Assembly (NCBI GenBank): GCA_964230645.1
Contig: CAXRHT010000002.1
Location: 256,001 to 320,000 of the forward strand
Direction of reading: 5' to 3'
Length of the DNA: 64,000 bases
DNA from: Bdellovibrionales bacterium
GTDB taxonomy: Bacteria; Bdellovibrionota; Bdellovibrionia; Bdellovibrionales; JAGQZY01
Part shown: positions 1-64,000 of the stretch, one piece after another
Layout: every line of letters begins with the position of its first letter
Numbering within the stretch: the stretch's first letter is position 1
Translations under genes and position numbers: made by a program
Notes under the pieces: generated by a model
Told to the model about the DNA's origin: nothing
What the model saw: only the letters and a program-made list of their open reading frames with translations
Database searches by the model: none

Positions 1-408
1 CAAGCCGACTGGCTTATGCGTTTTTATGGGTTTTCTACGGATGAAATTGTACCAGAAAGTCATCCCCATTTGAGTCTTGAGCAAGACCCTAAACTCAGTT
101 GGGCTTTAAGAAATCGTCACCTTTTCCCAGTGGACGTCAATAAAGCGGATAAAGAGTCCCTTTTAAGAGTCCCTGGTCTTGGCGTGCGGAATGTTCAGCG
201 CATCCTTTCAGCCAGACGTTTTAAAAGATTGCGTTACCAAGATTTAGTGAAGATGAATCTACAAATGGCGCGAGCGAAGTACTTTCTATTGACCTCAGAC
301 TTTAACCCCTTTGCCATGCGCCTTGATGACCAATCTCTTCAGTTCAGGCAAGAAGAGCAGCTTTCCTTTTTCTCAGAACAATTCTCTGGTCTCACAGGCG
401 AGGTCTAG
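1..408 (+). CDS. Putative DNA modification/repair radical SAM protein (TIGR03916-like), C-terminal part, 5'-truncated by window
   Basis: Frame is open from base 1 (QADWLMRFYGF). Contains DPKLSWALRN..FPVDVNKA and the HhH motif LLRVPGLG typical of this family, and lies upstream of a TIGR03915/UdgX gene. Confidence 0.9.
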   Translation, partial: QADWLMRFYGFSTDEIVPESHPHLSLEQDPKLSWALRNRHLFPVDVNKADKESLLRVPGLGVRNVQRILSARRFKRLRYQDLVKMNLQMARAKYFLLTSDFNPFAMRLDDQSLQFRQEEQLSFFSEQFSGLTGEV

Positions 409-410
409 AG

Positions 411-1793
411 ATGCTTTATCCCACCTATGAGCAGTGGCTAAAATCCCAGATTGAAAACCAACCTGAGATTGAACTCTCAAACCAGCTCCCCCAACAAATA
501 AGTTTTCTTGATGGACTATCTCCTCGAGAGTCCAATAAGAAACCATTTACCATTGAAAAATATAAGAATGATAAGCGCTTACAAAAAGTTGTTGAACCTG
601 TTTTTATACATTCTGACCCTGAACGTTTTAAAATCCTGCAGAGTTTTTTTAAAGACTATCAGCAAGACCCTAAACAAATGTTCAACCCTCTCAACCCTCA
701 TGTGAAAAAAATTGAGCGCTTCACCAAACAGGTGGGTCGTGACATCCATAAAATGCGAGCCTTTGTGCGCTTTAAAGAACAGATAAGAGAGGGCATTAAA
801 CTTTATGTTGCCTATTATGAACCCGACCATTTTATTTTAAAGAAGAACACGGAATTCTTTGTGCGGCGATTCAATTCCATGAATTGGCTTATTATCACTC
901 CCCACGCTTGGGCTCTATGGAACCAGAAACAACTCTTGTATGAAGAGGAGAGGTTAAAAAAACCGAATCTTGATGAAGATGGCTTTGAAGAACTATGGAA
1001 GACCTATTACTCAAAAATTTTCAATCCCGCCCGGGTAAAGATTAAGGCCATGAAAAATGAGATGCCAACACGCTTCTGGAAGAACCTTCCTGAAGCGGAA
1101 TGCATCGCGCCTCTTATTCAATCAGCCCCTACGAGGGTGTCCAATATGGTCACCACCCAAAAGTCTCATTTTCGAAAACCTTCTTTTAGCACATTGAGAG
1201 AACTCAATTCGAGTATAAAAAACTGCCAGGCCTGTAATCTCTGCCAACTTCCTACTCAAGCCGTGGTAGGGGAGGGCCCCAAGCAAGCTCGGCTGATGAT
1301 TGTGGGAGAAGCCCCTGGAGATGAAGAGGAAAAAAGGGGACGACCTTTTGTTGGACCTGCCGGCAAGGTTTTAAGGAAAGTTTTAAAAGATTTGGGCGAA
1401 GACGTGGGGAATATTTATTTAACCAATGCTGTAAAACATTTTAACTACAGGAAGTCTGGAAAACTTAGAATTCACAAAAACCCGGAGGCTCAACATATCA
1501 TGCACTGTCATGGCATACTACAAACGGAGATCAAACTACAAAAACCTCAATTGATTTTAGGCCTGGGGCGCTCGGCGGCTCACTCGCTTTTTGGTTTCTC
1601 AGTTTCTCTTTCAAACTACCGAGGGATACTCACAAAAACAGTGGACGACACCCCTTGTGTGATCAGTCACCATCCGGCCAGGCTTTTAAGGGAAAAAGAC
1701 CCGGCAAGACGTGAGCAATTAACCAAAGAGTTTCGCCAAGACATTCAACTAGCCTTGCGGACTCTTGAGCGGACAAAAGAATTAGTCGTCTAA
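411..1793 (+). CDS. udgX: TIGR03915/DUF4130 DNA-metabolism domain fused to UdgX-family uracil-DNA binding/glycosylase domain
   Basis: N-part has RDIHKMRAFVRF, EPDHFI and LWKTYYSKIFNPARVK..EMPTRFWKNLPE. C-part has CQACNLC, GEAPG, TNAVKHF, R-loop GKLRIHK and HPxxLLR. Confidence 0.88.
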   Translation: MLYPTYEQWLKSQIENQPEIELSNQLPQQISFLDGLSPRESNKKPFTIEKYKNDKRLQKVVEPVFIHSDPERFKILQSFFKDYQQDPKQMFNPLNPHVKKIERFTKQVGRDIHKMRAFVRFKEQIREGIKLYVAYYEPDHFILKKNTEFFVRRFNSMNWLIITPHAWALWNQKQLLYEEERLKKPNLDEDGFEELWKTYYSKIFNPARVKIKAMKNEMPTRFWKNLPEAECIAPLIQSAPTRVSNMVTTQKSHFRKPSFSTLRELNSSIKNCQACNLCQLPTQAVVGEGPKQARLMIVGEAPGDEEEKRGRPFVGPAGKVLRKVLKDLGEDVGNIYLTNAVKHFNYRKSGKLRIHKNPEAQHIMHCHGILQTEIKLQKPQLILGLGRSAAHSLFGFSVSLSNYRGILTKTVDDTPCVISHHPARLLREKDPARREQLTKEFRQDIQLALRTLERTKELVV

Positions 1794-2285
1794 AGAAAGA
1801 ACGATCACCGCTTTTTTTGGAGCCCCTTTTTGTTTGTAGATTTGGTACTTCCGTTCGTAAACCTCATCATCTTCTGTACTCTCGGAGATCGCTGATTTGA
1901 AGTCATCTAACTGGAATACGCGAACAAACCAATTGGAGCCTTCGGCCATATTGTAGGCTTCCATATCATCAACGTCGGCTTTGGTTTTTTTGATATAATC
2001 TTTAATCGCTTTGATACGATTTTTTGCGATGCTCCTTTGCTGTTTATCAAGGCTCTTTTTCACCCCAGGGAAGTCCTCATCGGCCCAGACAGCCATATGC
2101 ACATCGATTTCTTTTTTATCGAGGGCTGCACTTTTAAGAATCGCATCAATCTCTTTACTATGCTTGGCGTTAAGTTCTGTCACTCCCGTATCGAAATCCA
2201 AAACAATGGATTGCATATTTTCGCCCGCAGACCAGGCGCTTAGTGGCAGAATTAAAAAAGCGACTAAAGTTAGAATCTGTTTCAT
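1782..2285 (-). CDS. Secreted hypothetical protein, possibly OmpA-C-like fold
   Basis: Signal peptide (AWS-A), GGAGG RBS, FDTGVTEL motif. Confidence 0.6.
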   Translation of the reverse strand: MKQILTLVAFLILPLSAWSAGENMQSIVLDFDTGVTELNAKHSKEIDAILKSAALDKKEIDVHMAVWADEDFPGVKKSLDKQQRSIAKNRIKAIKDYIKKTKADVDDMEAYNMAEGSNWFVRVFQLDDFKSAISESTEDDEVYERKYQIYKQKGAPKKAVIVLSLDD

Positions 2286-2495
2286 TGTGAAACCTCCTTA
2301 TCATTAATTTTTAACAATACAGTTTTCCAATTGGGGATACATGGAGACTTTCTCAATAGGTTGTGCCCGAATCTACAAATCAATCGTATTAGAGAACACT
2401 TCCCACTATTTTGGCAAAATTTGGTTGCCTGTTTTTTCAATGATAAATACTCTCTCATTTCGTTTATTTTAATTGCAGATAAGGAGAAATCTAAG

Positions 2496-2927
2496 GTGAG
2501 TGGATTTATAACAGGTTTTCGTAAGTTTATTGCTCGTGGCAACTTGATGGACTTGGCTATCGGGGTCATGGTCGGGGGAGCATTTAGCTCTCTAGTAAAG
2601 TCTTTTGTGGACGATATTCTCTCCCCTTTGGTGGGAATCTTTCTCGGGCACAGCAAAATGGAGAGCTGGAGTTTTAAATTTGAAGTTCCTGGAATCAGCG
2701 AAGCCGGTGCATCCAAACCGGTGATTTTAAGTTATGGTAAGTTTATCCAGACTTCCATTGATTTCATAATTCTAGCTTTTGTCATTTACTGCCTCTTTAA
2801 GGTGGTGACAAAAGTTCGTGAAAAAGCCGAAGATCCGAAAGACACGAGTGTTCCCACACCAAAGGATATTGAGCTTCTCACAGAGATTAGAGACGCTCTC
2901 ACTACAAAACAGGCGCCAAAATCTTAA
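2496..2927 (+). CDS. mscL: Large-conductance mechanosensitive channel
   Basis: FRKFIARGNLMDLAIGVMVGGAF and LLTEIRDAL motifs. GTG start at 2496 follows AAGGAG. Confidence 0.95.
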   Translation: MSGFITGFRKFIARGNLMDLAIGVMVGGAFSSLVKSFVDDILSPLVGIFLGHSKMESWSFKFEVPGISEAGASKPVILSYGKFIQTSIDFIILAFVIYCLFKVVTKVREKAEDPKDTSVPTPKDIELLTEIRDALTTKQAPKS

Positions 2928-3044
2928 TCTTTTTGAAAGCCTAAGGGGAGGAGAAATGTCTACGTTTCTCCTCATAATTTTAAAACCTGAGAAGAGACCT
3001 ACTCTAAAAATCCTTTATCCTGTTTTTCTATGGGAGGTCCAAAT

Positions 3045-4049
3045 ATGTCAAATAAACAGTTAATTCTCAAAAGTCGTCCAAAAACTTATCCTGAGCCCTC
3101 AAACTTTGAACTCGTGGATCAGAACTTGAATGAACTTAAAGACAATCAAGTCAAAGTGCAAATCCAGTGCATTTCTCTAGATCCAGCGATGCGAGGCTGG
3201 ATTGAGGATCAAGAGTCCTATATTGAACCTGTGAAAATTGGCTCTGTGATGAGAGCCTTTGCCGCCGGAGTGGTGGAGGAATCAAAAAGTAAGGACTTTA
3301 AAAAGGGCGATTCTGTGGTGGGACTATTAGGAGTGAGAGACTACGCAATTGCTGACAGTAAGGATATCTATAAGGTTGATCCCGATGTAGCCCCCCTTGA
3401 AACTTGGGTCGGAGGCCTAGGAATGCCCGGATTGACCGCTTATTTCGGTATGACAGAGATTGCAAACATGAAAAAAGGCGAAACGATTGTTGTTTCGGCA
3501 GCCTCAGGAGCTGTTGGGCAAGTGGTGGGCCAATTGGCAAAAAACCAAGGAGCCCGAGTCATTGGGATCGCTGGGGGGAAAGAAAAGTGTGATCTGATTA
3601 AAAAGGAATTTGGTTTTGATGAGAGCATTGATTACAAAAACTCTAAAGTCTCTGAGGAACTCGATCAACTTTGCCCCGATGGTTTTGATGTTTACTGGGA
3701 AAGTGTGGGCGGTCCTATTGCTAACGCTGCGATTGCGCGTGTGAAAACCCATGGGCGAGTGGTTTTATGTGGTATGATCTCAAATTACAATGAACCTGAT
3801 GAGATGGGATTAAGCCTTGAAGCCTATGGAAATCTTTTGAAAAATCGCATTCAACTGCAAGGCTTTGTGATCCTGGACTATATGGATCGCAGCGAAGAGG
3901 GGATTAAAGAACTCTCCAAACTCAAAAAACAAGGCAATCTCACTTTCAAAGATGACGTTCGACAAGTGGGACTTGATAAGTTCACCGAAACCCTCAATGA
4001 TCTCTATTCGGGAGACAACAAGGGCAAGCTAGTGATGAAAATCCATTGA
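3045..4049 (+). CDS. NADP-dependent oxidoreductase (PTGR/CurA-like MDR family)
   Basis: SLDPAMRGW, GMPGLTAYFG, VSAASGAVG and GKLV motifs. GGAGG RBS before ATG 3045. Confidence 0.92.
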   Translation: MSNKQLILKSRPKTYPEPSNFELVDQNLNELKDNQVKVQIQCISLDPAMRGWIEDQESYIEPVKIGSVMRAFAAGVVEESKSKDFKKGDSVVGLLGVRDYAIADSKDIYKVDPDVAPLETWVGGLGMPGLTAYFGMTEIANMKKGETIVVSAASGAVGQVVGQLAKNQGARVIGIAGGKEKCDLIKKEFGFDESIDYKNSKVSEELDQLCPDGFDVYWESVGGPIANAAIARVKTHGRVVLCGMISNYNEPDEMGLSLEAYGNLLKNRIQLQGFVILDYMDRSEEGIKELSKLKKQGNLTFKDDVRQVGLDKFTETLNDLYSGDNKGKLVMKIH

Positions 4050-4182
4050 AACTTTACTAGCGAAGACTTTTATCAAAAAGTTATACGAACTACGGGACTT
4101 TTTGAAGGTGATTTTGAAATGGGTAAGCAACACCTAAAACTCGTTGTTAAATCGTCTTAGTCACACCTTTTTGTACAATTCT

Positions 4183-4238
4183 GTGTAGTTAGTTACACGC
4201 TAACTACACTTGCTAGTTTTAAAAGACACTTTTAGATT
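4183..4238 (+). promoter_or_regulatory. 10-bp inverted repeat directly upstream of a sigma70-type promoter
   Basis: GTGTAGTTAG-N7-CTAACTACAC at 4183-4209, TTGCTA at 4210-4215, 17-bp spacer, TAGATT at 4233-4238. Confidence 0.55.
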
Positions 4239-4244
4239 TGGGCA

Positions 4245-5543
4245 ATGGAAGTTCAAAAATTAGACCCTAATAATATTCCAAGTGATAGAAATTTTTCCTT
4301 GCTGTCAGAACTAATTTGTGAGGACTACCCCTGCGTTATGGCTCAGGCTATGCTAAAAAAGGGAAGTATTTTTGAAGCTCAAGGTAAAAGTTCTTGTCCG
4401 GTCAAACTCAGTCAACAGATTAGACGATCGCTTGCAGACTTTGAACGAAATTACCCTAGCACTGAAACGGAACTTCAAACCTTCATCTTCTATCTTCCTG
4501 GTTTAAGCAATGCCTCCTTTGAAAAAAGTGAAAAGGTATTCTGGGGTTTAGTTGGGAGACTTCTCTCCGAAAGCCACTCTCGGGATACAAGTCCATCCCA
4601 AAATTTAGAAGATATCATAAGGGATCCCAACTTTTCCCTAAAAGTGAATAATGTGGAATACTTTCTGATTTTTCTTCATCCCAAAAGTCCTAGGAAAGCG
4701 CGACGATTAGCACAGCCTGCAATTGTCTTTAACCGCTTCAGTCAGTTTGAATCTTTACGAGACGAAGGAGTTTTTGAAATGATCAAGAAACAAATCCGTG
4801 AACGAGATAAAAGTTATAGTGGCTCAGTGAATCCTATGGTCGCCGATCATGGAGAATCTAGTGAAATTTTGCAATACTCCGGGAGAGATTACTCATCGGA
4901 GAGCGGTTGCCCCTTCCAATCAATTGCAAAAAACTTCCAGACCATTCCCCCTCGTTCAGGCATGGCCCTTAAAATAGAAAAAGGCGATTTTCTGACTGTT
5001 TTTGATCCTGAAGGGGAGCAGGTGAGTGACCTTTTTTGTTTCAACGCCCAAGATAGAAATGAGTATTTCTCAAGTGGACGAACTATTGATTACAACTCAA
5101 AGCTGTTTTTAGGTGAGGGCGATTACCTTTATTCATCCGAAAGTCGAAAAATGCTTAAAATTATGCAAGATGATGTAGGGCGACATGACCTCCTACTAAC
5201 ACCTTGTTCCAGCGATACTTTCAAACTCCTCTATGAGGGTGAGCCCTTCCACCGTGGATGCCAGGGTAACCTCATCGCTGCTTTTAAAAATTATGACATA
5301 GACCTTCAAAACCTGCCCTCAGCTTTTAACATATTTATGAATGTCACTGTCGATTCTAGTAGTGGTCAAATTGAGGTTTTAGCCCCAAAATCAAAGCCAG
5401 GAGACAAAATAACTTTTCAAGCCCAAATGGATCTTATAGTTGGCTTGACGGCTTGTTCAGCACCTATGTCAAACGCCGGAGTCTGTAAAAAAATAAACTT
5501 CCTTCATTCACAGAAAGATTCGAATCTGGAGGTTCTGAGATGA
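4245..5543 (+). CDS. Fusion of YqcI/YcgG (GntA/DcsA-like heme N-hydroxylase) domain and DUF1989 urea-carboxylase-associated domain
   Basis: N-part has YPCVMA, HPKSPRKARR, FNxxSQFExLR, IRERD..SGSVNPM..HGExSE..QYSGR and GCPF. C-part has DPEGEQVSDL, SGRTIDY, GRHDLLLTPCS, FNIFMNV and LTACSA. Confidence 0.85.
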   Translation: MEVQKLDPNNIPSDRNFSLLSELICEDYPCVMAQAMLKKGSIFEAQGKSSCPVKLSQQIRRSLADFERNYPSTETELQTFIFYLPGLSNASFEKSEKVFWGLVGRLLSESHSRDTSPSQNLEDIIRDPNFSLKVNNVEYFLIFLHPKSPRKARRLAQPAIVFNRFSQFESLRDEGVFEMIKKQIRERDKSYSGSVNPMVADHGESSEILQYSGRDYSSESGCPFQSIAKNFQTIPPRSGMALKIEKGDFLTVFDPEGEQVSDLFCFNAQDRNEYFSSGRTIDYNSKLFLGEGDYLYSSESRKMLKIMQDDVGRHDLLLTPCSSDTFKLLYEGEPFHRGCQGNLIAAFKNYDIDLQNLPSAFNIFMNVTVDSSSGQIEVLAPKSKPGDKITFQAQMDLIVGLTACSAPMSNAGVCKKINFLHSQKDSNLEVLR

Positions 5544-6049
5544 ATTGGGACACATTCCTTAATATTTTATTTTCTGCTTTTGCCATTTACATTGTTTTAT
5601 TGATATTTGTTCGACTACTGGGGTTAAGAAGTTTCGCTGAAATGTCAGCTCCCGATCTAGCGGTGACGGTTGCTATTGGAACTGTTATATCCTCAACCCT
5701 TCTTCCTTCCTCTCCCACATTTGTTGACGGTGTCACCGTTTTGTTTATCCTTTTCATGATACAATTTTGCTTTTCTCAAATTAGATTAAAGTCTCAAAAA
5801 GCCAAAGAAACCATTGAGAACTCTCCCATGCTTGTTATGGACTCAAAAGGAATCATTGCAGAAAATCTTCGTCAAACCTATTTAACTGAAGATGACTTGA
5901 TGGCAAAATTGCGAGAAGCCAACGCCTATGATCTAACAAAAATCCATGCTGTTATTTTCGAAACAACAGGTGATATTAGTGTACTGCATGGGGAGGGTTC
6001 TGTTTCCTCGGAAGTCTTGAACAATGTACGAAGAAGTAAAGAGAGCTAG
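5540..6049 (+). CDS. DUF421 (YetF) membrane protein
   Basis: GLRSFAEMS, three TM segments, LREAN..AVIFETTGDISV. ATGA overlap with the upstream gene. Confidence 0.88.
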   Translation: MNWDTFLNILFSAFAIYIVLLIFVRLLGLRSFAEMSAPDLAVTVAIGTVISSTLLPSSPTFVDGVTVLFILFMIQFCFSQIRLKSQKAKETIENSPMLVMDSKGIIAENLRQTYLTEDDLMAKLREANAYDLTKIHAVIFETTGDISVLHGEGSVSSEVLNNVRRSKES

Positions 6050-6077
6050 TTTCTTTAATGGTCGATAGGAGAAGGTT

Positions 6078-6380
6078 ATGTGTCGCGGTGTAATAAAGGT
6101 GGATCTGTTTTTCCCCATTAAAAAGTCTACCGATGAGACTAAAGATTGGTTTGAAGAAAAAATACTAAAAAAATTCGGAGGTTTCACTGTCGACGGCGAA
6201 TCCAAGCGGGGAGAGTGGCGTGATTCCTCCAAACATATTGACCAAATTAGGAAATACGAAATAATCATTCCTAGTGAAGACTTTAATCCCTCCTACTTCA
6301 GAGGTCTTAAAAATGAGCTTGAAGATCAACTCCATGAGAAGAAAATCCTCATAAAATACCAATCTGTCCAGCAGATCTGA
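6078..6380 (+). CDS. Small hypothetical protein, possibly DUF3574/PII-like fold
   Basis: AGGAG RBS and FGGFTV..GEW motif. Confidence 0.5.
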   Translation: MCRGVIKVDLFFPIKKSTDETKDWFEEKILKKFGGFTVDGESKRGEWRDSSKHIDQIRKYEIIIPSEDFNPSYFRGLKNELEDQLHEKKILIKYQSVQQI

Positions 6381-6386
6381 TATGCC

Positions 6387-8732
6387 TTATCCTGTGGTCA
6401 ACATCCCACATGAAATACCCGCCACTGTTTTCCGAACCAATTCTTGGTCATCATCTTTATGGCCAAGAATTTGAAGTACATTGAGTGGATGAATCATAGA
6501 GGATCGTAGTTTGATAGATTCGTCCAACCAAGGGGTGTGCCAAAGAAGACTACGCTCTCCAGAGACTTCTCGCACAAACTGCGTGGCCGCAGACAACTCT
6601 TTTGAGAAGGTGTTTATAATCTCTTCTTTTTCATTTTCGTTAAGATCACTATGGGAGAGATAGAGTTTAAAAACACTAAAATCGACTTTAGAAAGAGTAA
6701 AGCCAAGCGTTCTCACAAAAGAGGCAAAAAGAGGACTCTCCTTATAGGCCTTCACCAAACGTGCCCGTTTCTTGTCGTCTCTTTTGATCTTCTGCCAAGC
6801 CGTACCGATTCCCCACCAGGTGGGGAAAAGAAGTCTCGTTTGTGTCCAACACAGAATCCAAGGAATAGCTCTAATCGAGGAGAAATCAAGTGGCCCTTCT
6901 TTCTTTCTTTTTGTAGGTCTGGATCCAAGCTTTAGAACATCCAAGTACGAGTAGGGAGTTGCTGCCTCCACCATTTTTAGAAACAAGGGCTCTTGCAACT
7001 TTTGAGCGTATTGCTCTTCTACCTGATCAGAAAACTCATCGACAATTTTTGAAATTTTGATGGGACCTGAGCGAACCTTAGAGCGCTGTGAATTTTTGAT
7101 AATTTTATGACAATTAGAACTCACCACCTCAGGGGAGGTAAAATAGCGCTCGACCATCTCGCCTTGCACAGTGGCCTTATAAAGGTTTAAGGCTGACTTT
7201 GGCCACCAGGCGGTTTGATCAACAAGTTTTCCACCGCCTCGATCCACAGAGCCCCCGGAGCCATGAAAGAAGACCGGCGTGAATTTTTTTGAGGAGATCA
7301 ACTGATCTAGGTTTCTTAGAGTTTTTGCTATATTCACTCGGCTAGCAAGAACTCCCATGCCCTTTGACGAGTCGGAATAACCGAGCATCACCTCAAGCCG
7401 ATTGTAGAAAAGCTTTTTTATGTTTTTGGTGTATGTCTTGTTAGCTATAATTTTTTCGACCAATTGATAGGAATCAGCCAGGGCCTGATCAGTTTCAAAT
7501 AGAGGTATAATGGGTACTTCAATTTTACCGACCGTCTCCATTTGCAGTTTGTAGGCATTGTTAAAGTCCTCGTTGGTGTGAAACATACTGATCACAAAAC
7601 CTTGAGCGTAGTTCCTAATGGAATAATCACCCGCAAGTTCTTTTAGTTTTGAAAGCATTCGAGAAATAGCGAAATCCTTAGTTTTAGCATTAACAGCTTG
7701 AGCAATAACCTCACTGTCTTCTCGTAATTCGATCGGAATCACCAGACCTGGGAAAAGGGAGAATAGCTGTTCAACTTTATCAAGTCTCGGATTTTTAGCA
7801 CCCACTTTATCAACGTATTCTTTTTGTAAGTTGAGAACTTGGGCTTTAATTTCTTTTACTTTGTTAAGGTCACCAGGCTTTATTTTTCTAATTTTTTTAG
7901 TCAGACTTTTGAGGTTTTGACCTTTTTTAATAAAGTCTCCAAGGGTGTCGCCAGTGAGCTCATTAACAAACATATCAAGATAGGAGTCTAGAAATTGAGC
8001 AAACTTATTTCTTGAGGCATTCAGACAATCAAGCATGACTTTATCGTCAATACCGGGATGCCCATCTTTATCTCCGCCCACCCAGGTTCTAATTCTAAGG
8101 GGGTGATAGTCTCTATTGGTGCGAAGAATCGTATCGAGAATGTCTTTTCTTAATAAAATTGAAAATAAATGATTAGCCTCATCCAGGACCTCTGGTTTCT
8201 TGTGCTTAGTAACAGGGATGAGCCAAGCTAATTTTAAATTGTGTTTAATAATGCTTAGCAAATAATTTTCCTCCCCTGTCTGCTCGAGAATTCTGACACA
8301 AACATTTTGAATTCGCTGGAACAAAAACATATTATCGGTCGAACGCACCTCTGTCGGATGGGCTGTCAATACAAAAACAATGCTACTTTCTGAAGGCGCT
8401 AACTGCCCGTGAATTTGGCTCTGCCGGATTCGGAAGGTGCGGTACGCCGTTTCACAAACATTAATTAGCTCCAACATAAGCGTGTTGGCTGTCACTATAT
8501 CGTGCCGATGGCTGCTTTTGGCCTTTTCAAGGGTGCGATAGAGGCTTGTAAGAAGCTTTTCTTGATCTTTTTTACCGGCTTTTCTATACTCAATCATTTT
8601 CAGGCGAATACTTTCCACCTGATTGTAGAGTTTGTCTCCACCTTCTTCTTTTATAACTTCACCAAGAAGTGAGAGACACTGACTGACGAGATTCTGGAGT
8701 TGTTTTGGTAAACCCTTTTGTTTGTTCTTCAT
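6387..8732 (-). CDS. ppc: Phosphoenolpyruvate carboxylase, short divergent type
   Basis: VLTAHPTE, WVGGDKDGHP, PLFET, VMLGYSDS, FHGSGGSVDRGG, RAIPW and C-terminal TTG. Confidence 0.92.
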   Translation of the reverse strand: MKNKQKGLPKQLQNLVSQCLSLLGEVIKEEGGDKLYNQVESIRLKMIEYRKAGKKDQEKLLTSLYRTLEKAKSSHRHDIVTANTLMLELINVCETAYRTFRIRQSQIHGQLAPSESSIVFVLTAHPTEVRSTDNMFLFQRIQNVCVRILEQTGEENYLLSIIKHNLKLAWLIPVTKHKKPEVLDEANHLFSILLRKDILDTILRTNRDYHPLRIRTWVGGDKDGHPGIDDKVMLDCLNASRNKFAQFLDSYLDMFVNELTGDTLGDFIKKGQNLKSLTKKIRKIKPGDLNKVKEIKAQVLNLQKEYVDKVGAKNPRLDKVEQLFSLFPGLVIPIELREDSEVIAQAVNAKTKDFAISRMLSKLKELAGDYSIRNYAQGFVISMFHTNEDFNNAYKLQMETVGKIEVPIIPLFETDQALADSYQLVEKIIANKTYTKNIKKLFYNRLEVMLGYSDSSKGMGVLASRVNIAKTLRNLDQLISSKKFTPVFFHGSGGSVDRGGGKLVDQTAWWPKSALNLYKATVQGEMVERYFTSPEVVSSNCHKIIKNSQRSKVRSGPIKISKIVDEFSDQVEEQYAQKLQEPLFLKMVEAATPYSYLDVLKLGSRPTKRKKEGPLDFSSIRAIPWILCWTQTRLLFPTWWGIGTAWQKIKRDDKKRARLVKAYKESPLFASFVRTLGFTLSKVDFSVFKLYLSHSDLNENEKEEIINTFSKELSAATQFVREVSGERSLLWHTPWLDESIKLRSSMIHPLNVLQILGHKDDDQELVRKTVAGISCGMLTTG

Positions 8733-8845
8733 ATTTACACCTCAAACAAATCTTACCAGGTGACCTGAAGGAATCAACTTTACCGGTTAGAAAACAAGAA
8801 ATTTACAAACTTTTATTTTGTAAGCATTAATGAGGAGATCCACCC

Positions 8846-9928
8846 ATGACGTCAACGGGACCAACACCGATCCAGCTGTTCAAAACCCCTGAGCCTAAAA
8901 ACGTTCCGGATGAATCCTCTCTCGGATTTGGTCAACACTTTACGGATCATATGTTGATGGCGAAATACGAAGTTCAAAAAGGCTGGCATGATATTCGAAT
9001 TTGTCCCTATGGACACTTTGATATTAGTCCAGCCTCGGCCGTCCTTCATTACAGTCAATGTTTGTTTGAGGGCTTAAAAGCTTACAATCTCGACAGCGGT
9101 GATATCGCTACTTTCAGGCCAGAGTTTAACTGGAAGCGTATGACAAATGGGAGTGAACGTCTTTGTATGCCCATGGTTTCAAAAGAGCTTTTCATTGATG
9201 GCATTCAGCAACTGGTACAAACCGACAAGCACTGGATTCCAAAATCGGACGATGGCTCCCTTTATATTCGTCCTACACTTATCGCCACAGAGTCCTTTCT
9301 AGGTATTAGACCATCAAAAGAGTTTATCTTTTTTATTATCATGTCTCCAGTGGGTGCTTATTACGGTAAAACCCTAAGTCCAGTGAAGATTTGGATTGAA
9401 ACTAAATATCTGAGAGCCGCTCCAGGGGGACTGGGAGACACTAAAGCAGGGGCCAATTACGCTGCCAGTATCAAAGCGGCGGAAGAGGCTAAAAAGAAAG
9501 GCTTTAACCAAGTGCTATGGCTTGATTATGAAAAAAAGAATATCGAAGAGGTGGGAACAATGAATGTTTTCTTTGTTCTGAACGATGAGATCGTAACCCC
9601 ACGCCTTAGTGGCTCTATTTTAGAAGGTAAAATCAGAAACTCGGCCATTACTTTGCTAAAAGATGAGGGCTATAAGGTTTCCGAGAGAACTCTCTCGCTA
9701 GAGGAAGTTAAAAAGGCCGCAGACTCTGGAGATCTTAAAGAGGTCTTTGGCACGGGAACAGCTGCGGTGATTAGTCCTGTGGGTGAATTTGGAAACGAAG
9801 ACCTCTCGATTTCAATTAATAATAACCAGGTTGGAGAAATCACTTCTTGGCTTCACAAAAAACTGACCAGTATCCAGTACGGACGTGTCAACGATCCTTA
9901 TGGGTGGGTGCATTCCCTTTCTAACTAA
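8846..9928 (+). CDS. ilvE: Branched-chain amino acid aminotransferase
   Basis: GFGQHFTDHM, FEGLKAY, LYIRP, KAGANYA, EEVGTMN and GTGTAAVISPV. Confidence 0.96.
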   Translation: MTSTGPTPIQLFKTPEPKNVPDESSLGFGQHFTDHMLMAKYEVQKGWHDIRICPYGHFDISPASAVLHYSQCLFEGLKAYNLDSGDIATFRPEFNWKRMTNGSERLCMPMVSKELFIDGIQQLVQTDKHWIPKSDDGSLYIRPTLIATESFLGIRPSKEFIFFIIMSPVGAYYGKTLSPVKIWIETKYLRAAPGGLGDTKAGANYAASIKAAEEAKKKGFNQVLWLDYEKKNIEEVGTMNVFFVLNDEIVTPRLSGSILEGKIRNSAITLLKDEGYKVSERTLSLEEVKKAADSGDLKEVFGTGTAAVISPVGEFGNEDLSISINNNQVGEITSWLHKKLTSIQYGRVNDPYGWVHSLSN

Positions 9929-9939
9929 ATAGGGGAGAG

Positions 9940-11091
9940 ATGAAAAAAAATATATTGATAATTGGAGTACGTCGCAAATGCTATCAGACCGCTCTTAATC
10001 TTGGTCACAATGTCTTTTTATGGAGTGATGAGGCTCTTTCTCAAAAAAGAAAAAAACATCTCAATGGATTCCTAGAGGTTCCCTATAAATCCTGCGCCTT
10101 TGAGCTCACCCAAGAAGTAAAAGATTTTTTAGACAACAATTCCATCAACATAGTTATCGCTTGCACCGAAAAAAGCGTTCAACTAGGGGCTCTTGCAAGA
10201 CAACACTTGGGCTTAAAAAGCCTTGGGCTTAATATTGTGGAGAGATTTCACAATAAATTCACCATGAAAAATACGGCCCATAAAGCCGGTATACCAATGA
10301 CCCCCTATCGTTTAATCGAGAAGACGACGACCCATGAGGAACTGATCGAAAAACTTAAATTACCCGTCGTGATAAAGCCGGTGGACTCCTCAGGAGCGCA
10401 AGACGTACGCATTGCTAAAGATACTGAAGAGGTCAAAGCTCTAATGAAGCCTGGGTGGCTCGCTGAAAGCTTTGTTGAAGGCTTTGAAGTGAGTGTTGAA
10501 TCTTTTGTGCAAGATGGAAAGGTTCTTTTTCACAATATGACTCATTATCTTCATCAATGGAAAAAGTCGGTGGCACCCGCTCATTTGGAAGAAGAAATAA
10601 AAAAAGAAGTCTTACGCCTTAATGATGCCGTTATCAAAGATTTTGGTCTCGACCGTGGAATGACTCACGCCGAGTTTTATATCACCCCTAAAGGCCCACT
10701 CTTTGGAGAAATTGCCGTTCGACCTCCCGGGGGTTATTATATGGAATTGATCCAAAGAGTTTATGGGTTTGATCCATGGAAAGCCTATATCAAGCTTTGC
10801 TGCAAAGAATCTGTCGACTTTCCTCAAAGCTCTCAAGGTCATGCAGCCGTCATGCTCCTTCATCCTGGTGTGGGTGAAATTGTCTCGGTCAGTGGTGAAA
10901 ACATACTAAAAGAAAAACTTTCTGAGATTGTCGACTTTAGTCTCCGCTGTGAGCCAGGAGATATTATCACCGAGCACATCAATACCAGCAATGAAGTGGG
11001 TCATATTATCTTTTGGGAAAAATCTTGGAACGATATTTTATCGGCCATTAAGGTGGTTGAAGACCATTTAGTTTTTGAAATGAAAAGCTAG
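9940..11091 (+). CDS. ATP-grasp domain protein (L-amino-acid ligase-like)
   Basis: NKFTMK, PVVIKPVDSSGA, ESFVEGFEVSVE, THAEF and EIAVRPPGG. Confidence 0.85.
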   Translation: MKKNILIIGVRRKCYQTALNLGHNVFLWSDEALSQKRKKHLNGFLEVPYKSCAFELTQEVKDFLDNNSINIVIACTEKSVQLGALARQHLGLKSLGLNIVERFHNKFTMKNTAHKAGIPMTPYRLIEKTTTHEELIEKLKLPVVIKPVDSSGAQDVRIAKDTEEVKALMKPGWLAESFVEGFEVSVESFVQDGKVLFHNMTHYLHQWKKSVAPAHLEEEIKKEVLRLNDAVIKDFGLDRGMTHAEFYITPKGPLFGEIAVRPPGGYYMELIQRVYGFDPWKAYIKLCCKESVDFPQSSQGHAAVMLLHPGVGEIVSVSGENILKEKLSEIVDFSLRCEPGDIITEHINTSNEVGHIIFWEKSWNDILSAIKVVEDHLVFEMKS

Positions 11092-11099
11092 TTTTTTTT

Positions 11100-11116
11100 G
11101 ATCTCATTTTGAGATC
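11100..11116. promoter_or_regulatory. TCTCA-N3-TGAGA palindrome (intergenic)
   Basis: GATCTCA-TTT-TGAGATC. The same core recurs at 22599-22613. Confidence 0.45.
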
Positions 11117-11280
11117 CCAAATAGAGAATCTCAACCCTTAAGGAACAAGGTTCCCCTTATACTTTTCTAGTTACCTTATTTTTCTGAAAAATGGCCGATC
11201 GTTTTTCAATTTCCTTAATCTTCGGCTATAATAGGGACTCGGGTCTTTGACTCTTTGTGGGAAAGTTCGAAGGGGGAACT

Positions 11281-12558
11281 TTGCATCTGGTACGCCGTCT
11301 ATTAGTTTTTTTCAGTTTTGTCCTCATTTTAGGTTACTCCTTTCAAAATTGTTCGCAATATCAAGGAGATTCTCAGGTGGACGCTCCCTCCGAGGCCGAT
11401 CCTATTTCTGCTGAAGGCCAACATACCATCCACTTTTCCGGTGAATTTGCCATACTCTCAACACTTGGAAAAAACCTCTATTCAGAAGAGGTGACAGGCT
11501 TAAAGCTTGAGGCCCTAAGGCCTGAGCCAATGGAGGTTGAATATGTTGAGTGGTTTCAAAAAAGCACCCAAGGAGAAGAAACTAAGCTCACTGAGACTGA
11601 CGGATTAGAGTTTGAGTGGAAAGCCCCCGGACAGGGAATCTACGAAATCTATGCCGTTGTTCATAGCCTAGAAACGGCAAAAACCTCGGATCCCTTGTTA
11701 ATAACTGTGGCCAGTGGAATTCGTGATGGCCGCAAGCCCGCCTTCATAATGGTTCCAAACGATACTGTTGTTTTGCAGGAAGATAGACTCAATTTAGAAG
11801 TTCAAGCTGACGGGAACCCCTCCCCCCGTTATCAGTGGTTTAAAGACGGTGAGAGCTTAGCAAATGCCTTTTCCAGCCTTAACATTAGAAACTTTAACAG
11901 AGAAGACGAGGGTTTATACAAAGTCATCGCCTCGAACTCCGAAGGGTCCACGGAGAGTCGACTTATTCGCCTTAGAATGGCAGAGCCTTTAGTGATCTCG
12001 GCTCAACCTGACGGCAGGACCGTTCCTAGTGGTCAATCCACAAGATTTAACGTTGAGGTGAGCGGTGGCGAAGCTCCACTAAGCTATGAATGGCGAAAAA
12101 ATGGAGAAAAGATTGGGGCGAATAAAAGCTACACAATTGATAATCCCAAAGAGGCTCACGAGGGCAATTACCGAGTGCTAATTAAAGACTCTCTTGGACA
12201 AAAGGTCTTAAGTGAGGTCGCTGCACTTACGGTCAATACACCTTACCAGGTCGAAGAGTGTAACAATCTCGGAGCTTCACGCAATAAACCCAACTTTAAT
12301 GATGGCTATGTAAAATTTTGGAGCCCCAACGACAGAACAGCCAAAAAAATCTGTCAGGCCAGGGGCTATAAGATCATGAAAAGTTACAGTCAAAACATAC
12401 CGGATCAAAAGGGTTGGGCGCCATACCGCAATTTGAGAATTTATAGTTGGGAGGGAGAGTGGAAGATTCTCTGCCAACATGGCGCTAACTGTTTCACTAA
12501 AAAGACTCCATTTATCATTCAACTTAAGTGCTGCAACAAGGTTGATAAGGTGAAGTAG
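11281..12558 (+). CDS. Lipoprotein with three Ig-like domains and a Cys-rich C-terminal domain
   Basis: FQNC lipobox-like motif, Ig signatures (PSPRYQWFKDG, DEGLYKVIASN, LSYEWRKNG), C-terminal Cys-rich region. TTG 11281 follows AGGGGG; GTG 11257 is an alternative start. Confidence 0.8.
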   Translation: MHLVRRLLVFFSFVLILGYSFQNCSQYQGDSQVDAPSEADPISAEGQHTIHFSGEFAILSTLGKNLYSEEVTGLKLEALRPEPMEVEYVEWFQKSTQGEETKLTETDGLEFEWKAPGQGIYEIYAVVHSLETAKTSDPLLITVASGIRDGRKPAFIMVPNDTVVLQEDRLNLEVQADGNPSPRYQWFKDGESLANAFSSLNIRNFNREDEGLYKVIASNSEGSTESRLIRLRMAEPLVISAQPDGRTVPSGQSTRFNVEVSGGEAPLSYEWRKNGEKIGANKSYTIDNPKEAHEGNYRVLIKDSLGQKVLSEVAALTVNTPYQVEECNNLGASRNKPNFNDGYVKFWSPNDRTAKKICQARGYKIMKSYSQNIPDQKGWAPYRNLRIYSWEGEWKILCQHGANCFTKKTPFIIQLKCCNKVDKVK

Positions 12559-12683
12559 AACTATAATTATGTTGCCACCCGAGTCACAAGCCCTGCAACC
12601 ACATCGGGAGCCTCAGCTGGCTCAGATCGAAGATTTTGCGCCTGGGTGGATTGATGAGATAAAAAAACACTTATTAAAGAATC

Positions 12684-12953
12684 TCATTGGTTAATCTCAG
12701 AGATCGGACTTTTTCTCACACCTTTTTGTCTTAACTTCCAAAAGAGAAAAACTAAAAGGTTTATCAGAGGTAAAGCCAATAATGAGAGTATCATAAAGCC
12801 CATTACAGGCATCATCCAGCTATCTGCCATAGGATTTGTAGAAGGAGAATCCATTGCTATTTCGATCATTTTGAAAAAAACGAAATTCAATAGTAGCCAT
12901 AGAAAAGAGTTCGCTATAACAAGGATGATTATTTTCTTAAGAATTTTTCTCAT
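12684..12953 (-). CDS. Small two-TM hypothetical membrane protein
   Basis: 89-aa ORF with two hydrophobic helices. Confidence 0.55.
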   Translation of the reverse strand: MRKILKKIIILVIANSFLWLLLNFVFFKMIEIAMDSPSTNPMADSWMMPVMGFMILSLLALPLINLLVFLFWKLRQKGVRKSPISEINQ

Positions 12954-13116
12954 TTTTCGATTCCATTTTTTTAAGTCTAAGAGTGAGTGAGAGTTTAAAA
13001 CGCTGATCTAAATTATTTAGTGGGCATTAGACTGAGCGGAATCGAATGCAGACTAGGCAGTGGATGGGATGATAAATAATAGTTAATAATAGTCGTCCTG
13101 GGTATAGATTAACAAT

Positions 13117-13212
13117 TGTCGTCCTGAGCGTAGCGAAGGATCTTGCGCCGTGGGCTACGATCAACAATGTAAACTCAGTGGGGGTAGATTCTTCGCTATG
13201 CTCAGAATGACA
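13117..13212. repeat. 96-bp REP/REPIN-like palindromic element
   Basis: 27-bp imperfect inverted arms TGTCGTCCTGAGCGTAGCGAAGGATCT / AGATTCTTCGCTATGCTCAGAATGACA with a 42-bp spacer. Inverted homolog of 51946-52041. Confidence 0.85.
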
Positions 13213-13474
13213 GTGTGACGCTTAAAGTGACAATGTGAGGTTGAGAAATTCCGAATATTCACTTTGCTGATAATTTATCTTATGTTACATCGATAGTGTA
13301 TCATACTGAAATCACTAAGATAGTCAAAACTTCACTTTTCCACCCTCAACCTCATTTAGCGGGAAAAAAATACAGATATGAACACCATATGGACAGGCCC
13401 TTTTTAATTTTCTTGAGTCCAAACTCAATATATAGATCCTAGAGTCTATTTCCAAAGGGCACTTAATTTGCACA

Positions 13475-14251
13475 ATGTATAAACTTATCATGTTCAAATT
13501 CCAAAGTCGTCTTTTGTGCCTTGTGGTTCTTATAGTTTGCTCTAGTTTTTCGGCACATGCGCAGTTGCTGTGTCAGCGCGTTTTTTACTCTCGCCCCAAA
13601 CTAAGTTTGTCAGGAAGAACAACCCCTGTGGTATCAGAGCAAACCTTAGCAGACAGGGATCGAAGGCAGCGGCAAGAGAGACTTCGTAATGACTCAACCC
13701 AGGTCTCAAGAGATCCCGAGCTTTTAAAAAGCTTAATTAAGAACAGAAAATACCACTCACTCAGCCGTTTGGACAGTCATGGCAAGAAAATCAGCTGGTT
13801 TCTCTCTCTAAGTGATAATGGACGATTCTATCGAATGGTGGTTCGTTACGATAGCTCTGGCCAAGCCATAGATATGTTTGCCGATGAACCCACTAGCCAG
13901 GTAGAAAAAGCCTATTTTCATAGTATTGTTCAGACCTATAATGTTGAAGCCATAAGTGCTGAAATCAACCTGCCTCGGCGAGGTAAAAGGGAACTTGTTA
14001 TTCACCCCACAATCCTAGTCAAATTGGATGTAAAACACGATATTACCGCGGATATGCTGATCAAAGCTCTTCGACAAATTCCAAGACATATCAAATATCG
14101 CCCCAATATTGATCCAAGATTTGCTGGTAAGGATTCCTTTCTCATATTTTTAGACATGGGCTTCCGAACCCCTCTGGAAGTCGTGATGGTTCATGAGGAT
14201 GACGCTTATTATATCGTGACCGCTTTTTTCCCGGATTCCTATCGCTACTAG
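13475..14251 (+). CDS. Secreted protein with CxxVF motif and C-terminal RelE/BrnT-like domain (putative)
   Basis: Signal peptide (AHA-Q), CQRVF, C-terminal KLDVKHDI...YYIVTAF pattern. Confidence 0.6.
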   Translation: MYKLIMFKFQSRLLCLVVLIVCSSFSAHAQLLCQRVFYSRPKLSLSGRTTPVVSEQTLADRDRRQRQERLRNDSTQVSRDPELLKSLIKNRKYHSLSRLDSHGKKISWFLSLSDNGRFYRMVVRYDSSGQAIDMFADEPTSQVEKAYFHSIVQTYNVEAISAEINLPRRGKRELVIHPTILVKLDVKHDITADMLIKALRQIPRHIKYRPNIDPRFAGKDSFLIFLDMGFRTPLEVVMVHEDDAYYIVTAFFPDSYRY

Positions 14252-14253
14252 TA

Positions 14254-17200
14254 TTAATTACTACAACACCACACCGGTAAAGAGTTACAAGGTAAAAGAC
14301 CATCATTAGTGGTACCCGTTTCATACACATTGTATCCCGAGTTTTTATAACCACCGATATCAGCCACCCATCCACGGTGTTGATTGGATGTATAATCGAC
14401 AAAATTCCCCATGCAGTTTATGGCATCATCGCCAGCATCTGGACGAGAGGTGTTACAAGAACCCGTTCCTCGTTCAGCCGCAGTACACACCCAGGTTCCT
14501 TGTGGGCAAGCCGCTTGAGCGCCGTACCAGGCCGCAGTAGTATAGCTTAAACCAAAATTAACACTGCCATTACTACAAAGCCCTGCTTCCACTCCTGATG
14601 TTCCATATCTTTGGGTTCCAGGTCTCCCCTCTCCCCAGAGTCGATTGTCGCCGGCACTATCCACTGAGCGTACCTCACCAACAACTTCAAGCTTTGCTTC
14701 GGGATCGGCAGTACCTATACCTACATCTCCGACTCTTGTAATCGTCATTTGTTCATCATAGTAGTCGCTACCAAAAGGATTAACCATTCCCTGTCCTAGT
14801 ACAATTCGATCGGCCCCTCCGTTATCAGAAACAATTCCTAAAAATCCGGTAGAGATTTCTTGATAAACGTTGGTGGCTTCAAATTTTAAAAAGGAAGCCG
14901 TATTATCAGCCTCCTCAGTGTTGGTAATTTTTAAAGAAGGACCACCTGGTGCAGATAAGGAACTTGAAGAGGACGAATAGGAGGTCGAATCTTGCTCAGA
15001 AGCCTGCATAAGCGCTGTCGGTGCTGTTGTTCCAATACCAACATTGCCCGTATTATCAATTCTAACTTTCTCACTCCCATTGGTGGAAAAACCAATGTTG
15101 TCAGCCGCTGGATTGAACAATCCCGTATTAGAGTCCGCAGAAAAGCTCATGGCCGGGGTTGAAGCTCCAGAATTACTTAGAAGTAACTCCGCACCAGCGT
15201 TTAGGGCGAAGTTTTGGTACGAAGTCGTTACAGAAGCCCCTCCGTCGATATTTAAAAAAGAGTTGAATCCCGAACAATCCGAATTCGCACAGTAACCAAA
15301 TGAAAAAAGTTCCAAACCACTGCTGGTTCTCATTGCGTAAGCATTAGAGAGATCATTGGGAGTCGTGTCATGGGCGATTATACCACTCGTGTCGGTGAGA
15401 ACCATTCTTCCTTCATTAGTAATAAATAGCGCATCTATTTCACTACCATCAGCGGAATCTAAAGAGTGACCGTCGCCACCCGAGGCTCCCCCACCAGCTT
15501 CCACCCATGCACTGCCATCATAAAATTTTAACTTATTAGAATCACCACTATCGACGGCAATGTCACCGGCTACAGGCGAGCCTGGTAGAGTCGAAGCCGT
15601 TAAGCGCATTGGCCCATTTATGTGTAACTTTCGTGCTGGAGCACTTGTGCCAATTCCAAGATTACCTGTGGGATCAATTCTTAAGGTCTCCGTCCCCCCA
15701 TTGGTAAAACCAATTGAGTTGGCTGCGGGTCGGAAAACTCCAGTGTCATCGTCATCTCGAAAAGAGTAGCTCGGATTTGTAACTCCCCCTCCCCAAAGAT
15801 TGATAAAAAACGAGCCACTTTGCCAACCGTAGAGACTTCCAGAATCGATCGTCATACGCTCGTTCCCACCGAGACTAAATGCCATGGCATCACCATAAGG
15901 ACTAAAAATTCCAGTATTGGTATCCCCATCAAAGGAAAACCCCGGAGTTGAACTGGCTCCCACATTGGCTAAAATCGTATCTCCGTCTGTGTAGCCAGCA
16001 CCTCCTGCGGCACCTGTGTCCACCCAACTAGATCCGTCAAAAAATTTTAATTTATTAGAGTCTCCGCTATCGATAGCTATATCACCAGCCGCAGGAGCCC
16101 CTGGAAGAGCCCCTGGATTCAAGCGAGCAGGGCCATCAACATGTAGCTTACGTGCTGGAGTCGTTGTCCCTATCCCTATATTTCCAGTTGAGTCGATGAC
16201 CAGTCGATCTTCTCCAGCAGTAGTAAAGCTCATTAGGTCAGCCCCGAGTCTATAAATTCCGGTGTCCACATCGGATGAAAATGAGAAGGAAGGTGTGGTT
16301 TTACTGGGAACTGAAGTAGACAAAAACCAAGATCCCACAGTGGGAGATTGAATGGCCTCTGGACTTACTATCATTCGCTGTTGTCCACCGGCATATAATC
16401 TAAACTGATTGGCCGAACCACTTCTAAAAATTCCTGTGTCCTCATCACCCGCAAAGTTGAGAGCATAGGATGAGCCCCTTAGGGTTAAAGCTCCGGTCAT
16501 ATCAACCGATCCATCAGCGAGGAAATCTCCACTTCCTCCTACAGGATCGACCCATGATAACGCTCCTGAACCGTCTGTTTGTAAAACTTGATTCGCATCC
16601 CCGTCATCTACTGGAAGTGTTAGAGTGTAGTTATTGGCTAAAGAAGCCGGCGCAATTATTTCTACATCGTTTAGTCCATTATCAGAGTCTTCTGACAGCC
16701 GAATGGCTCCAGCCGTTGAGGCGTTACCTCTAACTCTTAAAGTGCGATTAACGGACGAACTCGTTGAACCAAACGTAGCGAAAATCCCCCCTACATCACC
16801 CATTTCAATCTCTTGATTGGTCGGCTCCGTGGTTCCAGTCCCTGCAATCACTAAACTTGATGAAGAGGTTCCAGGTAAGAGACCGCCTGGGGAGTCTTCT
16901 ACTTGGATGATCCAACCGTCAGTGGTGTTATCAAGTTTGATTCCTGGATTTTCATCAGATTGAAGTTGTAAAACGGCGTGATTGCCGGCACCCGTAGCGT
17001 TCACTGTGAGGAGTTCTGAAGGGGCCGTTGATCCAATACCCACTCTTCCATTGGCATCAAGCCGAAGGCGTTCAGTTCCACCTAAAGAAAAACCGATTTG
17101 ATTCGAAGCTGGACGAAAAATTCCGGTATCAGAATCAGCCCAGAAAGAAAAGGCTGGGGTACTGGCATCAAGACCATCTCGAGTCATGAATCCGGTTCCG

Positions 17201-20200
17201 GCAAAAGTACCTGCCACAAATCCTGAAGGCGCAAACTGAAAACGTAAACTTCCTCCCAAGGAAAGGCCTAATTCATTCGCTCCGATACGATAAAATCCAG
17301 AGTCTTGATCTGCTGCAAAAGAAATGCTAGGTGCTGAGGCATTTCCAGAGGCGGCATCAAATTGCCCAGTCATTGCCACAGAACCATCGGCCAAAAAATC
17401 TCCTGAGCTGCCACCAATTCCACTAGATAAATCTAGACAATTAGTATTGTTCTCATCGCAAATTTCGGCTGCATTAATACTTCCAGTATGAACGTCTAAG
17501 GCAACAGCGGGAGCAGTGGTGCCAATACCGACATTTCCTGTTCCTGTTACGATCGCAGGACCTGAATTTGAAGTGAAATATCCAGCCACGCTGGTATCAC
17601 TTTGAGCACGGATAGCATAACTATCTAAAGAAAGGGCATCCACTCCGTACCCAGTATCCGATTCACCATAAACTCCCGTCGACGCACTCGAATATCCATA
17701 AACACCGATCACAGGTGAAGAGCCGTGAATCGCAATCCCATTTGTGGAGGACGCGTTTAGACCATAGTCAAAACCGGTGGAAGAAATATTAAGCTCTTCA
17801 CTGGCTGAATCCCATGACAAACCTGAAGTTGCGGCAAATGAGCCTGCATTATTGAACTGTAATTGTCCTGTACTACCAGCCGGAGTTCCTCCTCCTGCCG
17901 ATCCACCGGCTTCCACCCAACTAGAGCCGTCGTAAAATTTTAATTTGTTAGAGTCAGCGCTATCAAAATACAAATCCCCTGCGCTAGGAGAGCTTGGGAC
18001 TGCCTGTGGTGTCAGCCTCATGGCTCCATTAACATGCAACAGTCGCTCTGGTGCCGTTGTTCCAATTCCCACATTCTGTGTGGTGCTTTGAATCCTCATT
18101 GATTCATTGCCATCGTTGCTGAAAGTGATATCTTCACCAGCGAATGCACCAATATCAAATATCCCTGTGGCTTCGTTGAGAGTCAATACACCAGCACCGG
18201 CTCCATCTTGCAACATCAGTGTTGCAAAACCACCGGAATTATCAACCGTAACCACTGTTGAATCATTTGATTCTAGTCTTAATATATTGTTATTGGAACC
18301 AAGAGTTACGATACCGTCGTTTCCACCATTATTAATGTCCCCACCACCACCACTGATACCAGAGGAAAGATCTAAACAATTCGCATTATTTTCATCACAA
18401 ATTTCAGCTGCGTTAATGCTCCCTGTATTTACATCAAGTGCTACAACAGGAGATGAGGTCCCTACACCAACAAATCCGCCCGAATTCAAACGAAGCCTCT
18501 CAGAGCCATCAATTTGAAAGATAATATCGCTACCAGGGTTTGTATTATTGTCATCAGCCTGTAGTATAATTGATCCAGAGTTATCGGAAACGATCAATCC
18601 ATAGGCCCCAGTGTCTGAATCTTGAAGTCTAATTCCTGGAACCGCGCTATTTATATGCAAATTGTGAAGAGGATTAGTGGTTCCGATTCCAATAAGTCCT
18701 CCACTATTAATTGTCATTCTCGTCGTGTCGTTAGTCTCAAACCTTAAATCAAAGGCGTCGTTGGTACCAGTGGTTAGGTTCGCCCCCAGAGTATTTCCTC
18801 CATTAACTAAATAACCATCATCAGCAATAATCGCCTCTACTTCGGCACTTGATAGGACGAAATTACTTCGAGTCATTTTTCTCAAACCACCAGCAGAAAC
18901 ATCATGAATTAAAATTTCATCACCACTGGCTACAATGGCTTCACTTGTTTCATTGGTAATATCAACATTGACACCACTTCCATCCACTGAGATTCCTGAA
19001 CCTCCAGCGACTTCGATATCGTCGGCATTAACATTGATTCCATTACCCGCTCCGATAGCAAGAGTTAGATTGGTGGAAAGGTTGCCACCACCTGTTAGTC
19101 CCGCGCCAGAAATGATTTGTGTCGAGGTAGCTACTTTGTCACTATTAAGTTCAGCGATTGCTGCCTGTAAAGTCGTTGCCGTTAAGGGTGTAGTTCCAAC
19201 AGGAATGGCAGTGGGATCAAACTGGGCTTCATCCACTGTTAAAGTGACGACATCAGCAACTGTCGAAACTCCAATTTTAGTATTCGCAGACGCTAAACTT
19301 CTAAACTCAAAGTCCACTCCACTTTTTTGTTTGAAAATAGGTGAGCCCGCACCAACAGTAGAAGCCGTGTTAGCCTCTCCACCCGAAGCTGTGCCAAAAG
19401 CCTCCCAATTACTGCCATCACAAAAAGAAACAGATCCACCGACATATTTTAATGTTCCGGCTTTGGTGCCATCACAAGCATCAAGGTCGTCACCAATTTG
19501 TACGCCACCTGAAACCTGCAGTAACGAAGAAGGCTGAATTGTTCCAATACCAACGTTGCCATCAGAAGTGATCCTCATTCTCTCGTCGTAACCTCCGGAG
19601 CCGTTGTTTAGGAAGAGCAGGTCACCGTAACCATTTGTGGAGTCTGTTATTTTTGTTCCAATTACTCCGATTGAATCAGAAACAGAGTTACCCATCGATA
19701 CGGAAACCATCCGTCCAATGGCTCCTCCCTCTGCCGCATCATTCTGAATAAGAAGTCCGGCGTGGTTACCAAGTGTATTTGCATTGTTTCGTCCACGAAT
19801 GACGGCTCCCCAGTTCTTAGTTGTGTTAAAAGCTTTTAAGGGTACGGAGTCATCTGTTGTCTGAATGTCGAGACGATTTGAAGGGCTTGTTGTTCCGATA
19901 CCTACATTTCCTGCATAGTCGATTCGCATGGCCTCAGCCATGGGGTTAGTCCCAGTTGTTGAGGGATGAGTAAAGAATGCAATTCCTAACCTGTCAGAAC
20001 CTGACCCCTCCTGGACTGAAGAGATTGCAGCTCTTCTTTCAGTACTATCACTTTTACTCCAGGCAATCGCTGATCCATGTGAGGAAGCGCCTATCCCTCT
20101 ATTGTCCAAAAGAAAACCTGTTCCAGTCTGACTGGCCCCAGCAGAGGCGTCAAAACTTTCTCCAGCAGTCAAATGAAAAGGTGCCAACGGTGTTGATGTT

Positions 20201-22473
20201 CCGATTCCAAGGGAGCCACTTACAACAAGACGGTCATTTATCAACGCATCGTCGAGCACCTGCAATTGAAAAGAATTATCCACTTCTGTGCCCTCCCCGA
20301 TCAATACTCTTCCGTTTCCGTTCCCTATAGCACGTAAGGCAATATCACCCGTCGGAGTTTCGACACTTAACATTGGTGATCCACCTTTTATTTCGAGTGC
20401 ATGCGTTGGTGCTGTGGTTCCTATACCCACCATCCCACTATTTGCGACAGTCATGGCAATTGTGTTATTTGTTTCAAAATTTAAATCGAAATTATCATTA
20501 TTCCCTACTGTCAAATTCGCACCGGTACTGTTACCACCATCTTGAAGGTATCCATTGTTGGCTACAAAGCTATCAACCTCTGATTCCGACAAAACAAAGT
20601 TGGCGCGAGTCATTTCTTTTAAATTTCCAGCATCAGAGCTGTCGCGAATTAAAAGAGAATCCGTCCCTTGCACAATGGCTTCATCAGCAGTACCTGCAAT
20701 ATCAACGTTTACCCCACTGCCGTTAACACTAATTCCACTTCCCGCTCGCACTTCAATATCATCAGCGTTCACAGTGATTCCGTTACCAGCTCCAATATCA
20801 AAGCTTCGATCAGTGGAAAGATCACCACCACCCGTTAAACCTGCACCTGCGGTTAAAGCTCTACTATCAGAAACATAATCAAGGGGCTCTTTATCAACCC
20901 AACTTAATACTCCAGCGCCGCTTGTTGAAAGAACCTGCCCGGGTGTGCCGTCAGCTACCGGAAGTGTCCAAACAAATGATGAAGGAGCAGTGATTGTGTT
21001 GGGAGCCTTAAAACCAATGTATCTTGTACCGGTGTCTTGGAAGCGAATCTCTGTGGTAACTCCACCATTGAGATCCATAACGAGATTTCCGGTCATCGAG
21101 TCACCACTCTTAGCAAGCTTTTCAGTGCTTAACTCTTCAATCCCAGCTTGCACATTTGTGGCCGTATCAACATCGCCCCCATAGGTGTTATCAAAATCTA
21201 TCTGTGAAGCATCATAGTCACCCGCAAGCGCCGAAACGTTTCCAGACCTGCCAAAAACTTGTGTCACGCCAGCGTTTACGTCTTGCCATGAAAGAATACC
21301 ACTGCCATCAGTTTGTAAATACTGACCTGGATCACCATCATTATTTGGAAGAGTGAGATTAACATTTCCACCCAATGTTGCCGGAGATTTTAAAGAAACA
21401 TATTCCGTTCCATTAGCAGAATTTTCAAGCAGACGTAGTTCCATTTCATTATTAACTTGCAGGTTACCACCTGAAATTAGACCATTGGTCACACCAATGC
21501 CTCCACCCACGGTGACATTTCCGCCAGTTGTAATTTGATCGACATTGGTGATATTTTGATTTCCCATATCAATGGGGCCAGACATTGTTCCACCGGCAGT
21601 GGGGAGTTTTGTGGTGTCATCGATAACACTTGTGATCCACTGAGTTCCATCCCAACTGATCACTTTACCGACGTCAGCACCACCAGCAAGGGAACCAATA
21701 TTTGTCGTATCAACAGCTCGGCCTCCAATATAACTTCTAGCGTGGCGTACGTTCACAGCATCTGTGTCAGCGACAGGGTTAGGATCATCGAGGTTTATTA
21801 TTTTTTGGTTGTTGTTATCAACATCGGCTGTGGGAGCTCCGGCTGAAAAGCTAGAACTTGTGCCGTCAAGGAGGGCTTGAAGTTCTGTCCAATTGGCATC
21901 GTTAAAGACAAAATCAAGATTGGTTTGGGTAAGATTAAAACCTGTGCCACTATTGATCCTTAAAAGTTCTGAGGCGGTAATACCACTCACACTGGCTGCG
22001 TTGGCTGCATAGGGGACACTGACCACATTGTGATCCTGAGCGAGAGTCACAGGACCTGAACCATCATCAAAAGTGATTCTTAATTTTCTCCCATCACTAG
22101 GGTCAGGTGTATAAGTCGGCCCCGCAACACAATCATCAGGACTTACGACTCCTGTGAAATTATTAAGAGCATTGGTAAGAGTATTTAGATCTTGGAAACT
22201 GCCATCTCCGGGTCTTGCGCCCTCTCCGACTGTAACAGCAAAAATTCCGTTGGAGTTGATCATATTGAGCGTGTGGGACTCTTCATAAAGCACACAAAGC
22301 TCAGGCTCGGGCGAAAGAATTTCGACTTGAAAGTAAACGTTGTTAGCCTCTAAGGCCTGACCGTTGGGTTTAATAATCTGACCTTGGTAGGTAAAATAGG
22401 CGGGCGCTCCCAAGGCAAATGCCGGCAACACCATGGAAAGTAGTAATATTGAAAATCTTCCTCTTACGTGCAC
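14254..22473 (-). CDS. Giant (2739 aa) phage-tail-fibre-like trimeric adhesin of the Bdellovibrio MAT type
   Basis: Signal peptide, N-terminal TYQGQIIKPNGQALE..CVLYEE domain, many GNVGIGTTxP repeats, LTLPxxDGxxGQVLxTDGSGxLSW linkers, FSFxxDxDTGIFR repeats and a Cys-rich C-terminal tip. Confidence 0.9.
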   Translation of the reverse strand: MHVRGRFSILLLSMVLPAFALGAPAYFTYQGQIIKPNGQALEANNVYFQVEILSPEPELCVLYEESHTLNMINSNGIFAVTVGEGARPGDGSFQDLNTLTNALNNFTGVVSPDDCVAGPTYTPDPSDGRKLRITFDDGSGPVTLAQDHNVVSVPYAANAASVSGITASELLRINSGTGFNLTQTNLDFVFNDANWTELQALLDGTSSSFSAGAPTADVDNNNQKIINLDDPNPVADTDAVNVRHARSYIGGRAVDTTNIGSLAGGADVGKVISWDGTQWITSVIDDTTKLPTAGGTMSGPIDMGNQNITNVDQITTGGNVTVGGGIGVTNGLISGGNLQVNNEMELRLLENSANGTEYVSLKSPATLGGNVNLTLPNNDGDPGQYLQTDGSGILSWQDVNAGVTQVFGRSGNVSALAGDYDASQIDFDNTYGGDVDTATNVQAGIEELSTEKLAKSGDSMTGNLVMDLNGGVTTEIRFQDTGTRYIGFKAPNTITAPSSFVWTLPVADGTPGQVLSTSGAGVLSWVDKEPLDYVSDSRALTAGAGLTGGGDLSTDRSFDIGAGNGITVNADDIEVRAGSGISVNGSGVNVDIAGTADEAIVQGTDSLLIRDSSDAGNLKEMTRANFVLSESEVDSFVANNGYLQDGGNSTGANLTVGNNDNFDLNFETNNTIAMTVANSGMVGIGTTAPTHALEIKGGSPMLSVETPTGDIALRAIGNGNGRVLIGEGTEVDNSFQLQVLDDALINDRLVVSGSLGIGTSTPLAPFHLTAGESFDASAGASQTGTGFLLDNRGIGASSHGSAIAWSKSDSTERRAAISSVQEGSGSDRLGIAFFTHPSTTGTNPMAEAMRIDYAGNVGIGTTSPSNRLDIQTTDDSVPLKAFNTTKNWGAVIRGRNNANTLGNHAGLLIQNDAAEGGAIGRMVSVSMGNSVSDSIGVIGTKITDSTNGYGDLLFLNNGSGGYDERMRITSDGNVGIGTIQPSSLLQVSGGVQIGDDLDACDGTKAGTLKYVGGSVSFCDGSNWEAFGTASGGEANTASTVGAGSPIFKQKSGVDFEFRSLASANTKIGVSTVADVVTLTVDEAQFDPTAIPVGTTPLTATTLQAAIAELNSDKVATSTQIISGAGLTGGGNLSTNLTLAIGAGNGINVNADDIEVAGGSGISVDGSGVNVDITNETSEAIVASGDEILIHDVSAGGLRKMTRSNFVLSSAEVEAIIADDGYLVNGGNTLGANLTTGTNDAFDLRFETNDTTRMTINSGGLIGIGTTNPLHNLHINSAVPGIRLQDSDTGAYGLIVSDNSGSIILQADDNNTNPGSDIIFQIDGSERLRLNSGGFVGVGTSSPVVALDVNTGSINAAEICDENNANCLDLSSGISGGGGDINNGGNDGIVTLGSNNNILRLESNDSTVVTVDNSGGFATLMLQDGAGAGVLTLNEATGIFDIGAFAGEDITFSNDGNESMRIQSTTQNVGIGTTAPERLLHVNGAMRLTPQAVPSSPSAGDLYFDSADSNKLKFYDGSSWVEAGGSAGGGTPAGSTGQLQFNNAGSFAATSGLSWDSASEELNISSTGFDYGLNASSTNGIAIHGSSPVIGVYGYSSASTGVYGESDTGYGVDALSLDSYAIRAQSDTSVAGYFTSNSGPAIVTGTGNVGIGTTAPAVALDVHTGSINAAEICDENNTNCLDLSSGIGGSSGDFLADGSVAMTGQFDAASGNASAPSISFAADQDSGFYRIGANELGLSLGGSLRFQFAPSGFVAGTFAGTGFMTRDGLDASTPAFSFWADSDTGIFRPASNQIGFSLGGTERLRLDANGRVGIGSTAPSELLTVNATGAGNHAVLQLQSDENPGIKLDNTTDGWIIQVEDSPGGLLPGTSSSSLVIAGTGTTEPTNQEIEMGDVGGIFATFGSTSSSVNRTLRVRGNASTAGAIRLSEDSDNGLNDVEIIAPASLANNYTLTLPVDDGDANQVLQTDGSGALSWVDPVGGSGDFLADGSVDMTGALTLRGSSYALNFAGDEDTGIFRSGSANQFRLYAGGQQRMIVSPEAIQSPTVGSWFLSTSVPSKTTPSFSFSSDVDTGIYRLGADLMSFTTAGEDRLVIDSTGNIGIGTTTPARKLHVDGPARLNPGALPGAPAAGDIAIDSGDSNKLKFFDGSSWVDTGAAGGAGYTDGDTILANVGASSTPGFSFDGDTNTGIFSPYGDAMAFSLGGNERMTIDSGSLYGWQSGSFFINLWGGGVTNPSYSFRDDDDTGVFRPAANSIGFTNGGTETLRIDPTGNLGIGTSAPARKLHINGPMRLTASTLPGSPVAGDIAVDSGDSNKLKFYDGSAWVEAGGGASGGDGHSLDSADGSEIDALFITNEGRMVLTDTSGIIAHDTTPNDLSNAYAMRTSSGLELFSFGYCANSDCSGFNSFLNIDGGASVTTSYQNFALNAGAELLLSNSGASTPAMSFSADSNTGLFNPAADNIGFSTNGSEKVRIDNTGNVGIGTTAPTALMQASEQDSTSYSSSSSSLSAPGGPSLKITNTEEADNTASFLKFEATNVYQEISTGFLGIVSDNGGADRIVLGQGMVNPFGSDYYDEQMTITRVGDVGIGTADPEAKLEVVGEVRSVDSAGDNRLWGEGRPGTQRYGTSGVEAGLCSNGSVNFGLSYTTAAWYGAQAACPQGTWVCTAAERGTGSCNTSRPDAGDDAINCMGNFVDYTSNQHRGWVADIGGYKNSGYNVYETGTTNDGLLPCNSLPVWCCSN

Positions 22474-22479
22474 CTCTTA

Positions 22480-22506
22480 TATTCGGAGTATTTGTTAAAA
22501 AACTAG
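22480..22506 (-). promoter_or_regulatory. Putative sigma28 (FliA) promoter of the fibre gene
   Basis: Minus strand reads CTAGTTTT-N11-TCCGAATA, against consensus TAAAGTTT-N11-GCCGATAA. It ends 6 nt before the GTG start. Confidence 0.5.
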
Positions 22507-22598
22507 AGGGATATTGGCCAAAATTTTGGACACTTAGCGCTTTTTTTTAACTTCGCCTGAGACTAGCCTCTTTGTGGGAAGCAGATTCAAAAAGAATC

Positions 22599-22613
22599 GT
22601 CTCATCTTGAGAC
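22599..22613. promoter_or_regulatory. TCTCA-N3-TGAGA palindrome (intergenic)
   Basis: GTCTCA-TCT-TGAGAC. Confidence 0.45.
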
Positions 22614-22643
22614 CTGAAAAGAGGAAAAGACCCTTGCCATTCT

Positions 22644-22663
22644 TGTTTTAGTGTATTAAAACA
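22644..22663 (+). promoter_or_regulatory. Putative autoregulatory operator of the YerC/TrpR-like repressor
   Basis: TGTTTTA-N6-TAAAACA palindrome downstream of a TTGCCA -35 (22634-22639) and 9 nt before the ATG. Confidence 0.6.
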
Positions 22664-22672
22664 GTAAGTCAG

Positions 22673-22969
22673 ATGCAAAAAAATCAAAACAACTCATTAA
22701 AAAGCCTAAAGCCTCTCATTAAGGCTTTTGTTAGTCTTAAAACTAACAATGAATGTGAAGACTTTCTTTACGACATCTTCACCCCTGCAGAACTGCAATC
22801 TTTGCGCGACCGTTTAGAGGTGGCTCAAAGAATCCTAAAGGGGGAAAGTTATCGCAGCATTGCCCAAGTCACTCAATGCTCTACGGCAACCATCACTCGT
22901 GTCGGTCGAACCCTTAAGTATGGTCGACAAGGGTACCAAAAGGTTCTTAAACCAATGGAGTTAAAGTAA
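22673..22969 (+). CDS. yerC: YerC/YecD family TrpR-related repressor
   Basis: FLYDIFTPAELQSLRDRLEVA..SYRSIA..STATITRVGRTLKYG. Confidence 0.9.
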   Translation: MQKNQNNSLKSLKPLIKAFVSLKTNNECEDFLYDIFTPAELQSLRDRLEVAQRILKGESYRSIAQVTQCSTATITRVGRTLKYGRQGYQKVLKPMELK

Positions 22970-22974
22970 ATCCC

Positions 22975-23571
22975 ATGTTCCCCTCTCTCATCGCTCTTAT
23001 GACTCTCTTTTTCAGTGCTACTTGTTTTGGAGCCCCCGTATGCTCCGATATTTTTAAACCAGCCCCACAAGAATTCTACGAGGCCGCTGTTTTTCCTGGC
23101 GACCCGGAATGGATGGTCTCACTTTTTGATCGCCGTATTCATGAGCAAGAATTTAAAATCTTCCCTCGTGACGAGGGTGTTATTCGTTGGCTACAAAAAA
23201 TAGCCCGCTTAAATCAGGAATACCCTATCGCTTCTCTGAGTCGCAATCGAGGTCTTATTGAGATCTCAAAGGATGTGTGGGAGCGTTTTATAAAAGAAGA
23301 TTTTAATGAAATTTTAATTCTACTCGAAGGTGTCGAGTTAGAGCGCAGTAACCGTTCCCCCAATAGGGATGTTGTATCTCAAACAAAAATTCCTTTCCTT
23401 TTTGAGGCCAATGAGGACACCACCGCCGGGGTTTATACATTGGAGCTTGAGCGTTCTGTGATCGAGTTTATGTTAAAGATGGAAGAACCCGCCTACTATT
23501 CACAGGCCATAGAAAATGGCTGGTACCGGGTGAGCCGCCGCTACACTCCTCCCCCAAGAAATCCTTACTAA
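22975..23571 (+). CDS. Secreted hypothetical protein with CxxIF motif
   Basis: Signal peptide (CFG-A) followed by PVCSDIF. GGAG RBS. Confidence 0.65.
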   Translation: MFPSLIALMTLFFSATCFGAPVCSDIFKPAPQEFYEAAVFPGDPEWMVSLFDRRIHEQEFKIFPRDEGVIRWLQKIARLNQEYPIASLSRNRGLIEISKDVWERFIKEDFNEILILLEGVELERSNRSPNRDVVSQTKIPFLFEANEDTTAGVYTLELERSVIEFMLKMEEPAYYSQAIENGWYRVSRRYTPPPRNPY

Positions 23572-25748
23572 AGGTCGATCCCAAGACGTTTACGATTCAC
23601 TTTAATCAAAATCTGGGCGGCCGCACGAGCGTCGTGCAAAGCTCTATGATGAGTTTCTAGGTCGATGTCGAGATCCCGACAGAGGTTTTTAAGACTGTAG
23701 GACTTAAAACCCGGAAGGTGTTTACGGGCTAGTCGAACTGTGCAAGCATTGGGACAAATAAAGCTTTCATTCAAACTTTGAAATTCCCTTTGTATAAAAC
23801 CATAATCAAAGCGAACATTATGGGCGACAAAAATAGCTTCACCTAAAAAGTCTAAAAACTCCTGACGAACTTCTTCAAAAAGGGGAGCCCCTTTTACCAG
23901 TTCATTACTAATGCCAGTGAGTTTGACAATGTTTTTTGGGATCAAACGCCGAGGGTCCAAAAGTGTTGTCCATTCATCCACAATTTCTAGTCCCCTCACC
24001 TTAACAGCACCAATTTCGGTGATTTTTTGCCCCGGCTTATTGCTCCCAGTGGTTTCAATGTCCACCACCACGTACTCCTGATTCTCATTGAGGCTATAAC
24101 GTGTCGTTATCACTTCTGCTTTAAAGCCCGCTTGTTCTAAGCGCTTTAATTGATGCAGTTGATTGGGGCGAATCACATCTCCCTCAGCCTTCACTTCAAT
24201 AAATTGGGCGCAACCATCTTTGTAAGCCACTAGATCCGGATAGCCCGACTTATTGTTTCTAAAATCCTGACAAATTCCTAAAAGCACTTCCTCAAGAGCT
24301 TGAGCTTCTGAGTTTTCAATCAGACGTTGAATTTTTAGATACAGTGACTTTCTCCAAATAAAAAGTGAGTTCCTCTTGCCATAGTTTTCCGTAAAGTTTT
24401 TGAGAATAAAGAGAAGGGTTTGCGAGCTTTTAATATGCTCCAGTCTTTTTTCGATCTTTTCCTTATTGTCAGTGTAAAATTTTTGATCTCTTAGTGTGGC
24501 TGGAAAAAAATCAAATTCGGTTAGCATGCCTCTGGAATTTTCACCAAAAAGTAGATCCCAGAACAAAAGTCCAAACAATCCACACCAAAGATTGTTTTCA
24601 GCTCGATCAACTGTGTATCCCCGTCTCATAAGTTCACTGCGTAAGCCCCACTCAGGCTTACCACGGTAGGCCTCATCAATTGAAATTTGAGAGGCTTGTC
24701 TAAGAACCTTTGTTTGCTGATTGAGTTTTTCACCAGAAAAGTGTCTTGCAAAAAGATTCTCGGCAAGAATCAACTCATCCCCATCTCCTGGATCTGATAA
24801 TATCTTTTTAAGAAGCTCTTTACTTTGGCTCTCTTCCTCTTCTTTGAGCAAAACTCGCACATTTTCAATTCTAGCAGGAGGCCCTGTCGCCTTGGCCAGC
24901 AGTTCTCTTTTAGCTTCAGAACTTTGATTTTTGAGCTTAGCCATTCTCAAAAGTACTTTATTGAAAAGGCGCCTTTCCGGCTCCTCTTTGGGTTCGGGCC
25001 AATTCGATATTGGATATATGTGAAGAGTGTCCTCTTTTAAAATTTCAATGTCCTTAAAAATCTTGGAGAAAAAGTAAATATTTTGAAATTTTAGAGCGGA
25101 CTCAAAACGAGGACCTCTGGAGATCTTAAAGCCAGAGGATTTGGTTACCTGAAGGTCTCGCAGTGTAAAGGCCGACATGTCTTTGCGATTGCTACCAAAA
25201 TAAAGAAACAACAATTGCTCAAACACTAACTGACGGTCGAAAATAAAACCTAAAAAATCAAGGTCTTCGTCTTGAACACTTTCTCTCATTTTTTTTAAAC
25301 GGAGAATCATAGCCTCTTTTTTTAACTGAGGAGAAAGAGACAACTGCACTCTTGCCGCTAAGATTCTAAGTTCCTCTTTTGTCATCTGAGGCAGAACAAA
25401 AAGAAAGTCCCGCGCTAGTGGCACTCTAAAAACTCCCTTTCCTAAAAGCGAGAAAAAAGCTTTTTCTGCATGAGAGATTTCTGGGTAGCTAAAATCCTTT
25501 TCAGAGAAGAAATTCTTTTTGCGGTTAAAAGCCCTAACAACAACACAGCGCTCATTCTGAGGAAGTGATAAAAAATTTCGAGCCTCTTGAAATAGTTTTT
25601 CATCAAAGTCTTTAGGATAATCTCGTAGAACCTGCTTTAATACCGCTTCGAAGTGATTGAGGTAGTAAAATTGTGGCAAGACCTTTAAAGCCCAGGGGGA
25701 AGCTTTGGTGTGGCTGCTGTTGTACTGATGAGAATCGCTATAGCTCAT
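23568..25748 (-). CDS. FAN1-like VRR-NUC nuclease fused to DEDDh (DnaQ-like) 3'-5' exonuclease
   Basis: YYLNHF N-terminus, SGYPDL..FIEVKAEGD..Q VRR-NUC motif, then VVDIETTG, AHNVRFD and HHRALHDA. Confidence 0.9.
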   Translation of the reverse strand: MSYSDSHQYNSSHTKASPWALKVLPQFYYLNHFEAVLKQVLRDYPKDFDEKLFQEARNFLSLPQNERCVVVRAFNRKKNFFSEKDFSYPEISHAEKAFFSLLGKGVFRVPLARDFLFVLPQMTKEELRILAARVQLSLSPQLKKEAMILRLKKMRESVQDEDLDFLGFIFDRQLVFEQLLFLYFGSNRKDMSAFTLRDLQVTKSSGFKISRGPRFESALKFQNIYFFSKIFKDIEILKEDTLHIYPISNWPEPKEEPERRLFNKVLLRMAKLKNQSSEAKRELLAKATGPPARIENVRVLLKEEEESQSKELLKKILSDPGDGDELILAENLFARHFSGEKLNQQTKVLRQASQISIDEAYRGKPEWGLRSELMRRGYTVDRAENNLWCGLFGLLFWDLLFGENSRGMLTEFDFFPATLRDQKFYTDNKEKIEKRLEHIKSSQTLLFILKNFTENYGKRNSLFIWRKSLYLKIQRLIENSEAQALEEVLLGICQDFRNNKSGYPDLVAYKDGCAQFIEVKAEGDVIRPNQLHQLKRLEQAGFKAEVITTRYSLNENQEYVVVDIETTGSNKPGQKITEIGAVKVRGLEIVDEWTTLLDPRRLIPKNIVKLTGISNELVKGAPLFEEVRQEFLDFLGEAIFVAHNVRFDYGFIQREFQSLNESFICPNACTVRLARKHLPGFKSYSLKNLCRDLDIDLETHHRALHDARAAAQILIKVNRKRLGIDL

Positions 25749-25875
25749 AACAAAAGAAGTGTAAGTTATCTGTAAGTCTTAAGTCAAATCATGCTTTTAA
25801 TTACAAGGTCTAGTTCTCATAGAATGCGCTAAAGACTTTGAGACTTTCCGAGCAATTTCCTAAAATAAAAGCCTT

Positions 25876-26463
25876 ATGAGTGAACTCTTTAGTCCTAATG
25901 TAGATAATGTCCGTCTTGCCAATGCCACTGTTCTTACTGCCGAGGGGCAGCAAATTAAACTCGGCCAAATCTGGCAATCAAAACCAGTCATCCTTGTCTT
26001 TCTACGCCATTTTGCCTGCATTGCGTGCAGAACTCACGCCCTGGAAGTTTGGCGAGATCGGCAAGACTACCTTAAACATGGAAACATCGTTTTTATTGGC
26101 AATGGCGACGCGAGCTACATTGAAAAGTTCAAAACAGAACTCAAAATGCGAGAGGCTTTGGTACTCACAGATCCTAGCCTCGAATCTTTTCGAGCCGCCG
26201 GTTTTCACTATGGCTTTTTTTACGTCGTGCAAACGGCTACAATTAAAAACGTCGTAAAAATGTTGAGAAAAGGGCACAAGCAGGTAAGCTACACCAAAAA
26301 AGCGGGCACCCATTGGCAACTTGGTGGTGTCCTCGGAGTGAACACCAACGGTGAGGTTTTCTATCAGTACATTAGTGAGTCAATGGGAGATTTCCCGGAT
26401 AAAACTAATCTTGAACTTATAAAAGAAGACGAAAAAAAAAGGGACTCCCCTACCCTTTCTTGA
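25876..26463 (+). CDS. Peroxiredoxin-like (AhpC/TSA-2, PRXL2) protein
   Basis: FLRHFACIACR and QLGG motifs. Confidence 0.88.
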   Translation: MSELFSPNVDNVRLANATVLTAEGQQIKLGQIWQSKPVILVFLRHFACIACRTHALEVWRDRQDYLKHGNIVFIGNGDASYIEKFKTELKMREALVLTDPSLESFRAAGFHYGFFYVVQTATIKNVVKMLRKGHKQVSYTKKAGTHWQLGGVLGVNTNGEVFYQYISESMGDFPDKTNLELIKEDEKKRDSPTLS

Positions 26464-26552
26464 TGAGGCAAACGACTATCAATCTTTTTGTTGCCATCTT
26501 CTTTTCTGTTGCCTATCGTTAACCAATAACCGTTTACAATTGAGGGGACAAT

Positions 26553-27128
26553 ATGCAGCCACTGAAGTTTTTACTTCCACTTTTCTTGCTTTTAAGTTTA
26601 AACGCCAACGCCAAAGACTCCAGTGGTTTTGGCCTGTCTGTTGGTTCGGGAATTCCCTACCTGGGACAAGGGGGCGTGCATTTCCGCCTTTCTGAAAAGA
26701 TCACTTTCTATGGAGGCTACAACATTCTCTCTTTGTCCACAGGCTCTGCAAAAGCTGAGCTCACAATGCCTGAGGTTTTGGTGCAATATCACCCTTTCTC
26801 AGGATCATTTTTTGTTGGTGGGGGTCTTGGGCAAGAGGCCTTGGTAGCAACCGCTCAAGATGCAGACAGTGGCCAGGAAGTTCGCGCTGAAGTTAACGCC
26901 ACTACCGCTATTGCTAAGCTTGGCTGGATGTGGGGCGCTTCCAATGGAGGCTTTTGGTTTGGGATTGATGTTTCCTATGTGATTCCTATGAGTCCTGAAA
27001 CGACTATCACAGCCCCTGGAGTTCCTCAGAACGATCCTGATTACCAAGATGTTGAAGACGCAGCAAATCGTTTTGGGGAAACCTCTTATTTTAACTTTAC
27101 ATTTGCAAGATTGGGTTACATTTTTTAA
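26553..27128 (+). CDS. Outer-membrane beta-barrel protein
   Basis: Signal peptide, YHPF..FFVGGG, C-terminal LGYIF. Confidence 0.8.
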   Translation: MQPLKFLLPLFLLLSLNANAKDSSGFGLSVGSGIPYLGQGGVHFRLSEKITFYGGYNILSLSTGSAKAELTMPEVLVQYHPFSGSFFVGGGLGQEALVATAQDADSGQEVRAEVNATTAIAKLGWMWGASNGGFWFGIDVSYVIPMSPETTITAPGVPQNDPDYQDVEDAANRFGETSYFNFTFARLGYIF

Positions 27129-27137
27129 CGTAGAAAT

Positions 27138-28025
27138 ATGTTAAGCACCATCGTACCCCATAGCCTGAAAGAGGTGGAGTCACTCATCAGAGACTCCACA
27201 ACCTCTCTTTACGAAAATTATGGGAGTTTCAAATTATTTATTGTTCGCAAGGCCGAAATCACTAAAGACAATCTTAGTTTCTCGACTGAGACCTATATTA
27301 TCAGCAGTGAGAAAAAAGAGGTCTATTACTACGACCAAAAAAATAATAAAGTCGATAAACTTCCTAAAGCCTTTCAAAGCTTTCTAAGACGAATGGAAAA
27401 GATTTATAATAACAACCAGAAAATCATCAACACCTACTCTCATGGAGTAGAAAATCTTGAAGACTATCTCTACAATCGAACCACTCCGAGTTACTTTATG
27501 GATATGTGGTTTGACCTTAAACGAGTCCTCTCAAAACTAGAGAACTACTACTACCGCAATTCCGTGGTTTATCGTGAGTTTTTTAAAGACATGGAGGAAA
27601 TGTTTGGTGACTGGTGGGATGAATTCAAAGACATCGAAGAAAACATTAGTTTTCAGATTTCAAACATTAACACCATGATTTCACGACTGGATGGAGTCTA
27701 TAATTACTTTGAATCCATCAAAGCCGATCGGCTCAATAAAACCCTTCTCAGCTTAACGGTCATCTCGGGAATTTTTCTTCCCCTTAATCTTATCGTTGGT
27801 TTTTTTGGCATGAATACCCCAGGTCTTTATTTCCTTGAAGACAAACAGGGGACTCAAAAAGTGCTCATGATTTTAGGAGGAGTGTTACTGACTTTTCTCG
27901 TCGGTTTTAAAGTGGTAAGACTCATTGATCGATATCTGCTTCGCTTTATCCTTGGTCGCTATAACTTTTATAAAAATATCACCTCAAAGCTTGAAGACTT
28001 TAATTCTCGAATGCACGGTCGATAA
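27138..28025 (+). CDS. corA: CorA-family divalent cation transporter
   Basis: LNKTL..TVISGIFLPLNLIVGFFGMN signature. Confidence 0.88.
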   Translation: MLSTIVPHSLKEVESLIRDSTTSLYENYGSFKLFIVRKAEITKDNLSFSTETYIISSEKKEVYYYDQKNNKVDKLPKAFQSFLRRMEKIYNNNQKIINTYSHGVENLEDYLYNRTTPSYFMDMWFDLKRVLSKLENYYYRNSVVYREFFKDMEEMFGDWWDEFKDIEENISFQISNINTMISRLDGVYNYFESIKADRLNKTLLSLTVISGIFLPLNLIVGFFGMNTPGLYFLEDKQGTQKVLMILGGVLLTFLVGFKVVRLIDRYLLRFILGRYNFYKNITSKLEDFNSRMHGR

Positions 28026-28892
28026 TTAATTTTCAAGAGCTTGGAACGTCACCCTGTCAGGACTCGGGAGTGTGGTGTAGTTAAAAAATAACACCCTCAA
28101 GTTTCTTTTCTTTTTTGCGCCAGATCGATCACTTCTTTCGGAGAGCAGAATAAGCTTTTCGATAGCAGAATGTAAAATCCCAATAGCTTCTTCAAACTCC
28201 TCGTCAGAGAGAAAAGAGTTGAAAAGTGAGAAGCGGTTATCTCTACCCTTAGGGAGCCGCATGGTGTTTTGCAAAAAAGGAAGAAGGTCCAGATAGGCTC
28301 CCCTACCGAGTTTCGTTAGCTTTCTATTTTTGTCATTATTAATACTCAGAAAATCCCCTGACCTCTCAATAACTCCAATATCTCGATTAAGAAAGCGGAG
28401 TCTTTCATAAACGACACTGTCGGCAAAAAAATGGCTAAAGACTTTTCTTACCTGCGACCAAGTCACTTGTTTGTTACCTCTAATAAATTCAATGATAATT
28501 TTATCTATGGAGCTTAAGCTAGGGATCTCAGCAAACTGATCCTGCCAGAATTCTAAAATAAAACGGTTGGATCTTAAATAGGTCTCTTTTTCATCCGCCT
28601 CTTTACCCTCTGCAAGAAGAAGGTTTAACAAAAATTGCTCTTCCATGGCCGAAAAGTTTTCGTTGGCTAAAATCCTTTTGTACAATTCAAAGTTAAATTT
28701 TCTTTTGCCTCGCAAAACATCAGAAACAAAGGAAGGTGTTTTATAACCCAAAAATGTAGAAAGTTTTCGAATGGAGTATTTTTTATTTTTTTGGCTCTTG
28801 AAATCATAATAGACCTTAAAAAAGTCGCCCGCTGTCACGCACTGACGCAATTGTTCTATTATGTATTTAGAGTCCATTGACTGATGCAACAT
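28026..28892 (-). CDS. TIGR02147-like HTH protein (Bdellovibrionota-expanded family)
   Basis: KSQKNKKYSIRKLSTFLGYKTPSFVSDVLRGKRK N-terminal HTH. Confidence 0.7.
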   Translation of the reverse strand: MLHQSMDSKYIIEQLRQCVTAGDFFKVYYDFKSQKNKKYSIRKLSTFLGYKTPSFVSDVLRGKRKFNFELYKRILANENFSAMEEQFLLNLLLAEGKEADEKETYLRSNRFILEFWQDQFAEIPSLSSIDKIIIEFIRGNKQVTWSQVRKVFSHFFADSVVYERLRFLNRDIGVIERSGDFLSINNDKNRKLTKLGRGAYLDLLPFLQNTMRLPKGRDNRFSLFNSFLSDEEFEEAIGILHSAIEKLILLSERSDRSGAKKKRNLRVLFFNYTTLPSPDRVTFQALEN

Positions 28893-28955
28893 AGTGGCTG
28901 CTTACCAAAAGAGAAGGGATCGATCGAGAAGTCTTTGTCACCAGACGCTGTTTAG

Positions 28956-29023
28956 AAAAAAAACCTCGTCAACGAAACTACTGACGAGGCACTCATTTGA
29001 ATATAATGGACTTTGAGTCCTAG
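28956..29023 (-). ncRNA. Candidate small RNA or attenuator leader
   Basis: Minus-strand ATGAAA-N17-TAAACT promoter, GGACT-CAA-AGTCC hairpin, then a CCTCGTCA...TGACGAGG-U8 terminator, with no minus-strand gene upstream. Confidence 0.4.
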
Positions 29024-29123
29024 AGCTAAAGTTTACAATATTTGCACATTTATTTCATTTTTGTGTGATTCAATTAGATGGGCTTTCTATAAAATAGGGG
29101 CATAACTGGGTCACGGAGGATCT

Positions 29124-29429
29124 ATGTTGAAGTTTTTAGTAGTCAGTATTATCGGTATCAGCTTTTATACGACTCATTTGAAAGCCAAGGATGATACACC
29201 TAAAGAAAAACCCCGTAAAAGTGTAGAAAATTGGTATCGCAACCAGACTAGGCGCCCAGCCAGCGTCGTCGTTACTGATTATTATATTCTTAAAAGTGAT
29301 GATTTTAACTTCTCTCCTACGGAATCCACCTCTATCCATAAACAGTATACCTGTAGCACAATCGCCTCCGGGCAAGGAATTCCTGAGTCTGCCTTGGAAC
29401 CAAAACAAACAAAAAGGACAGCGAGATGA
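29124..29429 (+). CDS. Small secreted hypothetical protein with RRPAS motif
   Basis: GGAGG RBS, signal peptide (LKA-K), downstream terminator. Confidence 0.6.
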   Translation: MLKFLVVSIIGISFYTTHLKAKDDTPKEKPRKSVENWYRNQTRRPASVVVTDYYILKSDDFNFSPTESTSIHKQYTCSTIASGQGIPESALEPKQTKRTAR

Positions 29430-29452
29430 CTACTAAATAGTCCCAACGACAA

Positions 29453-29486
29453 GGCTCCCTTTCGTCCCATGGGAGTCTTTTTTTTT
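29453..29486 (+). terminator. Intrinsic terminator
   Basis: GGCTCCC...GGGAGTC hairpin followed by a T-run. Confidence 0.6.
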
Positions 29487-29496
29487 AAACAAAGGA

Positions 29497-30000
29497 GTGC
29501 TCATCATGAAGGGCTTAAAGATTTTAATTGTTTCAGCATTATTATTTTCCTGCTTTTCCGCATGGGCAGAAAGTCTACAAAAAACTAAAATCCCTTTTCA
29601 CTCCTCTCATACCGGCGAGCAGACGGAGTCATCCTATCTTGAATTCTCGAATAAAAAAATAAAGCAAGTTCAACGAAGCCTCAATCAAAATGGTCACAAC
29701 CTACAAATCGATGGGATCCTGGGCCCGAATACTAAAATGGCCCTAAGGGATTTTCAAAAAAAACATCGCCTCCTCGCTAGTGGATCACTAACACCTAATA
29801 CTCTTTCCACCTTAGGAATAGAAAACGCCACAGCCTCCCAAACTCGAAAACCTGCCAGTATTCAGCAGGACCCTAGTTCTTTGGAGGTCGAAGAGGATGA
29901 TCAAAGATTTCGAGAAAAATTGAAAAAAGAGAAGGAACTGGATTATGAAGAGCTCGATGTTGAAATCCCTATCAACTCTACCCCTATTGATAATTACTGA
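29497..30000 (+). CDS. Secreted peptidoglycan-binding domain (PG_binding_1) protein
   Basis: VQRSL..IDGILGPNTKMALRDFQKKHRL..SG motif, signal peptide and RKPAS. Confidence 0.85.
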   Translation: MLIMKGLKILIVSALLFSCFSAWAESLQKTKIPFHSSHTGEQTESSYLEFSNKKIKQVQRSLNQNGHNLQIDGILGPNTKMALRDFQKKHRLLASGSLTPNTLSTLGIENATASQTRKPASIQQDPSSLEVEEDDQRFREKLKKEKELDYEELDVEIPINSTPIDNY

Positions 30001-30194
30001 GCGAGACGTTAGTCCTGTGTCTTCATTGAGATGTTACCAATAAGATCCGTCAAGATGCGCTCCTACTCACCATGACACAACCCTACTGAGCGTTTTAATT
30101 ATCAGGACAAAATGAGCGGGACCTGACCACACCTTTGTGAAGCTTTCTTCACAATTAATGGAATTTTCCTTAACAATTTGCTAACCTGTAAGAC

Positions 30195-30986
30195 GTGTTC
30201 AGTTCTAGAATCTACAACCTTTTTAGTCTATTCATTCTGATTGCTCTTTTACCGGTATCAGTCAATGCTGGCGGTTCTAATAATGACTTTTTTAAAATAG
30301 CGGTCATCGATACGGGCTGTGATTTTGACCATCCTCTTTTAGAGTCTTATGTGCGCCTCCCTAGTCTTCGCGACGGTAAAGATGAGACCGGCCACGGTAC
30401 TCATATTGCGGGCATCATCGTGCGCGGTCTGCAGGAAAAAAAAATAGATAAAAAATTAGAAATAGTACCGATCAAGTTTTTTGAAAACTCAGACAGTGAT
30501 TCCGAATTAACCAAGTCTTTTGCTCATGCCTTGAGACGAGCCATTGATCTTGATGTTCAAATTATCCATGTTTCAGCTGGTGGACCACAACCCAGTGAAC
30601 TAGAGCTCAACCTCCTCCTTGAAGCACAAAGAAAAGGGATTCTCGTGGTAGCCGCTGCTGGCAACAAGCGCCCCAAAGACCCGACTTATTCTTTTTATCC
30701 CGCCGCTTACCCTTTGGATCACGTTATTTCTGTGGTCGGTACCGATCAAAGAGGAAACCGGCTTCTTACCAGTAATATTAATTACGGTAAAAAGAACCTC
30801 TATTTTCCAGGTGAAAATATTCTCTCTTCACTACCAGGGGAGCGCTTTGGGCGCCTCACAGGATCCTCGCAAGCCGCTGCCAAAGCGACCGTTTTAATTG
30901 CCTCTTTATGGATCAGTGAAGGTCAGGCCCAGGCTTTTAAAAAAGTGATTCCTGACTCTGCCATGCAAGCCAATAACAACCACTAG
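30195..30986 (+). CDS. S8 subtilisin-like serine peptidase, compact
   Basis: AVIDTG, GHGTHIAGII, VAAAGN and GSSQAA motifs; signal peptide. Confidence 0.88.
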   Translation: MFSSRIYNLFSLFILIALLPVSVNAGGSNNDFFKIAVIDTGCDFDHPLLESYVRLPSLRDGKDETGHGTHIAGIIVRGLQEKKIDKKLEIVPIKFFENSDSDSELTKSFAHALRRAIDLDVQIIHVSAGGPQPSELELNLLLEAQRKGILVVAAAGNKRPKDPTYSFYPAAYPLDHVISVVGTDQRGNRLLTSNINYGKKNLYFPGENILSSLPGERFGRLTGSSQAAAKATVLIASLWISEGQAQAFKKVIPDSAMQANNNH

Positions 30987-30989
30987 TTC

Positions 30990-31769
30990 TTAATTAGGAC
31001 AGCGACTTTTCTCTTTATTAGCTCGGTAGATATCCATGTATCGTGGCGCTAACTCACTTAATTTTTGAATTCTAGTTTCGGGACTGGGGTGGGTAGATAA
31101 AAACTCTGGAGGCCCTCCGCCTTTTTGAGCCATTTTTCGCCAAAGCTCTGGAGCCTCTCTAGGGTCAAAGCCCGCTTGTGACATATATTTCACGCCGAGC
31201 TCGTCAGCCTCTGACTCATGCTTTCGACTAAAAGGCAAAAGCACTCCCACTTGGGCTCCTAATCCCATAGCTCCTAAAAGAAGACGATCTGTCGTCTTAC
31301 TTTGACCAAGGGCAATTTGTGCCACTGCCATCCCCCCTTGCACCGCCATTTGCTGGGAAGCTCTCTCGTTTCCATGCTCTGCAATCACGTGGGCAATCTC
31401 ATGTCCAATCACCGCGGCCAACTGGCCGTTGTTATCCACTAAATCGATCATACCCGTGTGCACTCCAAAGTTATTGCCTGGAAGGGCAAAAGCATTGGGT
31501 TCATCGGCTTTAAAGACATTGATATCCCAGTCGCTAGGATTTTTACCCATGGCCTTTAAAAGGGCATCTGATATACAGCGCACTCGTTTATGCTCAGGAG
31601 AACTCTCAGAAAGTGTGGGCTGCTTTTTCACCATGTCAGAAAAAGCCGAATCCCCCATCTGATTCATTTGGTCTGAGGGCAAGGCGGTAAACTGCTTTCT
31701 GCCTGTAGGCGAAGTTGAGCAAGAAACTAGAAAAAATAGGCCGACGATAAAAAATGTGAAATTTCTCAT
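30990..31769 (-). CDS. M48 family metallopeptidase lipoprotein
   Basis: LVSC lipobox, NAFALPG, HEIAH, HESEAD and LSTHP. Confidence 0.95.
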   Translation of the reverse strand: MRNFTFFIVGLFFLVSCSTSPTGRKQFTALPSDQMNQMGDSAFSDMVKKQPTLSESSPEHKRVRCISDALLKAMGKNPSDWDINVFKADEPNAFALPGNNFGVHTGMIDLVDNNGQLAAVIGHEIAHVIAEHGNERASQQMAVQGGMAVAQIALGQSKTTDRLLLGAMGLGAQVGVLLPFSRKHESEADELGVKYMSQAGFDPREAPELWRKMAQKGGGPPEFLSTHPSPETRIQKLSELAPRYMDIYRANKEKSRCPN

Positions 31770-31877
31770 AGTTAAAAATTAGTCTTTTTCACCAACGAAG
31801 ACTTTCACCTTAGTTGCTGATATTGTTTAGGAATATCCACAATTCGAGGAGAACTCCTTGGCCCTTATTTCTTAGGC

Positions 31878-31902
31878 AAAAAAAAAGCTTCCCAAAGGAA
31901 GC
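31878..31902 (-). terminator. Intrinsic terminator for 31934..32239
   Basis: Minus strand GCTTCC-TTTG-GGAAGC followed by U9. Confidence 0.65.
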
Positions 31903-31933
31903 CCTTTCTTTTCAATGGCTCTCGGCAATGATT

Positions 31934-32239
31934 TTAGTTACAGATCACGTGACCCTCATGGGTCGTTCCCGCACCAACAGCAAAAGAAACTTTATATACT
32001 TTTGCTTCACCTTTATCGCTGGCATAAACCAATTGCGACTCCATTCCAGTCTCAAAACTAGTTCCTTCTAATTCAACGTTAATAATTTCATCACTGGGTA
32101 AATAGTCATAGTCTGGACCGAGCTCAATTTTTAAATTTTGATCAGCACTGGAACAAGATATGTTCGCCCCGGTTTGCACGGTTTGAGCAAAAGAATTCAG
32201 CGACATTAAAAACACAGCAAGACTTAAAGCGGATTTCAT
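31934..32239 (-). CDS. Small secreted two-Cys hypothetical protein
   Basis: AGGAGG RBS, signal peptide (SFA-Q), Cys near each end. Confidence 0.7.
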   Translation of the reverse strand: MKSALSLAVFLMSLNSFAQTVQTGANISCSSADQNLKIELGPDYDYLPSDEIINVELEGTSFETGMESQLVYASDKGEAKVYKVSFAVGAGTTHEGHVICN

Positions 32240-32401
32240 ATAAACCTCCTAAGGGGTATTTGGGATTGAAAGAACTCTAAAGTAAACGAAGATTTCTAGA
32301 AATATTTTTCCTTGAGACATGTACAAATTACTGGACTGCTAGTTCTCTAGTGTCAAAAGTTTCGACAGTCAAAAAGATCACATCTACAACTAGCGAAGAG
32401 T

Positions 32402-33037
32402 TTAGATCAATTTCTTTAAAATCAATTGATAATCCATAAAGATAATCTCAAACTGCTCTTCTTTTTCCTTCATAAACTGAGTCAAAGCTTCCCTGACAGG
32501 AAAACCGCCTGTTTTTTTATCTTTCCAACGATAGTCATCAAAAATTAATAAGCCTCTTTTTTTCAAAAGTCCCCAGCTTGCTTGGGCATCCTGCATTACC
32601 GAAGAGGTTTGATGACTGCCATCGACATAGATCAAATCAAAACAGCTCCCATGCACTTGTGCTAAGGCTTCACCTGAGCTCATTGCTAAAAACTCTACCT
32701 GTGCTTTAAAGTACCCTTTACTATAGTTTTCCCAAAATTTTCTTTGCGAGTCGGGGTCAGAGTCGACGCAATAAAGTTCATCCTCAGGTTTTACTAATAA
32801 ATTCTCTAGCAACCAAAGGGCTGATCGCCCCTCAAAGGTTCCTATCTCAAGGGCTTTTATTTTTTCGTCAGTATTTAGATTGGGACCGACATATTTTTCC
32901 CAAATCGGAATATTCCAAGAAAACCAATCTGTCGAAAAATCATAGTTATTTCTATAGGGCGCTGAGATCCACTGAGTCCAAAGCTTGTACCTAATATATT
33001 TTAAAACGAATTCAATTCGATCGGAATTCATTCTCAT
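32402..33037 (-). CDS. Class I SAM-dependent methyltransferase (Methyltransf_24-like)
   Basis: LEIGTFEGRS, FDLIYVDGSH and LIFDDY. Confidence 0.9.
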   Translation of the reverse strand: MRMNSDRIEFVLKYIRYKLWTQWISAPYRNNYDFSTDWFSWNIPIWEKYVGPNLNTDEKIKALEIGTFEGRSALWLLENLLVKPEDELYCVDSDPDSQRKFWENYSKGYFKAQVEFLAMSSGEALAQVHGSCFDLIYVDGSHQTSSVMQDAQASWGLLKKRGLLIFDDYRWKDKKTGGFPVREALTQFMKEKEEQFEIIFMDYQLILKKLI

Positions 33038-33168
33038 AGCCCTTTATTATAGGACATATTGTACAATTGGCACTCACTTTGTGTAATCTTTGCAGCTCTC
33101 CCCTAGCCACAACAATAATGCATTAATAATTGTTATACTATCTGTTGTTTAACTAAGGGGATAATAGA

Positions 33169-34317
33169 ATGAAACAAATTTTGAGTTTGTCGGTGGGGAC
33201 AGTTCTTTTATTTTTTTCGATAAATTCTCAAGGCCAGGACTATCAAGTGCTGAGCCTTGATCGGGACGAAAAAGAGCTTTTACAAAGACCTGAGAATGAT
33301 GAATTAAAAAACCAACTTTATTGTCACGGTGAAGAGCATATCGAGGAGTACTCTCAATTTATCAATACTCAAATCAAACCCCGACTGCGTAATGAAATCC
33401 CTCAGACCACTGAGGTGCATAGGGATCAGGAAGGTCGTCTGCTGAAGATGGCCGACCATATTAGCACTGGAGACCTTTTCCATGCTCACTTGAGAGTTCC
33501 CATTGAGGGCTTCCATTCGGATCATCAAAAACTGGCTCCTCGCTTTATGGACCCTCAAAGTTTTCATATTCAGTACCACTCTTTTGAGACCTACGATTTA
33601 TTCACCTCGGATTGGAAAAGAGAACTCCTTCAAATTAACAACCAAAACTTAAGGTCTTGGCTTGATGAAGTGCAAGCTTACCAAGACGAGAAGGCCTCTA
33701 TGGGAGACCCGGCTTTTGGATCTTTCCAGCCTGAGATCGAATCGAATCTGCAAGAGCTCACCAACAACGAGCTTGAAAGCTTTGCCTTAGCTTGGTTTGA
33801 ATTTCAACACACCAGAACCCCCTCCGAAGTAGAGTTGGACCAGTGGCTCCTAGTTCGCCTCAAAAATAAACTAGAAATGATCGATCCCAAAAACCTCACC
33901 GGTGGAAGTGAGATCATCTTAAGGGATCGCAGTTTTTTTACTCAAAACCAAAAATTTCATATTATCCCAGGGCTCAACCTTGAGGGTTACATTCAGTTTG
34001 CAAACATCTATTTTGCCCCAGTGGCACCGGTGCCCGGAGCTCAAGAGCTTCTTGATGAAGCCCGACAGGCTGGTATTAACATCCTCTATAATGTGAATAG
34101 TGAGAGATTTCCGCATGAAAACTTTCAATATATTGAAAATTCTCCCCTGCACTCAAGCTTAATGAGCAGTCTTTTCGAGAAATTTTCTGCGATGAACGAC
34201 CCCCATTACGTCTTCCATGAAAAGACCAAAAGAACTTTTGATCAAAGCGCTTTTTTAGCATTCATGTGGGACGATAAGTATATCTATGCGGTTCGCTACT
34301 CATTGCTTTGTGACTGA
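33169..34317 (+). CDS. Secreted hypothetical protein
   Basis: Long ORF with RBS and signal peptide; Cys near both termini. Confidence 0.7.
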   Translation: MKQILSLSVGTVLLFFSINSQGQDYQVLSLDRDEKELLQRPENDELKNQLYCHGEEHIEEYSQFINTQIKPRLRNEIPQTTEVHRDQEGRLLKMADHISTGDLFHAHLRVPIEGFHSDHQKLAPRFMDPQSFHIQYHSFETYDLFTSDWKRELLQINNQNLRSWLDEVQAYQDEKASMGDPAFGSFQPEIESNLQELTNNELESFALAWFEFQHTRTPSEVELDQWLLVRLKNKLEMIDPKNLTGGSEIILRDRSFFTQNQKFHIIPGLNLEGYIQFANIYFAPVAPVPGAQELLDEARQAGINILYNVNSERFPHENFQYIENSPLHSSLMSSLFEKFSAMNDPHYVFHEKTKRTFDQSAFLAFMWDDKYIYAVRYSLLCD

Positions 34318-34333
34318 AGAGATCTATTTAGGA

Positions 34334-35293
34334 CTACAGATTGTCTAAAGAGAATCGAATTTTGTCTTCAGCACTCATGTTTTTAGTATCAACCATGGCC
34401 ACTTTTTGCAGCCGTGGTAAGAGTCCCGTTTTGTTGGCAATTTGAATCGATAATCCAGGACGAGCGTTCATCTCTAAAATCAACGGCCCTCGGATGGGGT
34501 CGATCACGATATCCACTCCAAGATACTGAATGCGCGCAAGGCCTGAACACTGAGCCGCTACGGAGAGAACCTGCTTCCACATAGGAATTTCAAGACCAAC
34601 GAGTTCTCTATCGCCACAATCCGGGTGATGAACGATCCGCTTATTTTCCTGAACCGCACCGTTGATCTTTCCTGTCTGCAGATTGATTCCGCAACCCACA
34701 GCCCCTTGGTGCAGATTTCCCCGACCTCCCGAGGAGCGTGTAGGAAGTCTCACCATGGCCATCACCGGAAATCCTCGAAACAGGATCACTCGGATGTCAG
34801 GAATTCCTCGATAACTAATTTCCTTAAAGAAGGGGTGGATGGCGAGCTTCTCTTGGAAAATGGCACGATCCAACTGCCCGGCAAGAGAAAATACACCACT
34901 GAGAATCATTGAGATATAATAAATAAACTCGTCATAGGACATATCCGCCTGACGAGTGGTAATGATTTTGGTCTTCTTTTTAGACTCATTCCACTCCACT
35001 CCTTCAACGATAACAATCCCATTACCCATAGCCCCTTTAGCAGGCTTAACCACAAACTCTCCCGCATCTTTAATTTGAGCGTGAAGATTTTTGGTATCAC
35101 TAATGGCGGCAATAATCCCACGGGTTTTCGGATGGGGAATCCCTTTAGAGAGCAAAAGTTGGCTGGTGAGGAATTTATCATCCACTAAAGGGTAATCCCT
35201 TTTATTGTTATAAGGGAGAATGAAGTCTCGAATCCGGCGGTTGTTTCCAAGAACACCGGCCTTGGCTAGGTCACGAAAAGACACCATCTTCAT
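34334..35293 (-). CDS. Alpha-L-glutamate ligase-like ATP-grasp protein (RimK-related, TIGR02291-like)
   Basis: GVLGNNRR..YPLVDDK, VVKPAKGAMGNGI, GIPDIRVI, AMVRLPT..GRGNLHQGAVG and LEMNARPGLSIQIAN. Confidence 0.92.
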   Translation of the reverse strand: MKMVSFRDLAKAGVLGNNRRIRDFILPYNNKRDYPLVDDKFLTSQLLLSKGIPHPKTRGIIAAISDTKNLHAQIKDAGEFVVKPAKGAMGNGIVIVEGVEWNESKKKTKIITTRQADMSYDEFIYYISMILSGVFSLAGQLDRAIFQEKLAIHPFFKEISYRGIPDIRVILFRGFPVMAMVRLPTRSSGGRGNLHQGAVGCGINLQTGKINGAVQENKRIVHHPDCGDRELVGLEIPMWKQVLSVAAQCSGLARIQYLGVDIVIDPIRGPLILEMNARPGLSIQIANKTGLLPRLQKVAMVDTKNMSAEDKIRFSLDNL

Positions 35294-36890
35294 CTTCCTT
35301 TAACTGAGCAAAGCGAAAAAGCTCAAAGAGACGATAACCTCTATAACTACCGATCATTAAGTTTAAGCCGACGGCAAGAAGCAACATCTCTGGATTATTG
35401 AAAAGGAAAACCTTGAGCCATTTAAAAGCCAAAAGATAATAACAGAGGGCTGCGACCACGAAGGTTCCAAGAGAAGTCTTTAGGGTATTTGAAGCCCCCT
35501 CCTCTATGTAATAAATGCTAAATCTTTCGATAAAAACCGTGATGATGACAATGGGAAAATAGTTTAAGGTTTTATTGTTAACCGCTAATATTCCAAAGGA
35601 ATCGGCCGCAATCGCAAAAAGAATATATAGAAGAATCACTACGGCAAGAAGTATCGATAGCCTCGGCACTGCGAGCAAGTAGAACTTATCCAGCAGAGCT
35701 CTTTGCATAAGGCCCACTATCACCACTAAAAAGAGAAAAGAAAACCCAAACACAAAACTTGTTTCTAAAAAGAAAAGCGTCAGGAGGATGGGCATAAAAA
35801 TCCCAAACGTATTAATCCCTACAAAGACTCTTGCAAAAGAAAGGACAACAGTTCCAAAAGGAATAAGAACAATTCCAAGAAAGATCGATTGAATCGATAA
35901 AGAGAATCGGTGAAGAGAGAATATGGACCAGAAAGAGCTCAATTCACTGAGACTTTGCAACTGTTCCTTAGAGCTCATGGGGTCAAACTTCACTGGATCA
36001 AGAAGCATTCCAATAAGGTCTCTTCTCTCAAGAAAACTGGCAAAATTTTCGGTGTCTCGGCTGAGAATAATTTGGTTTCCCGTGACCTTTCCCATCAACC
36101 TTTTTTCTGGAAAAAGAGGGATCCACTGCCCTTCAATAAAAGCCTCGGTAAAAAACATACGGGTGTAGCGGATTTTCTCACCGGCCTTGCTATCAAGGAT
36201 TTGAATTCCAAAAGCAATTCTTGCTGGAATCCCGTTTAAGCGCGAAAGCCCCATAAGAGTTTGGGCTTGAGCCAAATAGCTACCACTGGCCAGATCGATC
36301 ACATCTTTAACGGTATGGGGCTCGGCTTTTAATACAATCTCGTCGGCTAAATAAAAGAAAAACTTCTCAAGCTTTGTCTCGGTCGTATCACTATGAAAAA
36401 CCAGGGTGTCTGAGAGTTTCTTGAGAAGCCCTAAGGTTTCCTCATCAAAATTGTCCATGGACAAATAGCGCATGCGGTCTTCGTAGTCCAAACGTACACT
36501 ACGGTCCCTAGCATTAATGAAATCATAGAACTCAGTATTAACGTCAAAATGAAGACTGGTTGTGCGACTCGCCCCACCTTCTTTGCCAAATTGTAACAGT
36601 GAAGGGGCGGACTCCTCTTCCGAGTCAGGAGAGATGGGTTTACCATTAATTGTGACATTCATCACTTCTTGCGAAGGAAGTGATTTTGGTACTGGAAGCA
36701 CATAGGGAGGTTCAATCTCTTGGCTATCAACCCGGTAAATATTCTCCCAGTTGAGCGACATTTCCACCTTCCAGAAGGTGGTGGCTTTCTTAGGAATAAG
36801 GCGCAAACCTAAAAATTGCGTTTTATATATCAGACTGGCCAATGGTAGCAGCACACAAAGGACGATCAGGGCTGTCTTCAAACGTTTCAA
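35271..36890 (-). CDS. Inactive transglutaminase-like domain fused to 7TM domain
   Basis: RLNGIPAR without a catalytic Cys. 7TM part has GINTFGIFMP, LLAVPRL, FPIVI..IER and YRGYRLFELFRF. Confidence 0.9.
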   Translation of the reverse strand: MKRLKTALIVLCVLLPLASLIYKTQFLGLRLIPKKATTFWKVEMSLNWENIYRVDSQEIEPPYVLPVPKSLPSQEVMNVTINGKPISPDSEEESAPSLLQFGKEGGASRTTSLHFDVNTEFYDFINARDRSVRLDYEDRMRYLSMDNFDEETLGLLKKLSDTLVFHSDTTETKLEKFFFYLADEIVLKAEPHTVKDVIDLASGSYLAQAQTLMGLSRLNGIPARIAFGIQILDSKAGEKIRYTRMFFTEAFIEGQWIPLFPEKRLMGKVTGNQIILSRDTENFASFLERRDLIGMLLDPVKFDPMSSKEQLQSLSELSSFWSIFSLHRFSLSIQSIFLGIVLIPFGTVVLSFARVFVGINTFGIFMPILLTLFFLETSFVFGFSFLFLVVIVGLMQRALLDKFYLLAVPRLSILLAVVILLYILFAIAADSFGILAVNNKTLNYFPIVIITVFIERFSIYYIEEGASNTLKTSLGTFVVAALCYYLLAFKWLKVFLFNNPEMLLLAVGLNLMIGSYRGYRLFELFRFAQLKEDEDGVFS

Positions 36891-37549
36891 CGTTTATCTC
36901 CTAGTAACCGTGACTGAGAGACGTCGACGATATAGTCGCCTAATAAAAGGTTACGTCCCACCAGAAAACGATGTCTTAGATTTTCCCGGTTATTCAGGTT
37001 GACGTTAACATCCAATTCTCTTTTTCCAAACAAAAGAGTCATTTTAACCACATAACGTCGTTCAACCACACCCGAGGTTCCTTTTACTTTTGACATCTCT
37101 ACTACCTTCTTCAAGTAGCGGTGGGGTTTGCCCTCCTCGTCGCGAGTGGTGAACTCAACATGCTTTTCGCCATCAATGGTTTTTTCGGTGATCTTTTCGG
37201 CATGTAGTGAGCAAGTTTGCGCTCCTGTATCGATTCGAGCGCGAAAGCTCACCTCAGGTGAAACAGAGGTAATCCATTCCACTCGTCCTATAACGATCTT
37301 TTTAAAAACCTTCTTTTTAAGTGTTTGTTGAGAGCGTGATTTGATTTTTCGGCTACCGAGCTGGATTTCTCGAAGCTCCGGCATGATTTCGTTACGGATG
37401 GTAAGAGTGACGTCCTCAGAGATTTCCGCGCGTGCTTGTTCAATCTCCTGCTGAACCATGCGGAGCTGATTGGGCGTAAGGTTATCGGGGGGCTTCGACT
37501 GACAACCTACAACAAGAAACAATAAGAACAATAGACCTAAACGTAACAA
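36887..37549 (-). CDS. RimB/ATP-dependent zinc protease-family (retropepsin-like) lipoprotein
   Basis: VVGC lipobox, IGRVEW, ARIDTGAQTCSLHA and LVGRNLL. Confidence 0.9.
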   Translation of the reverse strand: MLRLGLLFLLFLVVGCQSKPPDNLTPNQLRMVQQEIEQARAEISEDVTLTIRNEIMPELREIQLGSRKIKSRSQQTLKKKVFKKIVIGRVEWITSVSPEVSFRARIDTGAQTCSLHAEKITEKTIDGEKHVEFTTRDEEGKPHRYLKKVVEMSKVKGTSGVVERRYVVKMTLLFGKRELDVNVNLNNRENLRHRFLVGRNLLLGDYIVDVSQSRLLGDKR

Positions 37550-38014
37550 TATTCCCTAAGGTATTAAAAATTCTTAAATTCGGCAACACTGGACCCGGCA
37601 TGTTCAATACCCCTAGTCAGTCCAGAAACAGGCTACATTTTACTTTTTAAGACCTCGGAGAAACTTTCTGAGCCATGGGGGACTTTTTCCTCTTCATAAA
37701 GGTCCATGCTCCAACGAGGGTGAAGGAAATCCTCTTGTTGTTTTTTATAGAAAGTGCTTACTGCTTTAATTTTAGTCATTTTTGACCTCCGAAATATACT
37801 ACCAGTATAAAAATGGACGCTCCGGTTATCCTTGATCAGTTATGGACACCTCGTGTAAATTTCTGCAAATTTACTTCTGACTTTAACGCTCCTCGATGTT
37901 GGTCGAGGGGAGATTTTGCATGTAAAAGCACAAAGCGCCCATACGTGGTGTAAATCTTTGTTTTAAACTGTTCCTTCCTATGAACATTAATACTATTATG
38001 ACCGCGAGGATTTT

Positions 38015-38620
38015 ATGAAAATATCAATGGTTGCTTTTCTTGTTGTAACTCTTCTTCCCTTCTCTGCCTTCAGTCGCGATGAGGGAGGCCTTTTCGTTGA
38101 GCCAGGATTAACTTACCAGGTGAGTGAATCCCAAATTGACTACCCAGCCCCCTTATCAAGTTCCAAAGCCGATAACAATGGATTGGGGGTGATGGCCCGC
38201 CTTGGCTTTCATATCAGTGAGAGTTTTTTCCTAGCGGCTGACGGACGCTACAGCTGGCTTGATTTTGACGATGACGACAACAATTTTAAAACGGATGCGG
38301 TTGCCTACAATTTAGCGCCCGTTCTTGGCCTGCAAATGTCTGAATTTGGCCTAAGAATCTGGGGCTCCTATATCTTAACAGGCCAGATGGACCTTGAAGA
38401 AAATGGCGGCAATGATTTTATGTTTTCCGATGCCAGTGGTTACCGGATCGGTGCAGGCTTTCGCCTTTTTTCTCTATCCTTAAACCTCGAGTACGAAGAT
38501 CTTAGCTATGGCACAAGCGAGTATACCAGTTCCACTGGCTCTATTGTGGGATCCTCTTCGAACCTAAATCTGGACACCGAGTCCTATATATTGAGTGTGA
38601 GTTTCCCGCTTGAACTTTAA
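38015..38620 (+). CDS. Outer-membrane beta-barrel (porin-family) protein
   Basis: Signal peptide, GLFVEPG, alternating beta-strand pattern, C-terminal LSVSFPL. Confidence 0.8.
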   Translation: MKISMVAFLVVTLLPFSAFSRDEGGLFVEPGLTYQVSESQIDYPAPLSSSKADNNGLGVMARLGFHISESFFLAADGRYSWLDFDDDDNNFKTDAVAYNLAPVLGLQMSEFGLRIWGSYILTGQMDLEENGGNDFMFSDASGYRIGAGFRLFSLSLNLEYEDLSYGTSEYTSSTGSIVGSSSNLNLDTESYILSVSFPLEL

Positions 38621-39443
38621 TCTCTACACCCTCTTACTAACGCCCTTTTTGGTGATCGCCTGTGCCTCAGCTCCTGAGGCCACAAATTCGCGCCAGCCTC
38701 AAGAAGATAAGGGGCAATACGAAATCAGCGAGGAAAAAGGGGCCTACGAGCAAATTGATAAAAAGGATCCGCCGCCAACTGTGGTAAAGTCTGACAAAGA
38801 GGATTATAACGATCCTCTTGAATACATTATCAACAGGCCCTTTAATTATTTTAATCATTATTTATACTCCTACCTGCTAACCCCACTGGCGGAAGGCTAC
38901 ATATACATTACGCCGATTTCTGTGGACCAGAGCCTTGGGCAATTTTTTTCGAACATCCGTGAGCCTCTTTACTCAGCCAACTTTTTATTGCAAGGCGAGT
39001 TTTCAAAATCCGCTCAAAGTTTACTTCGACTTGTGGTGAACTCCACTATCGGTGTTTTTGGCTTTTTTGATGTGGCCGAGGATTGGTTCGGAATTGAAGA
39101 TCGTCGAACCACCTTAAATGAAACCCTTGCTTCTTACGGAGTAGACTATGGTGTTTATATTGTTCTGCCAGTGCTAGGGCCCTCTCACCTGCGAGACACC
39201 TTGTCTGTTGGGGCTGGCTATTATTACCATCCCCTCAACTTGGTCGAAGATCCCATAACCCAACGCGCCCTCTTTTTCGTGGAAGGTTTTCAAGAGGAAG
39301 CCCCAAGACTGAAAGCCTACCCTAAAGTGGTTGAAGACAGTCCTGATCGCTATGAAATGATTCGAAACTTTTATCTACAAAACCAGATGCGAGATGCAAA
39401 AATTCTTAGGGACAAGCGATTTAAAAAAGTGGTAGAGGAATAA
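38610..39443 (+). CDS. mlaA: VacJ/MlaA family lipoprotein
   Basis: IAC lipobox, DPLE..NR..FN, NSTIGVFGFFDVA and YIVLPVLGPSHLRD. Confidence 0.9.
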   Translation: MNFNLYTLLLTPFLVIACASAPEATNSRQPQEDKGQYEISEEKGAYEQIDKKDPPPTVVKSDKEDYNDPLEYIINRPFNYFNHYLYSYLLTPLAEGYIYITPISVDQSLGQFFSNIREPLYSANFLLQGEFSKSAQSLLRLVVNSTIGVFGFFDVAEDWFGIEDRRTTLNETLASYGVDYGVYIVLPVLGPSHLRDTLSVGAGYYYHPLNLVEDPITQRALFFVEGFQEEAPRLKAYPKVVEDSPDRYEMIRNFYLQNQMRDAKILRDKRFKKVVEE

Positions 39444-39446
39444 ACC

Positions 39447-41819
39447 TTGAGTCGTAAACTAGCTTTCCTTATTTCATTGGTTTTTTTGACAGTCTTTGCT
39501 TTTCTTGGATGGCAGGCCCAGAAGTTTGAAATCGATGCCTCAGCCGAAACTCTACTCACAAAAGACAATAAAAAGTTTATTTTTTCTGAAATCATCGCCA
39601 AACGCTATGACCCGCAGGAATTTATCCTTATTGCTCTAAAATCCCCTTCTAATGAGATTTTCTCAGAAAAAAATTTGAACCGCATCGACAGGATCTCCCA
39701 GGAGATTGAAAAGATAGCACGGGTCAAACAAGTGAATAGCTTAGTCAATGCCCCCATCTTTCTTGAAGCCAACCTCATGGGAGGCCGTCTTGACCAAGAC
39801 AATCTCTCCTGGAAAGAGCGTAAATACCCGGCCGACTACCTCCAGAAGAATTTAAGGAGCCATCCTCTTTACGAAGGCCTTCTTGTCAACGAGGAGCAGA
39901 CAGCCCTTGGGATGCAGGTGGTGTTTAAAACGCCGAAGGATTTAGAGAACATCAACAATGAAATCACTTCTATTAGGGCCCATCGTCTCAATCGAGAGCT
40001 AAAACAGTCGGAGACGAAAAAGCTCGAAAAATTAATGGAAAGAAAAGACAAGATCGGCAAAGAACTTTCCAAAAAAAGACGTCAAGAAATCAACCAAATA
40101 AAAAATATTCTAGCAAAACACGCGGACAAAAAAGACGTTTACATGGGCGGGAATAATCTCCTTGTCTACCAGCTCATTTCGATCATTCAAAATGACTTAA
40201 AAGTTTTTGGAATTGCTATTGTTTTGATTATTAGCATTTTGCTCTTTTTATTTTTCAGGCGCTTGGCCTGGGTTTTAATGCCACTGGCCTGCTGTTTTAC
40301 AGCCATTGTTATGACCATGGGACTTTTGGGCTTTTTTGAACTAAAGGTGACGGTGATCTCAGCCAACGTGATCTCCCTTCAAATCATTCTGACTCTTGCC
40401 ATTATCATTCATATGATTGAACAGTTTCGAGAAATTGACCGCGAGGAAAAAGGCAAAGACTTAGGCGAAAAAGTCGAGCAAATGGTTAAAGAGAAATTAA
40501 AACCCTGTTTTTATGCGGGTCTTACAACCAGTGTTGGTTTTGCCTCCCTTATTTTTAGTGGGGTGCAACCGGTTATTACTTTTGGATGGATGATGATTTT
40601 GGCCATGATCGTCACTCTGAGCGTGGGGCTGGTGCTCTTTCCGGCCATGGTTCGCCTTTTCATCAGAAAAGATCGAGAAAACCGTAAGGTGGCCTGGGTC
40701 GAGGGCCTAATGAAAGCCTTTGGTAAAATGTCGGTAGGCTTTCCTAAAAGCATTGTCTTTTTTAGCCTCCTATTAACAGGCCTTGGTGTCTATGGCTGTT
40801 TTTTCTTAACGGCTGAGAACAGTTTTATTAATTATTTCTCTGACCAAACCGAAGTGCATCGCGAACTTAGTTTCATCGATAAAGATTTCGGCGGTTCGAC
40901 GGCCTTAGACATTCTTTATAACGTCCCCAAGCAGAAACAAGAAAAACAGCTTATCTTGACGGCCGAGGCCGTACAGCACGTCGGCAAAATCCATCGCCAT
41001 CTCGCAGAGAAAAAGGAAATCGGAAGCGTTACATCGTTGTATGATTTCACCACCGTTGCCCGCGTGGTTCGTGAAAAACCAATGACCGAATACGAACTCA
41101 CCTTCTTTGTAAAGATGATGGACGAAGACTTAAAAGAGAGTCTTCTTGGCTCCTACTTCTCTGAAAAACACAACCAAGTGCGCATCAGTACCCGGGTTAA
41201 GGACTCCACCGAGAATTTCGACCGCGAGAAGTTTATTAATAATCTCAAACAAGAGTTTAGAGATATGGGTTACGGCAAAGAAGAAGTGCAAATGACAGGC
41301 CTATTCGTTCTCTACCAAGATATCTTAGCACGTCTCCTTAACTCCCAGATCAACACTCTGGCCATCGTTTATCTCGTGATGATTATCGTTTTATGGATTA
41401 TTTTTTCTTCTCTAAAAATTGCTCTTTTAGCCATGGTCCCGAATGTCTTAACCACAGCTATCACTTTGGGCTTTATGGGTTTTATGGGAATCCCCTTAGA
41501 CTTAATGACAATGACCATTGCTGCCGTTGCCATGGGTATATCGGTGGATGATACCATTCATTATGTCCATCGCTACCTTAAGGAAAACAAAAAACACGAT
41601 CCCGATAAAGCCGTTTTAAGAGCTCACTCCAGTGTCGGTCATGCCTTATTTTATACGACAGGAATTATTATTATTGGCTTTGGCTCTATGGTCTTTTCAG
41701 ACTTCGTCCCCACCATTTACTTTGGACTTCTCACTGGTATGGCGATGCTGATCGCCCTTCTTTCAGATGTCATCACACTCCCCGTTTTACTCAAAAAATT
41801 TGTGAACAATCGTTCATAA
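39447..41819 (+). CDS. MMPL/RND-superfamily lipid transporter
   Basis: IDASAETL, LTTSVGFASL, AMGISVDDTIH; two TM blocks. Confidence 0.92.
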   Translation: MSRKLAFLISLVFLTVFAFLGWQAQKFEIDASAETLLTKDNKKFIFSEIIAKRYDPQEFILIALKSPSNEIFSEKNLNRIDRISQEIEKIARVKQVNSLVNAPIFLEANLMGGRLDQDNLSWKERKYPADYLQKNLRSHPLYEGLLVNEEQTALGMQVVFKTPKDLENINNEITSIRAHRLNRELKQSETKKLEKLMERKDKIGKELSKKRRQEINQIKNILAKHADKKDVYMGGNNLLVYQLISIIQNDLKVFGIAIVLIISILLFLFFRRLAWVLMPLACCFTAIVMTMGLLGFFELKVTVISANVISLQIILTLAIIIHMIEQFREIDREEKGKDLGEKVEQMVKEKLKPCFYAGLTTSVGFASLIFSGVQPVITFGWMMILAMIVTLSVGLVLFPAMVRLFIRKDRENRKVAWVEGLMKAFGKMSVGFPKSIVFFSLLLTGLGVYGCFFLTAENSFINYFSDQTEVHRELSFIDKDFGGSTALDILYNVPKQKQEKQLILTAEAVQHVGKIHRHLAEKKEIGSVTSLYDFTTVARVVREKPMTEYELTFFVKMMDEDLKESLLGSYFSEKHNQVRISTRVKDSTENFDREKFINNLKQEFRDMGYGKEEVQMTGLFVLYQDILARLLNSQINTLAIVYLVMIIVLWIIFSSLKIALLAMVPNVLTTAITLGFMGFMGIPLDLMTMTIAAVAMGISVDDTIHYVHRYLKENKKHDPDKAVLRAHSSVGHALFYTTGIIIIGFGSMVFSDFVPTIYFGLLTGMAMLIALLSDVITLPVLLKKFVNNRS

Positions 41820-41986
41820 TTGACCTTAAAAAGTTTAAATCTCTAAACAAAATCCTGAGCTTAAGGCTTGTTTTCTGGATTTTTATCCAGCTCCAGCCAG
41901 TCATTTCTATACCAATTTGAGACTTCGGCCCATTGTGTCATTTTCCCCAATCTCCGATCCTAAAACCTACAACTTGAAGGGGGACT

Positions 41987-42727
41987 TTGATGAAACAATT
42001 TATTTCTATTTTGGCGTTGTTATTAATGTTTTCGGGAGCTCAAGCCAGTGACCTCGAAAAACTTCCTGACATCGCACCGAATCTAGAAGACCAACAGAGT
42101 GAAGAAGAAATACAACAAATTGAAGAGCAGCTCCAAATTGATTTTGAAGACATGGTGGAGCCAACCGACCTTGAAATTCAATCCATAGAATATGAGAGAG
42201 CCTATGGTCACATCGATCCTTATGGGGCTATTCCTCGCGACCTTTTAAACAAGGCTTTGGCGTTTTTTGATCGCAATAAAAGTCGTTTCTCCAACCAAAG
42301 ATATATTACTGTGGTGGATTACTCAAAACGATCCAACCTAAAGAGATTCTTTGTGGTCAATATGTCTTCTGGGACCGTCTATGGTATTCGCACCGCACAC
42401 GGTAGTGGTGGAGACAAAGACAATGACGGTTATGTTGAGTCCGTAAGTAATGTTGTTAACTCTCATAAGAGCTCGAAAGGCTACTATAAGGTTTCCGAAA
42501 TTTATTACGGAAAGTATGGACGCTCCATTCGTCTTGACGGACTTTCAAGCTCTAATTCCAATGTTCGTCGCCGAGCGATCGTTGTGCATGGCTCTGACTA
42601 CGTTAAGGAAGCTAATAAGATTCAAGGTCGAAGCTGGGGTTGTTTTGCCCTTTCATGGTCAGTTAAAGATGATATTGTTGATATGATCAATGGTGGCAGC
42701 CTTTTGTACGCCGATTATTCGCGCTAA
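41987..42727 (+). CDS. Murein L,D-transpeptidase catalytic domain family protein (YkuD_2-like)
   Basis: VDYSKRSN..RFFV, AHGSG, SHKSSKG, RAIVVHG and GRSWGCFA; signal peptide. Confidence 0.9.
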   Translation: MMKQFISILALLLMFSGAQASDLEKLPDIAPNLEDQQSEEEIQQIEEQLQIDFEDMVEPTDLEIQSIEYERAYGHIDPYGAIPRDLLNKALAFFDRNKSRFSNQRYITVVDYSKRSNLKRFFVVNMSSGTVYGIRTAHGSGGDKDNDGYVESVSNVVNSHKSSKGYYKVSEIYYGKYGRSIRLDGLSSSNSNVRRRAIVVHGSDYVKEANKIQGRSWGCFALSWSVKDDIVDMINGGSLLYADYSR

Positions 42728-42744
42728 ATAATAGAGAATTTGGT

Positions 42745-42782
42745 AAAAAAAAAAGCCAAGGACCAACCTTGGCTTTTCTTTT
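42745..42782. terminator. Bidirectional intrinsic terminator
   Basis: AAAAGCCAAGG-ACCAA-CCTTGGCTTTT flanked by A and T runs, between convergent genes. Confidence 0.8.
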
Positions 42783-42800
42783 ATCCTTTTCGAGTCTTGT

Positions 42801-44582
42801 TTAAAGAGGCCTTGAGTAAGAAGCTCCTCCACTAATCCAAGCCTTACGCTGACGATCGGGGCAATAGTAAGGTGAACCCGCACTTCTATTAGGGCGATCT
42901 GTGGCAGTGTCTACGACATACCAACCTGTACGAGGATCTTGCGCGATGACTCGAACACGAGTTCCTGAAGTGTAATTTCCGCAAGGGGGCACATTGGTCT
43001 CACCGGCATTAAGGCGAACGTTTAAAGAGCCCACAGTGATCACACGAGTGTGAGGTTTAAATGAACCTTGCTGGGGTGGAGTTGGTGGAGGATTGCCACC
43101 ACCACTACCACCGTTGGCTCTTTTACCCACTCCTCTACCCTGTTCAAGGGGGATAATTTGAACACCACTTAAACGCTGAGCTAATAGCCTTGTCGTCGCC
43201 ACTGTTTTTGAATGGATGTCATGAAGGAGAATAATTCCTCCTGAGCGCGTGGCCATTTGTTTGCGAATACGGTTGTAGATACTCTCTGGACTTGGATCCT
43301 TCCAGTCGAGGCTATCAACATTCCAAAAGAAATGCTCCATTCCAAGACCTGCAATGGTTTGCTGAACTCGGCCTGAGTTTGTACCAGCGCCATAAGGGAG
43401 TCTAAAGAAGTTTAGTCTTACACCATAAACGGCCTCTAGATCACTTTTTGATTGCACGATCTCTCTTTGTAAATTCGCCCTAGCTTTTCCAAGATTGGCG
43501 TGACTGTAAGAGTGGTTGGCAAGCCCCATGCCCATGCTTTTGGCTTTATTCACAACCGCTCGATTCGATGAGGAACGCGCGTTTTGAGCAAGCCAGAAAA
43601 AGGTCGCATGCCATTTTTTTTGAGCCAAAATATCGAGAATTTGATTGGTGGTTGAGGCCTTCGGACCGTCATCATAGGTCAAAGCCCAATGCCCCGACTT
43701 AAAAGAATTTCCGGTGTGATTTTTCCAGGCACTTTGAGGCGTTCTTTCAGGGATCAAGCTCATCAGACTATCCAGGTCAGGATGATCAGGGATAGCCGTT
43801 GAGGCCTGGGCTTCTCTTTTCAACTGATCCATTTTATCTTCATAATAAATGGTGAGGTCATCGGTTTTTCCTCTAAGGATATCCGAAGGACTAAAATCTT
43901 TTCCAGCAAGTTCTGACCACTCAAGAGCCGCCGCTTCTCTGAGTTTAAACAGTTCAATAGCCACCTCGTAGGAAATTACTCCTTCCGTGTCTGTGTTGAC
44001 ATTGATCAGATCACGCAGTTCTACGTCCCATTTATTTTTAATGGCCCGAGCGGCTTGCGCCCACTCATCTCTTTGCTCATCACTGCTGGCGCTAGCAAGT
44101 TGATTTTCGGTGGCTTCATAAACAATTTCCAAGCTATCATCTTGAGAGTTACCTAAATCAAGGAGTCTTTTATAGTAATAAGCCAGGCGATCTTTCTGGC
44201 GCTCAATAATAATTCGTGAGGCGAGCAGCTTCCTATAACTGGGTAAATTCAAAGGGTCTTCACACGTGGCATTAGCCCCTTCACTCTGACGTTTTTCCTC
44301 ACACTCTGTGGCGATTCTATCGAGTTCTTGGTCAAAGAGATCCAAGTAGTAATAAGCTCTTTTAATGATTTGCAAGTTAGTTTGAGCAAAAGGCTCTAAG
44401 ATTTTGTCATCGGGGTTGCTAGTGAGCGCTTGTTCAAAAAGATTCAGAAAAGACTCTTCGAATTCTTCTTCCTCAACATTGGCAACGCTTCGATCTCCAC
44501 TGTCTTTTGGAACCGAACTGCAGTGACTCGATACCAGTAAAACTGTTAGTAGACCTACAATAGAACCTAAAAACGACTTCAT
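42801..44582 (-). CDS. Polysaccharide (peptidoglycan) deacetylase lipoprotein with helical N-domain and C-terminal SH3b-like domain
   Basis: SSHC lipobox, LTYDDGP, NHSYSH, FRLPYG, WNVDSLDW and LLHDIH; C-terminal SLNVR..GWY. Confidence 0.88.
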   Translation of the reverse strand: MKSFLGSIVGLLTVLLVSSHCSSVPKDSGDRSVANVEEEEFEESFLNLFEQALTSNPDDKILEPFAQTNLQIIKRAYYYLDLFDQELDRIATECEEKRQSEGANATCEDPLNLPSYRKLLASRIIIERQKDRLAYYYKRLLDLGNSQDDSLEIVYEATENQLASASSDEQRDEWAQAARAIKNKWDVELRDLINVNTDTEGVISYEVAIELFKLREAAALEWSELAGKDFSPSDILRGKTDDLTIYYEDKMDQLKREAQASTAIPDHPDLDSLMSLIPERTPQSAWKNHTGNSFKSGHWALTYDDGPKASTTNQILDILAQKKWHATFFWLAQNARSSSNRAVVNKAKSMGMGLANHSYSHANLGKARANLQREIVQSKSDLEAVYGVRLNFFRLPYGAGTNSGRVQQTIAGLGMEHFFWNVDSLDWKDPSPESIYNRIRKQMATRSGGIILLHDIHSKTVATTRLLAQRLSGVQIIPLEQGRGVGKRANGGSGGGNPPPTPPQQGSFKPHTRVITVGSLNVRLNAGETNVPPCGNYTSGTRVRVIAQDPRTGWYVVDTATDRPNRSAGSPYYCPDRQRKAWISGGASYSRPL

Positions 44583-44755
44583 ACCCTCTCCCCTCAATTC
44601 AATAGGATTTCTTGTATAAGTTATCGTTTAAAGATCCTTAAAACATTAAGGATTTTGACTTTAAGACCTTAGTCGTTCTCTGGTTTAAGTCGCAAAGAGC
44701 GGATAAGATCCAACAACAATTATGTTACATAGTATAGAAAAAAACGGGTTTAACT

Positions 44756-46129
44756 TTAGTCACCAAACTCAATACCGCCATCGTCGTCTTCAGAAGTAGA
44801 TGTACAGATACTCTCCATACAAGCCCGAAGGGTGTCGCGTATATCTCCAGAAAGAAGACATTGGCTGACTTGACGTCGTTCACGCTCGGACTGACATTGC
44901 CTCTCTGGAAGCGGAACCCCACCTAAGGTGTTAGCCGCTTTGACTGCGAAAGCATTGCTATTCACCATTCTCTGGGAAATCACAGGCTCGGCGTGCATAT
45001 AACCGAAGATGCGAGTCACAACCTCATCAGGTGTACTATGACCACCGCGAAAACGGTTATCCACCAATACTTCCGTTGTCCGTCCAATTCGGTCAATTTG
45101 GCTAAAAAAGTTATTGGAGAAAGCTGAGTTTTCATTGGTTTGCAAAACCGCACTTCTTCTGAAAATTTGATTGTCAGTAACGTGGCAGCTAGCACAATCC
45201 GTGTTGTGATCGTTGGTGGTCACTGGATTGAAAATAGCCGTGTGAATGTCGGGATTGTTAAAATTGTCGTCAAACAAATTAAACTGAATGCTCCGATCAC
45301 GAGCCACATTGGTGGTCAGTCTTTGATTTTCATTAAAGCTTAGAGTCACTAAATTTTCACGTCCACCGGTCGGAAGAGTCGTATGTTCCCAATTTCCGCT
45401 GAGCCCAACCTCTCCAGCTAGAAAATGCCAAATACCGATATTTAAACTCCCGTTGGTATTGCGCCCAAGGCCCATGAAAGTGATGACTTTTGGTCTCTGG
45501 GTGGCCACAAACTTTGCGAAAATTGAGTTTTTTATGAATTCAAAATAGGTACTACTAAAAGCGGAATTACTGAGAACAGGATGAGGCTGCAAAGGTTGAT
45601 TCTCATTGAGGCCGCCACTGAGAAGGTTTAAGGCTCTAAAGCTTGCGAGAATCTCAGAATTTTGGGGTTCGTTTCCAGAATTGTACTCATAAATGACATG
45701 CAAAGAGTAGTCTCTAAAAGTCAGCCCATTTCCATCACGCTGGGTCGGTTGAAAAATAAAACGGATCTGCTCCCTACAGGGGTTTATTTCACCTGCAAAG
45801 TGTATACAGGGAGAATATCGGAAGCCCACAAGAAGCCAATTATTAGGATTCTGAACCCCAGTCCTGTGGTCTTGGTCGATAAACACTCCCACACGATTGG
45901 CGGCCGACAACACCCTCGAAAAGTTTCCTTGGCTAATAATCCCTATCTCTTGATCCGAGGCTCTGACCACCTGGCGAGGAATGTTTCGATTGGACTCTAA
46001 AGGCATAAGAAAAGCTAGGTCATTGGCACTGAGCTCGCTCGCGGGAGCCTGTTCAGTGGCCTCATCACTTTTATTACACGCCTGAAGCGCAACTAGACAT
46101 AATAATACAAATAAGATCCGCATACCCAT
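44756..46129 (-). CDS. Lipoprotein with a single CxxCH heme-c motif (hypothetical)
   Basis: LQAC lipobox, CASCH, further Cys residues. Confidence 0.7.
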   Translation of the reverse strand: MGMRILFVLLCLVALQACNKSDEATEQAPASELSANDLAFLMPLESNRNIPRQVVRASDQEIGIISQGNFSRVLSAANRVGVFIDQDHRTGVQNPNNWLLVGFRYSPCIHFAGEINPCREQIRFIFQPTQRDGNGLTFRDYSLHVIYEYNSGNEPQNSEILASFRALNLLSGGLNENQPLQPHPVLSNSAFSSTYFEFIKNSIFAKFVATQRPKVITFMGLGRNTNGSLNIGIWHFLAGEVGLSGNWEHTTLPTGGRENLVTLSFNENQRLTTNVARDRSIQFNLFDDNFNNPDIHTAIFNPVTTNDHNTDCASCHVTDNQIFRRSAVLQTNENSAFSNNFFSQIDRIGRTTEVLVDNRFRGGHSTPDEVVTRIFGYMHAEPVISQRMVNSNAFAVKAANTLGGVPLPERQCQSERERRQVSQCLLSGDIRDTLRACMESICTSTSEDDDGGIEFGD

Positions 46130-46212
46130 GGGAAAGCTATACCGCCTCGGGCGCAACTTTACAATGCGGCGTGTAAATTCTATCGAATCTTTGCCCCAAC
46201 ACTGTCTATTTT

Positions 46213-47355
46213 TTAGCCAGACGGCAGCAGATGCTCTTCTTGGTACTGGGAGGGCGTCATCCCTGTGTATCGCTTAAAGGCCGTATTAAAAGCCGATTTG
46301 CTGTTGAAGCCAGCTTCATAGGCCATATCAATAATATTCTTATCGGCCGAATCCTCTTGTTTGAGGAGGTGTTTAACGTATTCGATGCGGTAGCTACTCA
46401 AAAGTTCGAAGAAGCTGGTATCAAGACCTATATTAATCACCTGCGAGAGTTGATAAGCGGGTATCCCCACTTTTTTAGCCAACTGGGCGGAGTTCAAAGT
46501 GGGGGACTTAAAAATCTTTTCTTGTTCAAAAAGATATTTAATTTTTAAAGAGAGTTTGGCTAATCGCTCCTCATCGAGGTTGGAGTTTTGATATTTTTCT
46601 TGGGACTCTTCCTCCTCTTGTGGTTCTTCACTGGTTTCGATGAAGTACTCTTCTAAGGTCAACGAATTCATTCGGAAGGCTTCAAATAGATTCGACAAGA
46701 AAATAAGAGGAACGAAAAAATCAAAGGTGAAAGATAAAAAGAAATTTTCCACGAAAGCCGAGGCAATGGTGAAAATAAGACCAATAATAAAAAAGACGTC
46801 CTGAGAGGATTTTAGCACCGTTCGCAATAAAACAAGGGCTGAAAAACTCGATACAACAGCTGAACAGGTCAGAACCCGACTCACATAGGGTTGGGGCATG
46901 CCGATGAAACTTGAGTAGGAATTGATAAAGTAGTTGTCGACCTCAAGAAAGCTTTTCGGGTCAAAATAAAGATCGATACCCCAAATCAATCGGCTGGGCA
47001 CTCCTAAAAGGGCCGCCAGTGATAATATTAAAAACGTTATCAAAGTTGGTTTATAAACCCACTTGGGCATTGTGATAAAAAAGCTTACAGACCGAAAATA
47101 AAAGAACAAAGAAAGACAAAGTGAGACTGTAGAAACCATGACATAGTAATGGGAATACAAAGGATCAAAAAGACGTGACTGAACAAAGAAATGTTCGAGA
47201 GCAAATAGTCCTGCAAAAAAACTAAAGGCTGCTATCATTAATGATCGTCGGTATTGAGTTTTACAGTAGATAGATATCTGACTGATACAGATCAAGAACA
47301 AAAATAAGGCGCAGGCTATCCCAATACCAGGAATTATACTAATTAGTAACTTCAT
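46213..47355 (-). CDS. Membrane-anchored AraC-family regulator
   Basis: About 7 TM segments, then LSQVIN..F..YRIE and AYEAGFNSKSAFNTAFKRYTGMTPSQY. Confidence 0.92.
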   Translation of the reverse strand: MKLLISIIPGIGIACALFLFLICISQISIYCKTQYRRSLMIAAFSFFAGLFALEHFFVQSRLFDPLYSHYYVMVSTVSLCLSLFFYFRSVSFFITMPKWVYKPTLITFLILSLAALLGVPSRLIWGIDLYFDPKSFLEVDNYFINSYSSFIGMPQPYVSRVLTCSAVVSSFSALVLLRTVLKSSQDVFFIIGLIFTIASAFVENFFLSFTFDFFVPLIFLSNLFEAFRMNSLTLEEYFIETSEEPQEEEESQEKYQNSNLDEERLAKLSLKIKYLFEQEKIFKSPTLNSAQLAKKVGIPAYQLSQVINIGLDTSFFELLSSYRIEYVKHLLKQEDSADKNIIDMAYEAGFNSKSAFNTAFKRYTGMTPSQYQEEHLLPSG

Positions 47356-47408
47356 GGTTGGAACTATTTACCACAACACCCAATCCCGTTCATTAAAAAA
47401 AATGATGA

Positions 47409-48257
47409 TTATACTTTAAGCTTAATCTCTGAAAGGTTGAAGTGGCGATCCACCCCAACACAGGCCCCAAAAGGTAAAGAGGTCCAAATGTTTTCATTCT
47501 TTATCACCTCTGAACTTATCAGTAAGTGATGAACTTGATCGCCCATCTGTGCTTTTTTTTCACAGAGCGAGTGATAAAAAGAACAGGAGTCCCTTTCTGA
47601 ACAACGTTTTTTATGAGTACTAAAAAAGAGGGGCTGCCCACCCTGCACAGCATACATTAAACTTCCGTTGGTCAAAATAAAGGTGAGATAGTTTTTATCG
47701 TAATCGCCTTTGGATTCTCGAAGAGGACCAATCACTTCGGTGGCTTGATCTATAAAAGCTTGAAAAATTTCTTTGGGAGAAAACACGGCCTCTTTTTCCT
47801 GGAGCAAACCTTTTGACTTGATAATTGTTAACAAGAGATAAAACAGATGCTCGCTATCGGTTTCTCCAAGAATAAATTTCCTAAGGTCTGGATCAATCTT
47901 TTGTAAAAGTGCTTCTCGACACTTCTCAAAATTTTCAACATTGCCGTTATGTGCAAAAACCCAAGGTCCGAACTGAAAGGGATGAGTATTCAGTGGACCC
48001 ACCGGTCCCACTGTGGATTTTCTAATATGAGTGATCACAGTGTTGGACGAGACGACCCCTGAGACCTTTTCAAAGATTTTACACTCCCTGGCCTGAGAGT
48101 CGTTTTTTACCAGGTGAGGGCTTCCCATGTTGAAATAAGCCACACCCCAGCCATCCGGGTGTCTTTCGCTTTGCTCAACGATCGCATTATCAGCATCAAG
48201 AAGACTACGATGCACTCCGCTTTGTAGAATGGAACGAAATCCAAAAATTCGGCACAT
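47409..48257 (-). CDS. Class II glutamine amidotransferase (YafJ/EgtC-like)
   Basis: N-terminal MCRIFG, HPDGWG, HIRKST, NTHPF, HNG and GETDSE. Confidence 0.92.
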   Translation of the reverse strand: MCRIFGFRSILQSGVHRSLLDADNAIVEQSERHPDGWGVAYFNMGSPHLVKNDSQARECKIFEKVSGVVSSNTVITHIRKSTVGPVGPLNTHPFQFGPWVFAHNGNVENFEKCREALLQKIDPDLRKFILGETDSEHLFYLLLTIIKSKGLLQEKEAVFSPKEIFQAFIDQATEVIGPLRESKGDYDKNYLTFILTNGSLMYAVQGGQPLFFSTHKKRCSERDSCSFYHSLCEKKAQMGDQVHHLLISSEVIKNENIWTSLPFGACVGVDRHFNLSEIKLKV

Positions 48258-48311
48258 AATTTAGTATAGCTCAATTGACTCCATAGCCCCAAGCCCCATA
48301 CAATCAAGTCT

Positions 48312-49055
48312 ATGGACAAACGGCCAAATCAATCGCCAAACAAAGTCTGGCTCAATCTTATTATTGATATTATTTTGCCAGTGGCGATCCTCAATAAGCT
48401 CTCCCCTTATCTCGGGGAAAATGGCCCTCTCTACGCCCTACTCATTGCTATATCTCTGCCCCTTGCCCACGGACTCTTTGATTTTATTAAAGACAAAAAA
48501 ATCAATTGGATCTCCTTATTAGGCCTTCTTAATGTGGCCTTAACCGGAGGCTTTGCATTGATGAAACTCTCGGGGTTTTGGTTTGCTGTAAAAGAGGCCA
48601 GCTTCCCCGCACTTATTGGAATCTTTGTTTTCTTTTCAAGCTTTTCTAAAAGACCACTTTTCGCATTCTTTCTCAATCAGCCGGGGATTTTTGCCATGGA
48701 AGTCATTCAAGCAAGACTTGATGAGTTCAATAATCGTGACAACTACAACAAACTCATCAAACGCTGCACTCTTTACTTTTCGGGAACCTTTTTCTTAAGT
48801 GCGCTTCTTAACTTTGGCCTTGCTATGCGTATTTTTAAAAACATACCGACAGACTTGCCTGAAAACCAAAAAGCGGAGATGCTCAACACACAGATCGCTG
48901 ATATGACTTGGATGGGTTATGTGGTGATAGCGCTCCCCTTGATGGTTATCACCACCAGCCTCTTCTATTACTGCTTACGTAGTCTCTCTAGGCTCACGTC
49001 TTTAAGCCTCAATGACCTTCTCAATCAACCTAGCCCTGAGGCTCCGGAAGCTTAG
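48312..49055 (+). CDS. VC0807-family membrane protein
   Basis: LPVAILNKLS, LTGGFAL, WFAVKEASFP and FFLSALLNF. Confidence 0.85.
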   Translation: MDKRPNQSPNKVWLNLIIDIILPVAILNKLSPYLGENGPLYALLIAISLPLAHGLFDFIKDKKINWISLLGLLNVALTGGFALMKLSGFWFAVKEASFPALIGIFVFFSSFSKRPLFAFFLNQPGIFAMEVIQARLDEFNNRDNYNKLIKRCTLYFSGTFFLSALLNFGLAMRIFKNIPTDLPENQKAEMLNTQIADMTWMGYVVIALPLMVITTSLFYYCLRSLSRLTSLSLNDLLNQPSPEAPEA

Positions 49056-49798
49056 AGCTCCTTTTTAATATGCTCAATCACCCATTCCGGGTCATCGATA
49101 CAGAGGTCATGGCCAGACCATGGATGCGTGTAGAGCGGAAGATCCCAATGTTTCGAAAAGACTATGGAGCATGAGGGATGCACCATTTTATCCCCTTTGG
49201 AATTAAATAAAACGATGGGAGTTTGAGGCGCTTTGCTAGAAAGCTTGTAGCGGGAGGCGGCCACCAGTTGCCTGACAATGTTTGCAAGCTTTGATGGCCT
49301 CGTTAAAAAAATCTCGGCCCAATCCTTTTTGATTTCATTAATTTTTTCAGGAGAGTTGGAAACCATTTTGAGAATCTCTTCTTCACGCTTGAGCACATCT
49401 CGCCCGGCCCTGGCAGCTTGAAAAAAACGCCGAAAGGCTGCAATCTGCATTCTGTGATGAATAGGAGAGAGATTTGAAAAGCTAGTGTTCATTAAAAAGA
49501 CTTTATTAAACAAGTCTTCACGCTGACTGACAAGCTCCGCTCCCACCATAGCTCCTAGAGATACCGCCAAGAGCACGCGATTTTTTGAGGAATGACTTTC
49601 TAGTTGTGTTGCCACAAAATCGGCAATGGCTTCAATGCTTATGGGACTCTGAAGTTGGTTAAACTTTCCAAAGCCTGGAAAATCAATACAGGTAACCGAG
49701 GAGCAAAACTTTTGACTTTCAAGCTGAGTGACAAAATCTCCCCAGTGACGCCCTTCTCTTGCAAGCCCTCTTAACAGAACAAAATCAGCTGACGGCAT
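49052..49798 (-). CDS. Alpha/beta hydrolase
   Basis: LLRGLAREGRHWGDF, AVSLGAM, D..V and GHDL. Confidence 0.9.
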   Translation of the reverse strand: MPSADFVLLRGLAREGRHWGDFVTQLESQKFCSSVTCIDFPGFGKFNQLQSPISIEAIADFVATQLESHSSKNRVLLAVSLGAMVGAELVSQREDLFNKVFLMNTSFSNLSPIHHRMQIAAFRRFFQAARAGRDVLKREEEILKMVSNSPEKINEIKKDWAEIFLTRPSKLANIVRQLVAASRYKLSSKAPQTPIVLFNSKGDKMVHPSCSIVFSKHWDLPLYTHPWSGHDLCIDDPEWVIEHIKKEL

Positions 49799-50831
49799 TC
49801 TTAACTCCAGAGTACCAAAGGTTTAAAGCCTCGTACTTCCAGATTTGTTTTTGTTCTTCTTTTAAATGAACCCAATCATCCGACAAAACCGCTCGATGAA
49901 GGAAGTCCATAAAGGTTTTTTGATCCCGAAGCACTCGGGCCTGCCGATGAGGCAAGATGGGATTAAAGACCCCGATGGCCCCGAAAATTTGTTTTGGATT
50001 TTTTTTGACCCATTTCCAAGACCCAAGCTCTAGGGTAAGAGGCATGCAAAACTCGTTTTGGCGTGAGTTATAATGAGTATCAAAAACATAGTCCCAGAAA
50101 TCTCCATGGGTCGTATACTGAATGCTTTGTGGTTCAACGGCATAGACATGGTTGGGGTAAGCATTATTGAGGAGCTCTCTAAAGGCGTAGGCTTCTACGA
50201 AATAAGGAAAAGGTTTTTTGGTGCGGGCATAGGGAAACCATAGGCGATCGACGGAACCAAAACCGGAGTGCACATCAAGACAAATAGAAAGTCTTGAAGG
50301 AAGAACTCTTTCCTTTAAAAAATCAAAAAGAACTTGGTTTTCGGTTTCCATCCCATCGGTTAAGGCTCCTCGATAAAATGGAATTTTTGGGGAAAGACGA
50401 TGCCCGCCGTACAAAAATCGGGTGGCCTCTTCAGAGAATACCGGAGCATTTCTCATAAGGTCCACATTGTTACCATTGGAACGCGAGCGACGGAACATAC
50501 CCACGGGATTGAGGATCGGTACAAACACAAGCCTTGAGTATTTCAGACGGTCCTTAAGGGTTTGATCCCAACTCAAAAGCTCAATAATTGTTCGCAAAGT
50601 GGAAAGAACGACCATCGACCCAATCCGTTCAAGACCATGAACACCACCGATCATGGCGAAACAAGGACTTGTTGTCTCTTCCGATCCTATTTCAATGGAG
50701 TAAATGGGAAAGGTGTAGCCGTCATAGGGGATTTCAGCGAGTACTCGGGTACGGGCTTTGGAGCCCAGTTTTTCAATCAACGCCTCTAATTCAATGAGCT
50801 CAGGCAACCGCTTTTCCAGTACTTTTCTCAC
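49785..50831 (-). CDS. M14-family zinc carboxypeptidase (DUF2817-like)
   Basis: GGVHGLERIG, RSNGNNVDLMRN, DVHSGFG and LTLELGSW. Confidence 0.9.
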   Translation of the reverse strand: MRKVLEKRLPELIELEALIEKLGSKARTRVLAEIPYDGYTFPIYSIEIGSEETTSPCFAMIGGVHGLERIGSMVVLSTLRTIIELLSWDQTLKDRLKYSRLVFVPILNPVGMFRRSRSNGNNVDLMRNAPVFSEEATRFLYGGHRLSPKIPFYRGALTDGMETENQVLFDFLKERVLPSRLSICLDVHSGFGSVDRLWFPYARTKKPFPYFVEAYAFRELLNNAYPNHVYAVEPQSIQYTTHGDFWDYVFDTHYNSRQNEFCMPLTLELGSWKWVKKNPKQIFGAIGVFNPILPHRQARVLRDQKTFMDFLHRAVLSDDWVHLKEEQKQIWKYEALNLWYSGVKNAVS

Positions 50832-50857
50832 AATGCTCCCCTTTGACCTTTAGTTTA

Positions 50858-51679
50858 CTACAGGACTTGGCATTGGGGACACCAAAAACTATTTCTCCCG
50901 ACGATAGCTTGGCTTTCAATTTCTTTTTGACAGACACGGCAGGGCTGAGACTTTCTGCCATAGACAAAATGCATATTCTGAAAACTCCCTCGCTCCCCAT
51001 CGGTGTTGGTATAATTTTGAATGCTAGAGCCTCCAAGCTCGATCGCTTCAAACAATATTCTTCGAATGGATTTAGCAAGAAGCTGCCACTCGTTTAAAGA
51101 CAGTTTGTGACAAGGTTTCTTAGGATGAATGCCTGCAAGATAAAGCGCTTCACTGGCGTAGATATTACCCACTCCAACAACGACCCTTTGATTCATAATA
51201 CCCACCTTCACAGCCACTTGTGAGTCTTTAAGAGTTTCATACAAATAACGACCGCTGAATTTTGCATCACTGACCGGATCAACGCCCAAGGATGAAAGTC
51301 GAGTCACCATAGGTAAAGTGCCTTTATTGAAAACTTCAAACATGCCAAAGCGTCTTGCATCTTGGTACGTCATGGTTCGACCATCACTTAAGTGAATTCT
51401 TATATGGTCGTGTTTTTCTTTGGCTTTTTCAAAGCGCCACGAACCCGTCATTCCCAGATGAGAGAGAAGCACATAATCTTCAAGAAAAAAGAGAAGGTAC
51501 TTAGCCTTACGCTCAACAGAAAGGATGCGTTGACCACAAATCGCCTTTAAAAGTTTTGGATCAGGACTATAACGAAGCTTTTTATCACTTCTTTCCACCT
51601 TCAAAATTGCAACCCTATCAAAGTCGAGGCGACGACTCAGCCCTCTTCTTACAGTTTCCACCTCTGGCAACTCTGGCAT
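50858..51679 (-). CDS. mutM: Formamidopyrimidine-DNA glycosylase
   Basis: MPELPEVET, HLGMTG, GVGNIYASE and C-terminal zinc finger. Confidence 0.97.
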   Translation of the reverse strand: MPELPEVETVRRGLSRRLDFDRVAILKVERSDKKLRYSPDPKLLKAICGQRILSVERKAKYLLFFLEDYVLLSHLGMTGSWRFEKAKEKHDHIRIHLSDGRTMTYQDARRFGMFEVFNKGTLPMVTRLSSLGVDPVSDAKFSGRYLYETLKDSQVAVKVGIMNQRVVVGVGNIYASEALYLAGIHPKKPCHKLSLNEWQLLAKSIRRILFEAIELGGSSIQNYTNTDGERGSFQNMHFVYGRKSQPCRVCQKEIESQAIVGRNSFWCPQCQVL

Positions 51680-51774
51680 TAGACCCCTTATTTATCTTTT
51701 CAATAAAATTTAACATCCGCTTTTTTGCAGAATACTAGCTTTGATAGGGGCATATAACAATATAGAGTTTCTAT

Positions 51775-52041
51775 TGTCATTAGGAACCATTTGTCATTCT
51801 GAGCAATTCGTCCTTCTAAGCAATTCGTCATTCTGAGCGAAGCGAAGAATCTTTAGCTATTACAGGGAGATCCTTCGCTTCACTCAGGATGACAGGCAAC
51901 AATACGCTCAGGATGACAAATAGCAATCTGTCATTCTTAGCCATTTGTCATTCTGAGCGGAGCGAAGAATCTACCGCCACTGAGCTCACATGGCGAACCA
52001 TAGTCCTCGGCAACAGGTCCTTCGCTCCGCTCAGGACGACA
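51775..52041. repeat. Cluster of REP-like palindromes with 17-bp partial tandem copies
   Basis: Two GTCATTCTGAGCGRAGCGAAGAATCT ... AGRTCCTTCGCT..CTCAGGAYGACA pairs (~51827-51894 and 51946-52041), plus truncated arm repeats. Confidence 0.85.
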
Positions 52042-52081
52042 ATATGCAGTAGACGATATGCAAAAGACGATATCTAGTAAT

Positions 52082-52115
52082 GGGGCCTGAGTCATTACAC
52101 TCAAGCCCCCTTTTG
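52082..52115. terminator. Hairpin/terminator downstream of 52118..52741
   Basis: GGGGC-CTGAGT-N6-ACTCAA-GCCCC followed by a T-run. Confidence 0.5.
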
Positions 52116-52117
52116 TT

Positions 52118-52741
52118 CTAAAAGCGAAAGAAATAGGCCCCATTAAATTGAGTTCCACTGAAGTCATTATCAAGTCCTGTGATAAGTGATCCCTCCATAA
52201 AAACCCCAGCCTTCTCCCCTATTTTAATACCCAGGGTATTTGAAAGAAGAGAGCCATCAGCAGAGCTTGAGGCATCTGAAGAGACTGTTCTCAACATATA
52301 CTTGGTAGCTCCATAAAGACTTGTCATCTTGCTGACATCATAGCTGGCGTAAAGGGGAATCATTAGATCAATGATACTTGATTCTGCGGTTTCACCGTTC
52401 GACTCGGATTCAAAGGAAAGATACCCCAAGCCTAGGCCTGTGGCTAAGGCGAATTTTTCGCCATTGATGAGGTTGTATTTCACATCCACATTGGCTGTTC
52501 CTATGATGGCAATCTTGACACCAAAATCAAAATCTTTCCAAATTCCGCGGCGGTAAGCGTACTCGATCAAAGGCAAACTGATATCAGAGCCTCCAATGAA
52601 ATCATCACTTGAATAAAACCCCATTCCTATGGCGTGAAAGGAATCACCCTCCTCCAAAACTCTTGCTGTTTGCAGAGTGGAGACACTGGCACAGTTTGCA
52701 AAAATAAAACTCACACTGAGATACAAAATTATCTTCTTCAT
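52118..52741 (-). CDS. Lipoprotein/outer-membrane beta-barrel hypothetical protein
   Basis: FANC lipobox, LQTARVL motif, C-terminal FRF. Confidence 0.75.
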   Translation of the reverse strand: MKKIILYLSVSFIFANCASVSTLQTARVLEEGDSFHAIGMGFYSSDDFIGGSDISLPLIEYAYRRGIWKDFDFGVKIAIIGTANVDVKYNLINGEKFALATGLGLGYLSFESESNGETAESSIIDLMIPLYASYDVSKMTSLYGATKYMLRTVSSDASSSADGSLLSNTLGIKIGEKAGVFMEGSLITGLDNDFSGTQFNGAYFFRF

Positions 52742-52750
52742 TGCAGCAAC

Positions 52751-53281
52751 CTATCTTCGTGTAATTTCAATACTGTTGAAAAAGTGACTGCACTCTTGGG
52801 TCTCCTCAAAAAGAATACGCAGGAGATACCTTTGGCCTGAGACCACTGGCCAACTGTCAAACATTCCCAATGTATAACTATCAAGAATCTCCCCTTGAGA
52901 GTCGACCTCAATCCAGGTCATACGTCGCTGCCAATCTCCACAATCGCCCTGATAAGAGGTCGAAAACTGCACGAACTCAAGGTCAGCACTTTCAATGGCC
53001 TTAAACTCTAAATCAACGACCGCGTCCGGGCTTGAGTCTTTCAGTGAAAAAGACACAGCTTCATCGAGACTTAATTCTAAAACTCCGTGATAGCTTGCCG
53101 ATTGACTGATGGTAGGCACGGTTTCAGGCACTTCTTGGGGGCTCAATTCGCTTTCTTCATTGTCAGTTCCTGTGTTGATACCAGGGGCCGGTACATTGTT
53201 GAACACCTGTTCAGCCGCGTCTTCTCCACTACAAGCCGACAATAGCGCTAAAACTATTATGTAACATTTTATTTTACTCAT
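52751..53281 (-). CDS. Hypothetical lipoprotein
   Basis: AGGAG RBS before ATG 53281; LSAC lipobox. Confidence 0.7.
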   Translation of the reverse strand: MSKIKCYIIVLALLSACSGEDAAEQVFNNVPAPGINTGTDNEESELSPQEVPETVPTISQSASYHGVLELSLDEAVSFSLKDSSPDAVVDLEFKAIESADLEFVQFSTSYQGDCGDWQRRMTWIEVDSQGEILDSYTLGMFDSWPVVSGQRYLLRILFEETQECSHFFNSIEITRR

Positions 53282-53424
53282 GATCTCTCTCCTTTTTTGG
53301 TTTGTTGGAGCCGATCTTTTGACATGCAAATTACATAACTTCAATTATTTTTTACATATTGTAACTTTTTTGAGGATGCAAATAGCAAAACTCGAGTCAT
53401 GACTCGCTTTAACGCAGCCGGTTG

Positions 53425-54051
53425 TTAAACGAGAATTCTATCGATTACCTGGTCTAATTTTTCTTTGAAGGAGCGCGGTAGGCGCTTTTTTTGAGCGCCC
53501 TCGGTGGCTAACATTTTAATAAATAAGCCCACAGCGTACTCGTGAATCATGGCCGCAATCTGTTTAGAGTCCGCGGTTTTAGGAAGGAGACCTTCCCGCT
53601 CGGCTTGTTGAACATAGCGGTAAACGCGCTCGCCACCGAGTTTAAAAGCGCGCTGCCCTGTTTTGCCATTGGACCCATCAAGACTACTGTAATAGTAGGT
53701 CAAAAGGATAATCTTGGCTTGGTCGCGGTGATGAAACCCCCAATTGATATTTTCATAACAGTGGGTCCTTAGCGCCTCAACTCCATCCATTGTGTTTTTG
53801 ATTTTGGCGTCCACCCAAGTGTGATTGTTAAAGGATACATATTTTCTAACGGCAAGAAGGAGATTCTCCTTACTCTCAAAGTGCTTCAAAATAAGGGGAT
53901 GAGAGGTGGCCGTCTCTCGGGCAATTTCCTTTAGAGTCACGTGATTGAAGCCATCCTGACTAAAAAGCCTAATGGCGCCCTTCATAATTTTAATTTTTGT
54001 CTCTTGTCCCTTTGTCAGGTCCGAAGAAGCAAACCAATTCCAATCTTGCAA
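53425..54051 (-). CDS. TetR/AcrR family regulator
   Basis: AIRLFSQDGF..TLKEIARE..HFESKENL HTH. Confidence 0.9.
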   Translation of the reverse strand: MQDWNWFASSDLTKGQETKIKIMKGAIRLFSQDGFNHVTLKEIARETATSHPLILKHFESKENLLLAVRKYVSFNNHTWVDAKIKNTMDGVEALRTHCYENINWGFHHRDQAKIILLTYYYSSLDGSNGKTGQRAFKLGGERVYRYVQQAEREGLLPKTADSKQIAAMIHEYAVGLFIKMLATEGAQKKRLPRSFKEKLDQVIDRILV

Positions 54052-54192
54052 TATTGTCCTCTTTTTCGCTGGTGGGTTTATCTTAATAGAAAAAATGGAA
54101 AAAATATAGAAGGTCCAACAAAGATTGAAAACAATCCAAGACTCTCCTAATCTTAATTAAGATCTTGTAACTCTTCTCCTCAGGACGGCTTT

Positions 54193-55755
54193 ATTTTTAT
54201 TCTATCCAAAAAAATCCAAGCCTTTTCCCTATCGATCCTGGTCGCTCTAGGGGCTAGTCTTTCTGTTTTTGCCTGCACTCCCTCCGAGGAAGCTCAGCAA
54301 GAAGCGAGTCGACTTAATGTGAGCCTTGGAAGTGCTCCTGACACTCTGGACTGGCATATTACCACCAGTCTTGTCTCGGGCTGGGTAAATATAAATACCA
54401 TGCGCGGACTTTTTGCCTACAACCTTGATGTCAAAGAGATTGAATTAAAAGCTGACCTCGTAGACACCTATCGCTCCAGTCCTAGCAAGAAAAATTGGAA
54501 TTTTTGCCTAAAAAAAGACATTCAGTGGTCTGACGGTGAACCTCTGCAAATTCAGCACGTCATCGATTCTTGGCAAAGGCTTCTTAATCCAGAGATCGGC
54601 TCGCCCCACGCTCATCAACTCTTTAATATTGTGGGAGCCAAAGCCTTCTACCAAAATAAGTTGGCTTTCTCACAGGTGGGGATAAGAAAGATTAACGACC
54701 GCTGCTTTTCCATCGATCTCATCCATTCGGATGCAAACTTCCCTCATAGACTCACAGCCCCCTACCTCTACCCTATTCGTAAAGATCTTATTAACATTCA
54801 TAAAGAGAAATGGACCCTTCCTAAAAACTGGGTGGGTCTTGGAGCTTATAAGCTTAACCAAGGCGACCTCTCCACACACCTTCTTCTTAGAAAAAATAAG
54901 AAAGCTAAAAAAATTAAAAGCGGTCCCGAAGAAGTGAAACTCTTTTGGCTGGATTCAGCAAAAACGGCCCTCAACCTTTTTCAATCAGGGCAACTGGACC
55001 TCATTAAATCCCCGCAAGCGCCACTGCTCACCCCAGCCTTGCGCCAAGAATCCCAAGTGAGCTCTCCCTCTATGGGGCTTACCTTCATCGGTTTTAATGA
55101 GACAAAGACAATCGATCGAGAAGTTAAAACCCAGCTACAAGCCCTTGTTGCCACTGCGAGCTTCACTGAAAAGATTTTTAAGGATCGTCCCAGAACTAGA
55201 ACCCTCATACCTTGGGAAAAATTTGATTTGAATCCGAAAAGTCAAAAAAACCATCAAACAGCAGAAATCAAAAAACTCAACCCTACGAGGAAATTAGTGC
55301 TAAGCACCCCTTCAGCGGATCTGGATATTTTGCAAAGGATCGCCTATTTAAGCAAAAAAAAGCTCAACTTAAACATCGAAATCAAAATCGAAAACTCTTC
55401 GCAATACTTCTTTAATCTTTTAAACAACAACAATTTTGACCTTTATCGCCTCTCTTACACCCCGGCCATACTCCTGCCGAGCATTTACCTTGAAATGTTC
55501 GCCAGCAATGCTCATAACAATTTCAGTGGGTACAAAAATAAAAAATACTCCAAAAAATTGGCGAAGCTAAAAAGATCTCCTCAGGCTTTCAGCCAAAGAA
55601 AACTTTTGCAAACACTGGAGAATAAGCTTCTTTATGAGGACATAGTCATCCTCCCCCTTTATCGCAATAGGGAAGCTTTTTTACTTGATAAGAAAAAGTG
55701 GCAATGGGAGCCTCATCCGAGTGGTCGAATTCGTTTTGAGCGTTTTACTCACTAA
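54193..55755 (+). CDS. OppA-like peptide ABC substrate-binding lipoprotein (start probably non-canonical ATT)
   Basis: PDTLDW, WSDGEP..SWQRLLNP and GAYKL motifs. An in-frame lipoprotein signal ending VFA-C lies upstream of GTG 54319. Confidence 0.8.
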   Translation: MFILSKKIQAFSLSILVALGASLSVFACTPSEEAQQEASRLNVSLGSAPDTLDWHITTSLVSGWVNINTMRGLFAYNLDVKEIELKADLVDTYRSSPSKKNWNFCLKKDIQWSDGEPLQIQHVIDSWQRLLNPEIGSPHAHQLFNIVGAKAFYQNKLAFSQVGIRKINDRCFSIDLIHSDANFPHRLTAPYLYPIRKDLINIHKEKWTLPKNWVGLGAYKLNQGDLSTHLLLRKNKKAKKIKSGPEEVKLFWLDSAKTALNLFQSGQLDLIKSPQAPLLTPALRQESQVSSPSMGLTFIGFNETKTIDREVKTQLQALVATASFTEKIFKDRPRTRTLIPWEKFDLNPKSQKNHQTAEIKKLNPTRKLVLSTPSADLDILQRIAYLSKKKLNLNIEIKIENSSQYFFNLLNNNNFDLYRLSYTPAILLPSIYLEMFASNAHNNFSGYKNKKYSKKLAKLKRSPQAFSQRKLLQTLENKLLYEDIVILPLYRNREAFLLDKKKWQWEPHPSGRIRFERFTH

Positions 55756-57102
55756 TTACAGCCCCCAGGGATCGTCTTGGTCAAAGGAGAAACGACTGTT
55801 GTCATCAAAACTTTGCTCCTCTCTGGCCAACTGAACAAACTGATCTAAAAGATCTAGCCCCAGTCTTGGATCTTCAATAATCAATAGGTCTTTAAGGAGA
55901 TTCTCTAAATTACGCCAATTGGGGATATATTGATCTTTAATTTCGAGGGGAATGGAACGGAAGACCACCCATAGTTTTTCTACAAGTTCTCGGTAATTCA
56001 GGAAAATTTGATCTAATTTTTGGGCCCCTAGCCGTGTTGTCTCATTGTATTCTTCAAAAGCCTGTCTAAAAAAATAATTGGCTTCCTCAAGGGAATTGAT
56101 CTCGATGCGAATTTGATCCACCTGACGATTGACCCGAGTCACTTGATCAAATCTCTGCGCCCATCCTCTTCGAAAGCGGGCGTGCACATCGGCGTCCATG
56201 GCACCCTGGGACTGCCCTCTCACTGTGGGCAGGATAGATTTATCATAATGCCGATTAATAAAGTCTCGACCTTTTATTTGAATAAGAGTGAGGCCGTCAT
56301 GAGTTTTGATGGGCAGCATCAGTCCTGTTTCAGACTCCCGGTAAACGATTTCAAAGCCCTTTTCTACCTGAAGAGGAATAAGAGATTCTCTTGTCACACC
56401 GTAAATGATCAGTTGATCAATCTCAGGAGTAAAGCGTTGAAAGACCGAGTACTCGCTATCGTTGTAGTGCGTGTCGACAAGGCCAGCCACATAGGCATAG
56501 GCCGCATCGACAACATCGACAAAATATTTAGGTCCATCGAGAAGTCCCAATTCTATCACGCTCTCGCCTTTTTCTCTTGCCGGTAAAATAAGATCGGGAT
56601 TGCGACGCTCCATCGGCAGGCGCGAATCCGTCCAGGAGGCCTCATGCCACTGTTTTCCATAGCGATAAGGCAGCGGGGAACCATCAAAGATACGAATTCC
56701 TCCCTGCTCGCCGTTGTACTCAAAACTGATATATTCTGAACGCAAAGGGGATAAGCTCCTATCGAGTGCATAAAGGGCGTTGATCTGAGCCACCGTATAA
56801 TGTCCTGATTGCAACCAGTTGCTGAGGGTCTTTTTTACGATTTCATCAGTCACCGGAACTGAGGTATTTTCATTGAATACATTGAGACCGGCTTGAAATC
56901 TTCGGGTTTGCCTGGTGGACTGGCGTGTGGTGAGAGCAAACTCAACCGGTGAAAAAACTTGCCGACATTGGCCCGCATTCTTTGGTCCAAAACTTTGTGC
57001 ACGACCAGTCGAATAGACGCTTAGATTCGACACAGCTGTTGAGGCTTTAATCGCTGTGAACATACTAAAAACGAAGACCGTCAGTGTCGCAAAATATTTC
57101 AA
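55756..57102 (-). CDS. Secreted CxxVF-motif protein with putative GNAT/acyl-synthase-like domain (paralog A)
   Basis: Signal peptide, CRQVF, GGIRIFDGS..LPME..VIELGLL. Similar to the upstream gene. Confidence 0.65.
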   Translation of the reverse strand: MKYFATLTVFVFSMFTAIKASTAVSNLSVYSTGRAQSFGPKNAGQCRQVFSPVEFALTTRQSTRQTRRFQAGLNVFNENTSVPVTDEIVKKTLSNWLQSGHYTVAQINALYALDRSLSPLRSEYISFEYNGEQGGIRIFDGSPLPYRYGKQWHEASWTDSRLPMERRNPDLILPAREKGESVIELGLLDGPKYFVDVVDAAYAYVAGLVDTHYNDSEYSVFQRFTPEIDQLIIYGVTRESLIPLQVEKGFEIVYRESETGLMLPIKTHDGLTLIQIKGRDFINRHYDKSILPTVRGQSQGAMDADVHARFRRGWAQRFDQVTRVNRQVDQIRIEINSLEEANYFFRQAFEEYNETTRLGAQKLDQIFLNYRELVEKLWVVFRSIPLEIKDQYIPNWRNLENLLKDLLIIEDPRLGLDLLDQFVQLAREEQSFDDNSRFSFDQDDPWGL

Positions 57103-58553
57103 AGTTCCCCCTCACCCATTTCATGTAAATAAGTGCGATTGGCTAAGAACTGTACTGGATCTCTGAGTAAAAATTCGAGCATAGCAAAATAACTCAAACC
57201 CGCTTCCTTAGGAACATGTGAGCCGAGGAGGTTTTGAAGAAGTGATAACACTCTTCTCTCGGTGGCATCGCTATAGGTTTGCGAGAAAATATCATCGGGC
57301 AAAGAATTGCGTAGTAATATAAATCGGGCCAATAGATCCATTATTGGTCCTTGCTTATCGCCTGAGCCTTGTTGGATTTGAACATAATTTATAATAAGGT
57401 TTTCCATTTCCTGAAAAAACTCATCAATAGTTGAAATACCATAAAGGTCTTGTGGCAGCTTCTTATAGGCAATGTCTAACTGTGATTTGTAAAAATCTCG
57501 GATTTTTTCCTCGTTCCTTAAACCATTGGCATTTCCAAACAAAGGCTGATGAAAACGGAGATTAAAATATTTACTCAAAAAATCAGATCCCTTGATATGA
57601 AAGATATAATAGCGCTTTTCCTTCTTGGTCATGAAAACAGGAAAACCTTGGGCATCTAAAAGGGGATCTATATCTAAAGTGCGCTGATAATAGGGCACTA
57701 ATTTTTCGCTTGAGTAAAAAACGATATCAACATCGTCGTTTTCAATATAATTTTTGCGACCAAAATTAAAAAAGCTTCTCTGATTGTAGTGCAGATCAAG
57801 CAGGTCTGCGGCCTGAGCAAACAAAGTTAACAAAGCTGAGTCCTGCTTGCCAGCAACACTACCAAGTCCCAGTGACCAGGTGTACTGCGACCTGGAAATG
57901 CCTCGGGCTTTTAAGGCCTCATCCAACTGAAAGCCTGGAAAAACCTGTTCAGCGATCTCCTTGGTGTCGCTCTCAGAAAGTTCGGGAACAGTGCGCCTGC
58001 GAGAAAAAGACTTCATAACGGGGGAAGAATCAAAGATTCTGAGGGCTGAGAAAAGAGCTCCTTGAGTGCTGGTGAAGTTTGAGGTCTCATTTTCACGGCG
58101 AGAAAGGTTAAGTTGGGGGAATCGCCCGTCCTCAACACTCTCCACACTGATAATTTTAAGGCGATGGGGAGATAAGCGACGATGCAGAGAAAAAGCTCTA
58201 TCAACCTCTTCGGCCGAATAGAACCCACTTCGCTTCCACTCCATAAGAACGCGAGCCACCACTGTTTCGGAGAGCTCTTTAAAAGAGTCAATGGGCTGCT
58301 CGTTTAACTGCATCCCACGAGCCTGATCGTTACGCCGACCGCCATCCATAGAAAAACTGGCCGTTCTTTGAATACGAATATTAGAACCTGGTCCATTGCT
58401 GGCGAAAACAGACTGACAACGTAACATTTTATGACCAATATTTACGGCACTTTGATTTGATACTGAATCATACACAGAGATAAAATAATCAGTCGCCATA
58501 ACCATGGGACTGGTGACTAGTACCATAAAAAGAAACAAAAATTTGAACCGCAT
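57099..58553 (-). CDS. Secreted CxxVF-motif protein (paralog B)
   Basis: Signal peptide from MRFKF and CQSVF. Shares W..SGxY, LSPxR, RIFDxSP, DxHYN and IKGxDF blocks with paralog A. Confidence 0.65.
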   Translation of the reverse strand: MRFKFLFLFMVLVTSPMVMATDYFISVYDSVSNQSAVNIGHKMLRCQSVFASNGPGSNIRIQRTASFSMDGGRRNDQARGMQLNEQPIDSFKELSETVVARVLMEWKRSGFYSAEEVDRAFSLHRRLSPHRLKIISVESVEDGRFPQLNLSRRENETSNFTSTQGALFSALRIFDSSPVMKSFSRRRTVPELSESDTKEIAEQVFPGFQLDEALKARGISRSQYTWSLGLGSVAGKQDSALLTLFAQAADLLDLHYNQRSFFNFGRKNYIENDDVDIVFYSSEKLVPYYQRTLDIDPLLDAQGFPVFMTKKEKRYYIFHIKGSDFLSKYFNLRFHQPLFGNANGLRNEEKIRDFYKSQLDIAYKKLPQDLYGISTIDEFFQEMENLIINYVQIQQGSGDKQGPIMDLLARFILLRNSLPDDIFSQTYSDATERRVLSLLQNLLGSHVPKEAGLSYFAMLEFLLRDPVQFLANRTYLHEMGEGEL

Positions 58554-58736
58554 TGCTCGGTAGTAGTGCAAACTCAGGGCCACTGCCCAGATTTGCCATT
58601 GGCCTCAACTCTCTTCTCTTTTTAACTGGCAGGTCAGAATTCACGATACCTATTGGTGACTCTTAAGCTTTTGGTACTTTTTTCATTTCTGCCAATAAGA
58701 TCAACGCTCATACCTTCCTTAAGCGGCCTTCCCATG

Positions 58737-59018
58737 TGTCGTCCTGAGGTTGCTTCCCAAATGTCGCCCTGAGGCTATTTCCCAAATGTTGTCCTGAGGC
58801 TACTTCCCAAATGTCGTCCTGAGGCTACTTCCAAAATGTCGCCCTGAGGCTACTTCCCAAATGTCGTCCTGAGGCGAAGCCGAAGGACCTTAGAGCGCTC
58901 GGCAGTTTCTCAGGTGACCACCAGGAGTTCGTTTTCGGAGAGATTTATAAATTGAAATCGTGAGAAGCGTAGGGGGCGAGGTTGTAAAGGTCCTTCGGCT
59001 TCGCCTCAGGACGACATT
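58737..59018. repeat. Five 25-bp tandem repeats running into a perfect 32-bp inverted repeat (REP-like family)
   Basis: Unit TGTCGYCCTGAGGCTACTTCCCAAA x5 with minor variants (58737-58861). Arms at 58860-58891 and 58987-59018 with a 95-bp spacer. Confidence 0.9.
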
Positions 59019-59185
59019 GATTTTTGCTCGGGACAACTCATTTTAACCGAATCTGCTTTCACAACAAATCACCACATGAAAACCAGGAGCTATTAATTCC
59101 TTTTTTGTGCTTTTCTTTTTACAAATAAACTCATTCACCTCACAGCTAAGGTGAATTTAGCAATCTAAACTTAAAAGGAGATATT

Positions 59186-59680
59186 ATGTTTAGAAACAAA
59201 ATCGTTATAATACTACTCGGTGGTCTTTTTAGCCTGCAGTCTATAGCAATGGAAAAGACCGTATTACAAGAGAGTGACGTGAATGTGAGAGTCAATCCTG
59301 AGATGCTTTACTGCCAAGTGAGAGTTGGCGGAGTGGTCTCTAAAGACAACCAAGTCCCCCACTGGGATGAACTCACTTTGATTAGACGAGGGATTCATTT
59401 TCAAACAGCACCCAGTCTCCCCACCCTCGACACTCTGAACACCGCCCATCGTTTAACTCCGCAGGAGTGCGTTGAATTTCGACAAGCTATGCGTGGGTTA
59501 CCGCCGGTTGAAACCATCTACTCTTCTAAAAAAATTAGAAGCCGCAGTCTACAGAGCAATGGTCTTTGTATCGAAGATATGACCTTGGTGGCCCAGGTCG
59601 AAGTTCACGGAGAGGTTTTTAATGGTCAGAAACACCTTTCCAGAAAATCTTTTCAAGCCACAGAATCAAACTGTTTATAG
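59186..59680 (+). CDS. Secreted four-Cys hypothetical protein
   Basis: AAGGAG RBS, signal peptide (SIA-M). Confidence 0.75.
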   Translation: MFRNKIVIILLGGLFSLQSIAMEKTVLQESDVNVRVNPEMLYCQVRVGGVVSKDNQVPHWDELTLIRRGIHFQTAPSLPTLDTLNTAHRLTPQECVEFRQAMRGLPPVETIYSSKKIRSRSLQSNGLCIEDMTLVAQVEVHGEVFNGQKHLSRKSFQATESNCL

Positions 59681-59684
59681 GAGC

Positions 59685-59718
59685 AAAAGGGACACTGGTT
59701 TCAGTGTTCCCTATTTTT
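59685..59718. terminator. Intrinsic terminator between convergent genes
   Basis: AGGGACACTG-GTTT-CAGTGTTCCCT followed by a T-run. Confidence 0.7.
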
Positions 59719-59769
59719 GAAACTCAAGGCCTGCACGATAATCTCGTCAGAGTAGATAGATTTTTACTA

Positions 59770-60156
59770 TTAACTGTTAATGACGATCACGTAAATGATG
59801 TAAATATGAGTGAGGTGATGGACCATTTGGTCTAGTCCCAAAACGTTCCAAAAACCTGAGCGCTTGAGATTATTAAAACGACCAAGGTAGCGAGGACCAG
59901 ATTTGAGTCGGTCCATTAGGAAGTGAACCACGAAGTCGAAGATGGCCAACCACCAAAGACTCGCGTTAAATATCAGACATATTGCTAGGGTTAAACCGGC
60001 GTGGACGAGGCAGTGCATACTCAAGGGAAGCAGGAAGTCCCACTCCGGCCTTGTCTTTCGTAACATATACTCGCGCTGTAAAGGGAAATCGGCCACGAAA
60101 TGTTTAATTTGGTAAATGACCAATAAAAAAAATGTCAGTTCAAGTTGCGGGCTCAT
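59770..60156 (-). CDS. DUF3307 family membrane protein
   Basis: KHFVADFPLQ, H..VH, HFLMDRLK and GLDQMVH. Confidence 0.9.
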   Translation of the reverse strand: MSPQLELTFFLLVIYQIKHFVADFPLQREYMLRKTRPEWDFLLPLSMHCLVHAGLTLAICLIFNASLWWLAIFDFVVHFLMDRLKSGPRYLGRFNNLKRSGFWNVLGLDQMVHHLTHIYIIYVIVINS

Positions 60157-60204
60157 TTCAAAATTCCAGTTGTTTCATCCAAGTTGCCGTTTTTCATTTT
60201 TCAA

Positions 60205-60654
60205 TTAAGAGTCATCTCTTAAGTCGAGATCAAACTCTTTGTTGCCATCAATTTTATATCTCTCATTTTCAAAAACCTCATCAAGTTCTTTACTCATCTT
60301 AGCGTGCTCAATACGAGCTTTTTCCTGTAGCTTCCGCTTGCGCTCTCTATTTTTGATAAACTTGCGATAAGCTTTATAGGGGAAAGAATCCTCAGGGCGA
60401 TCAAAATTTTTACGCGCTCGCTCTCTTTTTTCCGCATAATTCTCGCGAATTTGCTTCTGCTCATCGGCTCGACTCAAACGCCTTTCGTTCCAGCGCTTTT
60501 TGCGTTGCAAATATTTTTCAAAACCTTTTTTTCGCTCACGCAACTTCTCGACGGCCTGCCTTTTTTCTTTTTCAATGGCGCGAGAATCGAGTCCATAGAC
60601 AACGGGCGTAAGAAAGTTAAAGATCATTAAAAAAGTGAGAGTTTTCAATGGCAC
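60205..60654 (-). CDS. Secreted basic coiled-coil hypothetical protein
   Basis: Signal-like N-terminus after GTG/TTG; highly K/R/E-rich helices. Start is uncertain. Confidence 0.6.
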   Translation of the reverse strand: MPLKTLTFLMIFNFLTPVVYGLDSRAIEKEKRQAVEKLRERKKGFEKYLQRKKRWNERRLSRADEQKQIRENYAEKRERARKNFDRPEDSFPYKAYRKFIKNRERKRKLQEKARIEHAKMSKELDEVFENERYKIDGNKEFDLDLRDDS

Positions 60655-60680
60655 TGGTTTTTCCTTTCTTGTCTTAAATC

Positions 60681-60707
60681 TTATCGGCAATTTATTGAAA
60701 AAACTTG
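60681..60707 (-). promoter_or_regulatory. Sigma28 (FliA) promoter
   Basis: Minus strand CAAGTTTT-N11-GCCGATAA, with a perfect -10 consensus. Confidence 0.7.
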
Positions 60708-60773
60708 TGTTTTCCGACAAAGGGCTGGACTTACCCCCATGCTCGGCTTTATAAAAAAGACTTGGAGATAACT

Positions 60774-61781
60774 ATGCTTGAATTTGTCCTGAATATCGCA
60801 GAATTCGCCCTTCAGAGCCTAGTGATTGTGGTGGCTCTACTCATCATCATCGCCTTTATTGCCTCTTTAGTAAGCAAAGGGAAGCAAGACTCGGAACTCA
60901 AAGTTAAAAATTTCAACAAAAAACTTAAGGACCATAGGCTGGCTCTTGAGAAACACACCCTTGATAAAAAGGCCTTTAAAAAGAAACTCAAAGAAAAAAA
61001 GGCCGATAAAAAAATGTCTGGATCCAAAAAGTCTCTTTTTGTTTTGGATTTCAATGGAGATATAAAAGCTTCAGCGGTTGAGCATTTGCGCAGTGAAATC
61101 TCCGCCGTATTAAGTGTTGCTGGGCCCAATGATGAAGTCATGGTGAAAGTGGAAAGCCCGGGTGGAATGGTTCACGGTTATGGGCTTGCTGCCAGTCAGC
61201 TACAAAGGATAAAAGATAAGTCGATTCCCTTAACGATCTGTGTGGACAAAGTGGCTGCAAGCGGTGGTTACATGATGGCCTCAATCGCTGACAAGATTAT
61301 CTCAGCGCCCTTTGCCATCATTGGTTCCATTGGGGTTGTGGCGTCAGTACCCAACGTTCACAAAGTTCTTAAGAAAAATGATGTGGACTATTTAGAAATC
61401 ACAGCCGGTGAGTTCAAACGCACTCTCACTCCACTGGGGGAAATCACCGACCAGAAAATGAATAAATTCAAAGAGCAGATTGAACAAGTTCACGAACTTT
61501 TCAAAAAGCATGTTATCACGCAAAGACCCCAACTCGATCTCTCTAAAGTGGCCACAGGAGAGTACTGGTACGGGGAGCAAGCCAAAGAGCTCCTGCTTGT
61601 CGATGAGATCGGTACGAGTGACGAGTTCATGATGAAACAAGCCGAGGATTTTGAAATTTTAGAGGTGACCTTTTCAGGCAAAAAGTCTCTGAAAGAAAAG
61701 CTTAGTGAGAATATGTCTTATCAGCTTGAGGCCCTGAGTACTAAGGCCGCCTCCCTTATTTGGAAGAGTCAGTACCGCTAA
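60774..61781 (+). CDS. sohB: S49-family protease SohB
   Basis: ESPGGMVHGYGLAASQL, VDKVAASGGYMMA, GSIGV and ATGEYWYG. GGAG RBS before ATG 60774. Confidence 0.95.
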   Translation: MLEFVLNIAEFALQSLVIVVALLIIIAFIASLVSKGKQDSELKVKNFNKKLKDHRLALEKHTLDKKAFKKKLKEKKADKKMSGSKKSLFVLDFNGDIKASAVEHLRSEISAVLSVAGPNDEVMVKVESPGGMVHGYGLAASQLQRIKDKSIPLTICVDKVAASGGYMMASIADKIISAPFAIIGSIGVVASVPNVHKVLKKNDVDYLEITAGEFKRTLTPLGEITDQKMNKFKEQIEQVHELFKKHVITQRPQLDLSKVATGEYWYGEQAKELLLVDEIGTSDEFMMKQAEDFEILEVTFSGKKSLKEKLSENMSYQLEALSTKAASLIWKSQYR

Positions 61782-61935
61782 ACAACAGACTCGTAAGTAT
61801 TAATAAACTCTTAGCTTTCCACCTTTCTCCGTCGAAGGTCCAGATGTTCCCACAGCCTCTTATGAGGCCCTTGCTATCATATTTTAACACACCCATAATC
61901 AAACCATGGCTAAGCTCACCGAGGAACTTTTTTAG

Positions 61936-63081
61936 ATGGAGAAAATCCTCTATGTCTCCCCTTTTTCAAACTTCGGCAGTGCTGAGACTTTTCTCAATCA
62001 AACTTATCGTTACAAGAGCTCCGACTTCGAAAACCACTACCTTCTCTTTCAAACCGGCCCCTTAGGACAACAGCTTGAACAACAGGGAGCCAAAGTTTTT
62101 TATCTCGGAAATGTACCCGATATAAAAAGAGGAAAAGACCGCGCACAGGTTGCAAAAAAAATTAAACAACTCGTCAATGAGCATAACTATAAATTGGTGC
62201 ATTCGACCACAGCCGTAGGAGCTCTCTTCACTGCTCGCACCTGCAAGATGATGGGAGTTTACCATGTTTGGTTTCAACATGGACCGGTGGAAGGCTGGAA
62301 AGATCGTATGGCGGCCATTCTCCCCCATCAAGGACTGATCGTTAATTCTCACTACACAGCGCAAAGACAAAGAGCGCTTGAAAATCCTTTGCGCTTTTTT
62401 ATTCCCAGAAAAATTCCCATTGAAAAGATTTTGATGGGCACCGATACAGTGGATCACTCAAAAGAAGAGATAAAGACTTACCGAGCCCAACTCTCCGACA
62501 CCTACCAATTTCCCGAGACTCATAAAATAATCGCGATGATTTGTCGTATAGAAAAACAAAAAGGCATTCATGTTTTACTCCAAAGTCTCCAGCAACTCAG
62601 CTCTATGAACATGACCGAAGGCTATCAGGTCTTAATCTGGGGAGATCCGCGCGAACAAGACTACCTTGATGATTTAAAGAAACAAATCAAAGATGAGAAC
62701 CTCCCCGTCACTCTCGCGGGCCGATGTGAGTCTCCTTCATTGGCTCTGAGTGCTTCTGATATTGTGGTCAATGCCTCAACCAGCCCAGAGTCCTTTGGGC
62801 TTACAGTGATTGAAGGAATGATGGCAGCCACCGTTCCCGTGGTTCCCAATGAAGGTGGCCCTGTGGAAGTGGTCTCCAATGGCAAAAACGGTATGGTCTT
62901 TCAAGCTCGGGACTCGGTTTCGCTGGCTAAAAATTTAAAGATATTACTGGAAGATAACGATTTTCGCGAAAAACTCTCCCAGCAAGCCCAGGAAACGGCG
63001 ATTAACAAATTCACCGCCGCTCGAGCCATTGGACATTTGGAAAGCTTTCATCAAAGAATTATCGTAAACAAAGGAAAGTAA
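61936..63081 (+). CDS. GT4 family glycosyltransferase
   Basis: GSAE, RIEKQKG and PESFGLTVIEGM..GGPVEVV..NG. Confidence 0.92.
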   Translation: MEKILYVSPFSNFGSAETFLNQTYRYKSSDFENHYLLFQTGPLGQQLEQQGAKVFYLGNVPDIKRGKDRAQVAKKIKQLVNEHNYKLVHSTTAVGALFTARTCKMMGVYHVWFQHGPVEGWKDRMAAILPHQGLIVNSHYTAQRQRALENPLRFFIPRKIPIEKILMGTDTVDHSKEEIKTYRAQLSDTYQFPETHKIIAMICRIEKQKGIHVLLQSLQQLSSMNMTEGYQVLIWGDPREQDYLDDLKKQIKDENLPVTLAGRCESPSLALSASDIVVNASTSPESFGLTVIEGMMAATVPVVPNEGGPVEVVSNGKNGMVFQARDSVSLAKNLKILLEDNDFREKLSQQAQETAINKFTAARAIGHLESFHQRIIVNKGK

Positions 63082-63093
63082 GTCTTTGCCTTT

Positions 63094-64000
63094 TTATTCT
63101 TCAATTTTTCTTAAGCGAAACTCTGGGCCCAGAATTGCCGCACGGACCATATCAATAAGCCGACCCTCATTATCAAGATTATTATAAATGCGGTCTAAGC
63201 GACACCCGTCAGTTTGTGTGTCGACGGGTCGATTGTAGGCGTAATGCATAAACTTTTTAGCAAAACAGGCTCTAACCGCCGTATTTTCTGAGAGCTGTTG
63301 GCTAAGTTCAATGGCGTTAGCAGCCTCGGCACCCGCACCCAGAACATCAGAGAGATCCACCTGTGAATTAACATCGACATAGGCATCCACGGAATTCTGA
63401 GTCTCATTAAAAATAGGCTCCTGATCTATAAAGCGCCCAAAAGCATCGTAGTTGGAAAAACCAAACCCAAGGGGGTTGATTAGATTATGACAGCCCACAC
63501 AAGCCGCTCCTGAAGTTTTAATCCCCACTTTTTCGCGTGTTGATAGTATGTGCGGAGTCTCTACGGCATTGAACTGATCCAGAGCGTCTGCTGGAGGGCT
63601 ACCAAGATCCATACATAAGATATCTTTTCTCAAATGAGCTCCCCTTAAAATGGGATTGGTGAACTCAGACCCGGAGACTAAAAAAGGGCCTCTTGTTAAA
63701 ATTCCACCACGCTCACCGGCCGGAAAACGAACAGCATTACTTTCGGTCACCTGCATGGGGGCGGCCCGGGAAACACCGTAAACATTCATTAAGTTCTGAT
63801 TTCTTGCAAAAGAAACATTACTGGTAAATAGGTCCTCAAAGCTTCCCCGACTGGAAACAGTATAGGCACCTAGCTCTTCAACATCGTTTATCATGGCTCG
63901 TCTTAAAGAGGTGTTAAACTGGATATTAGGTGCTACTAAATTAAAGCGAGGATTCACATTGAAAGTCGGCATTCCCTCTAAATGGAGCCAATTATTAAAA
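63094..64000 (-). CDS. DUF1588/DUF1585 (PSCyt/PSD-type) domain protein, 5'-truncated by window
   Basis: RGGILT, TNPILRG..LC, CVGCH..INPLGFGFSNYDAFGR and CFAKKF. Frame is open to the window end. Confidence 0.85.
   Translation of the reverse strand, partial: FNNWLHLEGMPTFNVNPRFNLVAPNIQFNTSLRRAMINDVEELGAYTVSSRGSFEDLFTSNVSFARNQNLMNVYGVSRAAPMQVTESNAVRFPAGERGGILTRGPFLVSGSEFTNPILRGAHLRKDILCMDLGSPPADALDQFNAVETPHILSTREKVGIKTSGAACVGCHNLINPLGFGFSNYDAFGRFIDQEPIFNETQNSVDAYVDVNSQVDLSDVLGAGAEAANAIELSQQLSENTAVRACFAKKFMHYAYNRPVDTQTDGCRLDRIYNNLDNEGRLIDMVRAAILGPEFRLRKIEE

What the first reader, a model, noticed from the sequence alone, without database searches (positions are those of the whole stretch)
13475..58553. 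Candidate undescribed effector class: secreted proteins with a lone-cysteine C-x-x-[VI]-F tag
Seen: four proteins have a Sec signal peptide followed by the same short motif: 13475..14251 (CQRVF), 22975..23571 (CSDIF), 55756..57102 (CRQVF) and 57099..58553 (CQSVF). In all four, that Cys is the only cysteine in the predicted mature chain, and it is not in a lipobox. The downstream domains fall into three unrelated types. Two of the four sit on either side of the giant fibre gene. Inference: an unpaired Cys in an exported protein suggests an intermolecular disulfide or other modification that loads diverse cargo onto a common carrier or export route, for example for delivery into prey. I do not know of a description of this tag.
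Basis: partly seen in the sequence, partly recalled or inferred. Interest (0 to 1): 0.8.

Follow-up and report, generated by a model that had tools for sequence, protein, structure and literature searches.

The report
Cysteine address tag on predator effectors
Many unrelated enzymes with export signals in Bdellovibrio-type predatory bacteria, often of kinds that normally work only inside a cell, carry the same short lone-cysteine tag just after the signal, and this tag likely addresses them for delivery into prey.

Summary
Observation confirmed and much wider than the window. All four ORFs have a Sec-type signal followed by C-x-x-[VILA]-F, with that Cys the only one in the predicted mature chain. 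The genome holds about 29 such genes; 14 of 869 signal-peptide-like proteins carry Cxx[VI]F near the cleavage site against 0.8 expected. All intact homologues of the four keep the tag (7/7, 3/3, 8/8). It occurs across the order and in other lineages of the phylum: 148 proteins fall into 103 unrelated clusters. The cargo includes Fic, ADP-ribosyltransferase, kinases, GNATs, nucleases, topoisomerase IB and a whole MoxR system. It is not a lipobox, and the fibre flanking is incidental. The syntenic orthologue of B. bacteriovorus Bd2033, a transposon-defined predation gene that peaks at prey entry, is tagged. Ten paper searches found no description. This scan noted the same tag before on other DNA (e1-3313322, e1-2984804).

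The parts
13475..14251 (+). Tagged protein P0001 (258 aa): signal peptide, CQRVF tag, about 40-aa variable linker, cargo of unknown family
   Evidence: tag in 7 of 7 homologues; no Pfam, NCBIfam or PDB match (12,25,103,134)
13571..13585 (+). Tag codons CQRVF (C33)
   Evidence: C33 invariant in alignment A5
22975..23571 (+). Tagged protein P0002 (198 aa), cargo of unknown family, 5 nt downstream of a TrpR-like gene
   Evidence: tag in 3 of 3 homologues at 24-26% identity
23041..23055 (+). Tag codons CSDIF (C23)
55756..57102 (-). Tagged protein P0003 (448 aa): signal peptide, short spacer, CRQVF, predicted GNAT (FeeM/LuxI-like) domain and helical tail
   Evidence: (Foldseek FeeM 2g0b E 1e-3, prob 1.0)
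56953..56967 (-). Tag codons CRQVF (C46)
   Evidence: C46 and F50 invariant in 10 of 10 rows of A6
57099..58553 (-). Tagged protein P0004 (484 aa), paralogue of P0003, upstream of it with a 4-nt overlap
58404..58418 (-). Tag codons CQSVF (C46)
14254..22473 (-). Giant MAT-type fibre gene (2739 aa); a neighbour only, not part of the tag system

Best explanation
The C-x-x-[ILV]-F motif is a short lone-cysteine tag shared by many unrelated signal-peptide enzymes of Bdellovibrionota, and it likely works as an address label that hands them to a common receptor for delivery into prey, probably into the prey cytoplasm. Steps: (1) Sec export and cleavage at the AxA site, leaving the Cys usually at about +3/+4 (predicted by heuristic). 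(2) The tag is an independent segment, predicted to be one amphipathic helical turn before a variable linker (linker shown in alignments, helix predicted). (3) A predator protein reads it, most likely through a mixed disulfide or thioester with the unpaired Cys, which would be released in a reducing cytoplasm (inferred; partner unknown). (4) The cargo acts where ATP, NAD, acyl-CoA or DNA are present, that is in prey cytoplasm (inferred from cargo chemistry). Unfolded Sec export would also spare the predator from its own cargo, which fits the scarcity of coupled immunity-like genes (inferred).
For: Enrichment 14 of 869 vs 0.8 expected. Tag kept in homologue sets found without the motif: P0001 7/7 (17,23), P0002 3/3 (135), P0003/4 8/8 with an N-terminus, Fic family 46 of 51, where 2 more keep the Cys and 3 lack the N-terminus; C29 is the only invariant column in the first 90 residues. 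148 tagged proteins form 103 BLAST clusters. Unpaired Cys: of 116 profile-found proteins from 48 other genomes, 82 have no other Cys and 104 an odd count, against 55 of 313 untagged signal-peptide proteins of G000. Cargo: 33 of 103 had a Pfam hit (some under cut-off); by my sorting 22 of those 33 need nucleotides, cofactors or DNA (42,51). No peptidoglycan-enzyme family among 143 tagged proteins scanned (12,24,42,51,71). Eight neighbouring tagged genes in G187 include a MoxR AAA+ ATPase with two Walker-A-like loops, WD40 proteins and a transglutaminase-like protein (48,51,124). Position is flexible: about +26 in the P0003 family, and behind a true lipobox and tether in L141:7370-8905 (48,50). 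Tag flanks are more alike within a genome than between genomes for non-paralogous cargo (1.45 vs 1.09 matches of 6; 0 of 1000 permutations). Tag has low confidence in both AlphaFold models (93,111), which fits an independent segment. The tagged Fic of B. bacteriovorus YOA24 is syntenic with HD100 Bd2033 (72,75,76). Bd2033 is a Tn5 predation gene up-regulated at 30 min (PMC2797640), is in the predation-induced set shared with Bacteriovorax marinus (PMC3526173), and is in the EntryPeak cluster, log2FC 1.77 at 45-60 min (PMC12546842 supplements). Few tagged genes have a coupled downstream gene: 16 of 29 end convergently and 2 of 29 have a closely coupled co-oriented gene.
Against: No receptor or machine found: no recurring neighbour across the loci (50), no CsgG match (90), no shared promoter word above null (118). 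Bd2033 is absent from the proteome of uninvaded killed prey (PMC11003981 supplements; sampled at 300 min, shallow). The predation link rests on one family, and HD100's own Bd2033 sequence was not read. Three other entry- or growth-peak enzyme families (IucA/IucC, GH3, EEP) were untagged in named Bdellovibrio genomes (0 of 13 distinct ORFs in 15 loci), so the tag does not mark early-predation enzymes in general. Some cargo (trehalase, lipases, proteases) needs no cytoplasm, and 70 of 103 cargoes have no Pfam hit. Named B. bacteriovorus genomes gave only 3-5 tagged genes each (63,69), and family f20 only 1 true tag among 9 long-frame or spurious hits checked (47,131). The within-genome similarity may reflect GC bias and kinship. 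Predation was not shown for G000 or most other carriers, and non-predatory lineages could not be identified.
Confidence: 0.55

Rival explanations
1. The Cys is lipidated in a non-canonical way (for example by the second Lgt or an acyltransferase), and the motif anchors the enzymes to the predator's outer membrane or vesicles, which then reach prey by fusion or contact.
For: Lone conserved Cys followed by a disordered linker, like a lipoprotein tether (75,80,91). Two Lgt paralogues in G000 and in most of 161 phylum genomes (89,101). Hydrophobic +3/+4 residues could sit in a membrane.
Against: No [LVI][ASTVI][GAS]C in 148 tagged proteins (91; partly built in by my filter) nor, by reading, in the 46 Fic homologues found without the motif. 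The hydrophobic region ends about 10 residues before the Cys, against 2 in 183 lipoproteins. The tag can lie about 26 residues from the cleavage site and co-occurs with a real lipobox (48,50). Lgt number does not track the tag: G042 has tags with one Lgt found, and tag-poor f20 mostly has two (47,48,101).
Confidence: 0.2
2. The tag binds a periplasmic chaperone, inhibitor or thiol oxidoreductase that holds the enzymes inactive or stable in the predator's periplasm; export then goes by the general type II route, and the enzymes act in the bdelloplast once prey contents leak.
For: Self-protection during export is documented for wall enzymes of this predator (PMC13689555 passages). A type II system is encoded and secretion is 'largely unexplored' (PMC12622784 passage). 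Some cargo needs no cytoplasm (24).
Against: ATP-, NAD- and CoA-dependent cargo would be harmless in a periplasm, so it needs no inhibitor there. Bd2033 peaks at entry, before bulk prey lysis (120,123).
Confidence: 0.15
3. The Cys forms homodimers or links tagged proteins to each other into mixed assemblies, with no dedicated receptor.
For: Odd Cys counts (114); tandem arrays of tagged genes (40,48).
Against: Most tagged genes in G000 stand alone (118), and a fixed hydrophobic-Phe pair across 103 clusters suggests one shared binding pocket.
Confidence: 0.07
4. Chance, or ordinary lipoproteins or disulfide proteins misread.
For: The motif is short; 12 of 36 F-ending and 21 of 25 other regex rows were dropped by eye as lipoproteins, membrane or Cys-rich proteins.
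Against: Shuffle test (17), invariance in homologue sets found without the motif (75,79,80,102,135), and E. coli K-12 control with 3 weak hits, none tagged (92,100).
Confidence: 0.02

Closest known systems
Bacterial lipoprotein signal (lipobox; Lgt/LspA/Lnt) and the Bacteroidetes lipoprotein export signal (recalled, not from a call)
   Same: A conserved Cys near the N-terminus of exported proteins, followed by a disordered linker
   Different: No lipobox; an AxA site lies upstream; the Cys is about 10 residues from the hydrophobic region and not residue +1; fixed hydrophobic +3 and Phe +4; can occur behind a real lipobox
Post-signal effector motifs of eukaryotic pathogens: oomycete RXLR, Plasmodium PEXEL, powdery mildew Y/F/WxC (recalled)
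   Same: A short linear motif just after a signal peptide on a large, fast-evolving set of unrelated cargo aimed at another cell
   Different: Bacterial, Cys-first helical motif with no sequence relation; no evidence of cleavage at the motif; target cells are bacteria
Curli N22 targeting peptide for CsgG, type VIII secretion (recalled)
   Same: An N-terminal segment left after Sec cleavage routes a protein across the outer membrane
   Different: No CsgG match in G000; cargo are globular enzymes, not amyloid subunits; a Cys is central
AB toxins whose A chain is disulfide-linked to a carrier (cholera A1-A2, typhoid CdtB-PltA; recalled)
   Same: Sec-exported catalytic chain; a Cys that could be released by reduction in the target cytoplasm; the Bd2033-like model has an ART-like domain (Foldseek E about 0.009)
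   Different: One tag on more than 100 cargo clusters; no B-subunit or carrier gene is linked; no disulfide shown
Bd2033 of B. bacteriovorus HD100 (Fido-domain protein; PMC2797640, PMC3526173, PMC12546842)
   Same: Its syntenic orthologue in strain YOA24 and 46 of 51 homologues carry the tag
   Different: The passages I read treat it as a hypothetical or Fido protein and do not mention a tag; the window proteins are not Fic proteins

Membership tests
Lipoprotein (signal peptidase II substrate) | Lipobox [LVI][ASTVI][GAS]C | tested here: not met
   0 of 148 (filter partly excludes it); none by reading in the 46 Fic homologues found without the motif
Lipoprotein (signal peptidase II substrate) | Cys directly after the hydrophobic region | tested here: not met
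   Mean hydropathy falls at about -10 in tagged proteins against -2 in 183 lipoproteins; about 26 residues past the cleavage site in the P0003 family
Lipoprotein (signal peptidase II substrate) | Diacylglyceryl on the Cys | not testable with these tools
   Needs mass spectrometry
Sec / signal peptidase I substrate | n-, h- and c-regions with an AxA site | tested here: met
   Own heuristic, not SignalP: Ala at -4 in 53%, Ser/Ala at -6 in 62%; an AxA-type site within 8 residues in 118 of 148
Curli / type VIII secretion substrate | CsgG pore in the genome | tested here: not met
   No PF03783 match in G000, 99.6% complete
Disulfide-linked AB toxin | Linked carrier or B-subunit gene | tested here: not met
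   No recurring untagged neighbour beside different cargoes; 16 of 29 end convergently
Disulfide-linked AB toxin | Interchain disulfide through the Cys | not testable with these tools
   Odd Cys counts fit, but no partner is known
Post-signal effector address motif (RXLR/PEXEL-like, by analogy) | Enriched just after the signal peptide on unrelated cargo | tested here: met
Post-signal effector address motif (RXLR/PEXEL-like, by analogy) | Needed and sufficient for delivery into the target cell | not testable with these tools
   Bench test required; Bd2033 not seen in uninvaded killed prey
GNAT, FeeM/LuxI-like (cargo of P0003/P0004) | GNAT fold | tested here: met
   Model pLDDT 78; Foldseek FeeM E 1e-3, target TM 0.58-0.68, AHL synthases next; Pfam only E 0.068 in 1 of 10

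The most novel reading that the evidence does not exclude
Bdellovibrionota have an undescribed two-step effector pathway: Sec export, then covalent loading through the C-x-x-[ILV]-F cysteine onto a dedicated carrier that moves Fic, ADP-ribosyltransferase, kinase, nuclease, topoisomerase, sigma-region-4 and MoxR cargo into the prey cytoplasm, where reduction frees them. The tag would define the predator's cytoplasmic effectome, including the predation gene Bd2033.
Probability: 0.3. Interest if true: 0.93.

Novelty: new variant of a known kind. Interest (0 to 1): 0.8.

Why it matters
How Bdellovibrio-type predators get killing and hijacking enzymes into prey is open: secretion is called largely unexplored (PMC12622784, passage), and secreted agents alone kill prey (PMC11003981). 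A five-residue tag lets the effector set be listed in any genome of the phylum, points to more than 100 mostly unknown antibacterial enzyme clusters, and gives a one-codon test in the model strain through Bd2033. If it is a portable address, it is also a handle for finding the delivery machine.

Tried and rejected
Fibre link: homologous loci lack the fibre, and 1 of 8 fibre paralogues is flanked (17,114,135). Co-located machinery: 1219 frames from the loci clustered; recurring untagged neighbours were housekeeping or syntenic genes (50). Shared promoter: best word p 1.5e-6, inside the null range of 8 random sets (118). Second Lgt: nearly universal in the phylum, so not discriminating (89,101). 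CsgG: none (90). Tag profile against PDB sequences: 2 irrelevant hits (39); against 1.84 billion representatives: 1 hit at E<=0.001, profile too short to inform (94), so range outside the phylum is untested except E. coli K-12 (92,100). ESM Atlas for P0001 and P0003: best scores 0.81 and 0.88, leads only (96,97). A BrnT/RelE-like reading of the P0001 cargo is by eye only; Pfam and PDB gave nothing (103,134). Prediction that other entry- or growth-peak enzymes are tagged failed (125-128). G000 has no full orthologue of the Bd2033-like Fic (91). Accession look-up could not be made (70), so Bd2033 is assigned by synteny and annotation. No complex was predicted, for want of a candidate partner. 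Paper searches found no description of the tag; two gave background and Bd2033; most subscription papers are not in the library, and Tudor et al. was not read.
Full report
OBSERVATION. The four ORFs are present, two on + and two on the minus strand. Each has a hydrophobic signal region, an AxA-type site and C-x-x-[VI]-F, with no other Cys after the predicted site. P0003 and P0004 are paralogues, so the window holds three independent cargo types. Signal peptides were called with my own heuristic; SignalP was not available.

GENOME SCAN. The window is G000:C2:256001-320000. Among 869 signal-peptide-like proteins, 14 have Cxx[VI]F within -3..+12 of the predicted site (shuffle mean 0.8, maximum 4 in 300); later windows hold 3,0,0,1,0; 3 of 2212 other proteins match at positions 18-33. 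From I kept by eye 24 of 36 F-ending rows and 4 of 25 others, and added P0004: 29 genes, 22 with no other mature Cys. This set is hand-picked, and L029 is doubtful. With a stricter caller, 10 of the 13 proteins whose lone Cys lies in the first 35 mature residues have the motif.

CONSERVATION. Homologues found by whole-protein search keep the tag: P0001 7 of 7, P0002 3 of 3 at about 25% identity (132,135), P0003/4 8 of 8 with an N-terminus, one further locus being cut by a contig end (98-100). C46 and F50 are invariant in that alignment (102). In a 770-aa Fic family, 46 of 51 have the motif, 2 more keep the Cys, 3 lack the N-terminus, and 44 of the 46 have no other Cys (75,79).

RANGE. Profiles of the N-terminal segment (A1, A2) were run on 41 relatives and 161 phylum genomes (32,44), and hits were checked by reading: 19 of 26 loci (35), 39 of 40 regions (40), 20 of 26 loci (47), 17 of 20 regions (48), and 9 of 20 weaker hits plus 2 unclear (131). 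Tags were verified in 9 of 13 families of the order and in f15, f17, f18, f19, f20, f21 outside it, with a variant in f27; f20 gave only a Fic. Named B. bacteriovorus s4 and YOA24 and Bdellovibrio sp. HCB209 carry a few each (55,60,63,69); genus g25 of the same order has near-identical proteins, which places G000 in Bdellovibrionales. E. coli K-12 gave 3 weak hits, none tagged (92,100). The first look of these searches is lossy, so counts are lower bounds.

ANATOMY. Consensus S-x-[SA]-x-A | [AQ]-[LN]-[QTS]-C-x-[ED]-[LIV]-F, then a Pro/Ser/Thr/Gln-rich linker (41,91); no Pro at +1..+4 in 116 (124). 148 proteins form 103 clusters (114; four duplicate or spurious rows dropped). Cargo Cys content is 0.15% against 1.03% in the proteome (91). 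Of 116 profile-found proteins from 48 genomes, 104 have an odd number of mature Cys, against 55 of 313 untagged signal-peptide proteins (114). No lipobox in 148, and the hydrophobic region ends about 10 residues upstream (91); my filter partly enforces this, but the Fic set found without the motif agrees (75). The tag may sit about 26 residues in (102) or behind a true lipobox (L141:7370-8905), which argues for a motif read from the side and against N-terminal Cys chemistry. AlphaFold puts it in a helix with pLDDT near or under 50 in two models (93,111).

CARGO. G000: two alpha/beta hydrolases, Fic, ParB-like, trehalase, weak C39 and PAD hits, PI3/4K-like and small kinases (24,25; some by eye from 26). 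Elsewhere 33 of 103 hit Pfam (42,51): sigma70 region 4, topoisomerase IB, Fic, ADP-ribosyltransferase, PPDK, GNAT, methyltransferase, FMO, DUF559, DUF2779, MoxR, WD40, ankyrin and others; I count 22 as needing nucleotides, cofactors or DNA. Three Fic proteins have the full HPxxxGNGR motif while the G000 one lacks the His (122). G187 has eight tagged neighbours, including MoxR (48,124). No wall-enzyme family in 143 scanned. P0003 folds as a FeeM/LuxI-like GNAT (111,115); P0001 and P0002 remain unassigned.

LINK TO PREDATION. The tagged Fic of YOA24 follows YfgM-like, BamB-like and small lipoprotein genes (69,75; the YfgM and BamB labels are my reading), matching HD100 Bd2030-Bd2033, where Bd2033 is the only Fido entry in the proteome table (72,76); a 96% identical B. 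bacteriovorus Fic has the tag (74,75). HD100's own sequence was not read. Bd2033 is among Tudor's transposon predation genes and is up at 30 min (PMC2797640, passages), is in the predation-induced set shared with B. marinus (PMC3526173, passages), and rises from 6.27 to 8.03 at 30 min, then falls to 4.83 (PMC12546842: abstract, sections 8 and 11, supplement 3 part 1 and searched rows, supplement 4 part 1, rows of 5; file 6 unreadable). Its model is Fic plus an ART-like domain (93,106). Against: it is not in the uninvaded-prey proteome (PMC11003981: passages, section 9, supplement searches; 108-110,113); the tagged FAD enzyme beside PrpF has no row among Bd283x/Bd284x (76); and IucA/IucC, GH3 and EEP enzymes were untagged.

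MECHANISM. Shown: enrichment, conservation, odd Cys counts, independence from cargo, cytoplasm-type cargo. Predicted: signal peptidase I cleavage, helix. Inferred: a common receptor, Cys chemistry, delivery to prey cytoplasm. No receptor was found: no recurring neighbour (50), no CsgG (90), no shared promoter (118), and two Lgt copies that do not track the tag (89,101). I put the address-label reading at 0.55, non-canonical lipidation at 0.2, periplasmic holding at 0.15, mutual cross-linking at 0.07.

NOVELTY. It fails the lipobox, curli and AB-toxin tests and resembles RXLR/PEXEL-type motifs only by analogy (all recalled, not from calls). Searches found no description; a 2026 review has no hit for 'motif' or 'cysteine' (PMC13689555, passages). 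Subscription papers and bioRxiv supplements were not searchable. This scan noted the tag earlier in two other genomes (30,36,116); those notes are not independent evidence. I class it as a new variant of a known kind (post-signal address motif), with a 0.3 chance of a new delivery pathway. Interest 0.8, because Bd2033 makes the question directly testable.

Noticed in passing
L139 (G187:C2:20000-39900): Eight neighbouring genes, all with signal peptide and tag, include a two-ring MoxR AAA+ ATPase, WD40 proteins and a transglutaminase-like protein: a MoxR ternary-type system apparently bound for export.
   Followed up: partly
L187:2463-4754 (-), G195: The Bd2033-like protein models as a Fic domain fused to a C-terminal ADP-ribosyltransferase-like domain; not mentioned in the passages I read.
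   Followed up: partly
G000:C2:425141-426187 and C2:1450666-1451391: Two Lgt paralogues; the first has a long insertion. Two copies are the rule across the phylum.
   Followed up: partly
L141:7370-8905 (-), G176: Lipoprotein with lipobox, tether and then the tag; relatives in G032 and G176 have an ordinary signal peptide plus tag.
   Followed up: partly
L047:544-1602 (-), G039; L065:2757-4724 (+), G007: A topoisomerase IB with its catalytic-Tyr motif and a sigma70 region-4 protein, both with signal peptide and tag.
   Followed up: partly
window 14254..22473; G000:C2 near 521675: The window's fibre gene has a paralogue 94% identical over its first 420 residues, one of 8 in the genome.
   Followed up: no
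window 22673..22969 (+): TrpR-like gene directly upstream of P0002; the pairing is kept in G002 and G008.
   Followed up: partly
window 34334..37549 (-): Three-gene set that by eye resembles an inactive RimK-type ATP-grasp, transglutaminase-like membrane protein and aspartyl-protease module.
   Followed up: no
window 11257..12558 and other G000 genes: Several lipoproteins have an F-Q-N-C type lipobox directly after the hydrophobic region, distinct from the tag.
   Followed up: no
L239 and L240 (G180:C5): Two tagged genes 120 kb apart share an identical N-terminal stretch.
   Followed up: no
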